64,000 nt of DNA from Candidatus Bathyarchaeia archaeon. GTDB taxonomy: Archaea > Thermoproteota > Bathyarchaeia > TCS64. Location: positions 31,094-95,093 of the forward strand of contig JBEKDF010000007.1 in NCBI GenBank assembly GCA_050014495.1, written 5' to 3'. Of this stretch, positions 1 to 64,000 are shown piece by piece. The notes under the pieces are model-generated. The model worked only from the letters and a program-made list of their open reading frames with translations, had not been told where the DNA came from and did not search any database. The position numbers and the translations under genes were made by a program. Within the stretch, counting starts at the first letter, position 1, and every line of letters starts with the position of its first letter.

Positions 1-21
1 CCCAAGGCGCAAATTTATTGA

Positions 22-1275
22 ATGATCGATGTAAACGGAACATCCTATAAAGACAACTTGGACGAACCGGTGGTCATCGTATGCGTCGACGGCGGATCCC
101 CGGATTATATAGATAAAGCGATGAAGGAAGGATATGCACCAACATTCAAGAGATTCAAGGATGAGGGATTCTATTCTACCGCCAAGTCGATTATTCCAAG
201 CACCACAAACCCAAACAATATTGGCATCATAACGGGGGCTCTACCAGACGTCAACGGTGTACCAAGCAACTGGATATATGATAGGAAAAGCGGTGTAGAA
301 AGATCCCTTGAGTCACCCCGAGACCTGAGATGCAAAACGATCCTACAGGTATTCCACGAGAATGGCATCAGAGTCGCCTCAGTGACCACCAAGGATAAAC
401 TGAGACTCATGCTCGGCGAAGGATGGTATGGAATCAACATCTCAGCGGAGCTCGCCCATGGCAATGGTAAAATCGGATCGATCAAGGAAACCATAAAGAA
501 TGCTATGGATGCAAACAAAGGTAACATCACGGAAAAAACAGATCCATGGATGTACACTGAGGAGCCCTCCCACTACGCCTTAGAGCTCGCTATAGCAATA
601 ATGGAGTCAATAGGGCCATATACCCCTGATTTTCTCTACGTTTCACTCACAGATTATATTCCTCACAGATATGCCCCAGGCTCCAGTATGGCCAACTCAT
701 ACTTCAAGAGAATCGATAATTACCTCGGTACCTTGGATAGGCTGGGCTGCGTCATTGGGATAACTGCAGACCATGGCATGAATGACAAGTATAATGCGGA
801 TGGTAGTCCTCATGCCATATGGTTGGATGAGATTCTTGATAGGTCTGGAGTAAACAGACACTGGACGATCTTACCCATCACCGACAAATATGGTGCTCAC
901 CATGGCTCGCTGGGTGGAGTGGCCTGGGTATACCTAGACGAGGTGCAAAAAGCCATGGAGATACTATCGGAGATAGACGGCGTGGAAAAGATCATGGGTA
1001 GAGAGGAAGCCTCAAAAACATACAGTCTACCCGCGGAACTGATCGGTGACATAGTCGTTTTTGGAGATGAGAGAACCGTGTTTGGCACGGAGCAAAGAAG
1101 GCATAGCTCAGTGCCCATTTACCTGAGATCTCATGGGAGCCTCCACGAACAGGATGTACCATTTATTATAAACAAACCTCTAAATGAAAAATATAATAAG
1201 AGAACAATTCACGGCATAAGGAATTTCCAGATCTGCGACTACGCGATTAACGGAACTGACACTAATTTAAACTAA
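22..1275 (+). CDS. phnA: Phosphonoacetate hydrolase (alkaline phosphatase superfamily)
   Basis: Motifs VCVDG, TNPNN (nucleophile Thr), TDYIPHRYAPG, TADHGMNDK and LRSHGSLHEQ match PhnA. Confidence 0.88.
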   Translation: MIDVNGTSYKDNLDEPVVIVCVDGGSPDYIDKAMKEGYAPTFKRFKDEGFYSTAKSIIPSTTNPNNIGIITGALPDVNGVPSNWIYDRKSGVERSLESPRDLRCKTILQVFHENGIRVASVTTKDKLRLMLGEGWYGINISAELAHGNGKIGSIKETIKNAMDANKGNITEKTDPWMYTEEPSHYALELAIAIMESIGPYTPDFLYVSLTDYIPHRYAPGSSMANSYFKRIDNYLGTLDRLGCVIGITADHGMNDKYNADGSPHAIWLDEILDRSGVNRHWTILPITDKYGAHHGSLGGVAWVYLDEVQKAMEILSEIDGVEKIMGREEASKTYSLPAELIGDIVVFGDERTVFGTEQRRHSSVPIYLRSHGSLHEQDVPFIINKPLNEKYNKRTIHGIRNFQICDYAINGTDTNLN

Positions 1276-1376
1276 ATTATACATCAAAGGGCGGGACCAA
1301 TTTGAGAGCTGAACAGGTGACGGACCAAGCGTAAGGAAAAGACCAATGTTCGCTGATGCGTCAACGGAGTGTGTAT

Positions 1377-1392
1377 GGTGATAAGACTATGG
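1377..1392 (-). repeat. Dispersed repeat, short core fragment (GATAAGACTATGG)
   Basis: Same core as at 39241 and 41181; ends at GCGCGCGCACAC. Confidence 0.55.
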
Positions 1393-1436
1393 CGCGCGCA
1401 CACAAATTAATAATGGCAATTTTTGACTCGTTTGTG

Positions 1437-2735
1437 CTACTTCCTGTGGAGTTTCTCTGCTGCAATGAACGTAAGCCCATGCTGTGTGAGCATCTTCGCT
1501 GTTTGGTTTAGAGCTGCGTGTTTATCGAGGTAGTTTACGAGATACTTGGGCATCAGGCCCTTCTCCATGATATCCTTCTTTGGCGTAAAGTAGTTGAGTA
1601 TGTCTGAGGAATGTTCACGCTTTTTCTCGGTTTCAGGTAAACCGCCCTCATGTTTGGCGCTTATATTCTTTACATGGCCAGCCAAGGCAACAAGTTCGGT
1701 TTGCCGATTGTATGGTTGCCTGACTATGCTTCTATAGGCCTCCGTTACGTGGTGCTCGATGCGGACGATGTCTTCAAAGCCCCAGGGCTTACGTATCTGT
1801 GCGGTGAGTTCAATCGTCTCGTTATTCACGCTGTTTGATAGGTTGAAGCCGATGAGCGGGGTAGAACCATCGGATCTACTGAAGAGCTTCGCAGTCATCA
1901 GTGTCCACAATACGGAGTATGGGTTATCGATGCCTAGGAAGACGGAGATCTTGAACTCTATGTCTACTCCGAGCTTGTGCAGGAAATAACCCAGGAGCAC
2001 ACTGCCCATGTTTGTGTTCAGAGCCTGTTTAATGCCGTACATCGTGTAGTAGTGGAGGTATTCATCCACCCACTTCAAAGCAAGGTCGTTTGGCATCCCT
2101 ATGCCACCGAAGTAGCCAGTGATCGTCTCAGGTCCCCCAAGGTGCCTGTTTAACGGGGTGCCGTCGGGTCCGGGGATCATGCCCTTGGTATCTAGGGTCT
2201 CCACGAACGAGGCGCCGATGATCTGCATCGCTGCCTGTGTAGCGATGATGTCGTCGTCTTCCACCTGCTCCTTCATCGAGCGTACGCGTATGTATCGACT
2301 TGGCATGAGGTCCTGGTCGACTATGGATTTTTTCGCCTCCTCGATGAGCCATGGGAAGAAGTTTAATGCGCTGATTTCGAGCGTGACGGCGAAGGACTCG
2401 TCGAATTTCATCGACTCCGATTTTTCTCCTAAGATCCTCCGGCGGTAATCGGGGATGCTGACGAACGCGTTTTTATCGCGTTGTTTACTCAACCATTGTA
2501 GGTCCTTCAAAAAAGGCGAGTTCTTTTTTTCAAGCATGGAGAGGAGATTGTCTAGTTCCCCCGCCTTACGTGCTTTCTTGTTTATCTCTTCGACTCCGCC
2601 ATATTTGTCTACGATTTTTAACAGATCATTTATGAGGGAATTATCCTCTTGAAGTAAGAAATCGTTAATTTGTTTAAGGTTTTCTTCGTTTATCCGCAAT
2701 TTCTTTCGATCTTCCGCTCGATCTTTTGTCTTCAT
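1437..2735 (-). CDS. Conserved-looking hypothetical protein (432 aa)
   Basis: Long ORF with globular-protein composition; no motif I can assign. Confidence 0.8.
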   Translation of the reverse strand: MKTKDRAEDRKKLRINEENLKQINDFLLQEDNSLINDLLKIVDKYGGVEEINKKARKAGELDNLLSMLEKKNSPFLKDLQWLSKQRDKNAFVSIPDYRRRILGEKSESMKFDESFAVTLEISALNFFPWLIEEAKKSIVDQDLMPSRYIRVRSMKEQVEDDDIIATQAAMQIIGASFVETLDTKGMIPGPDGTPLNRHLGGPETITGYFGGIGMPNDLALKWVDEYLHYYTMYGIKQALNTNMGSVLLGYFLHKLGVDIEFKISVFLGIDNPYSVLWTLMTAKLFSRSDGSTPLIGFNLSNSVNNETIELTAQIRKPWGFEDIVRIEHHVTEAYRSIVRQPYNRQTELVALAGHVKNISAKHEGGLPETEKKREHSSDILNYFTPKKDIMEKGLMPKYLVNYLDKHAALNQTAKMLTQHGLTFIAAEKLHRK

Positions 2736-2819
2736 CTTTATCTAAAATACTCTACATCATAACCGCATAAGACTTTTTTTATTCGCGCGTGCTTTTGTTC
2801 AAGCCGTGCTACTAAACGG

Positions 2820-3428
2820 CTATGACGCCTCGATCACTTCCTCTAATCTAGCTATCGTGAGGTTGGTCAGAAAATTGATCCTCTCAACATCGAGATAGCT
2901 CTCTATATTTTCATCGTAGAATATCCTTGCATCTACGGGGAACTCAGCATCGGCTGATGACAGGACGAATGTCAAAGGGATGAGAGGTAAAGTGTTAATC
3001 TTAAAGGCGTAGTCGCCGTAGGGAAAGTCGACCCCTAAGCCACCTAGGAATTTGGCGGCTTCCCTAAGCCTCGTGTCACCGCCTGCATATAGAGTCAGAA
3101 GTTTCTCACGGGCTCCTATATTTGAGAAGTCTCCGAATCTCGCGCCTCTTAGGTTTCTATAGGCGATGAGTCTACCAGTCAACTCGACGCTCTGGGCCCC
3201 AGCATATCCAACAAGGATGTAATATGCGGTCCTAATCATGAAGCCTTGATGAGGGTCACTTGCATCGAGTTCCCTACTCTTGAGTAGATCAAGCAATTTT
3301 CCGTTGTTCAAGTTGACTCTGATATTTAAGAAATCAAGGTGTTCCCCTTCGGGGAATCCCAGTTTCCCTGCGAGAGTACGTATTTGGTCTCGAACATTGA
3401 TCCAGCTCCAGTTGCCAAGCTCTGACAT
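2820..3428 (-). CDS. DUF3786-family protein
   Basis: GRLIAYRNLRG...LPLIPLTFVL...DAEFP...IFYD pattern; start moved to ATG 3428. Confidence 0.75.
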   Translation of the reverse strand: MSELGNWSWINVRDQIRTLAGKLGFPEGEHLDFLNIRVNLNNGKLLDLLKSRELDASDPHQGFMIRTAYYILVGYAGAQSVELTGRLIAYRNLRGARFGDFSNIGAREKLLTLYAGGDTRLREAAKFLGGLGVDFPYGDYAFKINTLPLIPLTFVLSSADAEFPVDARIFYDENIESYLDVERINFLTNLTIARLEEVIEAS

Positions 3429-3580
3429 TGAGGACAACTCAATCAGATTCCAGATAAGCATTCTGAAGCATTTGGCGTATTGGGTGAAGCCCATTTTGTG
3501 GTATCGACTCTAGAGAGCGCGCATGTTTGCGTCAAATATCATGACTAAAGTCCTATTAAGAAGGAACGGAAAAATTGCCC

Positions 3581-3730
3581 ATGAAACCACACACAGATCC
3601 TAAGCCTGGCCTCTGCCTCTTCGCGTGGCGGTGCCTCAAGTACAGGCCTAACGCGGCGGCGTGCAATCGTGAAGGTGGGGGAGTCTTCTGCGGAGAATGG
3701 AGGAGATTCAACGGCGCACGCTCACATTAA
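3581..3730 (+). CDS. Unannotated 49-aa four-Cys microprotein
   Basis: MKPHTDPKPGLCLFAWRCLKYRPNAAACNREGGGVFCGEWRRFNGARSH*; TATTAAG about 27 nt upstream. Confidence 0.6.
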   Translation: MKPHTDPKPGLCLFAWRCLKYRPNAAACNREGGGVFCGEWRRFNGARSH

Positions 3731-3939
3731 ATGCCTCAGGTTCAATGGTCAGGTAGTATCTTGCATGCACGAACATAGTGTTAAGCAGGAAGTTTAGCAC
3801 GTCTAACTCCACGCGTTAGAGTTTCTTCAGCAGGGTGATGAGTGCATCAGTGATTAGGTAGCGTCCCATGTTTGTGCTTCACCCGCGAGCGAGATTAAAG
3901 AGGTATATACTTGAATGCATCAGGGAAAACTGAACAGAG

Positions 3940-4371
3940 ATGACGTTGGAATTTGTATTAGATTTCCAGAGGTGGGGTGGCGGTGAGCCGACTGCTGTCG
4001 GTGAAGGCTACAGCTGCACATACAAGGGAAGGTACTACTCAGTACTGTTCACCCGCGCCGGGATGTTTAGGGGCAACCACATACACCCTCATAGACAACA
4101 CACCCTGCTTATGGAGGGAAGAGGAAAATACGTCTTCAGGGAGAAGGATGGTACCGAGTCTGTGCACCGCCTCTCGGTTGGCAGTATACTCGATGTTGAG
4201 GCCGGGATCCCCCACATATTTCTCCCGGAGAGTGATTGCCTTACGGTAGAATGGTGGGAGGGCCCATTCGTGGCTGAAGAGTATGACTTCCCAAACTATA
4301 CGGCTAAGATCAAGAAGAAGATGGAGGAGTTCGACAGGATACACGCTGAACTCAAGAAATCAAAGAAATAG
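3940..4371 (+). CDS. Cupin-domain protein
   Basis: RGNHIHP...Q and GIPH cupin metal motifs. Confidence 0.8.
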   Translation: MTLEFVLDFQRWGGGEPTAVGEGYSCTYKGRYYSVLFTRAGMFRGNHIHPHRQHTLLMEGRGKYVFREKDGTESVHRLSVGSILDVEAGIPHIFLPESDCLTVEWWEGPFVAEEYDFPNYTAKIKKKMEEFDRIHAELKKSKK

Positions 4372-4507
4372 TCTGCGCGTGCAATATCTTCGTTTTTTTG
4401 GGGAATCACTGCTAGTCATGTGGCTTCTATACAAAGGAGGCAAAAGTTAAAACATGAGATTACCCGAGCATCTCTCTCATCAATTTATCCGAAGGTGAAT
4501 TAAATGA

Positions 4508-4696
4508 GTGAATCCAAAAAAAGTTGGACCAGAACTCATTGTGTTACAGCAAGAGGTTCAGAAATTAGTTCCATTCTGTCTATCCGACAATGTAATCGCA
4601 TTGAATCTGATGAGGGCCAGAGGAACGATTAAAGGAAAACGCACCGAGGATAGATCTTGGATCAGGTGGATCGAAGACAAGGAAGAAAGCAAATGA
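4508..4696 (+). pseudogene. Small winged-helix-like protein, internally deleted paralogue of 38258..38542
   Basis: Aligns to 38258..38542 (LQQEV..FCL.D.V.ALNLMR..GTIK.KR) but lacks about 14 aa. Confidence 0.55.
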
Positions 4697-4734
4697 AAAC
4701 TCACGCGAATTTATCCGTGTATAATGTAACTCGA

Positions 4735-5154
4735 TTACTCAACTTCGAAGACATGTGTACAGAGTTGGTCGCCTCTAGCACGAGATGTCTGAACACTCAT
4801 CTTGATGCCTGGCCTCACAGTTGACACAATTCCCTCCATCCAAGGCCATGCATAATTGGCGTCGAGCCAAGTCCACGGCAGGTTAAACGTTAAAGCACTA
4901 CGCATTATTACGCAGAAACCCCTATCTCTCTTAACAACTCTGCCATCCTCGACCATCGCAGATTGCTCACTCCTTACTGTACTCATTGCAGCGTTAAGGA
5001 TTTCAGCGACTGCCTCGAGGCCATCCCCTTTGATATTAAATTTTTGTTTTAATATTTGACCCGTCTCGCGTCCAATCTGGAAAGCTGCTCTCTTAGCTGC
5101 CTCTGGGTCACCTTGAAATCGCTCATAGAACTCCTTGGGAGTGGGCCAACTCAT
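4735..5154 (-). CDS. V4R/ATC-hydrolase-like small ligand-binding protein
   Basis: C-terminal ARGDQLC.HVFE and internal Cys pattern. Confidence 0.6.
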   Translation of the reverse strand: MSWPTPKEFYERFQGDPEAAKRAAFQIGRETGQILKQKFNIKGDGLEAVAEILNAAMSTVRSEQSAMVEDGRVVKRDRGFCVIMRSALTFNLPWTWLDANYAWPWMEGIVSTVRPGIKMSVQTSRARGDQLCTHVFEVE

Positions 5155-5355
5155 TTTTTACACAAATATTAGGTAGACCAGGAGGTTTATAATAGGTTTC
5201 ATGGACATCGCGCGCATGTACTCAGTTCATATTCAAATCGTTTGTGTTTGTTCGTCTGTTTTTGTCGCGCGCGCATATTTTCATTATATAATAGCCTGAG
5301 AATAAAAAACATAGATAATTTCAAATATACTTAAAGTGGTTTTCAAGGATTCGAA

Positions 5356-6579
5356 TTGGGTAGTGTTTCAGCGGATGTAAAGCGATACCGCTGGGTGGTT
5401 CTAGGGGTCACCTGGCTCACATACATGAGCGTCTACCTAATCAGAAACGCAGTGCCACCACTGTCGACCTTCATCGTATCTGATCTGAACCTCACTCGTT
5501 TCGACATAGGGTTACTCGCCTCAGCAGTAGCAGTGGGCTACCTAGTCGCACAGATACCTGCAGGTTGGCTCGTAGACGACTGGGGCGTCAGAAAAATGAT
5601 TCTACTGGGGACCGCCTTTGCGGGGGCGCTCGTCCTAGGTATGTACTTCGTGAACAACTACCCGACGGCGTACGTACTCCTCATAGTGGCGGGCTTCGGC
5701 TGCGGCGCATTCCCCACGGTGTCAACAAAGGCTCTGCTGACCTGGTTCCCCCCCAAGGAGCGAGGCACTACAATAGGAATTAACCAGACTGCCGTGAATG
5801 TTGGGGGGATAATCACAGCCGCGACCCTCCCCACAGTCGCGATACTATATGGGTGGCGCATCGGCTTCGTCGCAATTGGCGTTGTAACGATCCTAATCGC
5901 CATAATTGCGTACACCCTCTATCGTGATGCACCAAGCACCCTCGTGGACGTTGAACCCTCTAAGCCGAGGTCTAGGCCAAGTATAAAAGACTCAATCAAG
6001 CTTATGCTAGACCGTAATATCCTCCTCATCAGCATCTCGTGTATAGGACTCATGATGGTTCAGTTCGCCATGACGACCTATCTCATCATATACCTAACTG
6101 AGATCGTTGGCATCTCAGTGACCCTTGCAGGTGGCTTCCTCGCTATCGTGAATGCTGGCGGTGCCGTCGGTAAGCCCTTACTTGGTGCCATGAGTGATCG
6201 GCTCTTCGGTGGGAGCAGGAAGAAGCCTCTGCTGTTGGCGGCGGTGATGTCGTTCGGTTTATCAATTTTGATGCAGTTCATAGCAGCAAGTACACCCTAC
6301 ATCGTGCTCTCGGTGATCTTCGCATTGTTCGGGTTCTCCGCCCTCGGGTGGGGTGGGCTGAACTTTGTCCTGGTCTCCGAATATGCGGGGAGGGAGAATG
6401 CGGGTCTGGCGGTTGGCTACTCTAACATGATTGGGCTCATCGGGAACATTATTGGTCCTCCCATCTTTGGTTTAATTATCGACGCTACTGGTTCTTACTC
6501 GTGGGGATGGTGGTTCCTGACGGCTTCCGCATTGTTTTCGGTGGTTGGGTTTGCCTTTGTCCGTGAGGGGGGCAGGTAG
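5356..6579 (+). CDS. MFS transporter
   Basis: About 12 TM segments; GWLVDDWGVRK and GAMSDRLFGG motif-A loops; WFPPKERG. Confidence 0.93.
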   Translation: MGSVSADVKRYRWVVLGVTWLTYMSVYLIRNAVPPLSTFIVSDLNLTRFDIGLLASAVAVGYLVAQIPAGWLVDDWGVRKMILLGTAFAGALVLGMYFVNNYPTAYVLLIVAGFGCGAFPTVSTKALLTWFPPKERGTTIGINQTAVNVGGIITAATLPTVAILYGWRIGFVAIGVVTILIAIIAYTLYRDAPSTLVDVEPSKPRSRPSIKDSIKLMLDRNILLISISCIGLMMVQFAMTTYLIIYLTEIVGISVTLAGGFLAIVNAGGAVGKPLLGAMSDRLFGGSRKKPLLLAAVMSFGLSILMQFIAASTPYIVLSVIFALFGFSALGWGGLNFVLVSEYAGRENAGLAVGYSNMIGLIGNIIGPPIFGLIIDATGSYSWGWWFLTASALFSVVGFAFVREGGR

Positions 6580-6664
6580 GTTAAGGAGTCAGCTCTACAT
6601 TTTGAGAGATGTGTATAACGTTAACTCACCGAGGTAAAGAATGCGGGCGACTCGTGATCGGATC

Positions 6665-7438
6665 TCAGGGAACTGATTGGAGGTAGATCGAGCTTCCATA
6701 GATTGTCCCTATTGGACCTTCCTCGATCTCCAGATGAGGAGGCGTGGAGTCGAATGGAGGCGGGTTGGTGCCGGGAGCATAGGCGGAGGACGATATAACC
6801 AACTTGATGACGAGGGTTCCACCCGTTCTCAGGATCCCCGACGTTACATTTTGAGTGACTGTGAATCCCTTGGGCACCGCAGTTACCCTGACAGATATAG
6901 GCAGAGACGCATCGTACGATGGCCGAGCTGCGAACAACAGGATCACTTCACTAGCTTGACCCTGCTTGACCACGACAGGGAAATACGGATCATTAGCATA
7001 TGCAGGGACCGTGGTGATGGAGAAATCTGGCCCAGGAGCGGGTCCCTCCGAGCCTTCCTGGGCTAGCATCAGTTCACCAGTTGTGGCGTCCACAATGTAG
7101 CTGCCAAAGGTGTAGTTGGATAGGTAATCTATGAACCAGTATGGTTTTATGTCTCCAACTTGGGAGGTGGAGACGTAGATTCGACTGTGTGACCCCGATG
7201 TTATTAGGTAGTTAACCCAGTTTATCGGCATGTACCGAAGCTCAACACTTTGAAGCCATTTGTCCTTGATGATGGTTTTCTCAGGGTCCACCTTGGCGCT
7301 CGTTTTAACGACGTTTATCGCCTGCTCTCGCGTCAATATGAGATCGGCGGGTACATTCTGTAATAAGATCATAAATCCAGTGAAGGCTAGAAGACAGGAG
7401 ATTAACGCTGTTAAAGCGGTCCTTGAGCCAGGTGACAT
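6665..7438 (-). CDS. Membrane-anchored/secreted hypothetical protein (PepSY-like and Ig-like segments)
   Basis: N-terminal hydrophobic anchor, IVDATTGEL motif, beta-rich C-terminus. Confidence 0.65.
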   Translation of the reverse strand: MSPGSRTALTALISCLLAFTGFMILLQNVPADLILTREQAINVVKTSAKVDPEKTIIKDKWLQSVELRYMPINWVNYLITSGSHSRIYVSTSQVGDIKPYWFIDYLSNYTFGSYIVDATTGELMLAQEGSEGPAPGPDFSITTVPAYANDPYFPVVVKQGQASEVILLFAARPSYDASLPISVRVTAVPKGFTVTQNVTSGILRTGGTLVIKLVISSSAYAPGTNPPPFDSTPPHLEIEEGPIGTIYGSSIYLQSVP

Positions 7439-7585
7439 TATTACATCCTCTTCGATTCTAAAGACTTAATACTAATCATTAGAGCAGGAATATTTTTTCT
7501 AGATTTCATCTTTTCCAGATCCCTTCCATGGAAACATTACCCGAAGACAATCCTTTTTATCCCTCCACAGTCGACCTATTTCGAG

Positions 7586-7927
7586 TTGATCAGCTCAAAG
7601 ATCAGGATCAAGGTCCAGTCCGTCAAGTCGGTGAAGGACATGGAGGGGAGGGAGTGCTTCCAGATCGACTTCGTGGAGGTCAGGCAGCGCCCACCGATGA
7701 TGATGATGACTAACCCCGATGTCCCCGAGGAGATAGGGCAGATGGTTATGCAGGTCACTAAGAGCTTCCAGAGCGTAATGCCCGGCATGGGGAAGGACTA
7801 TGAGCAGATGAAGCTCACACTTGTCCTGACTGGGGAGGAGCTCGAGAGCTTCCGTCTCAAGCCCTACCCGAATATTCTCTATGAGTTAACGATAACCGAT
7901 GGTTCTCTTAGCTTCGCTGAGGAGTAA
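7586..7927 (+). CDS. Arcadin-1 homologue
   Basis: 113 aa; FQIDFVE..RPP, LTLVLTGEELESF, YELTITDGSLSF resemble Pyrobaculum arcadin-1 as I recall it. Confidence 0.7.
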   Translation: MISSKIRIKVQSVKSVKDMEGRECFQIDFVEVRQRPPMMMMTNPDVPEEIGQMVMQVTKSFQSVMPGMGKDYEQMKLTLVLTGEELESFRLKPYPNILYELTITDGSLSFAEE

Positions 7928-7979
7928 CTGGGGAACGGGTTAAATTTAGCCCCGCTCGATTCTCATCAAGTGATTCAGC

Positions 7980-8321
7980 TTGTCCTTGGATGACCTACAG
8001 TATGTTGACTGGGACAGTCGGGTTATGAAGTCTGAGAAGCCGGTCATAGTTGAGTTCTGGCACCAGTCATGCCCCACCTGCAAGAAGATTGAACCCGTTG
8101 TGCAGGGGCTTCCACAGAAGCTGGGTGACAGGGCGAAGCTGCTCCGATTCAACGTCATGGAGAACAGGGAGGCGCGTCGCTTCGCCATAGACAAGGGGGT
8201 CATTGGGACACCCACTTTCAAGATCTACTGCAAGGGAATCGAAAAGGAGGAGGTCGTTGGTCTGGAGACCACCGCGAACCTCCTCGAGACCATCGAGAAC
8301 ATCATCAAGGACTGCCAATGA
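7980..8321 (+). CDS. trxA: Thioredoxin-family protein
   Basis: VIVEFW...CPTC and GTPTF cis-Pro motif. Confidence 0.88.
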   Translation: MSLDDLQYVDWDSRVMKSEKPVIVEFWHQSCPTCKKIEPVVQGLPQKLGDRAKLLRFNVMENREARRFAIDKGVIGTPTFKIYCKGIEKEEVVGLETTANLLETIENIIKDCQ

Positions 8322-8334
8322 GGCTATACCTCAC

Positions 8335-9252
8335 TTGTACGATGTAATAATTTTGGGCTCGGGGCCAAGCGGCTTAACAGCCGCCATATACGCAGCTCGA
8401 GCTAAACTAAAAACGCTCGTTTTAATCGGTCCAATGGTTGGAGGCCAAATAGCTCTGACCCACCAGGTCGACAACTACCCTGGATTCCCCGATGGACTCA
8501 CAGGACCTGAGCTGACGGATAGATTCAAGGCCCACGCGGAGAAGTTTGGGGCAGAGTTCCTCGACGCCGAGGCAACTGGAGTCGATTTCGGTTCCTCGCC
8601 ATACAAGGTGTGGGTCGGCGAGAAGCTCCTCGAAGCGAGTTCGATCATTTTAGCGACTGGGATGACTCATAAGAGACTTGGGGTCCCTGGGGAAGACCGT
8701 CTATTCGGCAGGGGGGTCTTCGTCTGCGCGACCTGCGACGCGTTGCTATACGAGGATAAGAAGGCTGTTGTAGTCGGTGGAGGCGACTCCGCTGTTCAGG
8801 AGGCGATAGATCTGGCGAAGTTCGCGTCTGAGGTGACAATCGTCCACAGGAGAGATGAGCTTCGGGCTTGCAGATGCCTCGTCGACAAGGCGGTGAGTGA
8901 GCCAAAGATAAAGTTCCTCTACAGCACAGTTGTTGAGGAGATCATTGGGGAGAAACGTGTACAACAGGTGAAGCTCAGGGACCTCAAGACGGGGGCGATT
9001 AGCGTCATAGCCTCGGATGGCGTCCTCCTAGCCATTGGATGGGACCCTAATACCGGGATATATAGAGGACAGTTGGATATGGATGAGTCTGGGTACCTCG
9101 AGACATTCGGGGTCAAAACCAAGAAGCCGGGCGTATTCGTCGCTGGGGATCTCATGGATAAGGACTACCGTCAGGTGGTGACGAGTTGCGGCAGTGGCTG
9201 CGCTGCAGCCCTCGAAGCTTCTCACTGGCTCGAGGTTCAGCATAATCTTTGA
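8335..9252 (+). CDS. trxB: Thioredoxin reductase
   Basis: GSGPSG, CATCD, GGGDSA, HRRDELRA, GVFVAGD; likely start TTG 8335. Confidence 0.93.
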   Translation: MYDVIILGSGPSGLTAAIYAARAKLKTLVLIGPMVGGQIALTHQVDNYPGFPDGLTGPELTDRFKAHAEKFGAEFLDAEATGVDFGSSPYKVWVGEKLLEASSIILATGMTHKRLGVPGEDRLFGRGVFVCATCDALLYEDKKAVVVGGGDSAVQEAIDLAKFASEVTIVHRRDELRACRCLVDKAVSEPKIKFLYSTVVEEIIGEKRVQQVKLRDLKTGAISVIASDGVLLAIGWDPNTGIYRGQLDMDESGYLETFGVKTKKPGVFVAGDLMDKDYRQVVTSCGSGCAAALEASHWLEVQHNL

Positions 9253-9290
9253 GGTGTTTAGTTCATGGTGCCCATCCTGAGCCAACGGAG

Positions 9291-10205
9291 TTGGCAGAGT
9301 TGAAGGTTGTCTTCCTCGGGACAAGCGGGAGCATGCCATCGCCCGAGAGGAATTCGTCGTGTGTCGCCGTGAAGATTGGGAGGGGTGTCATCCTTCTAGA
9401 CTGCGGAGAGGGGAGCCAGCGTCAGATGGTCGTCGCACACTTAGGCTTCAGCAGGGTTAAGCAGATATTCATAACTCACCTCCATGGCGACCACGTCCTT
9501 GGGGTCCCCGGCCTGCTTCAGTCGATGAATCTCCAGAGGAGGGAGGAGCACCTCGACATATATGGCCCCAGGGGGACCTACGCCTTCCTGCAGGGGTTCT
9601 CCGATACTCTTGGTGGCCCCGCTTTTCCAATAACCGTCCATGAGATAGTTGAACCCGGGGTAGTGCACGAGGGGCATTCCTATAGTGTTGAGGCCTGCAG
9701 GGGTGATCATAGACTCGAGTCTTGGGTCTACTCCATAATTGAGAAACCGAGGCCTGGCAAGTTTCACCCGGAGAAGGCTCAGACTCTCGGTGTTCCTAAG
9801 GGGGGACTCTGGAAGCGGCTCCAGGACGGGGAGGACGTCGAGGTTGCTGGGAAGATCATTAAGTCGCTGGATGTGGCCGATGCTCCCCGATATGGGAGGG
9901 TCATAGTATACACCGGGGATACGAGGCCGAGTGAGGAGGTTGTGAGGCTTGCCTCTGGTGCGGATCTGTTGATACATGAGGCCACGTTCGCTGATGACTT
10001 GGTTGAGCGTGCTAAGCTGGATGGGCACTCGACGCCTAGCCAAGCTGCGGGCGTCGCATCGAGGGCGGGGGTAAAGAGACTGATTCTGACGCACATCAGT
10101 AGCCGATACGGAGACGTCGCTCCTCTGCTTGAGGCGGCGGTGAAGGTATTCCCAGAGACCACTGTGGCGAGCGACTTCCTTGAGGTTGATGTACCCCGCG
10201 CATAA
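9291..10205 (+). CDS. rnz: Ribonuclease Z
   Basis: FLGTSG, DCGEG, THLHGDH, exosite KPRPGKF, HEAT, HST, THIS; likely start TTG 9291. Confidence 0.95.
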   Translation: MAELKVVFLGTSGSMPSPERNSSCVAVKIGRGVILLDCGEGSQRQMVVAHLGFSRVKQIFITHLHGDHVLGVPGLLQSMNLQRREEHLDIYGPRGTYAFLQGFSDTLGGPAFPITVHEIVEPGVVHEGHSYSVEACRGDHRLESWVYSIIEKPRPGKFHPEKAQTLGVPKGGLWKRLQDGEDVEVAGKIIKSLDVADAPRYGRVIVYTGDTRPSEEVVRLASGADLLIHEATFADDLVERAKLDGHSTPSQAAGVASRAGVKRLILTHISSRYGDVAPLLEAAVKVFPETTVASDFLEVDVPRA

Positions 10206-10250
10206 CCCTTTTATTTGTTCCTTCCTTCGGAAACTCGAAGGTTAGTTCTC

Positions 10251-11426
10251 ATGACGCAGCTTAGGGAGGGCATTCACTGGGTTGGTGCCGTGGATTGGAG
10301 TGCGCGTAACTTCCATGGTTACATCATGCATAGGGGGACCACATACAATTCCTACCTCGTCGTCGATGATAAGGTGGCGCTCATCGACTTCGTGAAGGCT
10401 CCATTCGCTGAGGAGCAGGTGTTGAGGGTCAGTGAGGTCATCGACCCTAAGAAGGTGAACTACATCGTGGCGAATCACGCTGAGCCGGATCACTCGGGGA
10501 GCATCAGGAGGCTCTTGGAGGCTTGCCCGAATGCGGAGCTCGTGGCGACTGAGCGCTGCATCAACATCCTTAGGAAGTATTATGGGGAGGACATCAAGGC
10601 GACGCCCATCGAGAAACTACCGACCATCAAGCTAGGGCGGAGGAGCCTTGCATTCGTGCCCGTCCCGATGGCTCACTGGCCCGACTCTATGGTCAGCTAC
10701 ATGCCTGAGGAGAAGCTTCTCTTTAGCAACGATGCCTTCGGGCAGCACCTCGCCTCAAGCGGTCGCTTCGACGACGAGGTCGATGAGGCGGAGCTCATGC
10801 AGGAGGCAACTCTCTATTATGCTAACATCCTGATGCCCCTCTGGAGGAGCGTCTCTCAGGCCCTCAAGAAGCTTGAGGGCGTGAAGATTGAGATGATTGC
10901 TCCGAGCCACGGTGTGGTCTGGAGGAAGGATCCCGGGAAGATTCTGAGCACATATCAAAGGTGGGTCTCGGGGGCGAGTAAGAAACGGGCTGTAGTAGTC
11001 TATGATACGATGTGGGGAAGTACACAGGTCCTCGCGAGGGCGATAGCTGATGGTGTAGCATCGAAGGGGGTGGAGGTTAGGGTTCATTGCCTTGGGGCAA
11101 GCGTGAATAGTGACGTCATCGCGGACATCCTCGAGGCGAAGGCCATTGTAGTTGGCTCCCCGACGCTAAACAATTACGTCTTCCCAACCGTCGCATCTTT
11201 CCTCGCCTACATGCGTGGGTTGAAACCGGCTAACAAGATCGGGGCAGCCTTCGGGAGTTACGGGTGGGCTGGTGGTGCGAAGAAGGTTGTGGAGACCGAG
11301 ATGCAGGCGACTGGGATCCAGATGGTTGAGAGTGGCATAGACTTCATCTTCAGGCCGAATGGAGATGAGACAAAGCGTGCGTATGCCTTCGGTCAGGTTA
11401 TTGGTGATAAGATCTTAGGGAGTTGA
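10251..11426 (+). CDS. fprA: Flavodiiron protein (FprA family)
   Basis: TYNSY, HAEPDH, HWPD, SNDAFG and C-terminal flavodoxin GSYGW. Confidence 0.93.
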   Translation: MTQLREGIHWVGAVDWSARNFHGYIMHRGTTYNSYLVVDDKVALIDFVKAPFAEEQVLRVSEVIDPKKVNYIVANHAEPDHSGSIRRLLEACPNAELVATERCINILRKYYGEDIKATPIEKLPTIKLGRRSLAFVPVPMAHWPDSMVSYMPEEKLLFSNDAFGQHLASSGRFDDEVDEAELMQEATLYYANILMPLWRSVSQALKKLEGVKIEMIAPSHGVVWRKDPGKILSTYQRWVSGASKKRAVVVYDTMWGSTQVLARAIADGVASKGVEVRVHCLGASVNSDVIADILEAKAIVVGSPTLNNYVFPTVASFLAYMRGLKPANKIGAAFGSYGWAGGAKKVVETEMQATGIQMVESGIDFIFRPNGDETKRAYAFGQVIGDKILGS

Positions 11427-11434
11427 TTACAAAG

Positions 11435-12352
11435 ATGTCATACTGTGAGAAGTGCGGCAAAAAGCTAGAGGAAGACGCACGTTACTGCTCCTACTGTGGA
11501 GCCCCAACAGGTGAAGCCCCGCTTCCCGAACAGGTAGCAACAGGGGAAGCTCAGCCTCCCGAACAGCTCCCAATCGTAGAGGCGCCCAAGCCATCTAAAA
11601 GCACACGAATCGCACTCGTACTGATTTTTCTGATCGCCATCGCCGCGGGCACGTTCATTGTATATCAATATCGCCCACATATGTTTACACCTCAACCAAC
11701 TCAGACAGTGATGGGTGTAGATTGGTCGGGGTACTCAGTTGCCTCGTCACTAAAGAACCCTCAAGCCATAGTGACGGGGGTTTCGGGATCATGGGTTGTC
11801 CCAAGCCTCACAGTCACCCCCGGGTCCTCGTACTCAGCATCATGGATCGGTATAGGTGGCCAATTCGATCAATCACTCATCCAGACAGGAACTGAATACG
11901 ACGTTACAAACGGCAAGGCAGCCTACTCCACATGGTTTGAGTTATTGCCAGCTAATCCGGTATATCTCACAATGAGCGTCTCACCGGGAGACACGATGAC
12001 GGCCTCAATAAAACTCCAGGACGCACCAACTAGTACATGGTCGATCAGTCTCCAGGATACCACGAATGGGCAATCCTATCAGACAAGTGTACAGTACATC
12101 TCCTCGATGAATAGTGCGGAATGGATAGTTGAGCGGCCATCAATTGGAAGACGCATAGGCCAGCTATCCGACTTCGGATCGGTTACATTTACGAACTGTA
12201 ATGTGATTATCGGAAGTAAGACAGGCAGCTTACTCGATTTTCCTTCGAGCGATTTCATCATGAATGGTCGCCAGAACAATCCACTCGTGACCGTCTCGAC
12301 ACCATCTACTGATGGGTCATCTTTCACCGTCACCTTCGATGCAGCAAGCTGA
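11435..12352 (+). CDS. Zinc-ribbon + TM + G1-family glutamic endopeptidase
   Basis: CEKCG..YCSYCG, TM helix, then WSGY, WIGIGG, LIQTGTE, SAEWIVERP. Confidence 0.85.
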   Translation: MSYCEKCGKKLEEDARYCSYCGAPTGEAPLPEQVATGEAQPPEQLPIVEAPKPSKSTRIALVLIFLIAIAAGTFIVYQYRPHMFTPQPTQTVMGVDWSGYSVASSLKNPQAIVTGVSGSWVVPSLTVTPGSSYSASWIGIGGQFDQSLIQTGTEYDVTNGKAAYSTWFELLPANPVYLTMSVSPGDTMTASIKLQDAPTSTWSISLQDTTNGQSYQTSVQYISSMNSAEWIVERPSIGRRIGQLSDFGSVTFTNCNVIIGSKTGSLLDFPSSDFIMNGRQNNPLVTVSTPSTDGSSFTVTFDAAS

Positions 12353-12437
12353 CTCTAGTATTCACTCGAGTACCAGTATATTGTTTAGGTCATTTTGGTC
12401 TGTGAGTGCGAGTGCTGAACCTTTTATGCGGTGCATG

Positions 12438-12851
12438 TCAAGTTTGGTCGGATTCAAAAAGTTCTATTAACTCTCCGTCAGGGCCCCTGAAGAATGCGAT
12501 ACGGATCTGCATCGGTGGATCACTGGATAATGTGACATCTCTGGGCTCAACAGTGACTTCAGCTCCTGCATTTCTCGCAAGTTCGATAGCTGATTTACAG
12601 TCATCTACCCTCAAAGCTAGATGACGAAAAACACCCTCCGTGTATGATTGAATGGAGTCTCTTTGAGAGATTTCGAAGTAGTTTCCATCACCCGTATCCA
12701 TGAGGAGGGTCCTTTTTGGTTCCTTACCCCATGAGAATCGTTCTGTAAAGCCAAGTCTCTCGTAGAACTTTCTTGATTTATCCAATTCCTTTACACTCAG
12801 GGAGGCGTGATGAAAACCACAACCCTTGATCTTTCTATTTATGCCAGACAT
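12438..12851 (-). CDS. VOC/glyoxalase family protein
   Basis: HHASL, HLALRVDD, FFRGPDGELIEL. Confidence 0.9.
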   Translation of the reverse strand: MSGINRKIKGCGFHHASLSVKELDKSRKFYERLGFTERFSWGKEPKRTLLMDTGDGNYFEISQRDSIQSYTEGVFRHLALRVDDCKSAIELARNAGAEVTVEPRDVTLSSDPPMQIRIAFFRGPDGELIELFESDQT

Positions 12852-13137
12852 CTACTCTCTTCAATGATATTCGTGGAATTATTAAAAATATGCATACATG
12901 TTACGCGCGCACACCTCGGGATCACTTGCGAATGCGTGTACTCCTTCATAGTCTTCAAGAGTAAACTCTCTGAGCGTGAGCCGGCTTGTTTGAATTTGCA
13001 CCATCTAAGGTCTCCGATTCAGGTTAAGGCAGTGATTTTAAATGTATTTCACGCTTGTGTAGGATTTATTTTATTCACACTCAGTGTTTGTGATTACTAC
13101 AAACAACACAAATTCCTGAAAAGCAATAACTCTAGCA

Positions 13138-13986
13138 ATGATACTTATCACTGGCGGCGCAGGGCGTTTAGGATTTGAGGTTGTAAAACTGCTTGTTGCA
13201 CAAGGTGAAAAAGTTCGAGTATTTGATCTTCCCAACATCAACTGGTCACACCTTGAGGCACTAAGCAGTGTAACTACATTCAAGGGTGACATAACCAACT
13301 CTGATCATGTTCATCACGCATGCGAGGGTGCTAGGGGGGTCATACATTTGGCAGCCCTTATGCCGCCTAGAAGCGAAGCCGATGAAAGTCTTACGCATAT
13401 GGTAAATGTAGTCGGCACCATTAACCTGCTTAAAAATATTGAGAAGGGGACTCCGGTAGTATTCTCCTCCTCAATCTCCGTTTATGGTGTAACCCCAGGG
13501 GAAAGGAAGCCAATCGATGAACTTCATAGTCTTACTCCCCATGATAGCTATTCGAAAACGAAGATCCTCGGGGAAAAGATCGTCTCTAAATCTGGTAATC
13601 CGTATACGATTTTGAGAATATCACCAATAGCGGTTGCGGACCTAGTGGAGCTACCAAGCATCATACCCTATAGGGCGGATCAGAGAGTGGAGTTCATCTT
13701 TGTAGAGGACGCTGCTCGAGCAATAGTTGGAGCCTTACAGCTGGTTGGTGAGAAGGAGACCTTCAATGTGGCTGGGGGGGATTCCTGGCAGATGCTTGGA
13801 CATCAATATATAGAGGGTTTCTATGAAGCGCTTGGAGTGGAAGTTGACCCCAAATATTCCGAAGAATTCACGGCGGTTCACTGGTATGATACTAGTAAAG
13901 GCAGACGCATCAAATACCAAAGCACATCGTTTGAATTGTTTGAGGAAAGATTGAAGGCAATAGGGGATGAATACGGGTTAAGGTGA
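13138..13986 (+). CDS. NAD-dependent epimerase/dehydratase (extended SDR)
   Basis: TGGAGRLG, HLAA, SSS..VYG, YSKTK. Confidence 0.9.
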   Translation: MILITGGAGRLGFEVVKLLVAQGEKVRVFDLPNINWSHLEALSSVTTFKGDITNSDHVHHACEGARGVIHLAALMPPRSEADESLTHMVNVVGTINLLKNIEKGTPVVFSSSISVYGVTPGERKPIDELHSLTPHDSYSKTKILGEKIVSKSGNPYTILRISPIAVADLVELPSIIPYRADQRVEFIFVEDAARAIVGALQLVGEKETFNVAGGDSWQMLGHQYIEGFYEALGVEVDPKYSEEFTAVHWYDTSKGRRIKYQSTSFELFEERLKAIGDEYGLR

Positions 13987-13990
13987 TGCC

Positions 13991-14308
13991 ATGAGCGCGA
14001 GGCTTCCAGTGATTAAGGAGAAGTTAGCGAGCATAAGATCCAAACTCAATGTTGACTACACTACGGGTTACCGGCTTCGACTCGATAAGGTATCGAATAT
14101 CGTTGTGGAAAACGAGTCGAAGATTTGGCTAAGGACAAGGGTAGGTGAGCCTATGTTGAAGGAACTTCAGGATTCGATCGAGAAAGCGTACGATATTCTC
14201 GACGGCGAGGGAGTGCCAGTGGGATTTGAGATGTTGCTAAGGGATATTGAAGCGAAGGCATCAAAGATAGACGAGGAGAGCCGTCGACGCGACATGGTTG
14301 TAACGTAG
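13991..14308 (+). CDS. Hypothetical helical protein
   Basis: Starts 4 nt after the SDR stop with a GGTGA ribosome-binding site. Confidence 0.7.
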   Translation: MSARLPVIKEKLASIRSKLNVDYTTGYRLRLDKVSNIVVENESKIWLRTRVGEPMLKELQDSIEKAYDILDGEGVPVGFEMLLRDIEAKASKIDEESRRRDMVVT

Positions 14309-14533
14309 CTGAGAGCGAAATCATGCTCGGTTTCGAGCAGATAGTAGGTCCGACTGGCTTGACGCGTGCGTACAGTGGCGAAGCTAACAACATACTTCGA
14401 ATCAATAATGACACGCTTCTAGATTCTCCCTCGGCCCATTTTTTTATCATTCGAGTGAGGTTCCAGTTTTTACTTAGTTGTGTTTTAAATATCATTGAAG
14501 CCGACTCATAATCGATGCTTCTGGTGGCTAAAG

Positions 14534-15871
14534 ATGAAAAGTAAAGTTTACTTCATGGATGACCGCTACAAGGGGCTGTCATCAAGTATCCCCGCGAAGG
14601 CGATGCAGTTGTTCGACCACGCAGGTCTCGGGGATTGCTTCAAACCCGGGGAGTCGGTGGCGATAAAGTGTCACATGGGGGAGTGGTTCAACACTGGATA
14701 CCTTCGACCCATACTGATCAGGGTGATCGTTGACAAGGTGAAGGAGCTTGGTGGCAGACCTTTCGTAACCGACACAACGACAGCACCATACTACTTTTAT
14801 GGAGCCCGTTGCACAGCCGACCTCTACCTCGAGACCGCCGCACGTAACGGGTTCACTGCTGAGACGATGGGGTGCCCAATTGTGATAAGCGATGGTATGT
14901 ATGGGACAGACGATGTCAAGATCGATTTACCCGATGGTCTGCTACTTAAGGAGGGGTATCTCGCTAGGGGGATCGCGGACGCAGACTCCGTCATAGTGGT
15001 TAGCCACTTCAAGGGTCACGGAAACGGCGTTTATGGAGGCAGCATTAAGAATGTTGCGATAGGATGCAGTTCGAAGAGGGGCAAGTTCAACATCCACCTG
15101 TGTACACACCAGTCTGTGGGTTGGAACAAGTGGAGTTTTAACGGGGAGAACTGCATTGGTGAGGAATGCCCGAGTCATGTTGTATGTGATAACCTGTGCC
15201 CGGTAGGCGCACTCAAGATTGAGAAGGATAGGGCGGTCTACGATGGATCCAAGTGTATCGGATGCTTTGGCCACCAGAGGCCATTTTTCAGATGTGATCT
15301 TTGGGGTAGGGAAAAGTACGCAGATTGGAGCAACTGGTTCCTGGTAGCGATGGCCGATGCAGCTGCCGGATATCTACGTCACATTGGGAGGGATAGCGTC
15401 GGTTACCTCACCTACGCTCTCGATTTAACCCCAGCTTGTGACTGTGTCCCAGGCACTGATAGGGTGGTTTTACCAAACCTCGGGGTCTTCGCCTCTCGGG
15501 ATATGGTGGCGATCGATGTTGCGGCTCTTGATATGTCAGTACAGGCACGTGGAATCCCTGGCTCGGTCGCTGAGGAGAAGGGTGTGATGGAGCCCGGTCA
15601 GGAGAAGTTCACGGTAATAAACGGGATGAGTCAGTGGATTACTCCGAACGCATGCAGCTTACTTGGCGTCGGCTCGAAGGACTATGAGCTGGTTGTGCCT
15701 CCCACTTCCGATGACGAGTCAGCCTTCAGTCACCCCCTTCTCAAGCCTGAACACCCTTCAGGTCGATGGCTAGGCGAGGCCATGACCCGCTTCGGGGGAT
15801 GGACCCCTTCGGGGGGTTTCAAATACAATGATGTCTTGAAGGTATCCATTGAGGAGCTCAGTAAGAGGTAA
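14534..15871 (+). CDS. DUF362 Fe-S protein with inserted ferredoxin domain
   Basis: VAIKCHMGE, SHFKGH..GGSIKN..IGC, CDC, ASRD.VAID; start ATG 14534. Confidence 0.88.
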   Translation: MKSKVYFMDDRYKGLSSSIPAKAMQLFDHAGLGDCFKPGESVAIKCHMGEWFNTGYLRPILIRVIVDKVKELGGRPFVTDTTTAPYYFYGARCTADLYLETAARNGFTAETMGCPIVISDGMYGTDDVKIDLPDGLLLKEGYLARGIADADSVIVVSHFKGHGNGVYGGSIKNVAIGCSSKRGKFNIHLCTHQSVGWNKWSFNGENCIGEECPSHVVCDNLCPVGALKIEKDRAVYDGSKCIGCFGHQRPFFRCDLWGREKYADWSNWFLVAMADAAAGYLRHIGRDSVGYLTYALDLTPACDCVPGTDRVVLPNLGVFASRDMVAIDVAALDMSVQARGIPGSVAEEKGVMEPGQEKFTVINGMSQWITPNACSLLGVGSKDYELVVPPTSDDESAFSHPLLKPEHPSGRWLGEAMTRFGGWTPSGGFKYNDVLKVSIEELSKR

Positions 15872-15936
15872 TTTGTTGAGACTTAGTGGGCAAAAATTAA
15901 TAATTAAGGTGTTATCCATTTTAGAAATGATTTAGG

Positions 15937-17586
15937 TTAAAAGTTTGCACGCCTGAGAACCTTTCCACCCAGAGCTCCGCTGTGTTTATTCTCGTCTACG
16001 ACCACTGCCCCATTGACCAGAACCTTGCTGATCCCACTCGGGTAAGCCCTCGGCTTCTGCCAGGTGGAGTTGTCCCTGATCTTATCCAGGCTCCATACCA
16101 TTATGTCAGCCCACATCCCCGGCCTGATGAGGCCCCTATCCATGAGTCGCATTCTCTGAGCTGGTAAACCAGTACACTTCCTCACGGCTTCCTCTAATCC
16201 GAGGGCGTGCTTCTCAGCCACCCATTTGTTGAAGAAGTAGGGGAACTGTCCGAAGGCTCTCGTGGTCTCCTCACCAACAGGTAAATCGGAGAGGGGGCCC
16301 TCGAGGGAGTTGTTGGATGAATCTATGGCTATTGAGCTGAGGGGATGTAGTAGGCTGAACTCCGTGTCCCAGAGGCTCGTTATCCCGACTGCACCCCAAA
16401 CCCGGTTGAGCCCATCCCCCTCCGCCGCCAATATGTCGATCAAGGTATCGAATGGATCCTTCCTGGCGAGTTTACCTATCTCTCTCATATTCAATCCGTT
16501 GTACTGTGGGCTCTTCTCGCAGTGTGCTAGCAGGACTCTATCCCAGGAGTCGAAGAGCCCACGCTTCGCAGCCAGTATCGGGCCATACTGTCTGTTATGC
16601 AGGTCGGTTCTCAGATACTCAACCACCTCTGGGTTCCTAAGCATCTCGGCGGTGATTATCTTCCCCTTTAGAGTGTATCTCGACCCCGAGGTAATTGGGT
16701 CGATCATTTGGCAGCCGCACCATCCTACGCCTTCCTCATCCATCGTCCAGGGGACTTGGTTGATGCCTATGTCGACTCCCCTATGTCTTGCAGCCACGAC
16801 CATGTCCACGATGAGTTTGGTTTTGCCATCTGATGGGAACCTAGCGCCCCAGTGCACCCCCTCCACCGAGGCCCCTGACCTCTCGCCGATCTCAATTGCC
16901 TCACGAGCCGCGGCCTCCACCTGCTCATCCCTGCTCCGGATGTGTGTGACGTAGAATCCCCCTTTCTCAGCTACGACTTTGCTTAGCTCGATGAGGTCTC
17001 TAGTGGTGGTCATTGTCTGAGGGGGGTACTCTAGGCCCGAGGATAGTCCCAGGCTTCCCTCCCTCATGGATTGCTCGAGGATGACTCCCATAGCTTTGAC
17101 CTCCTTTCTGCTGGGTGGTCTATCCCATGCGTCGTAGCCCATGGTCATGATCAGAAGGTTTGTGAGTCCTGTGCAGGTCGCGACGTTGATGGCGACGCCG
17201 TTCCTCTCAATTTTATCGAGGTAATCCGTCATCGACAGCCAATCGATCTTTACATTCATCATCTCCACGTAGCCTTTGAGGGCCTCCTCGTTTAGTGGTG
17301 CCGCGGACATGCCGCAGTTGCCGTTGAGGATGGTTGTTATTCCCTGGCGGATGAAGCTGTCAACCCTGGGGTTTTCGAGTATGGAGTAATCACTGTGGCT
17401 GTGAATGTCAACTATGCCAGGGGAGATTATGAGGCCCTTGGCGTCTATCACCTCATCGGCATCATCTGTGCCGACTCTACCGACATGAGCTATCTTACCT
17501 GACTTTATCCCCACGTCCCCGTGGAACCATGGGGAACCGGTGCCGTCAACTATGCGCCCATTCTTAATCACGACTTCGTAGTTCAT
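15937..17586 (-). CDS. N-acyl-D-amino-acid deacylase (D-aminoacylase family)
   Basis: IVDGTG, PGIVDIHSHSD, GNCG, HIRS, RGLIRPG.WADI. Confidence 0.9.
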   Translation of the reverse strand: MNYEVVIKNGRIVDGTGSPWFHGDVGIKSGKIAHVGRVGTDDADEVIDAKGLIISPGIVDIHSHSDYSILENPRVDSFIRQGITTILNGNCGMSAAPLNEEALKGYVEMMNVKIDWLSMTDYLDKIERNGVAINVATCTGLTNLLIMTMGYDAWDRPPSRKEVKAMGVILEQSMREGSLGLSSGLEYPPQTMTTTRDLIELSKVVAEKGGFYVTHIRSRDEQVEAAAREAIEIGERSGASVEGVHWGARFPSDGKTKLIVDMVVAARHRGVDIGINQVPWTMDEEGVGWCGCQMIDPITSGSRYTLKGKIITAEMLRNPEVVEYLRTDLHNRQYGPILAAKRGLFDSWDRVLLAHCEKSPQYNGLNMREIGKLARKDPFDTLIDILAAEGDGLNRVWGAVGITSLWDTEFSLLHPLSSIAIDSSNNSLEGPLSDLPVGEETTRAFGQFPYFFNKWVAEKHALGLEEAVRKCTGLPAQRMRLMDRGLIRPGMWADIMVWSLDKIRDNSTWQKPRAYPSGISKVLVNGAVVVDENKHSGALGGKVLRRANF

Positions 17587-17690
17587 GGCCTCGTCACCGA
17601 GAATAGGGTGAGAAACTCTCTTAATATTTGGCATACTTCAATGCTTGTGCGATCCAATCTAGTTAGAAAATTTGCTTCAATCAAGCGATT

Positions 17691-18113
17691 TCAATCTAGT
17701 ATCGGTCTCTGATTACTGAAAACAATATTGACTCCGTAGTCTCGACCAGCCACATTAATTGAGAAACTATACAACTCCCCCATTGAGCTTCCAGTCTCTG
17801 GCTTCATGTCGTAACTGGCTCTCTGCGAGAGGAAGAACACGAGCAACCTAGCCTCGAATGGATCAATACTCATCGACTTGAAAGGCATGATCCCGGGGTT
17901 CGAATCGATATAGTCAATATAGGCCTTAACCGTCGGATATTTGGCGAGTTCTTCATGAGTTATGGGTATTACATACTCGGGGTTTGTTACATAGAGGTCT
18001 GAGCCGAATACCCATGCCTTGGTCTCCGTGTAATTCGTGTATGCGGTGAGGGAAACAATCGCTAGAAGGATTAGACCAGTCATAAGCGCCATTTTTGTTG
18101 GGAATACTGCCAC
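17691..18113 (-). CDS. Membrane-anchored hypothetical protein
   Basis: N-terminal hydrophobic segment, 140 aa. Confidence 0.6.
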   Translation of the reverse strand: MAVFPTKMALMTGLILLAIVSLTAYTNYTETKAWVFGSDLYVTNPEYVIPITHEELAKYPTVKAYIDYIDSNPGIMPFKSMSIDPFEARLLVFFLSQRASYDMKPETGSSMGELYSFSINVAGRDYGVNIVFSNQRPILD

Positions 18114-18223
18114 AGTTATCGATGAGAGAGTAACTTGGAATGATATAATTCTAAAGATTAGAACACCAAGAAAGCGGATTCACGCGCGAATGCTGGTAGC
18201 AATGCATCCGCGACTAATGGACT

Positions 18224-19030
18224 CTAAGAGGTTACATTACTCGCCATAGCCAATTCGGGGAGGCCACTCGACACCATCGGCCCACCCCTCCTCACGAACA
18301 GGATACCCGGAGGCACAACGTCCCTCAGAACGCTCAGGAACACTCCCACACTCCTCGAGGACACGGCATCCATGGTGACAACGATCGTCCCATTCTTGGA
18401 GATCCCAACCTGCCACGCCTTCACTCCTCTGAGGGAAAGATCTGGATAAGCATCATCTATGGCCCTCGTCCAGTTCTCAAGCTCATGACTAGACGCGGGC
18501 CACCTCGATATCATGCCAAACGTGTTCGGTGCCAGAGGCAAGTCAGCCACGTTGGGGGATCCACCCCACAGGTCGAGGTGACTCGTATGGACGATGGGTT
18601 GAATCACCGTTACTGACCCAATTATGTCGTTGCAGCTTATCTCAAATGTACCAACCTTAGGCACCGGGAACGTCATCGTTAGGAGATCGATGTTTCCTCC
18701 CGATGAGATTGTGATGTTGCTGTTAGGGTAAGCGTAATCGAAGATGACGGTGTGGTTTCGGAGTCGTACTCCCCGATGTAGTGTCCAGTGTAGCTGACTA
18801 GGTTTGGTGGAGTTAGGGTGACTGGTTGCTGTGTAGGGTTAGTATAGGTGAGAGTGGCGTTGATTGTCTCTCCGACGTAGTATCTGAGATGGTCGGGTAT
18901 TATCCTGAATGATGGTTCTGGTGCTTGGCTGGGTTGAATTTCATGTCGTGCGTTTGTGGTGGCTGCGGCGAAGAATAGCGAAGCGAGTATTATCGATGAT
19001 CGTGACTGGCATTGTGCTATTCTGGGGCAT
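18224..19030 (-). pseudogene. Secreted hypothetical protein disrupted by two frameshifts
   Basis: ATG 19030, signal-like IILASLFFAA in a second frame, Ig-like YYVGETINATLTYTNPT, then a shift into ORF 18224..18676. Confidence 0.6.
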
Positions 19031-19303
19031 TATTGATTAGTTGTTGAAGGTGAGTATCTAATACTAGAGTTTAGAACAGGTCGAGTGTTGTGACTCACGC
19101 CTGTTGAATTTGTATCTGAGATAATGATTGTTTGACTGAATCTTTTATTGAAAAGCAATATGGACTCAGGTGCGTGAATATATTTGTACGTTTCTTGTAT
19201 CTGCCGGAGCGTTTCATACTAGGGGCCTAGGGGGAGTTGGAGGGGCTAACCCATTACCAATCAGGAATAATGTGAGAAACTGGATTCTAAGTGCGCGCGC
19301 GGC

Positions 19304-19642
19304 GTGCACTCGGTTAAGACTTATAGGTCATCCCGCGACCCAGCAATTATGCCCTCCGCTAGGGAACGACTCATTATAACCACATCCCTAGCGTGGGTAG
19401 TGTCCCTCGTCACGTCGATTTATTACATGTCTTTGTTCTTCGCATACATCGATGGTGCAAAGGTGATGCTGGGTTTCAACGGGGCGCTCTCAATTCTCGT
19501 ATGGGGACTAGTTTCCAGAGGCAACAAGGATGAGGGGGATAGGGTACTCAGAAATCTATCCGCGCTTCATATTGTAACGGGGATAGTTTTGATATTTCTT
19601 TCTCTGACCCTCGTCAATTCAGTCACATCAGTGGTGGTTTAA
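19304..19642 (+). CDS. Small three-TM membrane protein
   Basis: Three hydrophobic helices; probable start ATG 19349. Confidence 0.6.
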   Translation: MHSVKTYRSSRDPAIMPSARERLIITTSLAWVVSLVTSIYYMSLFFAYIDGAKVMLGFNGALSILVWGLVSRGNKDEGDRVLRNLSALHIVTGIVLIFLSLTLVNSVTSVVV

Positions 19643-19698
19643 TGATGGATTCGTGCGCGCAAGCGTTTTTATGGACCTACAGAGGTCGATGCTAACAA

Positions 19699-20025
19699 AT
19701 GTTCAAAATGAGGGCATGTGTTGAAGTCTGTCCAATAGGCTGTTTAGACAATCAGACATTCCTAAGAATCGAAGCCCGAGCAAAGAACTGCATCAGCTGT
19801 GGAGCATGTTTGAAAGCTTACCCTGAAGCGCGCGCTTTAGGTGTCGTGATGTTTTTAGCGATAGCTCTCTATGCCTTGGCTATGGGGAACTCTTTCTTCT
19901 ATTTGGGCATAGGCGTAGGTGGAATGGAGCGTTTTATAATCTACCCTAATATGCTCTAGATGCTTGGCTTTGATGCTTACCTGATTGGAGATTCCAGCGA
20001 AACTGCCACAGCAAGCAAAGCATAG
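19699..20025 (+). pseudogene. Chimera of a decayed 2x[4Fe-4S] ferredoxin fragment and a DUF998-like C-terminal fragment
   Basis: ACVEVCP...CISCGACLKAYP, (GC)4 at 19828-19835, then LGIGVGGMERFIIYP.ML*MLGF.AYL. Confidence 0.65.
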
Positions 20026-20088
20026 AATCGAGCACACTTGATCATTAACATGGGATAATTGTGCGAGAGTCTCTAAATTATAGGTATA

Positions 20089-20580
20089 TCAGAGCTTTGA
20101 TATTATCTTCGCAGCTTCAGCATCCACTTGGCTTTCTGAGAGAGGCTCTGCACCGTTTGCCAGAGATGAGCCCTTCAGGTAAACCACTTCTGTATTACTC
20201 CCCCCCTTGGCTTCGACCATCTTCGTGAGCTTCTCAGCCGCTTTCAGGTTCTCGTCACCGGCTCCAACTAGGCCCAGCAGGACACGTTTCCCATTTAGGT
20301 TCACTTTTTTTAGAAAACTATTCATCGCCGGGGTAGGGTTCCCAGCCCATATCGGACTCAGTAGTACTATCGCGTCGAAGCCATCAAGCGCGTAGTTAGG
20401 ATTCTTTAGTTTGGAAGACCAGCTTAGCATGGCGGATAAAGCTAGAGACATCATGCCTTTGCCGGTTCTGCTGTTCGAATCGATGAGTTCTCTCTCAGTG
20501 GCGTTGGTGGCTTTTATTATGGCTTTGGCTATTCTCGCTGTGGTGCCTCGGTTACTGTAATAGATTACTAATGTTCTCAT
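20089..20580 (-). CDS. Flavodoxin-like protein
   Basis: VIYYSNRGTT, SPIWAG. Confidence 0.85.
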   Translation of the reverse strand: MRTLVIYYSNRGTTARIAKAIIKATNATERELIDSNSRTGKGMMSLALSAMLSWSSKLKNPNYALDGFDAIVLLSPIWAGNPTPAMNSFLKKVNLNGKRVLLGLVGAGDENLKAAEKLTKMVEAKGGSNTEVVYLKGSSLANGAEPLSESQVDAEAAKIISKL

Positions 20581-20661
20581 ATCTGTTTTATTTTTGTTGT
20601 ATAGTTGAAAAGGGTTGGCTTTTCAATAGTCATAAAGTTGTTTTGAAATCATCGTAGCGCG

Positions 20662-20740
20662 CACCTGTTACTCAAAATCTTAACACAAAGTTGCTTTGGC
20701 GTAAGCCTCATCTTACTTGCAATAATCTTATCCTCAGCTT
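20662..20740 (+). repeat. Dispersed repeat, middle module (CACCTG...TTTGGCGTAAGCCTCATC...CAATAATCTTATCC)
   Basis: Colinear with 60830-60902; left end cut by GCGCG. Confidence 0.85.
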
Positions 20741-20768
20741 CATTCAATACTAACTAGGTCGATGAGTC

Positions 20769-21203
20769 TTGGTTGAGGGAAAGAGATACGAATACAGACT
20801 AGAGCAGAACAAAGACGTTGTTAAACGTTATTGGGACGGCAAATGGAACAAACGGCAACCCAGCACCCTAGACGAACTCCAGACGCCTGATTTGGTCTAC
20901 CATAGCCCGACACTGAATATGAAGGGTATCGAGGAGTATAAGCGGGTATATGGCAGCTACCTGGCAGCCCTTCAGGATACAGAGGTAGCGATCGAGGATA
21001 TTATCGCCGAGGACGATAAGGTCATGACTCGAACGAGGCTGAGTGGTGTCCATGGGGGTGAATTTGAGGGCATCCCTCCTTCTGGGAATAGGTTCTCATG
21101 CGTTTCTTACACCGTATTCCGCCTCACCCACGGTAAGATTGCCGAGGAATGGGAGTTGTTTGACAAGTATACGTTTATGTGGCAATTAGGTGTTATCAAA
21201 TAG
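20769..21203 (+). CDS. SnoaL-like ester cyclase (NTF2 fold)
   Basis: IEDIIAEDDKV..R..SGVH.GEFEGIPPSG, GKIAEEW. Confidence 0.9.
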   Translation: MVEGKRYEYRLEQNKDVVKRYWDGKWNKRQPSTLDELQTPDLVYHSPTLNMKGIEEYKRVYGSYLAALQDTEVAIEDIIAEDDKVMTRTRLSGVHGGEFEGIPPSGNRFSCVSYTVFRLTHGKIAEEWELFDKYTFMWQLGVIK

Positions 21204-21290
21204 CCAGTTGGTGCTATTGGATATCAATTTGCGTCCCGCGCGTTGAGGGATAGGTGTGTACTCATGTGCGCGCGCTTCTGGATTGTGGTC

Positions 21291-22007
21291 TTATGGACTT
21301 TTTTCCTCTTTATGAGTAATCTTGCGCCTAGAGTCCTCACCTGGCTTGACTAATTCTTTGACAAGGTCATACAGTCTACTATAGATGTGGCAGTTCTTTG
21401 AGTGGAAGATTAGCTTGCCAGTTGTGTAATCGGTCCCGGCTCGGGTGTTTATCTCGTTGACGAGTGCCTCATTGAACAACTGAATCCCCGCAACATTAGC
21501 TGGGAGACCCGCGTAAGCATCCCATGATCTGAAGTAGCAGGTAAGATGCATCTTATTGTCAATTATCTCCGTGTCCATCAACGTTAGACATGGTGGCTCG
21601 TGCTGCATGCCAGCTAGAGTCTTGTTTATATCCTGTGGCAACCTGATGACCATCGTAAGCTGCCTGTCATTGGGCTCCTCAACGTATCTGCTGATGAGGA
21701 GTTCCAGTTGGTCAACTGGCTCCCTTAGCCTGCTGCCATAAGTGTATGTTTCCCCCTCCTCCTTGACGCCCGCCCAGAGATACTGCAGCGCATATGAGTT
21801 GATGTACTTCATGTCGCATGGAGCTTTTTCAGCGACGAGTGGCCTACTCTCCGGGTTGGTGATTTCTATGCTTAGATTCAGCTTCTTGGTCTCGGTGATC
21901 TCCGAGCCATAGCCTACTTGGAATACGTCCCCGCTGCTCCAGATCTCATATAGTGTCCTATACCATGCGTCTGGTATGTCATAGGCTCTTATGTTGGCAT
22001 ATCTCAA
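21291..22007 (-). CDS. thyA: Archaeal-type thymidylate synthase
   Basis: YTYGSRL, PPCL, FRSWD...GLPAN, HIY. Confidence 0.88.
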   Translation of the reverse strand: MRYANIRAYDIPDAWYRTLYEIWSSGDVFQVGYGSEITETKKLNLSIEITNPESRPLVAEKAPCDMKYINSYALQYLWAGVKEEGETYTYGSRLREPVDQLELLISRYVEEPNDRQLTMVIRLPQDINKTLAGMQHEPPCLTLMDTEIIDNKMHLTCYFRSWDAYAGLPANVAGIQLFNEALVNEINTRAGTDYTTGKLIFHSKNCHIYSRLYDLVKELVKPGEDSRRKITHKEEKSP

Positions 22008-22224
22008 GTCTACTTCCCCGGGTGTTTCACTTGAGAATCATGAACTAGGGGGTATTACACATTTATGGTCCGCATTCGTGGGGCTAATTGAGGCCTGTCT
22101 GCGCTTACGAAGTTTGCGCGCGTACACACAAATTTATCAAAAATGTTAATCATCGTATATTTTACCAGACCACAATCATTATTTTTGCGATAGTCATGTT
22201 CCTGAAATAAAAATCCTTTTTTAA

Positions 22225-23030
22225 CTAGAAGCACAGGCGCGCCTCGATAATTATAGATTGAGGGATCCTCATGTGCTTTCTCAGAGCTGGATATTTTGAA
22301 AGACCTTCCTGACTCGGTTTGGGCTCAACCAGCTTCGAGACCACAAAGCCAGAATCCGATAACGCAGCAAAATAATCAGTTAAGGTCCTGTGGAAAGATG
22401 TCGTCTTAAAGGGTTTAACTAGTCTTCATGTTCCAGGACAGTTCACACCTGCCGGGGTTGGAAGTAGGCTGTTATCTCCAGATGCAGAGCGTTTTCACCC
22501 TGTGTACCCTCGGTTCCCTCCGCGTACACCCAGTGAACCAGCGGTTCCCTGTCTAGGCACTCTCCTCCCTCAAAGCGGGGATGAGTGATGCAGAAGATGA
22601 AGTACCTCCCGCTTTTCAAGACCTTGGCGACTTCAGCGACGGCTTCGCGGTAATATTCGATGCCCATCAGAGCCATGAAGCAGGTGACTACATCGAACTT
22701 GTCGCCTGCAAATTTACCGAGATCCATCGCATCCGAGACGTGGTACTCGATTCCCAGCTTTTCTACCGTCTCCATCTGTTTCGCAAGCTCTATCATCTTC
22801 GGTGATAAGTCCACGCCAACTACTTTGGCACCCATTCTGGTGAGTATCCTAGCGTAGGATCCTTCGCCGCATGCTAGGTCTAGGACCCTTTTACCCTTCA
22901 CATCGCCGACTACGGTAAAGAAGCCAGGTTTATTCATCTCCTCCCTAAAGTAATCTTTGCCTTCTCGGACGAAGTTCGCCCAAGATGCAGAGGCAGCGCT
23001 CCACTCCTCGGATATTTCGGAGCCGGTCAT
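22225..23030 (-). pseudogene. Class I SAM-dependent methyltransferase, frameshifted near 22420-22450
   Basis: VLDLACGEG; the C-terminus (FHRTLTDYF..L..SGF.V..LVEPKP..RIPQSIIIEA) continues in another frame to TAG 22225. Confidence 0.8.
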
Positions 23031-23401
23031 ATTTATTCTGAGATTGGACGCCTTCAACGATATTAATGACTTCCCACAACCCTAACTCCTGAAATGCGCG
23101 TAACTTCTCAAAACCTAGGCATCTCATGATAGGAGTCTGTCGAATGAACGTATACTCGACAGTCTTATCTTGAGCCCCAACCGCTCATCATTAACTTGCT
23201 TGCCTAATTGTTTATCAATCACCTCAATAATAAATTGGACACTAGTGCCTAATCGGGTATTGCAGCGGTGTTCAACCACACTGGTTACAATTCACCACCG
23301 TCCAGTATCTGCGTAAAAGCTGTGACCACTAGTAAGTTGAGGCTGAGTGTTTTTACACCCGTGTACACAAGATTATCGCACATGCACACTAACTACTCTT
23401 G

Positions 23402-23441
23402 TTCACTGTTGAGTCTCAGGTGGAAGTGAGGATAAGTTATG
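23402..23441 (-). repeat. Dispersed repeat, core copy
   Basis: TCAGGTGGAAGTGAGGATAAG, the reverse complement of the core. Confidence 0.85.
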
Positions 23442-23503
23442 TCGGTGCGTGCTCATGGGTTGGATAAAAGTTAAATCATCATCGGATTGAGGTATAATCG
23501 GTT

Positions 23504-23977
23504 GTGTTAATGTCATTCAAACTAAAAGATTTGCAGGACATAGCTGAATCCAAGGGGAGGGAATATTATATGGAGAAAAAGTATGACTGTCTACCATCAA
23601 CTCTTTTGGCGATCAACGATGCATTGAAGGATGTAGATAATGTAAACTACGCTGAGCCAGTCGTGCTTAAGGCAGCGAGTCCACTCCGTGCAGGGTTTGG
23701 GGTATGGGAGGGCCCTTGCGGCGTGGTGACCGCGGGCGCCATAGCCATCGGGCTTAAGTTTAGTACCTCGGATGTAAACGATCATGCCAATATTAATAAT
23801 GCCTCGAAAAAGTCAGCTGAGTGGCTGAGGTGGTTCAAATACGAAAAGTTTGGGTCATATAATTGCTTCGACATAAGACCGACGCCACCGGATAGGGAGA
23901 AGTGCGCAAATGTTGTCACTCAGTCAGCGAGAAAGCTTGTCGATATTTTGACTGAAGGAAACACGAAGGTCACATGA
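23504..23977 (+). CDS. C_GCAxxG_C_C-family redox-active protein
   Basis: YDC, GPCGVVTAG, FGSYNC, KC spacing. Confidence 0.85.
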   Translation: MLMSFKLKDLQDIAESKGREYYMEKKYDCLPSTLLAINDALKDVDNVNYAEPVVLKAASPLRAGFGVWEGPCGVVTAGAIAIGLKFSTSDVNDHANINNASKKSAEWLRWFKYEKFGSYNCFDIRPTPPDREKCANVVTQSARKLVDILTEGNTKVT

Positions 23978-24078
23978 TAAGTCACATGTAGATGCGACGG
24001 TTGAGTATCAGCCCTCTTACACAAGGTTCTGGAGAGTGTATCAACACTCATATTCCTGATATCATAAGCTGAGTTACT

Positions 24079-24861
24079 ATAAGTGGAGACTATAAAACAA
24101 ACGCAACTGCGTTAATCGCGTGCGTCATCACCATCATAGGATTCCTCCTGCTCTCTTCATCAATTAATATAAAGAACACCGAGACGCCAACTAGCGCATT
24201 AACTTCCTCCCTAACATTACTCGGAGCCGGGGCGCACTGGGCCGCAAACGGTGGCAACCATGCACTATAGGTGAACTGGATCGACTACTCCATAGCCCAT
24301 CCCGGATACCCAGCTGAATTTAATCCGCCACCAAACGCGACTAAAATAGTCTCCTCTGTGATAAGCGCGTTGAATGATAACAACCTGATTGTGGACCGCT
24401 CATCGGAGATACCCAGCGACCTCTCTAAATACAGCGTCGTGGTCATCGACTGTTACTGGGCGGGTAACCCGTCTGATTCACAAATATTGAGCGATTATAT
24501 CCTCAAGGGTGGAGGTGTTGTGTTGATCAGTGGAACACCGCCATACTTTGTTATACATAATAAGACGTTACACCCTCTGCAGAACGACTTATCTACGATA
24601 GAGGACTGGCTGGGTGCATCCTCTTACTACAACGTTGAGGGGCGAGTGCTGATTTCAGTCAACAACCCACTTTGCACTTCTCTTCACTTCAACCAGACGG
24701 TCTTCATGGGGCCGTGGTCTCAGTCCGCATTATTTGATTTACAGCCAGGTGCGATACCTGTGGCGGTCTGGACGGAGGGAGGAGTATTTGCCTATACCTA
24801 TGAACATGGGAGTGGGCGAGTGTACTACCAAGCATCCCACGACTTTGAATTAAATCCTTAA
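24079..24861 (+). pseudogene. Secreted GATase-like-fold protein interrupted by an in-frame TAG (24268-24270)
   Basis: Signal/TM segment ALIACVITIIGFLLL lies in frame upstream of ORF 24271; LSKYSVVVI, DYILKGGGVVL, HGSGRVYY. Confidence 0.55.
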
Positions 24862-24884
24862 CTCAGACTATAGGAGGGCCCGCC

Positions 24885-25475
24885 CTAAATTATCAAGTGG
24901 TGGAGGTAGAAGCCCATCTGCAGCCAAGTCATGATGCAGCTGAGTACAGCTCCCACAACGACCTGCATGATGGTGTGAGCCTTTAGTTCGACCCTCGCCC
25001 ATGCGACCGGTATGATGACTAAAAGGAGGGGTAGCATAACCACACCAAGTTGGTAGACGAGAGCTGTGAATGGTCCTGCTACTCCGCTAGCGTGTATACT
25101 GATCTTCCACTTGAGGGTGATGACCATCAACACCAGGCCGTTCACGAAGTAACACGCCATGAGGGCTGTAACGACCTGTGGGGCGGAGACTAGGATCAGG
25201 CTGATGGTTCCAAGGAGGTAGAATAATGTGGTCCAGATGAAGGGGATGAAGCGTGTGTCCCTGTCGTGGGCGTAGAAGTCTTGGATTATATCGAGTTTGA
25301 GGAGGCCATAGACCATTGCTAGAGGAAGTATGCATCCGAAGACGCTTGTGATGAGGATTAGGAGCGGGGCTTGGCTGAGGCCGTTTAGAAGGATAAGGGG
25401 TATGAATGTTATGAGGGTAATTAGGGGTGCGTTTAGGGCGGCTGAGAGACGTGTAGCGAGCTTATTTTTATCCAA
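24885..25475 (-). CDS. PAP2-superfamily membrane protein
   Basis: WKISIH and WARVELKAHT..QV motifs. Confidence 0.82.
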   Translation of the reverse strand: MDKNKLATRLSAALNAPLITLITFIPLILLNGLSQAPLLILITSVFGCILPLAMVYGLLKLDIIQDFYAHDRDTRFIPFIWTTLFYLLGTISLILVSAPQVVTALMACYFVNGLVLMVITLKWKISIHASGVAGPFTALVYQLGVVMLPLLLVIIPVAWARVELKAHTIMQVVVGAVLSCIMTWLQMGFYLHHLII

Positions 25476-25517
25476 GTAATTAGCCCTCAGCCGGTGCTTT
25501 GTTTATTCCCGACGTCT

Positions 25518-25655
25518 CTACTTCTTAACGTTTTTCTTTTGCAGCGTCTCGCAGCAGCAGACTAGGGTCTTTTCTCCGCCTTTTCCGACCATTAGGTCGC
25601 AGTCTTCTCCCTTCGGAAGTCCACACATCGGGCATTTTATGGCTTTCTCATTCAT
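25518..25655 (-). CDS. Unannotated 45-aa six-Cys microprotein coupled to iscU
   Basis: ATGA overlap with the iscU stop; MNEKAIKCPMCGLPKGEDCDLMVGKGGEKTLVCCCETLQKKNVKK*. Confidence 0.75.
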   Translation of the reverse strand: MNEKAIKCPMCGLPKGEDCDLMVGKGGEKTLVCCCETLQKKNVKK

Positions 25656-26032
25656 TTCTTCTTCATCTCCTGCTTCTTCTTGTAGTCCTTTATTGCCTCA
25701 TGTAGGGCGTCTGAGGCGAGGTTACTGCAGTGCATCTTCACCGGTGGTAGGCCGTCTAAGGCGTCGGCGACACTCTGGCGTGTGATCTTATCGGCCTCGT
25801 CTACGGTTTTGCCCATGGCGAGCTCGGTCGTCATGCTGCTTGTGGCTATGGCAGCGCCGCAGCCGTAGGTCTTGAATTTGATGTCTGCTATCTTCCCGTC
25901 TTTGACCTTGATGTACATGGTCATCATGTCTCCGCAGACGGGGTTGCCGACGGTGCCTACGCCGTCGGCGTCGTTTATCTCCCCGACGTTGTGGGGGTTC
26001 CTGAAGTGTTCCATGACCTTGTCGCTGTACAT
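25652..26032 (-). CDS. iscU: Fe-S cluster scaffold IscU/NifU
   Basis: YSDKVMEHF.NP.NVG, NPVCGD, YGCG, LPPVKMHCS. Confidence 0.97.
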   Translation of the reverse strand: MYSDKVMEHFRNPHNVGEINDADGVGTVGNPVCGDMMTMYIKVKDGKIADIKFKTYGCGAAIATSSMTTELAMGKTVDEADKITRQSVADALDGLPPVKMHCSNLASDALHEAIKDYKKKQEMKKK

Positions 26033-26033
26033 T

Positions 26034-27200
26034 CTACTTTAGCTCCTGTGGGGTTATGCTCGACATTGCTCGTAGTCGCTTCACGATCCCCGGTAGGACT
26101 TGTATGACATAGTCTATTTCGTCCTTATTATTGGCTTTCCCGAGGCTGAATACGAGGCTGCCGTGGGCGTCCTCTGGTTTGAGGCCAGTTGCAAGTAGGC
26201 AGGCGCTTGGTTCTAGGGTCTTGGCGGCGCATGCGGAACCCGTATTGCATTGGACGCCGACGTCGTCTAGGCTTAGGGTTAGTGCCTCGCCTTCGATGTA
26301 GCTGAAGCGGACGTTGGCGTTGTTGGGTGTACGGTTTGTTGGGTGGCCATTGAGGTGGGCCTCGGGGACGGTTGTTGTTAGGCCCATGATGAGGTGGTCG
26401 CGGAGCTCGGTTAGGCGCTTCGCCTCCTCGGGGAGTTCTTGTTTTGCGAGTTCCGCGGCTTTCCCGAAGCCGACTATGCCGGGAGTGTTCTCTGTGCCGC
26501 TGCGCATTCCCTGCTCCTGGCCTCCGCCGATGATAACGGGGCGTGGGCGTATGGTCTTCTTGACGTAGAGGGCCCCGACGCCTTTGGGGCCGTTTATGTC
26601 GTTGCTGCTCAGGGTCATGAGGTCCACGTCTAGTTGTTTGACGTCTAGTGGGATCTTGCCTAGAGCGGCGGTGGCATCGGTGTGGAAATAGGCACCTCTG
26701 GCGTGGGCGATTGCCGCTGCCTCCTTTATTGGTTCGATGGTGCCTATTTCGCCGTTTGCGGCCATAACTGATACTATGACGGTTTTGTCGGTTGTGAGTT
26801 CGTTGAGTTTCTCGAGGGAGATGACGCCGTATTTGTCGACTGGGGCCTGCTCGTACTCCCAGCCTACCCTTGTGAGGTCCTTGCAGATGTTTACGGTGCT
26901 TATGTGTTCGACGGCGCTTGAGACGATTCTGTTGCCCTTGTTCTTGTAGCGGTTCGCGGTGCCTATTATTGCGAGGTTTGTGGCCTCGGTTGCGCTGGCG
27001 GTGAAGGTTATCTCGATTGGGTCAGCGTTTATGAGGGCGGCTACCTGTTCGCGTGCCTTGTTGATCGCCCTGAGGGCCTTAAAGCCCTCGCTGTGGAAGC
27101 TGCTGGGGTTCCCTACGTGTTCTGCGAAGTATGGTAGCATCTCTTGCAGGACTCTTGGGTCTACGGGTGCTCCCGAGCCGTTGTCGAGGTAGGCCTTCAT
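26034..27200 (-). CDS. iscS: Cysteine desulfurase IscS/NifS
   Basis: GNPSS.H, TEATN, HTDA, RSGTEN, TGSAC; the PLP-Lys region reads SSNDINGPKG instead of SxHK. Confidence 0.92.
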   Translation of the reverse strand: MKAYLDNGSGAPVDPRVLQEMLPYFAEHVGNPSSFHSEGFKALRAINKAREQVAALINADPIEITFTASATEATNLAIIGTANRYKNKGNRIVSSAVEHISTVNICKDLTRVGWEYEQAPVDKYGVISLEKLNELTTDKTVIVSVMAANGEIGTIEPIKEAAAIAHARGAYFHTDATAALGKIPLDVKQLDVDLMTLSSNDINGPKGVGALYVKKTIRPRPVIIGGGQEQGMRSGTENTPGIVGFGKAAELAKQELPEEAKRLTELRDHLIMGLTTTVPEAHLNGHPTNRTPNNANVRFSYIEGEALTLSLDDVGVQCNTGSACAAKTLEPSACLLATGLKPEDAHGSLVFSLGKANNKDEIDYVIQVLPGIVKRLRAMSSITPQELK

Positions 27201-27289
27201 GTGTTTCGCCTTTTGTTTGATTGGGGATTGGTGGATTAAAAGGGTTCAGAATTGGCGTATGCAATCCGTCTCGTCGCGCATGCGACTTC

Positions 27290-27392
27290 CTAGCTCGTGT
27301 AGGGTAAGGCGTGGTGAAGCTGATGCCTTTCCCCTTCTCGGTCTTAAAGGTGATCTCGCCCCCGTGGGCGTCTACGATCCCTTTGCAGAGGA
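27290..27392 (-). pseudogene. About 100-bp sliver of a histidine-kinase HATPase C-terminus
   Basis: LCKGIVDAHGGEITFKTEKGKG.SFT, bounded by ATGCGCGTA and CGCGCATGCG. Confidence 0.7.
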
Positions 27393-27659
27393 TGCGCGTA
27401 GATTCACTTACATATCCTACGTTTTCGGAACACTTTCCACTCAACCATACACGATCAGTAGTTCACGTGTCTGGTATTGAACTGCTTTCCAAGACTGCAC
27501 GCGCGCGATGTTGAGGCAGTTATCAGAAGGAATGCCAGACTCAGGCTGAGGAGACCGTTCCCCATTGTTAACTAATTTGTATACCGCTTTTTCAGATTTG
27601 TGTTTAGGTAAATGAAAGTTGTCGAGATTGAGGATAAGTGCCACAATAGATGTAATAGC

Positions 27660-28721
27660 TTAGGTAGCTTGGGGACTCCACTCGGGAACCCTCCAGGGAA
27701 GATCCTTCCCCTGCAGGTAGGCTTTGATCGGCTCCTTGTACGCGAAGAGGGCAACGGAGCCCCCTGTGTGGAGGAAGAGAACGTTCTCGCTATCATCGAA
27801 CTTCCTTCGCTTCACCAAGTCGATCATGGTCGCCGCCGCAGGAGCAGTGTAGACGGGATCGATGAAGATGCCCTCTGTCTCCGCGAATGTCTTAACGGCG
27901 TCGATCTTTTCCTTCGAGATGAAGCCATAGCCGCCTCCCCCGAAGTCGTTATAGACCTTCAGGTCCTCGTCGGTGATGTTCGCCTCGAGGCTCAGAACAC
28001 TCCTGGCCTCCTCTATGATTAGTTTCGCCTTCGCCATATGCTCCTCTGCGGGGCTGGAGTCGTCAGCAACGCTGATGATCTTTATTCCACTATTCAGGGC
28101 CTTCGCGCCTAACACTAAACCCGCCTGGGTGCCACCGGAACCGGTGCAGTGGACCAGGTAGTCGAAGTGGACTCCCATCTGCTGGGACTGGTTCATGATC
28201 TCAAGCACAGCGTTGATGTAACCCACGGCACCGAGGATCACCGAGCCCCCGACGGGCATGTAGTAGGGCTTGTGACCCTCCCTCCTGAGACGCTCTAACT
28301 GCTCGTCGACGACTGCCCTCAAGTTCTCCGGACGGGCCACATAGATCTCAGCCCCCAGTAGTTTGTGGAGGAGGTGATTGCCATCCCACTCGGGAGGCTC
28401 CCAGCCATCTCTGGGGCCATTCTTGACGAGGACTATTCCTACTCCGAGCTTCTTACAGGCGGCTGCAGTCTGGGTACACCAGTTGCTTTGGAATCCCGCG
28501 TTGGTCACCACATAGTCGCAGCCATTTGCCAGTACATCCCCCATCAGGTACTCGAGCTTCCTAGCCTTGTTCCCACCAAAGGCGAGGCCCGTTAAGTCAT
28601 CTCTCTTCACCCAGATTTTAGGGCCCCCCAGCTTTTTAGTTAGATTCGGGAGTTCCTGTATGGGTGTCGGGAGGTTGGCGAGCCTCGCACGGTGTAGAGA
28701 TTCGAGTTTCATATTAGTCAA
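27660..28721 (-). CDS. D-cysteine desulfhydrase/ACC deaminase family PLP enzyme
   Basis: KRDDLTGLAFGGNKARKLEY, QSNW, GSGGTQAG, DPVYT, FLHTGG. Confidence 0.92.
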   Translation of the reverse strand: MTNMKLESLHRARLANLPTPIQELPNLTKKLGGPKIWVKRDDLTGLAFGGNKARKLEYLMGDVLANGCDYVVTNAGFQSNWCTQTAAACKKLGVGIVLVKNGPRDGWEPPEWDGNHLLHKLLGAEIYVARPENLRAVVDEQLERLRREGHKPYYMPVGGSVILGAVGYINAVLEIMNQSQQMGVHFDYLVHCTGSGGTQAGLVLGAKALNSGIKIISVADDSSPAEEHMAKAKLIIEEARSVLSLEANITDEDLKVYNDFGGGGYGFISKEKIDAVKTFAETEGIFIDPVYTAPAAATMIDLVKRRKFDDSENVLFLHTGGSVALFAYKEPIKAYLQGKDLPWRVPEWSPQAT

Positions 28722-28798
28722 GAAGAGTCTATTCTAAGGATGTATAACACCTTTCGCGCATAAGATGAAGTCGAAGTGCGTGTGAGTCACGATCGCGT

Positions 28799-29593
28799 TT
28801 AAGCAGCTATGTGCATCTTCTCGTCGCGGTTGATCTCAAGTAGCTTTTGAGCATTCCCCTGATTAACCGAGATCTCGAGGTACCCCCCACCGGCAACGAG
28901 GGCTAAAAGCTCCCCAACCTGGACCGCGGAGAAGCTTCTGACATATGGCACTCTGAACATCTTAGTCCCAATAGTTAGGGTAATCTTCGAACCTGAAGTG
29001 ATCCTGAGTTCACCGAGTTCATCATATGTGACATTAGTGACGAGGTTTCCGAAGCCGTCGACGTGGATGATCGAGGCCTCTAAGCCTCCATCCACATGTA
29101 TCGGAGGTGAATAGGTAGGGATCCTCACATATTCATTCGTCTCAGGGCCGAAGCTTCTCGGCTGCTCCCCCCGAGATAAGAGTGCTGCGATGGGCCCGAA
29201 AGTGTCCCTACCATCGAAGACATCTGAGACCCTCTCAGGGAGAAGGCCCCTATCTGTGATCCTGTATACCTTCTTCACGCCGAGCCTCTCAGCTGCGGGC
29301 GCCAGAAGGCCATTATCGGGGCCCACCAAGTACCCCCTAGAGGTTTCGAATATGAGGCTCGACCGCTTACCCCCGACGCCGGGGTCCACTACAGCCACAT
29401 GAATAGTGCCATCGGGGAAGTAGTTCACGCTACGGGCTAGATGGAAAGCTCCCTCGCGAACATCGTAGCTGTCAACAGAGTGACTAATGTCAACCAGCGT
29501 TACATCGGGGTTTATCCTTAGTATGGCTCCCTTCATTTCGGCCACATAGGAGTCTCTTAGGCCATAATCGGTGAGGAGTGTGATGACGCGCAT
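28799..29593 (-). CDS. SAM hydroxide adenosyltransferase (DUF62, chlorinase/fluorinase family)
   Basis: ITLLTDYG, VVDPGVG, GPDNG, FDGRD.F, DGFGN; start ATG 29593. Confidence 0.9.
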   Translation of the reverse strand: MRVITLLTDYGLRDSYVAEMKGAILRINPDVTLVDISHSVDSYDVREGAFHLARSVNYFPDGTIHVAVVDPGVGGKRSSLIFETSRGYLVGPDNGLLAPAAERLGVKKVYRITDRGLLPERVSDVFDGRDTFGPIAALLSRGEQPRSFGPETNEYVRIPTYSPPIHVDGGLEASIIHVDGFGNLVTNVTYDELGELRITSGSKITLTIGTKMFRVPYVRSFSAVQVGELLALVAGGGYLEISVNQGNAQKLLEINRDEKMHIAA

Positions 29594-29727
29594 GTCATTA
29601 TCATCCGCTGAGGTCTCATAAATCTTGCATAGTTGAGTCGATGCCTTGGCGCATCGCACGTGCAAATTGTAACGAGAGATGAACCTTCTTATTCATATTC
29701 AGGCGGAGACGCACGCGCACGAACTTT

Positions 29728-30864
29728 CTACTTACTTAGAGGATAACTACCATACTTTCTTGCAGCATCAAACATAGCGAGAATATTCTCGGGTGGAACC
29801 TCTGGCTGAATATTATGTACGGCGCCTAGGATGTAACCTCCGGCTGGGGCTAGATCCTCTACCCTCCTCTTTACCTCGTCTCTAACGTCGTCTACTGTTC
29901 CAAAAGGCATCACCCTCTGAGTGTCGACACCTCCCAGGAATGATATTCTATCGCCAAAGTCATTTTTGAGTCTCTTTGTATCCATATCTGCCGCTGAGAC
30001 TTGAACCGGAGTCAAAATGTCGACACCCATCTCTATGAGGTCGTTTATGAAGGGAACAACTGAGCCGCAGGAATGATAGCAGAGTTTTACATCTGCCTTG
30101 CTCTTGATGAACTGATACAGCTTACGATGCCTAGGCTTAATCAAACTTCGATAGATTGAGGGTCTGATCGCTGGGCCCCTTTGCTCAGCCAAATCATCGC
30201 CTACGAAGACTATTTGGATGTATTGACCCACTGAGTCGAGAAATCTGTCGAAGAAGGCCATGTGAAACTCGAGGATCTTATCCATTAACTTTTCAGCGAA
30301 TGTCGGATTACGATAGAGGTCGAAGGTGAATTTTGGGTAGGACCTAAGGTACCATGATTGTTCGTAGATGGACCCTGCGAGTGACGTAGCCAGGGCGTAA
30401 TCAGTTTCCTCATACAGCTTCTTCGCCTCCTTTTCTAGGCCTTCAAACCTCCCAGCGTCCGTAGGGTCTGGCCATTGGTAGTTTTCCAGGTCTTCGAGGT
30501 TTGCCTCTCGTAGAGGATGGTTGACCATATCGTACCAGTATCCTCCGGGCGGTCTCCTCGATCTGATTCCCCATTCGTCTCTGAATGAATCATCGGAGTA
30601 TTCGATTGGTCTCGAGTTTTTCGGAGCCTTTGCGTAGATGAATCGAAAATCAACCCCAAGCTTCCTCAGCAAGTGCTCGTCGGGTTCAACGATTTGTTGA
30701 ACTCGGTCAACTAATCGTGGGGATGTGTCGATGGTGCCTAGGTACCTGCAGAGTTTATCGTAGGCGAGCTTTGAGATCCCCGCGTGGTTTCCGCACATAA
30801 TCACTGGGACTCTATCCGCCTCGCGGTGGTCGAGAACTTTTAAAACTCTCTCTCTTGAGTTCAT
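29728..30864 (-). CDS. UroD/MtaA-superfamily protein
   Basis: MNSRERV...DRVP, DEWG, GDD, YHSCG, GGVDTQ, GGYIL..VHNIQ. Confidence 0.88.
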   Translation of the reverse strand: MNSRERVLKVLDHREADRVPVIMCGNHAGISKLAYDKLCRYLGTIDTSPRLVDRVQQIVEPDEHLLRKLGVDFRFIYAKAPKNSRPIEYSDDSFRDEWGIRSRRPPGGYWYDMVNHPLREANLEDLENYQWPDPTDAGRFEGLEKEAKKLYEETDYALATSLAGSIYEQSWYLRSYPKFTFDLYRNPTFAEKLMDKILEFHMAFFDRFLDSVGQYIQIVFVGDDLAEQRGPAIRPSIYRSLIKPRHRKLYQFIKSKADVKLCYHSCGSVVPFINDLIEMGVDILTPVQVSAADMDTKRLKNDFGDRISFLGGVDTQRVMPFGTVDDVRDEVKRRVEDLAPAGGYILGAVHNIQPEVPPENILAMFDAARKYGSYPLSK

Positions 30865-31018
30865 AAGGCACCGCTCACACAGATTCTAGGTTGTTCAAAG
30901 TAGTGGTTCGTAACTATTTGAGATAAGATCCAGATCGCGCACGGGGTTAAGAATGCTAGGTATGAACTTGGTTTTCCAAGAATGTAATATACGCGACATG
31001 GTGAGTTCCGTATAGGTT

Positions 31019-31053
31019 CCATATACTTATCCAACCAAACCCAAAATTTTCAC
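31019..31053 (+). repeat. Dispersed repeat variant (CCATA..CTTATCC..CCAAACCCAAA..TTTTCAC)
   Basis: Resembles the reverse complement of 39215-39254. Confidence 0.6.
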
Positions 31054-31142
31054 CGCTTACTAAACCAATTCCCACTCTAATACCCCCAATGCGCGCGCGC
31101 ACGCGGAGTTCTTAATAACAATCTCATGTAAATACCTAAGAT

Positions 31143-31313
31143 ATGACCCCTCATCCAGCTACAATGTGTGATTTTAAGAAGAGAATGCTCGCAGAGAACC
31201 TTGATCTCTTTAAGTCCATCGTGTCTGAGCCGAAATACTATTGCATCAAGTGTGGCAGGGTTGCCAATAACGATAAGTGGCTCTGCAAGCCAGCTCTGTT
31301 GAAGAGTGAATAG
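31143..31313 (+). CDS. Unannotated 56-aa Zn-binding microprotein
   Basis: MTPHPATMCDFKKRMLAENLDLFKSIVSEPKYYCIKCGRVANNDKWLCKPALLKSE*; CTTAATAA about 30 nt upstream. Confidence 0.8.
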   Translation: MTPHPATMCDFKKRMLAENLDLFKSIVSEPKYYCIKCGRVANNDKWLCKPALLKSE

Positions 31314-31447
31314 CTCTGAGGCACAGAGCGCGATCCTTAGAATTGTTAAGAGCGCGTGGCTTAGTGAACCGCACTTCGATGAGGTTAGCGTTGATTGTCA
31401 CGCGTAATTTAAATAAAGACTGAGTGATAATATTTTTTTGACAATTT

Positions 31448-31699
31448 ATGGGTGATAAAATAAATATTATTTCGGATTATAAAGACGCTGAAATAGAATG
31501 TAAAAGATGGTTTGAGGATAAATTCCCGAAAGCTGATTACATTATCTTTAACAGGGTTGGGATGGAAAATAATGTTTGGAACCTAGAAGGGGAAGTTTCG
31601 GTTCCTCATGGATTCGGTAGCGAAAAAAAGGGATTTTATGTTAAAATAACCTCAGATGGAGATATAGTAAGTTATGAGATAATTACTGTGAAAAAATAA
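31448..31699 (+). CDS. Small AT-rich hypothetical protein (PepSY-like)
   Basis: Clean ORF after TTTAAATA; VKITSDGDIVSYEI C-terminus. Confidence 0.6.
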   Translation: MGDKINIISDYKDAEIECKRWFEDKFPKADYIIFNRVGMENNVWNLEGEVSVPHGFGSEKKGFYVKITSDGDIVSYEIITVKK

Positions 31700-31895
31700 T
31701 GTGCTCGTATTAAGCTCGCGTAACCCAAATTACTTAATCTGCCAGATATCTCGAAGTACTCGGCTATCCTCGGATTGTCCCGAGGATCCGAGGCGACAGG
31801 CTGATCCCATAGATACCCTATCTAAGTCGTATTTGGCAATCGAATATTGTCGCCGAGTCATATTATTTGGTGTGCGCGCGCATTTTTATTTTCTA

Positions 31896-32360
31896 TCATT
31901 TATGGCTGGTTATTATGAGATTGTTTACATTGAAACCTTTGGACTTTACAGATTCTATTAATTGGGAATATAGCTTGTCATCCATTTTCGGTGTTCTGCA
32001 TAATATCCAAAGATACTTGCGGTTTGGCGTGCCTACAACGGAATAATCATAGTCCTTACCCAGATTGATAATCCAATAATCACCATAGAACGGCCAGAAG
32101 AAGGTTACTTTAAGTTTCGCTCCAGAGTCCTTGTCAACCACTTTTGCCTTGCCCTTTGCCTGTTTCGCCTTGCCATCTTTTATGCATTCGTTGAGCACAG
32201 ATATGCTGCCATCTTCAGATAAAGCATAAGTTGCCGTCGTATCATCGCAACCTTCTTGAAATCTGGCTGGAAGGTGTGCAATCTCATACCATTTGCCTAG
32301 ATATTTTTTCAGATCTACGTGCGGCACGACTTCAAGCGTTTTGTATTCCCCTTTTGTCAA
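31896..32360 (-). CDS. blc: Lipocalin (Blc/TIL-like) without signal peptide
   Basis: YLGKWYEIA, LKVTFFWPFYGDYW, YLWILCR. Confidence 0.9.
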   Translation of the reverse strand: MTKGEYKTLEVVPHVDLKKYLGKWYEIAHLPARFQEGCDDTTATYALSEDGSISVLNECIKDGKAKQAKGKAKVVDKDSGAKLKVTFFWPFYGDYWIINLGKDYDYSVVGTPNRKYLWILCRTPKMDDKLYSQLIESVKSKGFNVNNLIITSHK

Positions 32361-32426
32361 GATAAATCACGCAGCATCAAAGTAAGGCATCAATGTATGG
32401 CTTTCGGTGAACATGTGCGCTTGAGC

Positions 32427-33455
32427 TCAGTATAGTAGCTTGCCATCCTCAACATACTTCTTACCGTCGATGTAGAGAGTCGGCTTAAAGGATACGACAT
32501 CGATATGGAGCTTCGCGATGGTGCCTGGCTCGGAGCGGCCGCCAGAGTCTCCCCAGGCGGTGTGAACGGTCCCCTCCGACATCTTTACCTCGTGGTATGG
32601 AGGGACGGTAGCAGGGATGTTCGGGGCGCCTAGAGCTGAGACGCCTTTGCGGGTGAGTGGGTTGAGGCCCACCGCAAGTTCACACATCTTGTAGATGTTC
32701 GGGTCGTCGAGGGACCCGAGAATCTTCCAGAACATCTCGCCCAACTCTCCCTCCGACTTTACGAGCACACCGTCCTTAACTGTGAACCTCGCCCTCTTTC
32801 CGGGTAGCACATCGCTGCAGACTCCTATCCAATCTACATTTATGACACCGTTGGCATCGCCGAAAAAGCCGGTGGACATGCACTCACACTGGCTCCAGCC
32901 AGCTTTTCCCTCTCCGGGCCCGAAGCCCCAGAAGTTCTTTGTGGTGCCAGTCAGCTCCTCACCGTCGGTGATGAGTCGGAACTTCTTACCCTCAGACTTG
33001 TTGAACATGTCAGCCCACTTGTGTGATCTATCGATGAGGGCAAGAGGATCGTAGTCCCTGATGTGCCAAAGGGCCTCGTTTAAGTTCTGTGGCCAACCGA
33101 AGAGGAACTTGGTGCCTCCTGCGCCTGCGTCCTTTAACTCCTGGCAGAAGGCGGGGTCCCAGTCGCAGAACCAGTAGATGTAGTTAGTAGCTTTAAGGGC
33201 AGCAGCCACGGTTCTGGGTAGTCTAATGGCCCTACCTAGTGACCAGAGCCCAACGACCTCCTTTGGGGTGTTGATCACCATGACGTGAGGCACGGCTCCT
33301 ATCGCGAGGGCATGGGTGACTAGGGCGCTGTACCTAGTTGTATCTGTGTCCGCGCTTACACAGATGAGAATCTCATCCCCCGCCTTGACTTTCTTGAATT
33401 CCAGGGTCCATTGGGCTAGTTCGCTGAACAGAGTCTCTCTAAGCAAAACAACCAC
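32427..33455 (-). CDS. M29 aminopeptidase / NicX-like metalloprotein
   Basis: ELAVGLNP, GTVH.AWGDS, LHID, PTLYIDG. Confidence 0.75.
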   Translation of the reverse strand: MVVLLRETLFSELAQWTLEFKKVKAGDEILICVSADTDTTRYSALVTHALAIGAVPHVMVINTPKEVVGLWSLGRAIRLPRTVAAALKATNYIYWFCDWDPAFCQELKDAGAGGTKFLFGWPQNLNEALWHIRDYDPLALIDRSHKWADMFNKSEGKKFRLITDGEELTGTTKNFWGFGPGEGKAGWSQCECMSTGFFGDANGVINVDWIGVCSDVLPGKRARFTVKDGVLVKSEGELGEMFWKILGSLDDPNIYKMCELAVGLNPLTRKGVSALGAPNIPATVPPYHEVKMSEGTVHTAWGDSGGRSEPGTIAKLHIDVVSFKPTLYIDGKKYVEDGKLLY

Positions 33456-33578
33456 GGTTAGCTCCCTCAGCTTGGTGCCGATATAAGATTTTACAGAAAT
33501 TCAGGGTTACATTTTTGAGGTAATTTAAACGCAAGTTACGTAGTGCACGCGTGTGCACAGATGCGTATACTTCGATCT

Positions 33579-33791
33579 TTACTTTTTAGCCGATACCCTT
33601 TCCACTTTTACAATTGCTCTGCTGACACCAGCAAGAGGAGGCAACAGATGTGATAGTGTTTGTTCGGCTGTGCATCGTCTAACTATTCCCTTAGAACTAG
33701 TTTCAAACCAACCATCTTTGTCTCTTTGAAAGGATTGTAGTACCCTTCCGTCTTTGTTAAGAAATTTGATTATGCATTCATTGTTCCTCAT
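33579..33791 (-). CDS. Small hypothetical protein
   Basis: ATG with GGTGA ribosome-binding site; 70 aa. Confidence 0.6.
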   Translation of the reverse strand: MRNNECIIKFLNKDGRVLQSFQRDKDGWFETSSKGIVRRCTAEQTLSHLLPPLAGVSRAIVKVERVSAKK

Positions 33792-33842
33792 TGACTCACC
33801 AGCTCGTGCGAGTGGATTTCTTCTAGTTGTGCGTGTACCATA

Positions 33843-33860
33843 GCGCGCGCGCGCGCGCGC
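33843..33860. repeat. Perfect (GC)9 tract
   Basis: Read directly; abuts the aldolase fragment. Confidence 0.98.
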
Positions 33861-34194
33861 ATTAGTTATTCCAATGATAGAAACCGTTGAGGGGTTAGAT
33901 AATATAGATGGAATCCTCTCCGTTCCTGGAATCGACGTTCTTTTAGTGGGTCCTTCAGACCTTTCAATTAACTTGGGTATAACTCTGGATTATCTAAACC
34001 CAAAGTATGGAGAGGCATTGGATAAAATCGCTGCTGCCTGCAAGAAGGCGGGTGTGATCCCTGGCATGTACTTCATCCCGGGGGAACAAGATCCAAACAT
34101 GTTCGTTGAAAGAGGATTTACATTATTCACTCTACCATGGAATAAATGGGCCGCTAAAGGTATACAGAGTGGTCTAGAAACGATTAAAAGATAA
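33861..34194 (+). pseudogene. C-terminal part of an HpcH/HpaI aldolase
   Basis: LVIPMIETVEGLDNIDGILSVPGIDVLLVGPSDLS begins immediately after (GC)9; N-terminal half absent. Confidence 0.85.
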
Positions 34195-34265
34195 AACCCG
34201 CACGAGCACTATTGAGTGATACCCTCTTTATATTGCGCGCGCAAGACCCCCGCGTGTGCATTCTT

Positions 34266-35216
34266 TTAGTAGTTCGGAAATTCTTTCTGAAAATCTAGGT
34301 CAACCCATTGACCCTTTCCTCTATCGGAGAATTGAGAGTATGCCTCCCATGCACAGACGGCGTCGTGGGCAGCCAGCCCTTGAGAGTCATAGAGTGTTAT
34401 TTCGTCGGGTGATATTCTTCCGAGTTTTTTCCCCGTAATTACGTCCCCTAGGTCTGGGAAAACGACGTTTTCATCTATGACGCCGGCTTTGATTGCGTAA
34501 CTGAGCTTTCCCTCCAGCTTACTCTGTGCTAGCAACTCTGTGAATACTTTGGCTCTTAGGAAGATCTTCGGATCTACCTCGGGTTGGTTGCCCATGGTAG
34601 CTATGTGTGCCCCGGGTGGGACGTCTTCGTATTGTAGAACGGGTTTGTCAGCTTTTGTGCCGGTTATTATGATGTCGGTATCCTTTACTGCCTCAGCGGG
34701 GGATGGGGCCGCGTTTATTTGTACCCCGAGTTTTTCCCCCATTTCTTTAACGTAACGAGCTATGTTTTCACTGGATCTACTGTATGCTTTGACGGATTCG
34801 ATCTTCATCGTTTCGCATAGTGCCCACAGGACGTGCCTAGCTACGAACCCTGTTCCGATGACTCCGACGGTTTTGGAGTCCTTCCTCGCCAGGTACTTTG
34901 CGGATAATGCCCCTGCGGCTCCTGTTCGGAAACCTGTAATGAGGTTTCCATCCATCAGGACGATGTTGTTTTTTGTGTAGTCGACGAGTAGTATGACCTG
35001 TACGCCTTTTGTTAGGAGCTTCAGGGCGAGGTAGCCTGGTTCCTTTACGATGGCGGTTCCCAGTAGTCCACCATATTCTGATCTCAGCCATATTCTTGGA
35101 AAACTCTGAACATGTCCCTCTGATGCTAAGATGTATGCTTTCTCGCAGAGATCTATGCATTTTTTCATGCTCAATGCTTCGGACACTTCTTGTTTTCCAA
35201 GCAAAAGTGTTCTCAT
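34266..35216 (-). CDS. Ornithine cyclodeaminase/mu-crystallin family protein
   Basis: ITGFRTGA, GVIGTG..A, ITLYDSQGLA.HD. Confidence 0.9.
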   Translation of the reverse strand: MRTLLLGKQEVSEALSMKKCIDLCEKAYILASEGHVQSFPRIWLRSEYGGLLGTAIVKEPGYLALKLLTKGVQVILLVDYTKNNIVLMDGNLITGFRTGAAGALSAKYLARKDSKTVGVIGTGFVARHVLWALCETMKIESVKAYSRSSENIARYVKEMGEKLGVQINAAPSPAEAVKDTDIIITGTKADKPVLQYEDVPPGAHIATMGNQPEVDPKIFLRAKVFTELLAQSKLEGKLSYAIKAGVIDENVVFPDLGDVITGKKLGRISPDEITLYDSQGLAAHDAVCAWEAYSQFSDRGKGQWVDLDFQKEFPNY

Positions 35217-35293
35217 GGGGTTTGTTCAACTTAGTAGAGGTTGCTCTGTATTGAAAAAATTTAAGGTGGAACTGGATTTGCGGGCTGTGAGGG

Positions 35294-36031
35294 TCAGTGC
35301 TCTCTAAACAGACTACCGAAGCCGTTGATTTTGTCATCGATGTTCATTTTTCGCAGGGTGGCCCAGAACGTCGCTTGGTTTGAGGTTATTACGGGTTTTC
35401 CCATCTTTCTCTCGAATTCATCGATTCGGGCTAGGGTTGCGAAGTTGGTGCAGGATACGAAGATTCCCTCTGCGTCGCTGCTGTCGACTTTCCTGGCGAT
35501 GTACTCAAACTGGTCTATTGGCTGGCGGCCAACGTGCACGGCGGTCGGTAGTACTAGGCCCTCTATCTTCGTGACGTTCATGCCCTTCTGTTCCATGAAC
35601 TTCTTCAGACGGGGGCTGGCGACCTCGTAGGGGGATCCGACAGCGATTCGTTTTAGGCCCATCGTTTTTAGGGCTTGCACTGCGGCGGTCGAGGTCACTA
35701 TGCATGGGGCCCCTCCTGCATTCTGCATGCGCTGGGCTAGTTCCTCGTCCCATCCGGCGCCGCGGAAGAAGCTACCGGCGGTAAATGCGAAGGCTAGCAC
35801 ATCCACCTTGGCTGTGGCCAGCTCCTGCGCGGCTTTCTCGCCGTTGCTGCAGCCGACCTCGCACATGCGTACGAAGTTTTCTTCGCTGCTTATATCGACG
35901 GGCGCGTACATGCGGGCGGTGTGGGCGGTCACCCCCTTTGGAAGTAGGCTGTAGATTTCTGGTTCAGCGACGGTGTTCATCGCTGGTAGAATCATGCCTA
36001 TTCTGCCTCGTTCCCCCAATTCCATGAGCAT
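35294..36031 (-). CDS. Maleate isomerase/arylmalonate decarboxylase (Asp/Glu racemase) family protein
   Basis: IGMILP..N.VAEPE, SPY, VSCTN, PVITSNQA..W; first catalytic Cys position is Phe (FAFTAGS). Confidence 0.88.
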   Translation of the reverse strand: MLMELGERGRIGMILPAMNTVAEPEIYSLLPKGVTAHTARMYAPVDISSEENFVRMCEVGCSNGEKAAQELATAKVDVLAFAFTAGSFFRGAGWDEELAQRMQNAGGAPCIVTSTAAVQALKTMGLKRIAVGSPYEVASPRLKKFMEQKGMNVTKIEGLVLPTAVHVGRQPIDQFEYIARKVDSSDAEGIFVSCTNFATLARIDEFERKMGKPVITSNQATFWATLRKMNIDDKINGFGSLFREH

Positions 36032-36235
36032 TCACTTCCTGAAGGTTTAGAGATTAAGTCGTATGTATCTGTGGTTTAATGTTTCTCATAATTGCGCGCG
36101 CGTTAGTGAGGTCTTGGGTTAAGTGCGTGAAACTATCACTTGTATCGCTGGGCGAGTATATTCGGTATGCGCGCGCCGGTGAATTTCAATACCACACATG
36201 GGTGACTTCATGAACGGTGCGAGTCTTCGAACGTC

Positions 36236-36243
36236 TTTTATGT
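36236..36243 (+). promoter_or_regulatory. Archaeal TATA box, probably a leaderless transcript
   Basis: TTTTATGT centred about 26 nt upstream of ATG 36266. Confidence 0.55.
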
Positions 36244-36265
36244 ACCCAGGAAGTTTTCCCAGCCT

Positions 36266-36820
36266 ATGACTACTAAGAGCGGAGACACGGCACTGTTGAT
36301 TATCGACGTTCAGAACGTCTTCTTTGACAAGGATGGCGACGACTACGCCTACTGCGGGGACGAGATCCTGTCAAGGATCAAGGGACTGATATCGCGGGCG
36401 AGGAACGCCGGTGTACCTGTCATATACGTTCAGCACGATGAGGATAAGGGTTTACCATTCGAGCCTGGGAAACCAGGCTGGCAAATAAACCCCGAAATCG
36501 CCCCCATGAAGGGGGAGCTGGTCATGCACAAGAGGACCCCCGACTCCTTCTACGGCACGACGCTCCAGGCCGAACTCGAATCACGGGGAATAAGGAAGCT
36601 CATAATCGCGGGTTTCCAGACAGAGTGGTGCATAGACACGACGGTGCGTCGCGCATACAGCCTCGAATACGAGGTCATGGTGGTCGAGGATGGCCACAGC
36701 ACGTGTAACACGAGGATTTTGAAGGCGCCCCAGATTATTGCCCACCACAACTCGATCTTCGGCGGCAGGTTCGCCAAGCTCAGGAATGCAAAGGATATTG
36801 ACTTCAAGTCGTCGAAGTAA
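36266..36820 (+). CDS. Isochorismatase-family cysteine hydrolase
   Basis: LIIDVQ, K..PDSF..T.L, GFQTEWCIDTT.R.A. Confidence 0.92.
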   Translation: MTTKSGDTALLIIDVQNVFFDKDGDDYAYCGDEILSRIKGLISRARNAGVPVIYVQHDEDKGLPFEPGKPGWQINPEIAPMKGELVMHKRTPDSFYGTTLQAELESRGIRKLIIAGFQTEWCIDTTVRRAYSLEYEVMVVEDGHSTCNTRILKAPQIIAHHNSIFGGRFAKLRNAKDIDFKSSK

Positions 36821-36844
36821 ATTCTCCACTTAGTCGCGTGCGCG

Positions 36845-36970
36845 CATAACCTTATCTTCACTTCCAACTGATAATCAGCCGTGAGTTCAATGATTGACTT
36901 GCACTTCTTCAAGGATAGCGACAGCCATAAGCCTAGTTCTTGGAGTGCTCTAATACACATTCAAGCTAGG
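36845..36970 (+). repeat. Dispersed repeat, core plus long tail
   Basis: CATAACCTTATCTTCACTTCCAACTGA; tail matches 23042-23119; left end at CGCGTGCGCG. Confidence 0.75.
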
Positions 36971-36992
36971 GACGACAGGGGGAGAAGGTATC

Positions 36993-38147
36993 ATGAATCC
37001 TGATACCTCCAAACAAGCAAAGCCCACTCAGGGAAGGCTCCAATTCATCGATTTCACACGCGGAATCATAATGGTGATCATGGCTTGGGACCATGTCGCA
37101 ACCTTCTGGTGGCCCCAGCACTACGGAAGCGAAGGCCTCGGGGGATTCTTCCCATACCTAACAGCTGATCTCATACCCTTCATGTCGAGGTTCATCACCC
37201 ACTTCTGCGCCCCAACATTCTTCTTCCTATCCGGGACATCGATCGCAATCTCCACCGCGAGGAGGCTTCAGAGGGGAGAGAGCCAAATGGACGTCACCAT
37301 CCACCTCGTGAAGAGGGCGGGCGTATTGGTCCTCCTCATGGTATTCATCGAGGGAAACGCCTTCGGACTCAGCCCCATCTACTTCGGCGTCCTCGGCTGC
37401 TTCGCAGCCTGCTTCATAATATTCAGCGTCTTCAGGAGGCTCCCGTGGCAGGTCATACTCACGGTATCTCTAGTCATCGTTATTTTCCATCCGCTCCTCG
37501 ACCTGAGCTTCCTCCCACAAGAGGGCCTCGGGCTCATGCTGAGACTCTATCTCCATGAGCCAAACCTAACAAGCTACTACCCCTTCCAGGTCCTCTACCC
37601 CATAATCCCGTGGGTCGGCGTCATGGGGCTGGGATGGTGCTTCGGCGTGCTCCTCAACCGCCTAGACAGGACTCGGATAAAGAGACTGGCGACGCCAATC
37701 GCCCTGACAGGGGTGGCCTCAATCATCGCATTTGTGGTGATCCGGTGGCTCAACGGCTACGGTAACCTGGTACCGAGGAGCGGAGACACAATCCAGGCCT
37801 GGCTGGCGGTCTCGAAGTATCCCCCGGACCTGGCTTTTCTCTCTATAACCCTCGGTGGCATGTGTCTGCTGCTGGCGCTTGGCATTCGCATAGAGGATAA
37901 GAAGTGGTTTAATGGGGGAGTAATTGGTGTTCTGCTCGTCTTTGGTCGGAACCCCCTCTTCTTCTACGTCACTCACTTGGTTCTCTACAGGGTCCGCCCA
38001 TTCTACACTGTTTTGCCCCTATTCTCTATGGATCTCCCCACCATCATTGCCTTCTGGTTTTTGGGCCTCATAGTGATGTGGAGGCTGTGTCTACGATACG
38101 AGAAGTTTAAGAGGGCTCACCCAGAGTCGCTTCTCCAATATATCTAG
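36993..38147 (+). CDS. DUF1624/HGSNAT-like membrane acyltransferase
   Basis: IDFTRG..M..MAWDH, THFCAPTF.FLSG, YPIIPW.GVM, SKYPP. Confidence 0.88.
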   Translation: MNPDTSKQAKPTQGRLQFIDFTRGIIMVIMAWDHVATFWWPQHYGSEGLGGFFPYLTADLIPFMSRFITHFCAPTFFFLSGTSIAISTARRLQRGESQMDVTIHLVKRAGVLVLLMVFIEGNAFGLSPIYFGVLGCFAACFIIFSVFRRLPWQVILTVSLVIVIFHPLLDLSFLPQEGLGLMLRLYLHEPNLTSYYPFQVLYPIIPWVGVMGLGWCFGVLLNRLDRTRIKRLATPIALTGVASIIAFVVIRWLNGYGNLVPRSGDTIQAWLAVSKYPPDLAFLSITLGGMCLLLALGIRIEDKKWFNGGVIGVLLVFGRNPLFFYVTHLVLYRVRPFYTVLPLFSMDLPTIIAFWFLGLIVMWRLCLRYEKFKRAHPESLLQYI

Positions 38148-38158
38148 CCAAGGTGTGT

Positions 38159-38222
38159 GTTTGGGGTCATAGTCTTATCCTCAGTTCCACCTGATTGTTA
38201 CCCGTGAACTTGATTGATCTAA
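38159..38222 (+). repeat. Dispersed repeat, core copy
   Basis: GTTTGGGGTCATAGTCTTATCCTCAGTTCCACCTGAT, one mismatch to 60801-60837. Confidence 0.92.
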
Positions 38223-38257
38223 ATGTGCGCGCTCATCGTTCAGACTGATCAAAGAAG

Positions 38258-38542
38258 CTAGGATTTTATTGACACGTCTTCTTCCTTGTCCTCAACCCAC
38301 CAGACCCATGCTCCTTCCTCATTGCGTTTTGCCTTAATTGTACCGCTGAGCCTCATCAGGTTCAAGGCAACGACGCTGTCGAATAGGCAGAAATTCACTC
38401 TCTTATGAACCTCCTGCTGCAGCTCCCTCGTAGTCAGGGGCTTTTTCGCTTCCCTGAGGACTGATACTATGAGTGGTGGTCCACCTTTTGGTTCATCATT
38501 GGTTGTTGCTGTCAAGGAGTAGTCATCTTTCTCTCCTTTCAT
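38258..38542 (-). CDS. Small winged-helix-like protein
   Basis: PLTTRELQ...LMRLSGTIK.KR...WVWWV wing. Confidence 0.7.
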   Translation of the reverse strand: MKGEKDDYSLTATTNDEPKGGPPLIVSVLREAKKPLTTRELQQEVHKRVNFCLFDSVVALNLMRLSGTIKAKRNEEGAWVWWVEDKEEDVSIKS

Positions 38543-38570
38543 TCTACTTAAAGAAGTAGTCTCTACCTTT

Positions 38571-38643
38571 CAATAGACTTATCCTCACTTCCACCTGATT
38601 CTTTTCTGTGAGATTGTATTGGTCGATCTATCTGAGATTCAGG
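38571..38643 (+). repeat. Dispersed repeat, core copy
   Basis: ATAGACTTATCCTCACTTCCACCTGATT. Confidence 0.9.
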
Positions 38644-38659
38644 TTGTCCCTAGATATGT

Positions 38660-39184
38660 ATGGTGGGACACAAGAAATTGGTTGAGGAACTGAGGAGAAC
38701 CCTCAGAGAGGTCGCGGAGGAGAAGTCCGCCGACAAATGGATACCAGTGATAGGCGGCCTACTCTTTCCAATCACCATCGTCGTTAGCCTATTGGACCTC
38801 GCGGCTCGCAACTGGACATATAACCTACCCGTGGGGATCACCGGCGTTGCCATGCTCACGGCGGGCTTAACCCTCTACGCCGCATCCCGTAAGTTCCTCG
38901 GGAGGTTCTACTCTGAGGCCGTAAAGATCGTACCCGATCACAGGTTCATCACCGATGGTCCCTACAGGATGATCCGGCACCCAATGTATCTGAGTGAGAT
39001 CGTATTCGGTCTCTCGATCCCGATGATCTTCGACAGTCTCCTCGGGTTATTCATTATGTTAGTTCCCATACCTTTGATCCTTCTCAGGATCAGGTTCGAG
39101 GAGGGTGTTCTGGTCTCAAGGTTCGGTCAGGAGTACCTTGAGTACAGTCGCAGGACCAAAAAACTGATTCCCTACATTTACTGA
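38660..39184 (+). CDS. ICMT/PEMT-family membrane methyltransferase
   Basis: ITDGPYRMIRHPMY, RIRFEE..L..FG.EY.EY. Confidence 0.9.
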   Translation: MVGHKKLVEELRRTLREVAEEKSADKWIPVIGGLLFPITIVVSLLDLAARNWTYNLPVGITGVAMLTAGLTLYAASRKFLGRFYSEAVKIVPDHRFITDGPYRMIRHPMYLSEIVFGLSIPMIFDSLLGLFIMLVPIPLILLRIRFEEGVLVSRFGQEYLEYSRRTKKLIPYIY

Positions 39185-39214
39185 CTCCTGACTCCTCTTA
39201 CGCATTCAGAATTT

Positions 39215-39254
39215 TGTGAAAACATTGGTTTGGGTTTGGGGGATAAGACTATGG
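39215..39254 (-). repeat. Dispersed repeat variant
   Basis: GGTTTGGGTTTGGGGGATAAGACTATGG. Confidence 0.7.
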
Positions 39255-39309
39255 TTTTTTTAAAAAAAAACTGCCTTGCTCCTGATTCGAAAGCTTCGGT
39301 GCGCTTCGC

Positions 39310-39402
39310 GTGGCCGTTGATAAGAAGTTGTGGAAACGTAGAAAAATAGATAATGGAAAGCGCGGGCAGGTTCAGAGGAGAAAGAGGGCGCAAGTAGTAT
39401 AA
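39310..39402 (+). CDS. Unannotated 30-aa basic microprotein
   Basis: GTG start; MAVDKKLWKRRKIDNGKRGQVQRRKRAQVV*, 12/30 K+R. Confidence 0.45.
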   Translation: MAVDKKLWKRRKIDNGKRGQVQRRKRAQVV

Positions 39403-39448
39403 TTAGTAGGAACACGGAGAGAAGAGGGTGGAATAGTTAAGAAAAGCC

Positions 39449-39464
39449 AGTCGCGCGAGCGACT
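39449..39464 (+). other. Perfect 6-bp hairpin with GNRA loop (AGTCGC GCGA GCGACT)
   Basis: Read directly; just upstream of the alba TATA-like CTTAATTA. Confidence 0.5.
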
Positions 39465-39514
39465 CTAACTCAAGTCTTAATTAGTCGCCACGTTTACTCG
39501 AATCGACGCTTGAA

Positions 39515-39787
39515 ATGTCCGTTGAAAACGTCGTCTATATCGGAAGCAAGCCCCTCATGAACTACTGCATAGCCGTCGTTACATCGCTACAGGAAAAAGG
39601 AGGCAGCGTCGCGGTGAAGGCGAGAGGCCGAGCCATAAGCACTGCTGTTGATGTAGTTGAGGTGACGAGGAGCAGGTTTCTTAAAGATATCACTGTTGAG
39701 GGTATAGAGATTGGGACTGAGGAGCTTAAATCTACGGATGGGCGGATGAAGAATGTCAGCTCTATAACAATCATCTTAAAAAAGTAA
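39515..39787 (+). CDS. albA: Chromatin protein Alba
   Basis: IGSKPLMNY, KARGRAISTAVDV.E, IEIGTEE, VSSI.I.L. Confidence 0.97.
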   Translation: MSVENVVYIGSKPLMNYCIAVVTSLQEKGGSVAVKARGRAISTAVDVVEVTRSRFLKDITVEGIEIGTEELKSTDGRMKNVSSITIILKK

Positions 39788-39896
39788 TGATAGCGCGCGC
39801 GCCGAAAGAATAGGTCGGAAGATCTGGACCTCTTACTGAGAAGAATAGGAAACTAAGGAAACAGCGCAGACGAGAGAAAAGAGCCGGAAGAACCAA

Positions 39897-39968
39897 ATGA
39901 AGCACGGGAAGCATGGTAGTCAGAAGTCGAAGAAAAAACGGTCAAAAGATAAAAGGAGTAAAAAGTAA
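39897..39968 (+). CDS. Unannotated 23-aa protamine-like microprotein
   Basis: MKHGKHGSQKSKKKRSKDKRSKK*, 12/23 K+R; ATGA overlap upstream, TAATG overlap downstream. Confidence 0.55.
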   Translation: MKHGKHGSQKSKKKRSKDKRSKK

Positions 39969-40087
39969 TGGGAAAGAAAAAGAAGGAAACTGGCGGTAAA
40001 CGCTCCAAGAATCTACGAGATAAAATGTCCCGTCTGTCGGACTGGAAGAGGAAACAGAGGGGTAACATTAAGAAGTTTGTGAGTTGA
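39968..40087 (+). CDS. Unannotated 39-aa basic microprotein
   Basis: MGKKKKETGGKRSKNLRDKMSRLSDWKRKQRGNIKKFVS*, 16/39 K+R; GGAG upstream. Confidence 0.6.
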   Translation: MGKKKKETGGKRSKNLRDKMSRLSDWKRKQRGNIKKFVS

Positions 40088-40141
40088 TGAAGAGGAAGTA
40101 GTGATGAGCAGAGAAAGCGCGTAAATGGAGCCAATTAATTG

Positions 40142-40264
40142 ATGAAAGTGAAAGAGGATAAGAAGGGTTACAGGCTACCCACTGAGTCCGAGAAGCGTGA
40201 CGATAAACTTCGTGATGCGTTGAAGACAGTTCGAGGGACGAAGAAACATTATCCATCACGATGA
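40142..40264 (+). CDS. Unannotated 40-aa charged/basic microprotein
   Basis: MKVKEDKKGYRLPTESEKRDDKLRDALKTVRGTKKHYPSR*; TGATG overlap, GGAG upstream. Confidence 0.55.
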   Translation: MKVKEDKKGYRLPTESEKRDDKLRDALKTVRGTKKHYPSR

Positions 40265-40383
40265 ACCGGTATACTGAGCCTTCTCGGTTCCCCAGCATCC
40301 TTACTTCTATGCGCACGCGCTTCACAGAATTCAACTAAAATCGTCCAGGTTAGGCTTTTCCTAAAGAGCTCAGCGAACGCGCG

Positions 40384-41098
40384 CGTGATGAACAGATAGA
40401 GAATTCTGTGAGACCTTGAGGAATATGGGCAAGGTTGGTATACCTATACTGGATTATAACCGGAATATAATAAGGACCTGGAGAACCTCACATTGGACAC
40501 GTGGAAGGGGGGAGTCCTACCTAAGTAGCTTCGACTACAACCTCCTTAAGGAAGCGCCTTTAGCCTCCTACGGAACAATCACCGACGAGAAGTTATGGGA
40601 AAATTTCACATATTTTATTAAGTGGGTTATACCAGTCGCTGAGGAAGCTGGAGTTAAGATGGCCCTTCACCCAGACGACCCACCTGTCCCCTCGATCTGC
40701 GGAATCGCCAGAATTTTCAGGAGCGTTGAGACGTTCAAAAGGATGATAGAAATAGCTCCAAGTGACTATAATGGGTTAACGTTTTGTCAGGGATGCTTCG
40801 CAGAGAGGGGGGCCGACGTAATTGAAGCCATATGCTATTTTGGCACTAGAAAGAAGATATTTCTTGTTCACTTCCGTAACGTTAGGGGAACAGTGCCTAA
40901 ATTCGAGGAGTCATTCATAGATGATGGGGTGTGGACGTGTTAAAAGCGATGAAAACTTATAAAGAGGTAGGGTTTGATGGACCGATTGACCACGATCACA
41001 CGCCTCACATAGACAATAATACTGAATGGGATCATAGAGGCAAAGCATATGCTATAGGGTACATGAAGGCCTTATTAGACGTAATCAACGCCATATAG
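40384..41098 (+). pseudogene. uxuA: Mannonate dehydratase, 5'-truncated with two frameshifts
   Basis: RDEQIEN, ALHPDDPP, GLTFCQG, VHFRNV; C-terminus (DHDHTP..AYAIGYMKALL) in another frame to TAG 41098. Confidence 0.88.
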
Positions 41099-41170
41099 TA
41101 TGAAAATATTTGCATTGTGCGCGCGTATTAGAGAGAAATAGTAAGAGAGAGTGAAAGTGGGAGAGAGAAA

Positions 41171-41194
41171 GTGTGTGGGGGGATAAGACTATGG
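41171..41194 (-). repeat. Dispersed repeat core fragment
   Basis: TGGGGGGATAAGACTATGGT shared with 39237-39255. Confidence 0.65.
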
Positions 41195-41267
41195 TGGTGA
41201 TTAAGATTTATTTGTCTGGACGTCGCGCGTGCGACGCCAATAGTCTGAACATTAACGTGCGCGCGGT

Positions 41268-41915
41268 TTAGTTGATTTCCGACCAACGTGTTATTATTCT
41301 AATCCCCTCAACAGCGTCATGAGCTGCTGCGTCCGCGCCTATCTCCTCAGCGTACTTCTGGGTCAATGGAGCCCCCCCAATGATCACCTTGACCTCGTCC
41401 CTGAGTCCTTGTCTCTTAAACTCAAGCACTACATTCTCCATTTCACCCATGGTGGTGGTGAGTAGAGCCGACATGGCCACTATGTTAGGCTTATGCTCCT
41501 TGACGGCATTGGCAAACATGCTTGGTGAAACGTCGACGCCCAGGTCTATCACCTCGTATCTCTGAGCCTTCAGGAGGGTTACGAAGACATTTTTGCCTAT
41601 GTCATGTAGGTCGCCCTTGACTGTTCCTATTACGCACTTACCGGCGCTCTTCATGGTGCCTGTCTTTAGATATGGCTCTAGGATTTTCATACCCTCCTTC
41701 ATGGTCTCGCCCGCCATGATGAGCTCAGCTAGATAGTACTCGCCAGCCTCGTATTTCTCGCCAACAACCTTCATTCCCTTAGCCATGCCGCTGATTACGA
41801 CCTCGTAGGCTGGGATGCCTCCCTCAACGGCTTTTTTACAGAGTTCGGGTATCGCGTCGATGTTCAGTTCAATTATGGCTTTGCTAATCTCTTCTAATAA
41901 CGCCTGTTTGTCCAT
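41268..41915 (-). CDS. Methyltransferase-associated corrinoid protein (MtaC/MtgC type)
   Basis: GTVKGDLHDIGKN, DLGVDV, SALLTTT, IGGAP. Confidence 0.95.
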   Translation of the reverse strand: MDKQALLEEISKAIIELNIDAIPELCKKAVEGGIPAYEVVISGMAKGMKVVGEKYEAGEYYLAELIMAGETMKEGMKILEPYLKTGTMKSAGKCVIGTVKGDLHDIGKNVFVTLLKAQRYEVIDLGVDVSPSMFANAVKEHKPNIVAMSALLTTTMGEMENVVLEFKRQGLRDEVKVIIGGAPLTQKYAEEIGADAAAHDAVEGIRIITRWSEIN

Positions 41916-41916
41916 C

Positions 41917-42984
41917 TCATTGCCCCCCATATTTCTTAACTAAGTCTATTACCCGTTTATACTGCATGAAGCAGACGGTATTCGGTACGCTGTGGTCGCT
42001 ATGGTAGATGTATCCACCCCCCGTCTTCGCAGCGGATACCTTCTCCCTGATCTCCTCCTCTAGTGGTCTTGGGTCCTCGAGGTTCATGAGTCTAACGTCT
42101 ATACCCCCCATGTAAGCGATCTTGTCTCCGTACTCCTCCTTGAGTTCTATTAGGTCCATGCCCGCCTTCACCTCCAGTGGTTGGAGACAGTCTATCCCTT
42201 CCTCGATGAAGAAGGGTATCAGGCTCTTGACGTTACCGCAGCAATGGAGAAAGACCTGCATGTTCCTGGCGTGAAAGAAGTTGCATAGTTCCTTGAAGAC
42301 CGGATGGAGCTGGTCCTCGTAGTGGCGGGGTGAGAAGAACAGTCCATGCCTATACCCTAGGTCGCAGGCGAGAAAGGCCCCGTCGAACTCGAATCCACCA
42401 TCTCTCATGATGTCGCACATACCCATGACCAACCGCGCGTCGGTCCGGTACATGTCCTTGACCCACTCGGGTTCTCGTATAACCGCCTTCAGTAACCTCT
42501 CCGATGCAACATATTTCTGGAACTTGTCGTATCCCACCGTGGCGTTATATACGATGTATCGGCCACGGCTTCGCTCCTTCTGGTTCTTATGTAGATCATT
42601 GACCCAGTCAACCCTCCGATCGTTGGGCTGCAACCTTGGTTTGAGCTTCTCCCAGTCCATCCTACTCTTACACGAGTAATCGATGATCATGGGTGTGGTG
42701 GTAAAGTTCCGGTGGTTCTTCAGTACTTCACCGAAGCTGTCTCTCTCGACGATGTACTCATCATCGATTGAAAGAATCTCCTCTTTTAACTGTGGGCCCG
42801 TATCAGCAACGTAGCTAGCCATCTCGTATCCAAAGTAATCCGCTGGATCTACTCCAGATGGGAGTCCCTCATTCCTCCAACGATCTACTGTCGCCTGCCA
42901 AGGGAAGTCATGTATGGGAACATGGTCTGGTTCTCTATGTTTCAGTGTCATCTTAATTCGTTCCCGAGAATTCAAGGGAATCAC
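41917..42984 (-). CDS. UroD/MtaA-superfamily protein
   Basis: SRERI...PDHVP, LHCCG, QPLEVKAGMD, GGYIYHSDHSVP; adjoins the corrinoid gene. Confidence 0.88.
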   Translation of the reverse strand: MIPLNSRERIKMTLKHREPDHVPIHDFPWQATVDRWRNEGLPSGVDPADYFGYEMASYVADTGPQLKEEILSIDDEYIVERDSFGEVLKNHRNFTTTPMIIDYSCKSRMDWEKLKPRLQPNDRRVDWVNDLHKNQKERSRGRYIVYNATVGYDKFQKYVASERLLKAVIREPEWVKDMYRTDARLVMGMCDIMRDGGFEFDGAFLACDLGYRHGLFFSPRHYEDQLHPVFKELCNFFHARNMQVFLHCCGNVKSLIPFFIEEGIDCLQPLEVKAGMDLIELKEEYGDKIAYMGGIDVRLMNLEDPRPLEEEIREKVSAAKTGGGYIYHSDHSVPNTVCFMQYKRVIDLVKKYGGQ

Positions 42985-43095
42985 TGCTTGGAAATGTTCA
43001 CCAGCGATATTTCACTGTTCGCGTGTACGAGTTTGCGCCATAGGTACACTCCTTAAGGGGTGGGTAGTTGACTTAGATTCAAAGGATGTAATGAG

Positions 43096-43995
43096 ATGTT
43101 CGACTACGACGTCGATCAGAAGATATATGAGATATTTGGCGTCAAGATCGGTGGAGTCCCTGGTCTAGCTCCGACTGTCATGGTGGGCTCAATGTTCTAC
43201 AAGGGACATGGAATTATTGAGGATCCTGTGAAGGGATTATTTGATGTGGTCGAAGCGGAGAAGCAGATTAGAGACGCTGAGGAGATGACTGATAAAACTG
43301 GATTACCGAGCATGTTGGACCTCGTGGCGGAGAACCTGGAAGCTGCTTGTAGGTACATAGACTTCGTCGTCGATGCATCGAAGATGCCGATCATGCTGGA
43401 TGTCGTCGCCGAGGAGGACCAACTCAACGTCCTTCAGTACGCTAGCGACATTGGAATTATGGACAGGATCATCTTCAACTCGCTCAACCCACAGACGAGT
43501 GATAGGGTATATGCAAAGATCGCTGAGGTCGGCTGCACCAGTGCCACGCTGCTTCTTCACAGCTCCCGTTATGTGCTTTCATCTAACAAGGACGTCCTAC
43601 TGGACGAGATGGTTCCAAAGGCGGTGCAGGCAGGAGTCAAAAATATCCTCGTGGATACCGTCGTACTAGACATCCCCACCCTGGGCCTAGCAGTGAAGGC
43701 TATACAGCGAATAAAGGACAGATATGGTTACCCGTGTGGCTGCGGTGCCCACAACGCGGTCTCCTCCTGGAAGAATTTACGTAAAAAGTACACACCTAGC
43801 GCAGTGACCACAGCAGTGGGCGTGATAAACGCGTTACCAGTAGCCGCTGGCGCCGACTTCGTCTTCTATGGTCCGATTAGGAACGCCGAGGCAGTTTATC
43901 CATCGATCGCCATGATAGACGCGGCGTACAGCCAACTGGTTATGGAGCAAAGGATGAGACCGGGTAAAGATCATCCCCGTTATAAAATTGGATGA
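43096..43995 (+). CDS. MtrH/MtgA-like corrinoid:pterin methyltransferase
   Basis: GVKIGGVPG..PTV.VGSMFY.GH, IFNSLN, GCGAHNA, GADFVFYGPI. Confidence 0.9.
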   Translation: MFDYDVDQKIYEIFGVKIGGVPGLAPTVMVGSMFYKGHGIIEDPVKGLFDVVEAEKQIRDAEEMTDKTGLPSMLDLVAENLEAACRYIDFVVDASKMPIMLDVVAEEDQLNVLQYASDIGIMDRIIFNSLNPQTSDRVYAKIAEVGCTSATLLLHSSRYVLSSNKDVLLDEMVPKAVQAGVKNILVDTVVLDIPTLGLAVKAIQRIKDRYGYPCGCGAHNAVSSWKNLRKKYTPSAVTTAVGVINALPVAAGADFVFYGPIRNAEAVYPSIAMIDAAYSQLVMEQRMRPGKDHPRYKIG

Positions 43996-44100
43996 TATGT
44001 ACAACACTGAGGGTTTATCCGAGGTATAAAGCAATAGAGCAATGGAAGCTCTTTACATGGTAACTTATTTTATACAGTGATCCCATGAAATTATCAAACA

Positions 44101-45162
44101 ATGATTGAAGACACGATGACCCCACGGGAGAGGTGGCTCTGCGTGCTTGGACGGCGGAGGCCTGATCGGCTACCGATGGATTACTGGGCCACATCGGAAG
44201 TTACCCAATCATTGATGTCACATTTCGGTTTCTCTGATCTGAGAGAGTTGTATGAGCGTCTACACATCGATGTACCCTTCAAGGCCAAGCCGAGGTACAT
44301 CGGGCCAGAAATCCCGGAAAACCTAGATGTCTATGGGTGCATGTATAGAGATGTCAGTTACGGAGTTGGGACCTATAGAGAATGCATCTCACACCCCCTT
44401 AAGCAGTTCAACACGGTTGAGGAGATCGAGAGAAACTACTCCTGGCCTCACACGGACCTGTATGATTACTCAACTATCTCGGAGCAAGTAACTAATTGGT
44501 GGGATTACCCAATAGAGGGTGGTGGCTCGGAGCCCTTCCTGGACTACAAGAATCTTAGGGGACAGGAGCAGGCTTTCATCGATCTATTCCGCCACCCGGA
44601 TATTGTCAACTACTGCCTCGATAAAATGTTTGAATTCTGCTACGAGAACACGAGGAAGATATACAGAGAGATCCCCGGCAAGGTCACATACAGCTATGTC
44701 GCCGAAGATCTTGGTTCTCAGACTGGACTGCTGATGCATCCAAAGATGATACGATTATTCCTCCTCCCAAGAATGAAAAAGATGATGGGCCTAGCCCATG
44801 AAAATGGTGTATACGTTTTCTTTCACAGCGATGGGGCCATCATGGAGATCATCCCGGATATGATAGAGACGGGGATAGACATATTGAATCCAATTCAGTG
44901 GAGGAGCAGAGGAATGGAGAGGGAAAAACTGAAACAGGACTTTGGTAAGAGAGTCATCTTCCATGGTGGGGTGGATAATCAGCATACTCTGCCCTTTGGT
45001 TCTGAGGAAGATGTGCATAAGGAGGTAGACGAAAACTTCCTTAAATTGGGCAGCGGAGGTGGCTACATCTTGGCCCCCTGCCATAATATCCAGCCAATTA
45101 CGCCTGTGAGAAACATAATCGCGATGTATGAGAGAGGACTCCTCAGAGTAAGCTCCATATGA
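44101..45162 (+). CDS. UroD/MtaA-superfamily protein
   Basis: MTPRER...PDRLP, AEDLGSQ, FHSDG, GGVDNQ, APCHNIQ. Confidence 0.88.
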   Translation: MIEDTMTPRERWLCVLGRRRPDRLPMDYWATSEVTQSLMSHFGFSDLRELYERLHIDVPFKAKPRYIGPEIPENLDVYGCMYRDVSYGVGTYRECISHPLKQFNTVEEIERNYSWPHTDLYDYSTISEQVTNWWDYPIEGGGSEPFLDYKNLRGQEQAFIDLFRHPDIVNYCLDKMFEFCYENTRKIYREIPGKVTYSYVAEDLGSQTGLLMHPKMIRLFLLPRMKKMMGLAHENGVYVFFHSDGAIMEIIPDMIETGIDILNPIQWRSRGMEREKLKQDFGKRVIFHGGVDNQHTLPFGSEEDVHKEVDENFLKLGSGGGYILAPCHNIQPITPVRNIIAMYERGLLRVSSI

Positions 45163-45318
45163 GCGCGAGCGTGGCGGCAACAGTAGTACTGTTTTCGCGC
45201 GTGGTTAATGATTTAGTGAAGGTACCGTTAGCTAATAGGTTCGACGTAGCGATATAAAGTCCGATATATCTACATCGCGCGTGGCGCTATCTTTCTCCCC
45301 TCGTTTAATTTTTCCCGA

Positions 45319-45337
45319 CCGAATAATTTCTTAAGCC
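45319..45337 (+). promoter_or_regulatory. BRE/TATA promoter, probably leaderless
   Basis: CCGAATAA followed by CTTAAG about 28 nt upstream of ATG 45361. Confidence 0.55.
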
Positions 45338-45360
45338 ATAGCCGACGACTTACCCTTGCT

Positions 45361-46305
45361 ATGAAGTTTGGATACTTCCTCCGCCCGGCCTGGAGTTACG
45401 AGGGGATGCTAGAACTCGCAAAGCACGCCGAGGAGCTAGGACTCCACGGAGCCTACATCAACGACCACGTAATCGGTCTCTTCAATGAGGCGAAGATGCC
45501 ATTTCTGGAAGCTATGACGACGATGGCCGCTATAGGAGCCCAAACCCACCGGATCCGCATAGGCCATATAGTCATCATGAACAGTCTCCGCAACCCCGCA
45601 TTCCTCGCGAAGACCCTCACTACCCTCGATCATATCACTGGAGGCCGCCTCGACATCATTATCGGCGCTGGGTGGAACCAAAAGGAGTATGAGGGATACG
45701 ACCTGATTGGGAATGGTTCAGGGATGCCAAGCGCCATGGAGCGTGTCAACAGGCTTATGGAGGCTGTCCAAATAATGCAGGGCATGTTCGATGCCAACGA
45801 GTTTAGTTACGAGGGAAGGTACTGGAAGCTCAAAAGTGCCTACAACTACCCGTTGCCGATACAGAGACCTCTTGAGATACAGATCGGTGCTAGCAAGCCC
45901 CATCTTATTAGTCTGGCAGTGCGCCACGCGGATGGCTTTAACATCCGCGGCGACTTGGAGGTTTTGCGCTGGGCGAAGAGCATCTATGTCAAAGAGTTAG
46001 AGAAGCTGGGAAAGGATCCCCGAAGATTTCACTATACCGGCTTCGAGCACACCATGATTCTGTGCAAGAGCGATGTTGAGTACGATGCTGTGGCGAGGCA
46101 GCAGGCAGCCAGGTGGAAGCGGACGCCAGAATACGTTAAGGCGAACTTCTTTCTCGGGACACCGGAGGCGCTCGTCGAAAAGCTCCGCGCAGCAGATGAC
46201 CTCGGCGTCGAGATGATGATCATCTATCCCCGCCCCGCGGACAAGGTATCAGAGGCGAAGACTAGGCTCTCTGAGTTTAGGGACCTAGTCGCCAACCAGC
46301 TCTAA
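45361..46305 (+). CDS. Luciferase-like (LLM) flavin/F420-dependent oxidoreductase
   Basis: NDH, RNPA.LAK...TLD..TGGR....GAGW. Confidence 0.9.
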   Translation: MKFGYFLRPAWSYEGMLELAKHAEELGLHGAYINDHVIGLFNEAKMPFLEAMTTMAAIGAQTHRIRIGHIVIMNSLRNPAFLAKTLTTLDHITGGRLDIIIGAGWNQKEYEGYDLIGNGSGMPSAMERVNRLMEAVQIMQGMFDANEFSYEGRYWKLKSAYNYPLPIQRPLEIQIGASKPHLISLAVRHADGFNIRGDLEVLRWAKSIYVKELEKLGKDPRRFHYTGFEHTMILCKSDVEYDAVARQQAARWKRTPEYVKANFFLGTPEALVEKLRAADDLGVEMMIIYPRPADKVSEAKTRLSEFRDLVANQL

Positions 46306-46404
46306 ACGGGCTGCGCGAGCAAGGGGTATTGAAGAGTAAATGGAACGGATAAGATAGTTACGTACGTATGAACGTAAGCATAATTAATGAGTGTTAGGAC
46401 ACAA

Positions 46405-46948
46405 GCGCGCGCTCTGTGGTGATTCCGCCGGGTATGTAGGCTGAGTAGTTGTCGAATGGGCTGAAACGGGGAATAATAGCTTTCACGGCGGGGTGTTTGT
46501 TTACGGCGAGGAACTCGGCTGTGGCGCCAACATAGGAGGTGCCTAAGGAGCCAACCAAGCCATTGGACTATGGCTGTTTGATGATCCAATCGACGATCTC
46601 ACCCTCGTCCTTGACTTCGTCGCTTGACCAGGGATAGGGCCACACACCGCAAGAGGCGCCTGTGCCTCGTACGTCGACGAAGACGAGTGCGTAGCCTCCG
46701 CAGGTGAAGACTTCGATGGCTTCGGATTGCTTCTGGAACCACTTGAATGGGGGTCGAACGTCGTTGGCTCGCCAGTATCGTGTCTGCAATATCAGTGATG
46801 GGATCTTTGCGTCTGATGCTAGGCCTTTGGGTAGCTGTATGTCTACTGCGAGCTTTACTCCGTCGTGCATTGTTAGGTAGACTGACTTTGTTGTGAATCC
46901 TCTGTATTTTGGCTTCCAGGTTGCTTCAGCTTTACCGAAGTTGGACAT
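46405..46948 (-). pseudogene. CocE/NonD-family hydrolase with a nonsense codon and 3' truncation
   Basis: MHDGVKLA, TRY, DVRGTGAS, QP*SNG.VG..GTSY.G; homology ends at (GC)4 46405-46412. Confidence 0.85.
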
Positions 46949-47030
46949 CGATCGACCTCACTTTATTTTAGATGTATATTGAGGGTAAAAGTTCTTTTAC
47001 GTATGATTACTAGTGTATGCACGCGCAACT

Positions 47031-47240
47031 TCATTCAGTTTCCTCTCCCTTCTTCCTCCATTCATACCGTGACCGAATGAATACGATGACTAGGCATAGG
47101 ACGATGCCCAGAACCGAGTAGCTGCCGACGTCGTTCTCGCTTACCGGGTACTTGGTCGTGATGAGGGAGAGCACCAGGGTGAGGATGGTTAGGGCCACGG
47201 CGGTTAGGACCAGCACCAAGTTCCACCTACTTATTCTCAT
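47031..47240 (-). CDS. Small two-TM membrane protein
   Basis: Two hydrophobic helices. Confidence 0.65.
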   Translation of the reverse strand: MRISRWNLVLVLTAVALTILTLVLSLITTKYPVSENDVGSYSVLGIVLCLVIVFIRSRYEWRKKGEETE

Positions 47241-47416
47241 TCATCTTCCTCTTCATCATCCAAGTTCCAATCCTTATTTTAGTGGAACCCATTCTCCGAC
47301 TTAGCCTTAACCCCAGGCTCGCCGCGACCCGAAATCAGGCGCGCATAGCACCTACATGCAAATAAAAAATCAAAAAATGCCAAATAAATCAGTTTCTAAC
47401 TGTTTTGGGAGCGAGT

Positions 47417-48070
47417 TTAATGGGCAGCCACATATTCATCGATCTGCTTGTGCCACTCGACGGTCTCGGTGACCTGCGGTTCGGTCTCCTCCCCAAATAA
47501 TAGGTCGACCATGTATTTTGGTCTCCTGCCACCGATCGCGATGGCTTTTATGCATGAGACGCAGTAGACGACGACCTCATCCTCAGGCATATCGGCGGCT
47601 CGCCTCCTCATAGCCTCCTCAACCTCTGCGAGTGGTCGGGAGGGATAAAGAGCGTCGCCACAGCATATTGTACCGGTACCTGTTCTCTTCGGCTCAACGA
47701 CTTTGATATTCATCCTCTCGAGAAGGGCCCTGACCGCAATGTGTACTCGAGGTTGACTGCGTGTTGGGCAGGCGTCCTGTATGCTCATCTTCCTCCCATC
47801 GTAGTTGGGGTAGGTGAACCAGTCGCCCTCGGCTATTATCTCCCAGAGAGACTTTGTGGTAGACTCATTATAGTACGTCCTGTATCGCCTGTCGCAGCCC
47901 GGGCAGGTGTTTATGATGCATGTTCCCGTGGGGAGGGTTGGGTGGTTTCTGCAGCAGGTGTCGAGGCGTGGCATCTCGCCGAGGTTCTGGGAGAGTATTT
48001 GGTGCACCTTCTCGGATAGTTGGGGCTTGTATATGGTGAGGGCGCAGCCAGGTGCGTAGACGTACTGCAA
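47417..48070 (-). CDS. CCG-domain Fe-S protein
   Basis: PGC, CC, CPGC, QDAC, CCG, CVSC. Confidence 0.85.
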   Translation of the reverse strand: MQYVYAPGCALTIYKPQLSEKVHQILSQNLGEMPRLDTCCRNHPTLPTGTCIINTCPGCDRRYRTYYNESTTKSLWEIIAEGDWFTYPNYDGRKMSIQDACPTRSQPRVHIAVRALLERMNIKVVEPKRTGTGTICCGDALYPSRPLAEVEEAMRRRAADMPEDEVVVYCVSCIKAIAIGGRRPKYMVDLLFGEETEPQVTETVEWHKQIDEYVAAH

Positions 48071-48229
48071 ATTGGGTCATGAGCATGCATTCGTGACGAC
48101 TTATAGGGTTTTCATCGAATTCTTGCGGTCAAAGCTATCATGAATAATAACTCTAGTCGACAAACCTAGCCGCGCTCTCACATGGGAGCTTACGCGAAAT
48201 GTTAATTACCGTACAAACTTCTTCTCAGA

Positions 48230-48940
48230 TTGAAAACCATGGAAAACCTGAAAGAGGAGCTACGCGAAGAAGCCTCGAAATACGGAATGGATCTCTTCGG
48301 AGTAGCCTCTGCGCAAGATCTCAGCGAGGCTCCCGCAGGCCACAGGCTAAATGACGTACTCCCCGGAGCTAAGTCGATTATCATCCTCGGTTTGAAGATG
48401 CTCGATGCACAGACTGATCTGCTCCCACTAGAAGGAGACACCTCATCGAACTCGCCAAGGCAGGCCATGTTCAGTGGCCATAACGCCTTTCTCTCCCAGA
48501 GACTCGACGAGGCCGGGTATTTCCTGTCGAGGTTCCTGGAAAAGAAGGGGTACCACGCCTATCACCAACTCTCGTCAACAGGAGGGATAGATGGCAGATA
48601 TCTAACCGGCCTAATATCCCTAAAACACGCAGCCGCCAGAGCGGGACTGGGATCCATAGGGAGAAATAGCCTACTGATAACCTCCCAGTACGGGCCCAGG
48701 GTGCGCCTCACAGGGATCATAACCGATGCAGAGATTGAACCCGATAAAGCAAACATTAGTGATCCCTGCCTGGAGTGTGGAAGATGTATCGACGAGTGCC
48801 CGGTGGGAGCCCTCCAGAACCCGGACCATGGTGAACCCTACGAGATAAATAGGTTCGCCTGCAACCAATTCCTATCTACGAGACCCACTTGCAGCATCTG
48901 CCTCAAAGTATGTCCGGTTGGGGATAAACGAGTAAGATGA
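48230..48940 (+). CDS. QueG/reductive-dehalogenase-like cobalamin Fe-S protein
   Basis: SLKHAA..AGLG.IGRN.L..YGPRVRL, CxxCxxCxxxCP, C..CxxCxxxCP. Confidence 0.85.
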   Translation: MKTMENLKEELREEASKYGMDLFGVASAQDLSEAPAGHRLNDVLPGAKSIIILGLKMLDAQTDLLPLEGDTSSNSPRQAMFSGHNAFLSQRLDEAGYFLSRFLEKKGYHAYHQLSSTGGIDGRYLTGLISLKHAAARAGLGSIGRNSLLITSQYGPRVRLTGIITDAEIEPDKANISDPCLECGRCIDECPVGALQNPDHGEPYEINRFACNQFLSTRPTCSICLKVCPVGDKRVR

Positions 48941-48979
48941 GGATTATACCAAAGTAAATTTGGCGCGAGTGCATATTCA

Positions 48980-49696
48980 CTACTGTGCGTGCTTTTTCTT
49001 ATTGCCATGAGGGCAGACATATACACAGAGACCACAGTTGACATCTCCGAAGGTCTTGATCCTGTCCTCAGTGTATCCATCACAGAGTTCCGCATTAAGC
49101 CTCATATCCCTCAGCTCATCCGAATCGAAGGCTCTCCCTAGAATTGCCTTAGAAGGGCATATGTCGGTGCACCTCGTGCAGTCACCACACCTGTTCTTGA
49201 TCGGACTCCCCGTTGATAGAGGTGCGTCGGTGAGAACCGTGGCTAGTCTCACCCTTGGCCCATACTCTGGTGTGATGAGGAGGCAGTTCTTACCTATCCA
49301 GCCGAGGCCAGCCAGGTTCGCTGCGACCTTATGTGAGAAGGTTGCCTCGAGTTTCCCGTTGTTCAACATCGATGAGGCAGGTATCGTGTAGGCCTGGAAC
49401 CCCTTCCCCTGGATCTTTTTCGCTACCATAAACGCGGCTCTGTCGAGTGCCGCATTCACGGTTGTATAGAGCCCGCAGTAAATGGAGATCGTCCCCAGGT
49501 CGTTGTGGTTAAACAATTGATCGATGACTTGGTCGAGAAGCCTGATCCCCAGTGAGACCGCCTTCGGGAAGCTGGCCACGTATTTGCCACCTTGGTTCTC
49601 TATGTACTGCTTAGCTGGTGTGAGATCAGCTACACCGAATAGATCTACACTTAGATTCTTCGTGTAAACAACGAGCTCCTCGTCAAAACTGACCAA
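48980..49696 (-). CDS. QueG/reductive-dehalogenase-like cobalamin Fe-S protein (paralogue)
   Basis: SHKVAA.LAGLGWIGKN.L..YGPRVRLA, two Fe-S motifs. Confidence 0.85.
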   Translation of the reverse strand: MVSFDEELVVYTKNLSVDLFGVADLTPAKQYIENQGGKYVASFPKAVSLGIRLLDQVIDQLFNHNDLGTISIYCGLYTTVNAALDRAAFMVAKKIQGKGFQAYTIPASSMLNNGKLEATFSHKVAANLAGLGWIGKNCLLITPEYGPRVRLATVLTDAPLSTGSPIKNRCGDCTRCTDICPSKAILGRAFDSDELRDMRLNAELCDGYTEDRIKTFGDVNCGLCVYVCPHGNKKKHAQ

Positions 49697-49829
49697 TCAA
49701 TAAACACCAGTACCATATCTTCTCTACCCCAAAATAATTACCTTTGCTGAATACGGGGCATTGTACTCCAATATCTCAGCCTTAAAAAATTGATAAATAA
49801 TTGGTAGAGGCACCTTGAATTGATTCAAA

Positions 49830-50711
49830 ATGAAGCCACTCAGTGGAGTCATAGGGCTGATCCCGACACCCCTAACGAAGAAGGGCGAGCTGGACGAGAA
49901 AGATCTTAAGAAGCTCATCGACTTCCAGTTCGAAAACGGCTGCGACGGCATGGGCGTGCTCGCCGGAGTCGGCGAAGGCTACCTCATGCGAGAGGCGGAC
50001 TGGACGAAGGTCGTGAAGGCGGCCGTCGACCAGGTCAACGGCCGCGGACCACTCATAGTGGGGTGTGCCGCGATGGGAACAGGTGTAGCGGTGGATTACG
50101 TTAAGAAGGCAGCGGACATCGGAGCCGACGCCATCCTCTCCTTCAACCCAATCGGATACAGGGCCTACACAGTTGAGGAGACGTATAGGCACTTCAAAAC
50201 CCAAGCGGAGGCAGCGGATGTCACCCTCGTGCCATACGCACGTGATATGGATATGATCCACCCCGAGGTCATTAAGAGGCTCGTGGACGAGGGATATGTT
50301 AAGCATATGAAGTATGGGTTCCACAGCTGCAGCATCTTGAAGCAGCTGGTCACCCTAACGGGCGATAAGCTCTACAGGTTCTGCGGAGCCGACACCTGGA
50401 CCCTCCGCTACCTTCTGATCGGGTGCCACGGCATAATGACGGCCACCGCCGCGGTGTTCCCCAGGGAGAACGTAGAGCTGCTCAAACTCGTCAAAGCCGG
50501 TAAGATAAGGGATGCCAGGGAGTTGTATTACAGGGTCTTCCTCCCCTGGAATGATGCTGGCTTCTACGAGAACTGGCAGTGGGCCCATAAGTACGCTTTC
50601 AAGCTTCTAGGGCTCATGAAGTCTGATACTGTGGTGCCGCCTCAGGCGCTGGGCGAGGAGTACCATAAGGCTGAGATAGAGTCTCTCCTCAAGTACCTCG
50701 GAAAAATATAG
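49830..50711 (+). CDS. DapA/N-acetylneuraminate-lyase family protein
   Basis: PTP...GELD, GVGE, GADA, PY and MKY Schiff-base Lys; divergent substrate motif. Confidence 0.85.
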   Translation: MKPLSGVIGLIPTPLTKKGELDEKDLKKLIDFQFENGCDGMGVLAGVGEGYLMREADWTKVVKAAVDQVNGRGPLIVGCAAMGTGVAVDYVKKAADIGADAILSFNPIGYRAYTVEETYRHFKTQAEAADVTLVPYARDMDMIHPEVIKRLVDEGYVKHMKYGFHSCSILKQLVTLTGDKLYRFCGADTWTLRYLLIGCHGIMTATAAVFPRENVELLKLVKAGKIRDARELYYRVFLPWNDAGFYENWQWAHKYAFKLLGLMKSDTVVPPQALGEEYHKAEIESLLKYLGKI

Positions 50712-50764
50712 CTGCACGTGCAGACTCAACTAATCGCAAAGCATCTCCGAGGCATACGCGCGCA

Positions 50765-50813
50765 TCCACCTGATTGTGACCAGTGATTGCATGGTTGACC
50801 TAACTTTAGTTCA
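50765..50813 (+). repeat. Dispersed repeat, right half only
   Basis: TCCACCTGATTGTGACCAGTGA..TGGTTGACCTA begins right after GCATACGCGCGCA. Confidence 0.7.
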
Positions 50814-50924
50814 GTCAGTATCATGTATTGCATCGGCACACGCTCACATTATTCAACCTGTATTGTGATAATCTTCAAACATGCGTAGGATCAACATATA
50901 GGAAATTGTCGACGGGTCCGGACA

Positions 50925-52103
50925 ATGTCTCGTAAATCAGCCGATGTCTCGATACTTTTCTTCATTGGCTCAACTCATTTCCTGATCCATGTTCTCAGTC
51001 AATTGCTTCCAGCAGTGTTGCCAGTCATCAGGAGTGAGATGGGTCTAACCCTTACTCAGGCGAGCCTCCTAATTTCCATCCCTCTCATGGTCGGGGTATT
51101 TGCCTATCTGCCGGTTGGCTTCATCTCAAAGAGAAATGGGACCCTCATCCTCACACTGAGCATTGTGTTGATTGCGATAGGAGGCATCATCATCCCGTCG
51201 GCTAGCAGTTTTGGGGTCATCTTGCTGGGTTTCGGGATCCTCGGATTGGGGCAGACGATGTATCATCCCCCAGCACTCAAGGTGGCGGGTGACGTTGAGT
51301 CAAAGAAACTTGGATTAACAATGGGTGTGCAGATGGCGGGGGGGAGCCTCGGCTCAGCCGTTGGTCCCATCACGCTGGGGATCATACTCCTTGTGTGGGA
51401 TTGGAGGGCGGGTTTCTACATTTGGGTTCCCATAATACTGGTGGGAGCGGTTTACTCCTTCAATTTCATGAATCGAACCACGAAGCCCAGTGGCATAGAC
51501 GCATCTCAGGCCTCATCAGAGATACCACGGTCCCTTCTCAACAGAGGCTTCGTGATGATTGTCATCCTCGGCGCCATAATGGAGGCTTCATCTATGATCT
51601 TGCTGACTTATGTGACGAGCTACCTGACAGGCGTCATGGGCTTGTCGGCCTCTCTTGCGAGTGTAATCTTCGGGGTTGGAGCGTTACTGGGCATAGCGGG
51701 TTGCCTCTTGGGTGGAGTCGCTGGTGATAAATTCGGGAGATACAGGTCGATCATTCTGGTCATGGTGTTGATGGGGGTCTCGGTTACGTTGATTCCAGTT
51801 TCTAGCAACCTCATCCTCGTAGCACTGTTATTTATCGTCTGGAGGGGGCTCAACTCGGCTTCTATGCCCCTGATGAACTCCCTTGTCGTTTCTCACAGCG
51901 AGCCCCAGAACAGGGCAATGGCCTTCAGCGTAAGCTTCTTGGTTTCGAACCTCGCGGATGCGATAGTTCCTGTGGCTGCATCGATAGCTATTGAGGGTCG
52001 GCTAGGAGTGATCTTCCCAATATCCGTGCTGACTTTGCTTCCAGGTATAGTACTAGCATTATACCTCGGGAGATTCGCGAAACGCGGGCGCTCAATATCT
52101 TGA
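50925..52103 (+). CDS. MFS transporter (FSR-like)
   Basis: About 12 TM segments, YHPPA, GDKFGR. Confidence 0.9.
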   Translation: MSRKSADVSILFFIGSTHFLIHVLSQLLPAVLPVIRSEMGLTLTQASLLISIPLMVGVFAYLPVGFISKRNGTLILTLSIVLIAIGGIIIPSASSFGVILLGFGILGLGQTMYHPPALKVAGDVESKKLGLTMGVQMAGGSLGSAVGPITLGIILLVWDWRAGFYIWVPIILVGAVYSFNFMNRTTKPSGIDASQASSEIPRSLLNRGFVMIVILGAIMEASSMILLTYVTSYLTGVMGLSASLASVIFGVGALLGIAGCLLGGVAGDKFGRYRSIILVMVLMGVSVTLIPVSSNLILVALLFIVWRGLNSASMPLMNSLVVSHSEPQNRAMAFSVSFLVSNLADAIVPVAASIAIEGRLGVIFPISVLTLLPGIVLALYLGRFAKRGRSIS

Positions 52104-52141
52104 GGCTGCTAAAAATAGTAATAGGCGCGCATGCGTACGAA

Positions 52142-53863
52142 CTAGACAGCAAACTTATCTTTCAAAGCCTTGGTCGCTGCCTCCCCCCCTGAGATCCCAA
52201 TCGGCGTGCCATCAGCCCTCCAGCAGGCGCCTCCGTGCATTATACCCTCCTCATCGACAAGTATTCCATTCATGCCACCGGCAACCTTTGGGACCCTCAG
52301 GACATCGTGCCCCCTCCTAGTCAGTTCATTTATGGTCTCATCGCCCAATTCGGGTTCGACGTGCAGCTTTCCCTCGATTGTGCCTGGTATACCCATCGTC
52401 CAGACTCGTGGCGCCTCAACAGCCTGCTGGATTCCCATCCCATAGTCGATTACGTTGACGAGCGCCTGGCAGATGGCTGGGAAGATCATTGTGCCCCCTG
52501 GAGAACCTATGCAGAGGAATGGTTTCCCGTCGCGTAGAACAATGGTGGGTGTCATCGAGCTTAACATCCTCTTTCCCCCTGAGACTGAGTTTGTTCTGCC
52601 GGGGTGGGGGTCGAAGAGTCCCATGCAGTTGTTAAGCAGCATCCCCGTACCCGGGACTGTGACGGCTGAGCCGAAGGTGGTGAAGAGGGTCTGTGTAGCT
52701 GCAACGATGTTGCCTTTCTCATCCATGACGGAGACGTGCGTCGTGCACTTACCTTCGTTAGCGTAGTCGGAGGGATCGCCATAGTTATATGTCTTGGCTG
52801 TGTCGCCGATCTCCTTTGCCCTTGACGCAGCGTAGTCCTTCGAGGTTAAACCTTCTACAGGGACGGGCATCCTCCAGGGGTCACCCATATACTTCTGCCT
52901 ATCAGCGAAGGCTATCTTCAGCGCCTCCGCGATGAGGTGGATGTGGTCTGGGGAGCCGAAGCCGAGGCTCGAAACATCGAAGCGCTCCAATATGTTGAGC
53001 ATCTGGATGATGTGGGTGCCTCCACTGCTCCCTGGCGCTATGCTCGCCACGGTATACCTATCCCTGTAATTACCGGTGACTGGGGGGACTTCCTTAACTT
53101 CGTAGCCGGTGAGATCAGACATGTCTAGGACGCCTCCGTTTTCCTTCATGTCACCCACCACCGCTTTGCCCAACTCGCCTCCATATAAGTAGCTGGATCC
53201 CTTCTTGGCCACTGTTTCCAGGGTCTCCGCATACTCGGGCATCTTCACAAGGTCCCCTGCCTTCAGGGGTGCTCCCTGCGGTAGGAATATTTTAGCCGTT
53301 TCTTCATAGAGTGCTAGGTCCTTCCTCGTGAATTCTGTGAGGTAGGCTAGGTAACTCGTGGCCTTGTAACCCTCATTGGCTAATCGGATTGCGGGGGCCA
53401 TGACCTCTCTTAGGCTGAGTCTGCCTTGTCTCGTCTGGATGTGTTCCCAGCCTTTGAGGGCCCCCGGTACTGCGACGCTCAGGTGGCCGACGATGTTTCT
53501 TCGACCAACGGTCTCGAAGATGTACTGGTCGGGTCTTCTGTTCTCTACGGGCGTGTACATGTTTTCGGATGCGGCTTCGGGGGCTACCGCGTAGTTGTCT
53601 AGGGTTGTGATGTTGCCCGTCTTGCCGTCTCTAGTGATGAAGTAGCCGGCTCCGAATATGCTTACCATCATCGGTTCAACGACCGTTAAGGCGAAGAGGG
53701 ATGCGATGGCTGCGTCGAAGGCGTTACCTCCACTAGCCATAATTTCGATTCCCGCTGCGCTAGCCAGGGGATGGTTGGTTACGACGACCCCCCTACTTGC
53801 GTTCACCTCGCGCTTCAAGGTCTTCAGGTACCTTTCAGGGACTTTACCTTCAGTCAAGACCAT
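52142..53863 (-). CDS. ggt: Gamma-glutamyltransferase family protein
   Basis: GGNAFDAA, VPG, DRQKYMGDP, TTHVS nucleophile, LSSMTP, GSPGG. Confidence 0.93.
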   Translation of the reverse strand: MVLTEGKVPERYLKTLKREVNASRGVVVTNHPLASAAGIEIMASGGNAFDAAIASLFALTVVEPMMVSIFGAGYFITRDGKTGNITTLDNYAVAPEAASENMYTPVENRRPDQYIFETVGRRNIVGHLSVAVPGALKGWEHIQTRQGRLSLREVMAPAIRLANEGYKATSYLAYLTEFTRKDLALYEETAKIFLPQGAPLKAGDLVKMPEYAETLETVAKKGSSYLYGGELGKAVVGDMKENGGVLDMSDLTGYEVKEVPPVTGNYRDRYTVASIAPGSSGGTHIIQMLNILERFDVSSLGFGSPDHIHLIAEALKIAFADRQKYMGDPWRMPVPVEGLTSKDYAASRAKEIGDTAKTYNYGDPSDYANEGKCTTHVSVMDEKGNIVAATQTLFTTFGSAVTVPGTGMLLNNCMGLFDPHPGRTNSVSGGKRMLSSMTPTIVLRDGKPFLCIGSPGGTMIFPAICQALVNVIDYGMGIQQAVEAPRVWTMGIPGTIEGKLHVEPELGDETINELTRRGHDVLRVPKVAGGMNGILVDEEGIMHGGACWRADGTPIGISGGEAATKALKDKFAV

Positions 53864-54104
53864 ACCACGTAGTGATCTCGATATGTGGTGAAGTATGTAT
53901 ATGATTTACGAACGTATGTGTGCTGAGAAGTTTAGGCGACTATGACTTGGTTCTCGTGTGCTTTGCCATGTATCTAAGTTTTACAAATAAATAGTGATGC
54001 ACGTGATAATATTATCCAATTTTACACCCGATTATCAGTGCTTATAATAAACAATTCACATTCCCTAGGCAGTAAATTGGACCTAAATATACACACGCAA
54101 TATC

Positions 54105-54797
54105 TTGAGGGAAGCTGAAGACATGATGGGGAGCATGAGGACTGGCCTCAGAAATCTGATCAGGAAATTAGAGGGTGCGGGATTCAATATATGGAACCCA
54201 TCTTCGGATAGTGCACTGCACCCCGGAGCCCATCGGAGTCCTCGGGACTTCTACCCTCAAGACTTGACGACCACGTTCCAGTCGATAGCGCCATTCGTGC
54301 CCTCTCCCATGGATGTCGTAAGGAAGATGCTGGAGTTGGCGGAGCTTAAGCCTGGTGAGGTGCTATTTGACCTGGGATGTGGGGACGGCCGGATCGTCCT
54401 GGTGGCGGGTAAGGATTTTGGTTCTAGGGCCGTCGGTGTTGATCTGAATGCGATGCTGATTAACCAGGCAAGGAATGAGGCTGAGAAGCTCGGCCTCGGC
54501 AAGGTGGTCCGGTTCATCGATGGGGATATGTTTGATGTGGATCTCAGTTCAGCCGACGTGGTCACGATGTACCTGCTGACGTCGGCGAATGAGAAGGTGA
54601 GGCCCAAGCTGGAGTCGGAGCTGAGGATTGGGGCTAGGGTCGTCACGCATGATTTCCCGATCATCAACTGGAGGTGTCGGAGTCGACTTAACTTCGAGGG
54701 AGAGTCCGGGAAGCATGTCCTATACCTCTATGTCTGGAGAGGCGATGAGACCTCTGTTAAACGTGATGGAACGCATCGAGTTCGGTTTGATGATTAG
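54105..54797 (+). CDS. SAM-dependent methyltransferase (FAM173/protein-lysine type)
   Basis: APFVPSP, DLGCGDGRI, ADVVTMYL, GARVVTHDF. Confidence 0.88.
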   Translation: MREAEDMMGSMRTGLRNLIRKLEGAGFNIWNPSSDSALHPGAHRSPRDFYPQDLTTTFQSIAPFVPSPMDVVRKMLELAELKPGEVLFDLGCGDGRIVLVAGKDFGSRAVGVDLNAMLINQARNEAEKLGLGKVVRFIDGDMFDVDLSSADVVTMYLLTSANEKVRPKLESELRIGARVVTHDFPIINWRCRSRLNFEGESGKHVLYLYVWRGDETSVKRDGTHRVRFDD

Positions 54798-54805
54798 CAG
54801 GAACT

Positions 54806-54863
54806 CAATGGTCTTATCCTCACTTCCACCTGAGTGTAATCAGTGAATAGTTTTGGTTGATGC
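54806..54863 (+). repeat. Dispersed repeat, core copy
   Basis: GTCTTATCCTCACTTCCACCTGA. Confidence 0.9.
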
Positions 54864-54949
54864 ACAAACAGTCGTTGAATGCGTAAATGCGTGCGCATAA
54901 TGTTCTTTAAGCAGGATCGGGTTAAAACCTCCACGTTTGGTGAACAGAT

Positions 54950-55411
54950 ATGGCGAACATTGGTACAATAAAGGAATTCGCGGAACTAGGATTCACAAGA
55001 CTCGATGGCTCGTTGAAAGATCTCTCTGAGGAGCAACTTGACTGGACGAGTTGCTCACAGGCAAACACCATCAGGAACATCCTGACACACCTCATCAACG
55101 AATGGTATGTTTTTATTCCCAAGGCCATTGCAGGGGATAAAGACGCAAAGGTCAAGGGCGTAGCCGAGGGATACGTCGGAAACAAGGAACTGAGCCTCGC
55201 AAAAATATTGAAGGACCTTAAGGAAGGCGAAGACCACCTACGCTCGGAGCTTGGTAAGGTAAAGGAGGAGGACCTGGCCAAGGAGATGGAGTGGTTCATG
55301 GGTAAAAAGACCAGGGGCTTTTATCTCATGCTGGGAGTCAGTGAGATAATCCACCACGAGGGCCAGATCGCTGCGATTCGTGGAGTCGAAAAACGGATCA
55401 AGGGCCTCTAA
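54950..55411 (+). CDS. DinB/YfiT-family protein
   Basis: NTI..IL.HL...E and E..HHEGQI. Confidence 0.85.
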   Translation: MANIGTIKEFAELGFTRLDGSLKDLSEEQLDWTSCSQANTIRNILTHLINEWYVFIPKAIAGDKDAKVKGVAEGYVGNKELSLAKILKDLKEGEDHLRSELGKVKEEDLAKEMEWFMGKKTRGFYLMLGVSEIIHHEGQIAAIRGVEKRIKGL

Positions 55412-55491
55412 TAGACCCTATTTACCCTATTGCTCTGGCAAGACCTTGTACATTTTTTTGACGTGCGTAGTGGAGAGTGGGTGGACTGGTA

Positions 55492-55527
55492 GTTATCCCA
55501 AATTCACTTTGGCATAAGCCTCATCTT
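55492..55527 (+). repeat. Dispersed repeat, palindromic module TTATCCCAAA-N5-TTTGGCATAA-GCCTCATC
   Basis: Matches 60848-60880 and 20680-20712; cut on the right by TGCGCGCGTGT. Confidence 0.85.
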
Positions 55528-55581
55528 GCGCGCGTGTTATCGCGAGTGATCGATTATCAGAAATTATTAAATCAAAATACT

Positions 55582-55881
55582 CTAATCCGTCGATAAGCTT
55601 AGGAACTGTTGCTTTGACTTCAAAGTTCTTCTGATTACGCCCCGAGCCTCAAGGTCCAGCTTGACTGCCTCGGTGTACCATGAAACCGAGCCATCGAACC
55701 CAGCTGCGAGGCGATTCGAGACGCATCTAAGCAACTCTGTATGGGTCAGCTCTCCCCTAGACTTCAGACAGTGTACGATGGCGCCCTTCACATCGTCGTA
55801 CTTTTCCTCACTTATCTTGAAATTCTTCTTTCCCTCTGGGTGAAGCATTTGTATCATCTTGACGGCTTTAGATTTATTCAT
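55582..55881 (-). CDS. Small winged-helix-like protein (DUF6958-like)
   Basis: LHPEGK..I..EKY, FDGSVSWY..AVKLDLEARG.I.R. Confidence 0.75.
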   Translation of the reverse strand: MNKSKAVKMIQMLHPEGKKNFKISEEKYDDVKGAIVHCLKSRGELTHTELLRCVSNRLAAGFDGSVSWYTEAVKLDLEARGVIRRTLKSKQQFLSLSTD

Positions 55882-55965
55882 CGAATTTGAGTATCTCTGA
55901 CACAAAATAATTACATTTGGGTCGTTGTGGAAGTCTCACGCCTGCGCGCGATAGTTAGTTGGCAG

Positions 55966-56730
55966 TCAAGAAGCCATTTTATTTAGTGACCTCAGCCCCC
56001 ACGCGAATAGGATTATCGCTAGCACGCTGATGACCGCGAATCCCTCCCCTATCTCGAGGTTCATGAAATTCCCCGCGAATAATGAGCGAGCCGCGTCAAC
56101 CGCGTATGAGAACGGGTTTACTTTCGCGAGATCCTGAAGCCAGATTGGGGCAAGCGCGAGTGGAAGAATAATACCCGACAATAATGAAACAGGTAGTGTG
56201 ATCGTGTTTAAAGTCGGAGCGAGGGGATCCTCTATCTTGTAGATCAGAGCGAAACCATACGACATCGAAGCCATGGTAACACCGATAATAGCATACAATA
56301 GTAGAGAGAGTAAGAAGCCCCCCAGATTCACACTCAGCCCAAAAGGAATCGCGACAAGTGTGATCAGTACGCATTGGAGGAGGAGAACGGAGGCGTCCCT
56401 CAGAACTCTCCCGAGAAGAATTGCCGGTCGACTCACAGGGGTTACTAGGAATCGCTCTATGACTCCTGTTCTAATATCATCGATAAGCGAGAACCCCACG
56501 AATGCCGAGCCGAAGAGCGCCTGCATTACTAAGAGCCCTGGTATGAAAATCTCCACTGTTCTCCCCGCTGGGATACCTGGTACACCTCCGAGGCCATTCA
56601 GGAGGGGCATGAACAAGACCAAGTATAGAAGTGGCTGAAACATGCTCACTATGATGAAGATGGGGTTACGCAACGTGTGTTGCAGGTTGCGGATAAACAT
56701 CAACCTCGTGTCACGTAGCATCTTCATCAC
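55966..56730 (-). CDS. ABC-2 exporter permease (DrrB-like)
   Basis: ERFLVTPVSR..ILLG, NPFSYAVDA.R. Confidence 0.92.
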   Translation of the reverse strand: MMKMLRDTRLMFIRNLQHTLRNPIFIIVSMFQPLLYLVLFMPLLNGLGGVPGIPAGRTVEIFIPGLLVMQALFGSAFVGFSLIDDIRTGVIERFLVTPVSRPAILLGRVLRDASVLLLQCVLITLVAIPFGLSVNLGGFLLSLLLYAIIGVTMASMSYGFALIYKIEDPLAPTLNTITLPVSLLSGIILPLALAPIWLQDLAKVNPFSYAVDAARSLFAGNFMNLEIGEGFAVISVLAIILFAWGLRSLNKMAS

Positions 56731-57710
56731 TTTCTCTCATCCTCCCTCAGGGAACGACCCGTGTACTTCAAGAAAACGTCATCCAGACTTGGTCTGGACA
56801 TCGTGACGCTCTGCACCTGCAGGTCTCTTGTTTCAAGTGAACGCATAAGCTCAGGCATCGCCCTCTCCCCATCCCTCGCATACAGATAGACGGAGTTGTC
56901 CTTGGCCTGAATATTCTCGAGCTGAATATTCTCCGCTAACAGATTTTTTGCCTTATCCGCGATCTCCCCAGATGAAAAGCTAAACACGATTGTGTCTCCG
57001 CCGATGTTACTCTTCAACTCCTCCGGCGTCCCGGTCACAATTATTTTTCCGTTATCAATAATTGCTATCCTGTCGCAGAGCTTGTCAGCCTCGTCCATGT
57101 ACTGAGTGGTCAAAAATATAGTTACTCCATCAGCCTTCAGTTTTCTGATCTCCTCCCAGAGGTATGCCCTGCTCTGAGGGTCGAGGCCAGACGTTGGCTC
57201 ATCGAGGAGGAGCAGCCTTGGGTGATGAACCATCCCAAGTGCAACGTCTAAGCGGCGCTTCTGGCCACCAGAATACGTTGAGGCAGGTCTCTCGATGAAT
57301 GAACTCATCTGAAACCGCTCCACCAACTCGGACGAGTGTTTTCTCGCTGTTGAAGCCTCTAAGCCATACAATTGAGCCTGGAGGTGAAGATTCTCGATGC
57401 CCGTTGAGCCTAAATCGGCTCCACCGGCTTGACTCACGCATCCAACGTTCTGCCTAATCTGTTCCTGCTGCTTCACCAGGTCGTAGCCAAGAACCTTTGC
57501 CTCTCCACCTGTCGGCTGCAGGAGTGTTGAGAGCATTTTCTGCGTGGTTGACTTACCGGCACCATTGGGGCCGAGGAAACCATAGATCTCACCTCGTTTC
57601 ACAGCAAGATCTATGCCCTTAACCGCCTCCACCTCTTTTTTCTCGCCGCCATACTTGGAGATGAATGTCTTTTTGAGCCCCTTTGTTTCAATTATGAAAT
57701 CTTCAGCCAT
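56727..57710 (-). CDS. ABC exporter ATP-binding subunit (DrrA-like)
   Basis: GPNGAGKS, YSGG, LLLDEP, TTQYMDEAD. Confidence 0.95.
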   Translation of the reverse strand: MAEDFIIETKGLKKTFISKYGGEKKEVEAVKGIDLAVKRGEIYGFLGPNGAGKSTTQKMLSTLLQPTGGEAKVLGYDLVKQQEQIRQNVGCVSQAGGADLGSTGIENLHLQAQLYGLEASTARKHSSELVERFQMSSFIERPASTYSGGQKRRLDVALGMVHHPRLLLLDEPTSGLDPQSRAYLWEEIRKLKADGVTIFLTTQYMDEADKLCDRIAIIDNGKIIVTGTPEELKSNIGGDTIVFSFSSGEIADKAKNLLAENIQLENIQAKDNSVYLYARDGERAMPELMRSLETRDLQVQSVTMSRPSLDDVFLKYTGRSLREDERK

Positions 57711-58000
57711 GTTAGGTCTCCTTAGATAGGCCGATGAATTACTAACACTGGAAAATTGTTGTAATGCGCCTTCTTATTCATATCGCGTTTGTTTACGCAG
57801 CCTGCGTGTCATCCGCGTGGGTTATTTAAATAGAATCTTTACTATACTTCAAAATAGGGGAATTTAAGACGCTTGGATCCGAGATCGATGAAGCGAATAG
57901 AAAGGCTGTTGATAGTATAATTTCTGCCGAAGCCATGCTTGTGGACGTAAAGCCAGCGCGAAACGAACCATTGTTGCGCGCGCTCCTGAGAGACTTTGGC

Positions 58001-58462
58001 TTATTCGGAGGGATCTAGGTACATCCGGCCTGGTCCAGTCGTGAAATTGAAGATCGGTTTATCCACCCTCAGATATGTAAGAGGACAGTGTTCCACCCCC
58101 CTTGGTATGAATATCATGCAGCTCCGGGTGATAATGTGCCTCTCCCCACCCAACCAGAACTCCACCTCCCCGCAGAGGTCGTAGGGGTCAGCTGTATCGG
58201 TGCCACACATACATAGAACCTCGTCGTAGTCGTGGCTGTGGGCTTTAGCGACGGTCTTAGGGGGATCTCCATCCTTCGAGGGGAAGCTCCAAGCGGCCTC
58301 CACGTAAAATGAGCCCGGGACGACTTCGCTGTCCAGATAGAGGAGTCGACCTCCTCTCCCTTTACCTGCCCTTTGCACGGGGACGGGCGGCGACCAAGGG
58401 GTTTTAGCTATCTTCTCCTTCAGCTCGGTGACTATGTATTTCCCATACTCGGAATTTACCAA
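58001..58462 (-). CDS. Cupin-like protein
   Basis: HSHDYDE, IFIP.GV.HCP. Confidence 0.75.
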   Translation of the reverse strand: MVNSEYGKYIVTELKEKIAKTPWSPPVPVQRAGKGRGGRLLYLDSEVVPGSFYVEAAWSFPSKDGDPPKTVAKAHSHDYDEVLCMCGTDTADPYDLCGEVEFWLGGERHIITRSCMIFIPRGVEHCPLTYLRVDKPIFNFTTGPGRMYLDPSE

Positions 58463-58623
58463 TTAGAAACACTTCACCAAATTCCTCATCTGTGAGTCTT
58501 AAAATCATTTACGATACGCGTGCGGAGAGGGAGCGCGCGCATGATATGAACAACCTGTTTAACCTCTCTTAAATACGCAAGTGAAATACTATTTTGTGAC
58601 TAACAGATATATTATTGTATAAA

Positions 58624-59545
58624 ATGCCAACAAGACGGCTGATTAGCATAGTACTTCTATCATCAATCATCATATTCGTCTCACTGATGACAAACATGGC
58701 TTCACCGTCGACCCACGCATTACTAGTTCTAGAGTGGCGGAAAACATACGGGGTAGGCTCAGGGAGATCCGTTCAGGTAACACCAGATGGAGGCTACATA
58801 ATCACCGGCTACACGGGCTCAGACGCGCCAGGAAGTGACTCAGACGTCTACCTCGTGAAGACAGACGCCTCAGGAAACATGCAGTGGAATAAGACATACG
58901 GTGGAGCCGAGAGGGATGAAGGTTACTCGATGCAGGTCACAGGAGACGGGGGCTACATAATCAGTGGCAGCACCCTATCATTCAGTGTGAACGGGTTACA
59001 TGACGTCTACCTCGTGAAGACGGACTCCACAGGAAACATGCAGTGGCAGAAGACGTATGGTGGAAGAGGCGACGATTTTGGTTACTCGATGCAGGTAACC
59101 CCAGATGGGGGCTACATCATCGCTGGCGAAACCTTTCAATACGGGACAGGCATGGAGGACATACTCCTCGTGAAGACCGACGCATCAGGCAACGAGATGT
59201 GGAACCGAACAATCGGGGGAACCGTGGATTACTCTGGCTGGTCGGTTGATGTCACCTCTGATGGTGGCTACGTGGTCGCTGGTAACACGGGGTTGAACGA
59301 GCCAAGTCAAACTGATGTTCTCCTCGTGAAGACGAACTCTACGGGTGATGTGCAGTGGCTAAGGACCTTTGGTGGAAGAGGCAACGAGGCTGGTTTCTCG
59401 GTTCGGCAGACCTCGGATGGGGGCTACATAATTGCTGGTGTGACGGATTCATTCGGTATAGGTAGCTACAATGGTAGCTACAATGTCTACCTGGTGAAGA
59501 CGGACTCCTCAGGCAAAATGCAGTGGCAGAGGACGTATGGGGGCA
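58624..59545 (+). pseudogene. Secreted beta-propeller repeat protein, 3'-truncated at (CG)8
   Basis: Signal peptide plus five ~50-aa repeats (DGGYII.G...DVYLVKTD..GNMQW.KTYGG); repeats stop at the tract. Confidence 0.8.
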
Positions 59546-59561
59546 CGCGCGCGCGCGCGCG
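59546..59561. repeat. Perfect (CG)8 tract
   Basis: Read directly; joins two truncated convergent genes. Confidence 0.98.
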
Positions 59562-59765
59562 AACACTTGGGAAAATCGCGTTCCAGGCAGATGTGCAGAA
59601 GCCTTCAGGCATCCTACCGTTCTCCTCCACGATGAATTCCTGATTATCCTCATAGACTTCGCAAGCGCCAAGTTCTCCTGCTGGGGTCACGGGACTCTTT
59701 GAGAAGACCTCCGAGGGTCTGAACCTTCTGAGAATGGTTATCCTCACTCTGCTTCTCTTAGACAT
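59562..59765 (-). pseudogene. TIGR04076-like protein, 3'-truncated
   Basis: VRITILR...GACEVY...QEF....MPEGFCTSAWNAIFPSV then (CG)8; C-terminal Cys/D/PV.F segment missing. Confidence 0.75.
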
Positions 59766-59875
59766 ACCAATTCATCCTCTGGAGTATTGGCTATAAAAAT
59801 AGCGTGCGCGTGCGCAGAAGCTAGGCCATACATACACCAGTATGCGCGCGCTGAAATGTACGCGGGTGAATCACA

Positions 59876-60670
59876 TCATTTACTCGTGCCTTCGCTGGTG
59901 AGGAAGTTCAGCACTTCTCGGTTGAAGGCGTCCCTCATTTCTACCATGAAGGTGTGCGAGCCGCCCTCGACCTTGACTAGCCTGGACCTCGGGATCCTAC
60001 TCGAGATAACCTCGGAACTGACCGGCTTGATGAGCCTATCACCGGTTCCCACTATGACCAGTGTGCTGGCGGTGATCAAACGTAGTCTCTCGAGGGTGTT
60101 GTGGTTCGAGCAGGCCTCCCTCTGTCCCTCGATCCCCACAGTATCCGAGGTAGCTGTGAGCATGGACCAAACCTTGCTCAAGAGGCCGAAGGTGAATCTA
60201 TATAGTGGCTTGTTGAAGGCCAGACTAAGCATGGCGTTGGCCATCTTCCCTGGGGGTAGTAGGGCCAGCTTGGCCATCTCCGGGGTGCTTCCGCTCGTCT
60301 CGTCTTGGCAGGCGTATGTGCAAGCGAGCACCAGCTTGTTGACCCTCTCCGGGTGGTTTATCACGAGCTCCTGCGCGATCATTCCGCCCATCGAGGCTCC
60401 CATTACGTTGGCCTTCTCGATTCCCAGGTTGTCCATCAGGTGTACAGTGTCCTCTGCCATCATCCTGGTGGAGTAGGGACCCTGTGGCTTATCAGATTCG
60501 CCGACCCCACGGTTGTCGAAGATAACGACGCGGTAGTGTCTCCTGAAGAATGGCGCCTGGTAGTACCAGCCTATCATGGGTGAGCTGAATCCCATTATCA
60601 TTACGAGGGGCTCGCCCTTTCCCTCCACCCTGTAGTTTATGTTGATGTCTCCGAGTTTGGCCAGCGGCAT
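59876..60670 (-). CDS. Alpha/beta hydrolase (PcaD-like)
   Basis: FDNRGVG.S, GASMGG, GTGD, GGSH. Confidence 0.92.
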   Translation of the reverse strand: MPLAKLGDININYRVEGKGEPLVMIMGFSSPMIGWYYQAPFFRRHYRVVIFDNRGVGESDKPQGPYSTRMMAEDTVHLMDNLGIEKANVMGASMGGMIAQELVINHPERVNKLVLACTYACQDETSGSTPEMAKLALLPPGKMANAMLSLAFNKPLYRFTFGLLSKVWSMLTATSDTVGIEGQREACSNHNTLERLRLITASTLVIVGTGDRLIKPVSSEVISSRIPRSRLVKVEGGSHTFMVEMRDAFNREVLNFLTSEGTSK

Positions 60671-60781
60671 GGTGATCTTATTTTTCCCTGCATTGGAGTG
60701 ACTTTTCTTGGTTTCTATTTACGCGCATGCAATATGGTTCGGAGGTATCGCGAGCCATGTACACATGCGTATACATTTGTA

Positions 60782-60943
60782 TTTGACTTGGGTAAAGTTG
60801 GTTTGGGGTCATAGTCTTATCCTCACTTCCACCTGATCCTCGAAAATTTAACCCAAATTGAATTTGGCATAAGCCTCATCCTAGTGTGCAATAATCTTAT
60901 CCAAACTACTACCTGATACAAATCAAGTGATCAAGTTGGATGC
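60782..60943 (+). repeat. Most complete copy of the dispersed modular repeat
   Basis: Core, palindromic module, second core-like unit and tail in series. Confidence 0.9.
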
Positions 60944-62406
60944 TAAAAAGCAAGAGAATCCTAAAACCTTCTTATACAGAGAAACCCTTCGTCCACAATA
61001 TCATTTTTCTCCTCCATTACATTGGATCAACGATCCCAACGGACTTGTTTACTACGATGGTGAATACCATTTATTCTATCAACACAACCCCATGGGCATC
61101 CGATGGGGACACATGAGTTGGGGACATGCAATAAGCACGGACCTAATTCACTGGCAGCATTTACCGCTGGCGATCCCGGAAGAAAATGGCGTGATGATTT
61201 TCTCGGGCGGCTGCGTGATAGATAAAAATAACACGGCGGGCTTTGCAGACAAACCCGGCGATGTCCTGATGGTTGCGATCTATACAGGACACACTGAAGG
61301 CAAGAATCAATCACAACATCTCGCTTACAGCAATGATAAAGGAAGATCATGGAAAAAATATGAGAAGAATCCTGTCCTTGATCTGGGCCTAAGAGATTTT
61401 CGTGATCCGCAGGTGTTCTGGTATGAGCCGGATAAGAAGTGGGTAATGTCAGTAGTGCTTGCTGTTGAAAAAAAAGTTCAATTTTATAGTTCATACAATT
61501 TGAAAGAATGGAAATATATGAGCAGCTTTGGCCCTGCGGGAGATGTTTCTGGTAACTGGGAGTGCCCTGATCTGTTTGAGGTTCCTATTAATGGCGAGCC
61601 GAGGAAAACTAAATGGGTATTGATGCATTCGCCTTCTCCATATATGCAGTATTTTATTGGTGATTTTGATGGAACGTTTTTTAAAAAATAAAAGCCCTTC
61701 CGGTAAAATTTTCAGACCAGATTATGGTCCCGATTATTATGCCGCAGTTGTTTTTAAAAATCATTCAGCGGAGGTATCTCCGGTTAGTATCGGCTGGGTA
61801 AATAACTGGAACTATGCTCGGGACATTCCAACCATGCCATGGAGAGGTGCTATGTCTTTACCACGGCTGCTCAGCTTGAATAAAGTAAATAATGAATGGC
61901 TTTTGTTACAGGAACCCGTTACTTCTGTTGAGCTACTTCGATCTGCACCTATATTAGAATTGAAAAATTTAATTGTTGAAAAAACAATAACGCTTCCTGT
62001 AAAATCACAGCAGTTTGAATTGATTTATTCTGTTGAGCCTTCCGCTGATTCAAATTTCGGAATACGATTTTTTTCGGGGGCTGGTCATGAAATGGAGTTG
62101 GACTATGATAACACATCTCAAACTCTTTACATGGATAGAAGTAAAACAAGCAATAGTTCGTTTAATAGGTCATTTGAAAAACTAGGACGTTATGAAACAC
62201 ATCTTACTCTAGATAATGCTCTTTTGAGTTTGAGGATATTTGTTGACAATAGCATTGTGGAAGTTTTTGCTAATGAGGGACGATCGGTGATGACTATGCA
62301 GGTTTTCCCTAATGAAGTTGATTCAGGGGTTGAACTATTCTGCAATCAAGGGAAAATCTTCATAGAGAATCTTACTCTTTGGCCGATAAAGTCTGTTTGG
62401 GAATAG
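60927..62406 (+). pseudogene. GH32 levanase/beta-fructosidase split by a +1 frameshift in T6A6 (about 61677-61688)
   Basis: WINDPNG, FSG, FRDP, WECP in ORF1; DYGPDYYA, GWVNNW.YA, SLPR, DNSIVEVFAN in ORF2. Confidence 0.9.
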
Positions 62407-62539
62407 ATCAATCACAAAACGTTGTATTCAAAAATCTTAGTCCAAATGCGCGCGCGCATTACGCATCTATGAAAATACTCAATTTTAGCAGCTTTTATTT
62501 ATCACGTATTCTATAAGTATCTAGGATCAAGTAGAAAAC

Positions 62540-62827
62540 ATGAACAACGTCAACGAGAACAGGAAGAAGGTTGTTCAGATCTTAAACTCTAATCGATACG
62601 AGATCGAAGATGTCGAAGGAGCAATTCTAGCGAGTAAATATTGTGAAAGAAGCGGTGGAGGATTAATGTGCCTTCTACTCGAAGCGAGTCCACCATTTGA
62701 GGAGATAAAGACCTGGGGGGAATATGCCGCTCATTTGGACGACAGTGACGTCAATAATGTAGTTAGTGCTCTAAACCAGAACCTTTTTGAGTTACTTGGT
62801 GGGGCACGAGTATTACAGTCGAAGTAA
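62540..62827 (+). CDS. Hypothetical protein
   Basis: Clean ATG ORF after CTATAAGT. Confidence 0.6.
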   Translation: MNNVNENRKKVVQILNSNRYEIEDVEGAILASKYCERSGGGLMCLLLEASPPFEEIKTWGEYAAHLDDSDVNNVVSALNQNLFELLGGARVLQSK

Positions 62828-62968
62828 GAGTGGTAACTCGTCGCACGTGCACGCGCGCGCATTTGCTACACTTCATTACTTGTTGTATAGACGATGTAAC
62901 CGCACTTTGAGTGTGTATTAACTGGTACTTCACATAAACGTCTTGGTGGCGCACGTGTGCGCGTGTTG

Positions 62969-63814
62969 TTAACTCTTCAACTCTTTCATTGCTTTCTCTC
63001 GGGATATATTGATCGTCGGTACCTTCATCTTCTCGAATTTTTTCAGGAACCTGCATATCCAGTCAACGTACTCATCCATCAAATGAAGAGAATATTCCAT
63101 GGTTATCTGAGAGTAGTCCTTTGTTCCAGGTTCAATGTCGGGGTCTGCTTCAGTCATAGAACCCGTGTCTGTGACGTCCGCGGTTTTAAGTGGGAGCCTT
63201 ACGACGCCGCCGTCAAACTCGGCTAGCCCTGCACTAAGAATCTTAATATCGTCGTCGAATTGCTTCGTCGGGGAAAGTATCGCGTACTCCATCTTAACAG
63301 CTTCAGGCCTTGAGGCCAGCATGAAGGCCGTCTCCGAGTATCCTGCGTGAGCCTCGAAGTTTTGGTTGAAGATCTTTCTCGAGCCCCACGATGTGAACCA
63401 TTCAACTATCGCCCCGAACATGCCGAAGTCGTCCCTGGCCCTCTTCAGTGCCGATGTGATTGAGGGGGTGTTGCCTCCGTGGCCGTTTATGAAGAGGACC
63501 TTGCCTATTTTATGGCGGTTTAAGTTTGCCAGAATCTCGTAGATCACCTGTTCGTAGGTTGATTCGTCGAGTGTGATGACGCCAGGGAACTCCTTGTGGT
63601 GGCCTGAGACTCCGTAGGTTAACACGGGGAGAACCAGTGCATCCGATTTCTCGCCGACGCGTCTGGCGATCTCCCATGCCTGTATCCAGTCGGCGCCTAC
63701 GCCTAGGTGTAGGCCATGCTGCTCGGTTGCACCCACTGGCACAATTGCTACCTTTGTTTTCTTTATTTTTTCTTCGGCTTCCCACCACGTCATGTTTGAA
63801 AGTTCGTAGACCAT
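62969..63814 (-). CDS. Creatininase-family amidohydrolase
   Basis: PVGATEQHG.HL...D, YGVS.HH..FPG, NGHGGN, HAG..ET. Confidence 0.92.
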   Translation of the reverse strand: MVYELSNMTWWEAEEKIKKTKVAIVPVGATEQHGLHLGVGADWIQAWEIARRVGEKSDALVLPVLTYGVSGHHKEFPGVITLDESTYEQVIYEILANLNRHKIGKVLFINGHGGNTPSITSALKRARDDFGMFGAIVEWFTSWGSRKIFNQNFEAHAGYSETAFMLASRPEAVKMEYAILSPTKQFDDDIKILSAGLAEFDGGVVRLPLKTADVTDTGSMTEADPDIEPGTKDYSQITMEYSLHLMDEYVDWICRFLKKFEKMKVPTINISREKAMKELKS

Positions 63815-64000
63815 TTTTATTCTAGATAATATTATGGTGTGGAGATAAAAGAATCATTTGATATCTCTTTTAGGAAAAATGCGCGCTTGCTTGTTTAGAA
63901 ATTCGTATTTTAGGACCACCTGAACGCCCCAACATAACCAAAACGAGGAAAAGCCAAAGCTCACAACACACGAGCCATCAGCCGAGAAACAGGCAGATAC

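Follow-up and report, generated by a model that had tools for sequence, protein, structure and literature searches.

New (GC)n letters at DNA joints of a Bathyarchaeia archaeon and a candidate primase-RNA pair for writing them

Telomerase, which caps chromosomes, can also heal breaks. In Ku-LigD non-homologous end joining (NHEJ), an archaeo-eukaryotic primase (AEP)-family polymerase acts at broken ends, and deletions carry 0-2 nt of shared sequence. The RT-ncRNA system DRT10 is described as making a protein-primed long repeat, and its homologs have an A-A' element of 2 nt (10.1101/2025.10.16.682844). Features of DRT10 and telomerase are a polymerase gene with an associated structured non-coding RNA and, in that RNA, a single-stranded loop that complements the added repeat, varies between homologs and has a repeat pattern allowing re-annealing. 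End joining is also described for two mobile AEP enzymes, IEE, which is linked to insertion sequence (IS) excision and deletions (PMC9943667), and AgaPP (PMC11724360); both depend on microhomology that is already there and on a helicase, as a domain or as a partner, and their abstracts describe neither an RNA template nor a constant junction sequence. Additionally, IS1272 of the IS1182 family is reported to swap a stem-loop target without duplication (PMC5678879).

We analyzed a window of 64,000 nt from the genome of a peat archaeon, Candidatus Bathyarchaeia archaeon (GCA_050014495.1, here G000, with C numbers for its contigs; contamination 7.5% by marker count). As in DRT10 and telomerase, a structured RNA is linked to a polymerase gene, in this case among the relatives of a G000 primase, and carries a variable loop, here with a GC-GC pattern. 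The candidate enzyme, in contrast, is an archaeo-eukaryotic primase with a PriS fold and not a reverse transcriptase, and what it would make is a short run, self-complementary and located at internal joints, with a DNA end as primer. All components of Ku-LigD NHEJ (Ku, LigD polymerase, ligase and phosphoesterase) are present in a G000 operon, but the filler observed here is a constant alternating run of 5-12 nt whose edge tracks the RNA loop, and the candidate primase belongs to a separate PriS-like family.

Distribution of the tracts

A purine-pyrimidine tract was counted when it was at least 7 nt long and contained GCGC or CGCG, and spacers were separated from coding DNA by gene calls from a dicodon model built in this analysis. 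The window contained 90 such tracts, and all ten examples quoted in the original prediction were present at the coordinates given. The following features are discussed below:

1392..63886, no strand: (GC)n-centred tracts, 69 intergenic of 90 in total, read as junction scars (tract scan and dinucleotide shuffles)
21263..21275, no strand: scar with one flank 88% identical to a parent in genome G016 (L158), which continues without a run and shares 1 nt (parent comparison)
33543..33862, no strand: 283-bp piece, 95% identical to genome G002, between tracts 33543-33559 and 33843-33862 (sequence comparison)
39793..39802, no strand: scar terminating a small-ORF region with an Alba domain; a C51 paralog (88%) has no run here (paralog comparison and domain search)
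46405..46412, no strand: scar; the G016 parent (87%) has no run, and an independent assembly is unchanged (parent and assembly comparison)
58615..59643, plus strand: gene of a repeat protein, broken at tract 59543-59561 (19 nt, including a 16-bp pure run) (paralog alignment)
62446..62459, no strand: palindromic scar AT(GC)5AT; the G016 parent (94%) has no run (parent comparison)
63879..63886, no strand: run serving as an IS insertion site (IS-end comparison)
63887..64000, plus strand: one end of an IS1182/IS5-like element, comprising its initial 114 bp with the terminal inverted repeat (repeat comparison and transposase profile)

The intergenic tracts are a genuine and enriched feature of G000, in agreement with the original prediction, which had placed them in most spacers of any orientation and rarely in intact CDS. 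Intergenic tracts in the window numbered 53 versus 5.4 in dinucleotide shuffles (maximum 13, 200 shuffles), while coding tracts were depleted (6 versus 10.7); genome-wide, the corresponding values were 939 versus 121 and 337 versus 547 (5 shuffles). A tract was present in 41 of the 53 spacers of at least 60 bp (tandem 22/27, convergent 10/12 and divergent 9/14) versus 1 of 13 shorter spacers. The three coupled operons that had been described as lacking tracts between genes (7586-11426, 24885-27200 and 55966-57710) contained a few short tracts inside genes, of which one at 10197 overlaps a stop codon. Contigs from X8, X9 and X11, which are independent assemblies and were not flagged as possible sources of G000, crossed the tracts at 45196, 46405, 52125, 58533, 59840, 62446, 62842 and 62949 without any difference, ruling out assembly or amplification chimeras, which had been raised as a caveat.

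At their core the tracts consisted of uninterrupted (GC)n, the length of which fell off sharply above 10 bp, and breaks in the alternating GC pattern of the window tracts were mostly AC, GT or AT. Free runs of 8, 9, 10 and 11 bp numbered 176, 138, 106 and 5 in G000; the fetched stretches of G016 and G015 gave 68/49/31/4 and 58/15/11/0, respectively. Runs of 11-18 bp made up approximately 3% of the free runs of at least 8 bp; the longest in G000 was the 18-bp pure run at 33843-33862, where the G002 copy has just GC in common. In a self-comparison of G000, 123 of 245 ends of near-identical repeats lay at tracts against a background of 4%; since many of these are IS ends at contig breaks, the comparison was not counted as independent support.

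Runs as newly added letters where DNA was deleted or captured

Comparison with parental sequences revealed that the runs are new letters at the joints of deletions and captures, missing from the parents. The parent lacked a run at 111 of the 131 traceable junction sides, and a parental run of at least 5 bp was already nearby at the other 20, which suggests that runs are reused. Internal gene deletions of 36-1021 bp net likewise contained runs that neither parental end has, and in five of the six deletions below 200 bp the deleted part of the homologs compared had no GCGC. In the window, the alignment of the repeat protein at 58615..59643 with its C8 paralog stopped at residue 305, immediately ahead of the tract. 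One or two letters at the start of a run usually come from the parent: 0, 1 and 2 nt were shared at 40, 51 and 19 sides versus 98, 26 and 6 expected, and the next parental base was G at 32 of 45 junctions starting with G and C at 13 of 20 starting with C. Deletion sizes were also inspected for a 145-bp periodicity, prompted by four events of 306-309 bp, which was not significant (p=0.24, 21 events).

The reading of the tracts as seams of capture and deletion was thus borne out, and among the three origins proposed originally only end joining with (GC)n filler fitted the parent comparisons and internal deletions. A GCGC-targeting recombinase and breakage at existing Z-DNA were unsupported because the parent had no run to recombine or cut at those 111 sides. 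The insertion sequences and the primase-RNA pair described below had been missed.

A stand-alone primase and its pseudoknotted RNA

A profile search of the 25 window ORFs and an Rfam search of the window revealed no responsible enzyme or RNA, as the original prediction had remarked. Outside the window, a candidate primase gene of 268 aa (C53:7058-7861 of G000) matched PF01896 in a profile search. Its best fold match was archaeal PriS (P. furiosus primase, Foldseek E 2e-11, 15% identity); structures 5dmu and 2iru, which we place under prokaryotic Ku-LigD end joining, were also among the matches. The PriS fold and catalytic motifs were present, and the acidic residues and SGxxGxH were invariant among 42 sequences (D99, D101, S148-G149-x-x-G152-x-H154 and D205). 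Unlike the replicative primase PriSL, the protein is not encoded by a universal single-copy core gene; it was intact in G000 only among the 31 genomes searched, and lay near an integrase-like ORF, while a separate PriS of 419 aa is encoded on C1 of the same genome.

Relatives of this primase are accompanied by a pseudoknotted RNA of approximately 95 nt, located at -120 to +200 nt from the end of the primase gene in 76 of the 96 loci with room for it. We found 52 two-sided changes versus 15 after shuffling, and 7 of 7 pseudoknot pairs covaried. The RNA matched nothing in Rfam, and the best hit of its model in the window was not significant (E 0.13). G000 has eight copies, seven with the loop GCGCAU and one with GUGCAU; none adjoins the C53 primase, the nearest lying approximately 2.35 kb away after other small ORFs. 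The downstream sequence examined for the closest relatives of this primase (L193, L194 and L199) also contained no RNA.

Which letters precede a run correlates with the type of RNA loop: AT precedes runs where the loop is the complementary GCGCAU, as in G000, and TA where it is GCGCU, in four of five genomes. In G000, 186 runs started with ATG and 51 with TAG, that is, ATGCGCGCG versus TAGCGCGCG was 186:51, and the fetched stretches of G002, G015 and G016 gave 27:13, 28:6 and 50:19. The ratio was reversed in four genomes with the GCGCU loop (34:118, 25:231, 44:173 and 40:219) and was 9:10 in the fifth. Three loci with a UGCAU loop contained 11 ATGCATGC and no (GC)4 in 5.7 kb. The match does not represent many independent events, because the loops involved are of only two or three types and come from lineages that are related. 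In G032, the GCGCU RNA was present with almost no scars.

Within the family, the RNA or a primase remnant was found in 9 of the 11 genomes rich in tracts versus 1 of the 8 poor in them, a split chosen after the counts were seen. Exceptions occurred in both directions: with 136 RNA candidates scored per genome, G015 (41 tracts) and G003 (11) had neither, and G012 had both, yet only 6 tracts.

Several other candidates were rejected. A 10-nt (GC)5 template RNA found no counterpart, as no conserved non-coding run of that length was present in the sequence examined, and another multicopy non-coding element (C17/C24) had a run of just 5 bp. Of the 19 family genomes, just six, G000 among them, had the 439-aa AEP of C20, either highly identical or fragmentary, and several tract-rich genomes lacked it; no reverse transcriptase (PF00078) was matched in G000.

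Origin of the runs and the insertion sequences that use them

The runs were probably written at broken-DNA joints by the stand-alone primase, for which the GCGC loop of its own RNA is the predicted template, with insertion sequences likely landing in the finished runs. A different polymerase could also be the writer. G000 has an intact operon of LigD polymerase, Ku and a ligase-phosphoesterase (C3:64205-67463, the last two assigned by reading the protein sequence), and LigD polymerase was present in 16 of 19 family genomes and in 11 of 11 tract-rich ones, with two weak matches among 12 genomes outside the family. It is nevertheless unlikely that this polymerase, or PolX or another primase, writes the runs untemplated by slipping on a GC end. 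LigD polymerase is also intact in G001 (1 tract) and G010 (0 tracts), so that the presence of the operon fails to account for the scars; it typically adds one or few nucleotides, which counts against it; and the switch from AT to TA before the runs, tracking the RNA loop, is left unexplained. PolX was rejected since it occurs in tract-free families too. A further, improbable reading is that another enzyme writes the runs and the RNA loop recognizes finished scars as a guide or decoy. The loop could be a recognition site and not a template, as its agreement with the scars carries no direction and the RNA in G000 exists in several copies, none of them next to the primase gene. On the other hand, elsewhere the RNA overlaps the end of a polymerase gene that is catalytically complete by its motifs, and the 1-2 nt shared with the parent are what priming on the loop predicts.

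The insertion sequences of G000 could be another source of GCGC. The resident element, with inverted repeats in 27 complete copies, encodes a DUF772 and DDE transposase that scores best against IS1182 (94.7 bits) and IS5 (84), below the NCBIfam cut-offs of 270 and 140. At least GCGC abuts all 27 complete copies and nearly all of 65 run-adjacent ends in G000, element ends were found in 15 of 19 family genomes versus 0 of 12 outside, and tract density correlated with end count (Spearman 0.56). The runs could accordingly be target duplications left after excision and adjacent deletion. This is rather unlikely, as the native sequence at traced joints mostly lacks GCGC and the target is absent from the parent, including at most small deletions. 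Only 41 of 942 intergenic tracts in G000 adjoin an IS, G015, where no transposase was matched, has 76 exact (GC)4 runs, and imprecise excision that keeps both flanks would give the rare runs of 11-18 bp. Flank lengths instead favor a model in which the element enters free runs that are already present and duplicates 6 bp (22/11/16/6/5 observed versus 25/11/14/5/4 under the model, p=0.89; both flanks averaged 14.4 versus 14.4), with log-likelihoods of -120 for 6 bp and poorer fits for 2 bp (-200), 4 bp (-160) and 8 bp (-255); five G000 ends below 6 bp were excluded from the chi-square and included in the likelihoods. The element is therefore most likely a rider on the runs. It resembles IS1182/IS1272 in its transposase and self-complementary targets and differs from the published description of IS1272 in fitting a GCGCGC duplication. 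The end at 63887..64000 recurs on C6, C64 and C77, and the contig breaks inside the element.

A second probable rider is of the IS110 type. Each of its six right ends that could be traced adjoins the inverted repeat of a different element. IS4321 and IS5075 are IS110-family elements that target Tn21 ends; the element here differs in that its left target is a (GC)n scar and its non-coding region has a conserved GCGCGCG. It is likely that the resident insertion sequences land in finished runs. That the runs are older sites, cut by Z-DNA breakage or recombined by a GCGC-specific recombinase, is highly improbable. The 20 sides with a nearby parental run and 13 tyrosine-recombinase matches in G000 speak for it, but neither the remaining sides nor the ends of internal deletions had a prior run, and outer phase and length vary, unlike a recombinase crossover or the fixed site shared by both parents in Xer/integron-type systems. 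As the origin of the runs this is refuted; as a secondary use it is possible.

For the primase-RNA pair, we propose that a broken 3' end in T, G or C would pair by 1-2 nt with the loop, be extended, slip back two bases and be extended again, with GC-GC as the 2-nt repeat for realignment, comparable to the A-A' pair of DRT10. Two (GC)n tails would then anneal, and since such tails are self-complementary, any two ends could be joined and then sealed by Ku and ligase from the NHEJ operon of G000. Tails that overlap completely would give runs of at most 10 bp, and tails that overlap in part the rare ones of 11-18 bp; the limit of 10 bp is not derived from the RNA, whose putative template is 4-5 nt. 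AT(GC)5AT at 62446..62459 has the form expected if two tails were each primed on a GCGCAU loop. The IS1182/IS5-like element would subsequently insert with its 6-bp duplication, and the IS110-type element lands on the junction of run and IS end.

On these comparisons, a mobile archaeal PriS-type primase and its pseudoknotted RNA may well be a telomerase-like repair enzyme of independent origin, which reverse-transcribes a self-complementary loop of 4-6 nt onto any broken end, making unrelated ends cohesive. In Bathyarchaeia, Brockarchaeota and Nitrososphaeria it would be the driver by which genes are captured and deleted, with scars that form a niche for the IS1182-like element and, atop it, the RNA-guided IS110-type element. 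If true, the primase superfamily would contain an RNA-templated polymerase, and telomerase-like chemistry would have evolved in an unrelated fold. A third end-joining route would exist beside blunt ligation and existing microhomology, in which the enzyme writes the cohesive sequence itself and a few altered RNA letters would alter the scar. The scars would be a countable record of repair, with approximately 900 events in G000, and would account for the mosaic accessory genome of an abundant group of sediment archaea.

Distribution and length of the tracts

The tracts, short (GC)n-centred alternating purine-pyrimidine stretches found mostly between genes, are a real feature of the genome carrying the window (G000; 3.1 Mb assembly, 92 contigs, 96% complete, 7.5% contaminated). 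All of the tracts quoted in the original prediction were found in the window sequence. With a tract defined as at least 8 nt with a GCGCG or CGCGC core, and with genes called by a purpose-built dicodon model, intergenic DNA contained 53 tracts versus 5.4 in 200 shuffles for the window, and 939 versus 121 genome-wide; counts in coding DNA fell below the shuffled expectation, as predicted. As also proposed, spacers were occupied whatever the gene orientation: 41 of the 53 spacers of at least 60 bp held a tract, in all three orientations, compared with one of 13 shorter spacers in the window. Eight window tracts were crossed without difference by contigs of three other sequencing runs, possibly from related campaigns but not marked as potential origins of the window, which argues against assembly chimeras. 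The window forms the final 64 kb of contig C7, and its gene content points to the Bathyarchaeia; the sequencing runs containing it were mostly peat and wetland metagenomes.

The pattern was limited to one family, with 0-134 matches per genome in 19 family genomes versus 0-5 in 12 outside it, and the window modules were spread across many contigs in relatives. The pure (GC)n core showed a plateau at 7-10 bp and a steep fall at 11 bp, both in G000 and in the stretches fetched from two relatives, G015 and G016. Interruptions inside the G000 runs were AC (36), GT (36), AT (20) and others (2-7 each); each of three sources could contribute to them: transitions, re-priming on AU, and the GUGCAU copy of the RNA described below.

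New sequence at joints and its occupation by mobile elements

Parental sequences were sought elsewhere in G000 and in about 2.6 Mb of sequence from relatives, mostly G002, G016 and G015, a non-random sample picked near insertion sequence (IS) copies, tracts or window homologs. The 835 pure runs of at least 8 bp yielded 131 distinct flanks with a parent, defined by at least 82% identity up to the run and divergence beyond it. The parent had no run at 111 of these 131 junction sides, and an older run was reused at 20. The window tracts without a run in the parent were as follows:

21263, 33843, 39793, 46405 and 62446, tracts at traced junctions (parent comparison)

The first 0, 1 or 2 nt were common to run and parent in 40, 51 and 19 sides, versus 98, 26 and 6 expected. 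Among 65 sides selected more strictly, the base that follows in the parent matched the first base of the run in 32 of 45 runs beginning with G and in 13 of 20 beginning with C, with single junction letters being uncertain at a homolog identity of 70-95%. A run stood in place of the lost part in 21 candidate internal deletions (net 36-1021 bp; DNA-level parent available for 16), and in five of six deletions shorter than 200 bp, GCGC was missing from the lost segment as it stands in the homologs shown. This comparison showed that the runs are new (GC)n sequence at joints, sharing one or two letters with the parent. Because runs of 5-12 letters were accounted for by neither parental end, breakage at Z-DNA and a GCGC-targeting recombinase, both proposed originally as sources, are refuted as the origin by the run-free parents, which bear out the proposed capture/deletion seams.

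The runs might instead be a product of the IS1182/IS5-like element that lies next to some of them.

63887, inverted repeat of this element at the contig and window end, directly after a run

At the ends of many G000 contigs, a run was immediately followed by a member of a small set of related inverted repeats. The element is 1.2-1.6 kb long, its transposase (DUF772 plus DDE) scored best against IS1182 and IS5, both under the cut-off, and shorter non-autonomous copies were present. Of the 19 family genomes, 15 contained IS ends, versus none of 12 others, and genomes with more IS ends tended to have a higher tract density (Spearman 0.56), as either model predicts. An origin in IS activity is, however, disfavoured by the flank lengths. 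Insertion into existing free runs with duplication of GCGCGC predicted 25/11/14/5/4 flanks of 6-10 bp, and 22/11/16/6/5 were observed (p=0.89); the mean sum of both flanks was 14.4 observed and 14.4 predicted for 27 complete elements, and duplications of 2, 4 or 8 bp fitted much more poorly. Since the lengths fit a 6-bp duplication in existing runs, we read the IS as a probable user of the scars and not their source. Contact with the IS was seen at 41 of 942 intergenic tracts, and the traceable IS flanks were mostly cut genes without native GCGC. Two complete copies occupied sites of 420 bp and 4.5 kb loss. No transposase match was found in G015, a genome with 76 exact (GC)4 runs.

The runs were also occupied by an IS110-type element, classed from protein reading:

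G000:C17:57466-58775 and C48:5782-7090; loci L033, L097, L114 and L117

Thirteen left ends lay directly after a run (six further rows of the loose left-end pattern were false matches), and all six right ends abutted an inverted repeat of the IS1182-like element. The insertion point was a CT between the (GC)n run and this repeat, and GCGCGCG was kept in the non-coding region of five copies. Both elements were shown to occupy the runs.

Other repeats and genes

We also observed further repeats and genes:

Window 23422, 36850, 38173, 38577, 54812 and 60815, second repeat with core GGAAGTGAGGATAAGG
G000 C15, C24, C29, C50, C72, C74, C75, C77 and C84, arrays of this repeat
Window about 60811-60894, also G000 C32, C75 and C29, mini-element of about 84 bp
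G000:C17:14651-14870 and C24:19691-19895; L016, L072 and L145, a different non-coding element present in several copies, about 200 nt long
G000:C14:61500-61623, C24, C49, C1 and C10, multicopy zinc-ribbon ORF (CxxC...CxxC) of 40-66 aa
Window 60927-62406, gene for a family 32 glycoside hydrolase, split into two overlapping frames

The GGAAGTGAGGATAAGG core had 166 matches genome-wide and headed tandem units, each about 600 bp long and all in one orientation. Most units carried paralogs of a membrane-anchored, roughly 180-aa protein, presumably DUF4760-like, and some held unrelated genes; tyrosine recombinases adjoined some arrays (C15, C29, C40). Two possible readings of the repeat are an integron-like cassette site and a promoter that was duplicated along with the paralogs. 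The mini-element lies between this repeat and a direct repeat related to it (AGATGAGGCTTAT); it often adjoined a run, and its 3' part showed a weak likeness to the primase RNA (E 0.13). The 200-nt element had a TATA-like start and complementary ends and was 84-91% conserved in G002 and G015. The zinc-ribbon copies had a conserved region upstream. No run was found at the break of the glycoside hydrolase gene.

A candidate primase-RNA writer

The suggested search for Ku and LigD revealed a full LigD-Pol/Ku/ligase operon on contig C3, present in 16 of 19 family genomes, two of them with 0-1 tracts. A search for reverse transcriptase in G000 found none, and PolX was rejected as the writer, being also present in tract-free families. 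Two extra primase-type proteins were found:

G000:C53:7058-7861, stand-alone PriS-like protein of 268 aa with catalytic motifs and PriS fold
G000:C20:26050-27366, second extra AEP of 439 aa, intact only in G005, G007, G013 and G017 among 30 relatives

The catalytic motifs of the former were invariant in 42 aligned homologs (91 found), and its model had a PriS fold (pLDDT 88.7). Remnants lay on five other G000 contigs, several cut at runs. The titles of the records holding its relatives include Bathyarchaeia, Brockarchaeota and Nitrososphaeria, and the runs in their 110 loci also plateaued at 8-10 bp (62/40/34, dropping to 6).

Of 96 loci with enough space, 76 carried a conserved predicted RNA element of about 95-130 nt that overlapped the primase gene end. 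Its outer stem, hairpin and pseudoknot were 94.7% paired in 22 sequences, with 52 two-sided changes versus 15 in shuffles and all seven pseudoknot pairs changed, the structure having been drawn from the same 22 sequences. Single-sequence folding was unexceptional (z -2.1 to +1.1), and no Rfam match was found. CUGA and GAUGA motifs suggest what we take to be a putative kink-turn. The loop between hairpin and pseudoknot reads GCGC and then A-rich letters; copying would convert GCGCAU to ATGCGC and GCGCUA to TAGCGC. G000 has eight copies, none inside the 64-kb window (loop GCGCAU in seven, GUGCAU in one), and 186 ATGCGCGCG versus 51 TAGCGCGCG; ATGCGCGCG likewise prevailed in the stretches fetched from G002, G015 and G016. 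Five genomes with GCGCU loops gave ATGCGCGCG:TAGCGCGCG ratios of 34:118, 25:231, 44:173, 40:219 and 9:10, and three UGCAU-loop loci had 11 ATGCATGC and zero (GC)4. RNA or a primase remnant was found in 9 of 11 tract-rich versus 1 of 8 tract-poor family genomes, with the threshold set afterwards, kin non-independent and the G007 remnant weak. These sequence comparisons showed a linkage of primase and RNA within the family and an agreement of loop with scar edge, across loop types that are few and lineage-bound.

The fit was not uniform. The G000 primase has no RNA behind it, the nearest copies being about 2.35 kb off behind other ORFs. Neither RNA nor remnant was found in G015 and G003 (136 RNA candidates scored per genome), whereas G012 has both yet few tracts, and G032 has the RNA and few scars. 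A gene with an HhH-like start (motif by eye) often lay 3' of the RNA (L195, L201, L203, L205, L207), and a similar gene, G000:C62:3399-4353, overlapped the C62 RNA copy; it is a possible third component. An ORF of 42-44 codons was observed at window 40142-40260 and on C16, C21 and C22, a few hundred bases from primase-RNA copies on C16 and C21 and beside a primase remnant on C22.

We propose that a broken DNA end would prime on the RNA loop and that repeated 2-nt slippage would extend (GC)n, resembling the A-A' rule of DRT10 (10.1101/2025.10.16.682844). Other related systems are the end-joining primase-polymerases IEE (PMC9943667) and AgaPP (PMC11724360) and, for the IS1182-like element, IS1272 (PMC5678879). 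Two self-complementary tails of the proposed kind would then anneal and be sealed by Ku and ligase. Full overlap of tails of at most 10 nt would give the 10-bp limit, and partial overlap would give the runs of 11-18 bp; alternatively, the limit may come from contraction of long runs. In the literature searched, mainly open-access papers, we found neither a description of such runs nor a paper pairing GCGCGC with Bathyarchaeia. By analogy, the primase-RNA pair, although outside the telomerase family, would act like a telomerase-type RNA-templated polymerase.

Follow-up and report, generated by a model that had tools for sequence, protein, structure and literature searches.

The DNA examined here, 64,000 nucleotides from an uncultured peat Bathyarchaeia archaeon (the whole stretch is called the window), carries a row of very small, basic open reading frames (ORFs) directly behind an alba gene. 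This raises the question of whether the row is a single operon that begins at the alba stop and encodes eight protamine- or eL41-like peptides coupled in translation, as a sequence-only reading had proposed, or a unit of another kind. Our analysis identifies it as a genuine cassette of small proteins, undescribed so far and with coupling-type junctions that are conserved; it is neither an alba operon nor a set of eight peptides. The reading that we favor, with a probability of roughly 0.55, is that of a separate, rearrangeable cassette (~39803-40376) in which p39 and p40 are real genes and p23 is a likely one, and for which we predict a single transcript and translation with the help of reinitiation (Table 1).

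The junctions on which the proposal was built are all present, namely, TAATG at 39785, ATGA at 39897, TAATG at 39966, TGATG at 40085, TAGTGATG at 40099, TAAATG at 40122, TGATG at 40140, and ATGA at 40261, and every peptide quoted for them was found, as was the K+R content of 13/28 in the 28-codon frame. As an ORF, this 28-codon "VGRSG" frame does not hold, since GTC follows TAG 39811 and the frame contains no ATG, GTG, or TTG. The chain from the alba stop therefore breaks after a single 8-codon ORF (MIARAPKE), with 86 nt between TAG 39811 and the ATG of p23, so that the junctions of the proposed chain stand while its continuity from alba, with a chain length of only 1, does not. Pyrrolysine read-through of TAG 39811 was considered and rejected, because the PylS and PylD genes are absent from this 96% complete genome (best hits of 21.7 bits against a cut-off of 178 and 24.8 bits against a cut-off of 150, respectively).

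When an ATG within -4 to +6 of a stop is counted as a link, a chain of seven ATG-initiated ORFs (p23, p39, MKRK, MSRESA, MEPIN, p40, and p25) runs from TGA 39898 to 40338. Composition-preserving shuffling, which had been named as a check, favors the chain: none of 2000 dinucleotide shuffles of 39785-40338 reached seven, and the longest chain had a length of 0, 1, 2, 3, 4, or, at most, 5 in 6, 982, 800, 180, 24, and 8 shuffles, respectively. The same segment holds 14 coupling-type words versus 5.8 +/- 2.3 in the shuffles, with at least 14 in 3/2000. Across the genome (6,216,800 strand-bases), chains of five, six, and seven number 45, 6, and 3, respectively, which places the cassette chain about at the genome's extreme and not beyond it; it is unusual to that degree. 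The second chain of seven spans 4.5 kb with a mean ORF of 637 nt and looks like an ordinary operon, and the third consists of one long ORF plus seemingly random micro-ORFs. The caution that purine-rich DNA by itself yields K/R-rich translations is borne out, as 39803-40141 is 72% purine, a skew equaled in just 16 of the 61,586 340-nt windows of the genome, and K+R makes up 0.30-0.31 of each of the three plus-strand frames.

Table 1. Coordinates of the features in and around the small-protein cassette, counted from the first letter of the window
Feature	Coordinates	Strand	Description
alba	39515..39787	+	90 aa; Pfam Alba PF01918, E 9.6e-16; separate module, outside the cassette
MIARAPKE micro-ORF	39787..39813	+	Spans the seam; unconserved
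(GC)5 alternating tract	39793..39802		Seam of alba module and cassette; cassette homology in L076 and L078 begins at 39803
p28	39814..39900	+	Start-less remnant of a 38-codon ORF; pseudo-ORF
p23 (MKHGKHGSQKSKKKRSKDKRSKK)	39897..39968	+	Candidate third small protein or translated leader
p39	39968..40087	+	Small basic protein gene, 39 aa, 16 K+R
Spacer, 54 nt	40087..40142	+	Tiled by MKRK, MSRESA, and MEPIN
Decayed GC tract	40114-40121		In the spacer; marks the joint of the p39 and p40 modules
p40	40142..40264	+	Small protein gene, 40 aa
p25	40261..40338	+	Unconserved as an ORF
Conserved cassette tail	40265..40376	+	Predicted 3' UTR and terminator; 13/112 columns variable
Further GC tract	40308-40320		Inside the cassette tail
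Alternating-GC tract	40377..40387		Right seam of the cassette
uxuA fragment	40416..41098	+	First ~167 profile positions missing; frameshift near 40931
All GC tracts in the window	38223-38232, 39793-39802, 40308-40320, 40377-40387, 41116-41128, 41224-41233, 41255-41265		

Two of the frames, p39 and p40, are real genes under purifying selection, and they represent orphan families of one Bathyarchaeia genus. In a DNA search of 18 genomes of the genus with positions 39400-40420, just three pieces found matches, these being alba, 39968-40080, and 40124-40268; 39791-39967, 40081-40123, and 40269-40420 had none in these genomes. The search for relatives thus turned out well for p39 and p40, which have them beyond near-identical strains, and failed for the other ORFs. 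Relatives of p39, at 72-73% amino acid identity, lie on contigs G000:C51, G011:C22, and G013:C82 (four copies in three genomes of the genus), and a class-wide search added one marginal hit. The sense frame of p39 has a pN/pS of 0.19, its DNA homology starts at the ATG and breaks off 7 nt short of where the stop codon ends, and 19/117 columns vary among cassette versions (4/8/7 by codon position). One antisense frame is likewise open in 4/4 copies, with a pN/pS of 0.24, and mismatches these homology borders. The spread of p39 in metagenomes was judged through cassette loci only. Ten pattern hits of a p39 motif in viral contigs were dismissed as chance. A second lysine-rich small ORF (MSESKGKSKKNRQ..., 46 aa) sits behind a GGAGG directly downstream of the p39 copy in G011:C22 (L046).

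As for p40, three paralogues occur in G000, the genome of the window itself, 19 matches were found in 10 of 61 genomes of relatives, all of one genus, and 14 loci in GTDB species genomes are all titled Bathyarchaeota or Bathyarchaeia. Its sense frame (plus frame 0) is open in 18/18 copies, while the other frames are stopped in 8-18 of the 18; dN/dS of the window copy against the 17 others is 0.05-0.41, and the variable sites in the cassette versions (13/120 columns) fall 3/0/10 by codon position. When p40 was run against a word index of 5.8 billion proteins, seven small proteins came back, all unnamed or "hypothetical," and a profile search of 1.84 billion representatives gave nine hits, seven of 43-65 aa and two marginal longer ones. 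The ESM Atlas yielded just a letter-identical record and no look-alike, and no p40 relatives were found in viral contigs. Neither protein has the distribution of a universal small ribosomal protein, which would be expected throughout almost the whole class: p40 is found in 10/61 genomes and p39 in 4/301, the marginal hit included. Among 53 neighbor ORFs of p40 copies, whose hits include TBP (twice), PIN, AcnX, and CdhD, there was no recurrent partner. The two genes adjoin only in this cassette and are usually located elsewhere and apart, which argues against an obligate pair.

The surroundings of p40 differ between cassette and stand-alone copies. Most stand-alone copies have a promoter-like AGAGGTTCTTTAAC box ~45 nt upstream, with a GC tract preceding the box, whereas in the cassette the box is gone and the ATGGAG element alone remains, so p40 seems to have come to lie behind p39 without its promoter. 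In stand-alone copies such as L041:1621-1680 (minus strand) and L027, the AGAGGTTCTTTAAC box is accompanied by an (A/G)TGGAG element at -17, a position that fits a transcript start ~20 nt behind the box and thereby makes a leaderless mini-ORF before p40 possible. Among 26 noncassette copies, a short ORF ends at the main start in 12 (11 of these beginning at -17), a two-codon ORF ends 8 nt before the start in 4, and neither is present in 10. The -17 codon is not a start in two p40 copies, in which GGAG is kept. In C16-type copies, the common part of the upstream small ORF is its 3' end only. Bacterial and archaeal upstream ORFs and leader peptides are short and poorly conserved and stop at the main start, and the ORFs ahead of p40 resemble them in 12/26 noncassette copies, although a known sensing function or stalling motif is missing here. 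Near two p40 paralogues, a sequence of ~45 nt (TCACCCTGAGCCTCATCTGATG...GGTGATATTGG) is inverted between G000:C16 (~40175-40220) and G000:C21 (~35650-35700). In addition, two intergenic pieces of the window (38156-38218 and 38560-38640) recur near p40 copies in L085, L088, L096, and L098 at 78 to 87% identity.

Next to these genes, p23 is possibly a third small protein or a leader. It has the lowest rate of variation in the cassette (5/69 columns in six versions, 2/0/3 by codon position), its three third-position changes are synonymous, and stops or frameshifts do not occur; this coding signal amounts to five variable sites, and it is further weakened by the GGAG ahead of p39, which sits within the last codons of p23, so that the 3' end of p23 would have to be kept in any case as the ribosome-binding site of p39. 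No relatives of p23 were found outside the cassette.

The remaining ORFs are unconserved as peptides (MIARAPKE, p28, MKRK, MSRESA, MEPIN, and p25), so that what is left of the proposed eight peptides is an undescribed, compact, and co-oriented set of small basic ORFs with p39 and p40 real and p23 plausible. The first two links of the proposed chain do not behave as functional ORFs. MIARAPKE becomes MIAR* in L075, because the GC tract there is 4 nt shorter, and its place holds different sequence in the versions other than the window and L075. The precursor of p28 is an intact 38-aa ORF (MKKERRTKDKVGRPGPLTEK...) in L076 and L078, and TAG 39811 of the window is AAG in 3/3 other versions; p28 has an early TGA in L075, its segment is missing from L079 and L080, and its changes are mostly nonsynonymous; it is start-less here and broken or absent in 4/6 versions. 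The leader segment varies in 19/94 columns. At L079:2005-2113, a small ORF (MNVEQKIAEFKNLYEEICACAQKKAGRTK) runs across a GC tract and its stop overlaps the p23 start, and L080 has an ORF that begins within the GC tract and likewise ends on the p23 start. Further downstream, MKRK, MSRESA, MEPIN, and p25, which had also been listed as peptides, change length, merge, or are shortened between versions: MKRK alternates with MKRKK, MKRKE, and MKRKM, MSRESA is merged with MEPIN in three versions, and p25 is cut to MMNR (4 codons) in L079, has its stop read through in L076 and L078, and carries a 21-nt deletion in L078. The spacer that the three shortest ORFs occupy shows four different ORF structures and 16/54 variable columns.

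The cassette versions also separate this block from alba. Searching metagenomes with the p40 alignment yielded 25 loci, seven of which hold the whole block at 90-100% identity; L077 is identical to the window, and L075, L076, L078, L079, L080, and L081 contain the cassette at 90-95% identity in differing settings. In related metagenome contigs the block extends over 39803-40385. It is colinear with alba in L075, where the joint at the alba stop reads differently, and in the DNA-run contig X21; in L078 and L079 alba lies inverted directly behind the block, with the right-seam tract fused to the tract behind the inverted gene, and the DNA-run contigs X13 and X20 contain opposite-strand joints to alba (39800/40260 and 39791/40359). 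In L080, the block starts at 39885, preceded by 72 nt from a different alba paralogue; alba is missing from the ~2 kb around the block in L076, and L081 begins inside the block. The left border is variable (39803, 39831, ~39875, and 39885), always upstream of p23. The upstream gene itself is a clear Alba gene (57.8 bits against the PF01918 cut-off of 25), and the homology of its paralogue on C51 to the window is limited to 39458-39790. This limit and the varied orientation of alba indicate that the block forms a module distinct from alba, which makes the TAATG at the end of alba an accident of this joint. With colinear, inverted, and alba-less versions side by side, the claimed link to alba is not supported and coupling to alba is unconserved. 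The contigs of L079 and L080 are mosaics of 70- to 1200-nt segments, each matching a different G000 contig, and many segment ends sit at GC tracts.

The borders of the cassette and the joint of p39 and p40 lie at alternating-GC tracts. GCGCGC-type tracts are found at the borders of the alba module, of the cassette, and of the truncated uxuA as well as at the p39/p40 joint, where the tract is full as GCGCGCGCGC in L076 and decayed in the window; the left border of the cassette in L076 and L078 has no GC tract. The hexamer GCGCGC occurs 1470 times in the genome, with 75% of its occurrences within the 18% of bases outside long ORFs, compared to 7-13% outside long ORFs for control hexamers, so that alternating-GC tracts are ~14-fold denser per base there. 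They peak 10 to 30 nt after stop codons. In related loci, 55/337 homology ends lie at most 5 nt from a tract, versus 3.5% of random positions and 6.9% of random non-ORF positions. Our literature search found nothing on GCGCGC tracts in archaea. Downstream of the cassette, the uxuA fragment covers positions 168-288 and 296-350 of the 352 positions in the Pfam profile of UxuA (D-mannonate dehydratase) in two ORFs and frames, and a full-length, single-frame UxuA match was sought at this gene and not found. The fragment is truncated at its 5' side immediately after the GC tract at 40377-40387.

How would such a cassette be expressed? No run of at least four T is present from the alba stop to 40356, and TTTT at 40356-40359 is the sole one within 39700-40450, hence also the sole one between alba and the uxuA fragment; it is T5 in L075 and L076. 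Together with the conserved tail, this T-run is a predicted 3' UTR and terminator. RNA-library contigs from two sediment libraries cover 39812-40077 and end inside p39, one of them with a depth of 62 over 39877-40007 and a GC tract before it, as in L079; they do not show strand or ends, may contain DNA, and have no cover on 40079-40500, so that they are silent on p40 expression. We infer that the cassette is probably cotranscribed, that p23 may be coding, and that ribosomes could be relayed across the spacer. Two independent small-gene modules would have been joined at a GC seam, which would have left p40 without a promoter of its own, and the cassette would now be read as one predicted transcript. 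Ribosomes would start at the GGAG of p39, located at -13 within the modal Shine-Dalgarno position of the genome, and would then pass on by termination-reinitiation at the overlapping stop and start codons.

The junctions in question involve overlaps of 4 or 1 nt (TAATG at p23/p39, TGATG at p39/MKRK and MEPIN/p40, and ATGA at p40/p25), and those of p23/p39, p39/MKRK, and MEPIN/p40 are invariant in all versions that hold them. From the p39 stop to the p40 start, the tiling is unbroken in 7/7 cassette versions, even though spacers have lost a stop, turned a stop into a sense codon, gained 3 nt, or lost 1 nt, and the variable sites avoid the junction codons. Among random mutants carrying as many changes, the tiling persists in 18-41% if only ATG counts as a start and in 29-72% if any start does. 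Since the seven versions are close kin and not seven independent trials, and since two of the three frames end at the p40 start within a T-poor spacer and make the tiling partly automatic, this evidence is suggestive only. Junctions kept in relatives were thus found for the stretch from p39 to p40, among close kin, and not for the alba junction. Huber et al. (2023; PMC10666635) describe gaps of ~20 nt as nearly abolishing coupling in Haloferax volcanii and Escherichia coli. By that measure, the 54-nt gap would require either a relay or a separate start for p40. A termination-reinitiation relay from p39 to p40 is possible on these grounds, and in it MKRK, MSRESA, and MEPIN would hand terminating ribosomes across a gap too wide for direct termination-reinitiation, while p23 would likewise feed ribosomes to p39. 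The fullest version of this scheme, a three-protein, fully coupled micro-operon in which a row of micro-ORFs maintained by selection serves the promoter-less p40 and p23 feeds p39, is in our opinion tentative and more doubtful than the cassette as such.

The strongest competitor explains the same overlaps without coupling, with p39 and p40 each starting at its own GGAG, p23 being the untranslated leader of p39, and the overlaps a by-product of a purine-rich, T-poor composition. Lysine-rich ORFs begin with ATGAAR, so that ATGA arises automatically, and the ATGA at p23, p40, and p25 is indeed built into an M-K or M-N start; K+R is ~0.30 in all three frames, two of these frames stop at the p40 start, GGAG precedes p39 at -13 and p40 at -15 (the genome-wide GGAG/GGTG peak lies at -13 to -9), elsewhere in the genome a row of seven occurs that seems random, and the micro-ORF peptides are unconserved. 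Against it stand the absence of any chain of seven from 2000 dinucleotide shuffles, the survival of the tiling through four spacer changes with variable sites off the junction codons, and the status of p23 as the least variable segment, and we regard this explanation as a real but minority possibility.

Far less can be said for the original proposal of one operon of eight coupled protamine- or eL41-like peptides that runs from the alba stop and works with Alba. All of its junctions exist, no T-run follows alba, alba or a fragment of it adjoins the cassette in the window and in 4/5 other versions with visible flanks, and C51 carries alba and p39 once more, with 3 kb between them; this pair is convergent, however, orientation and joint differ among versions, p28 and the 86-nt gap interrupt the row, and no known basic peptide family gave a profile match, so that the inverted and alba-less versions already contradict the proposal, which we consider very improbable. 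Still less probable is that a larger gene has decayed here, or that the true genes are two minus-strand ORFs (39853-40134 and 40068-40334). No cassette version interrupts either of these long antisense ORFs, and the adjoining uxuA is broken, yet the pyrimidine-rich strand lacks stops by composition, five ORFs have no Pfam or NCBIfam match, homology in distant copies is confined to the two short sense ORFs, and for p40 the comparison of 18 copies, in which the 40-codon sense frame alone is always open, contradicts this reading. Equally slight are the chances of a structured noncoding RNA with incidental ORFs, in favor of which one might cite the RNA-library cover of part of the region and the high conservation of the p23 segment: an Rfam scan of 38000-42000 gave no match in the alba-to-uxuA region, the variable sites of p40 fall 3/0/10 by codon position, and the fold of 39803-40376 has a z of +1.06, with 88/100 shuffles folding as well. 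Outside that region, the scan returned a subthreshold Hammerhead_3 match at 38321-38379 on the minus strand (25.8 bits against a gathering score of 48.5, E 0.022), which sits within an ORF at 38258-38542.

We therefore return to the cassette reading and to what its products may do. The suggested likeness to protamines or eL41 is not supported, as Pfam and NCBIfam gave no match at E values of up to 10 (only noise, E of at least 0.08, for p28, p23, p39, p40, and p25), and the ORFs are lysine-rich, not arginine-rich. Both libraries include an eL41 model. eL41 and the protamines are very basic, short, and arginine-dominated proteins; the cassette ORFs are similar in size and high positive charge (K+R of 12/23 in p23 and 16/39 in p39) but differ in lacking a profile match, in being rich in lysine (10 K and 2 R in p23), and in being limited to one genus and not universal. 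The predicted model of p40 has one helix (residues 15-31) with basic tails at a mean pLDDT of 69.8. Charge and the predicted single helix or disorder could point to a nucleic-acid- or ribosome-binding role, a suggestion we make with reserve. No family, fold, or conserved neighbor hinting at function emerged from Pfam, NCBIfam, the ESM Atlas, the 53 neighbor ORFs, or the large protein searches, and nothing was found in the literature on these small Bathyarchaeia proteins. With regard to their junctions, work by Huber and colleagues from 2019 reportedly showed that overlapping, co-directional gene pairs are translated by termination-reinitiation. The cassette resembles such pairs in its co-oriented ORFs and in its overlaps, which are 4 nt long at ATGA and 1 nt long at TGATG or TAATG, and it appears to differ in that the ORFs comprise 4 to 40 codons and that the 54-nt spacer, which separates two genes seldom found side by side, is tiled by three of them.

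The small proteins of uncultured archaea are mostly unannotated, and our findings add to them two new families, perhaps three, whose coding signatures are clear. The cassette is also a natural test case of whether rows of overlapping micro-ORFs can move ribosomes across gaps that abolished coupling in the work of Huber et al. (2023). Our findings further show that a neighbor of a chromatin gene may owe its place to an accident of rearrangement, which calls for caution with guilt-by-association annotation in these mosaic genomes.
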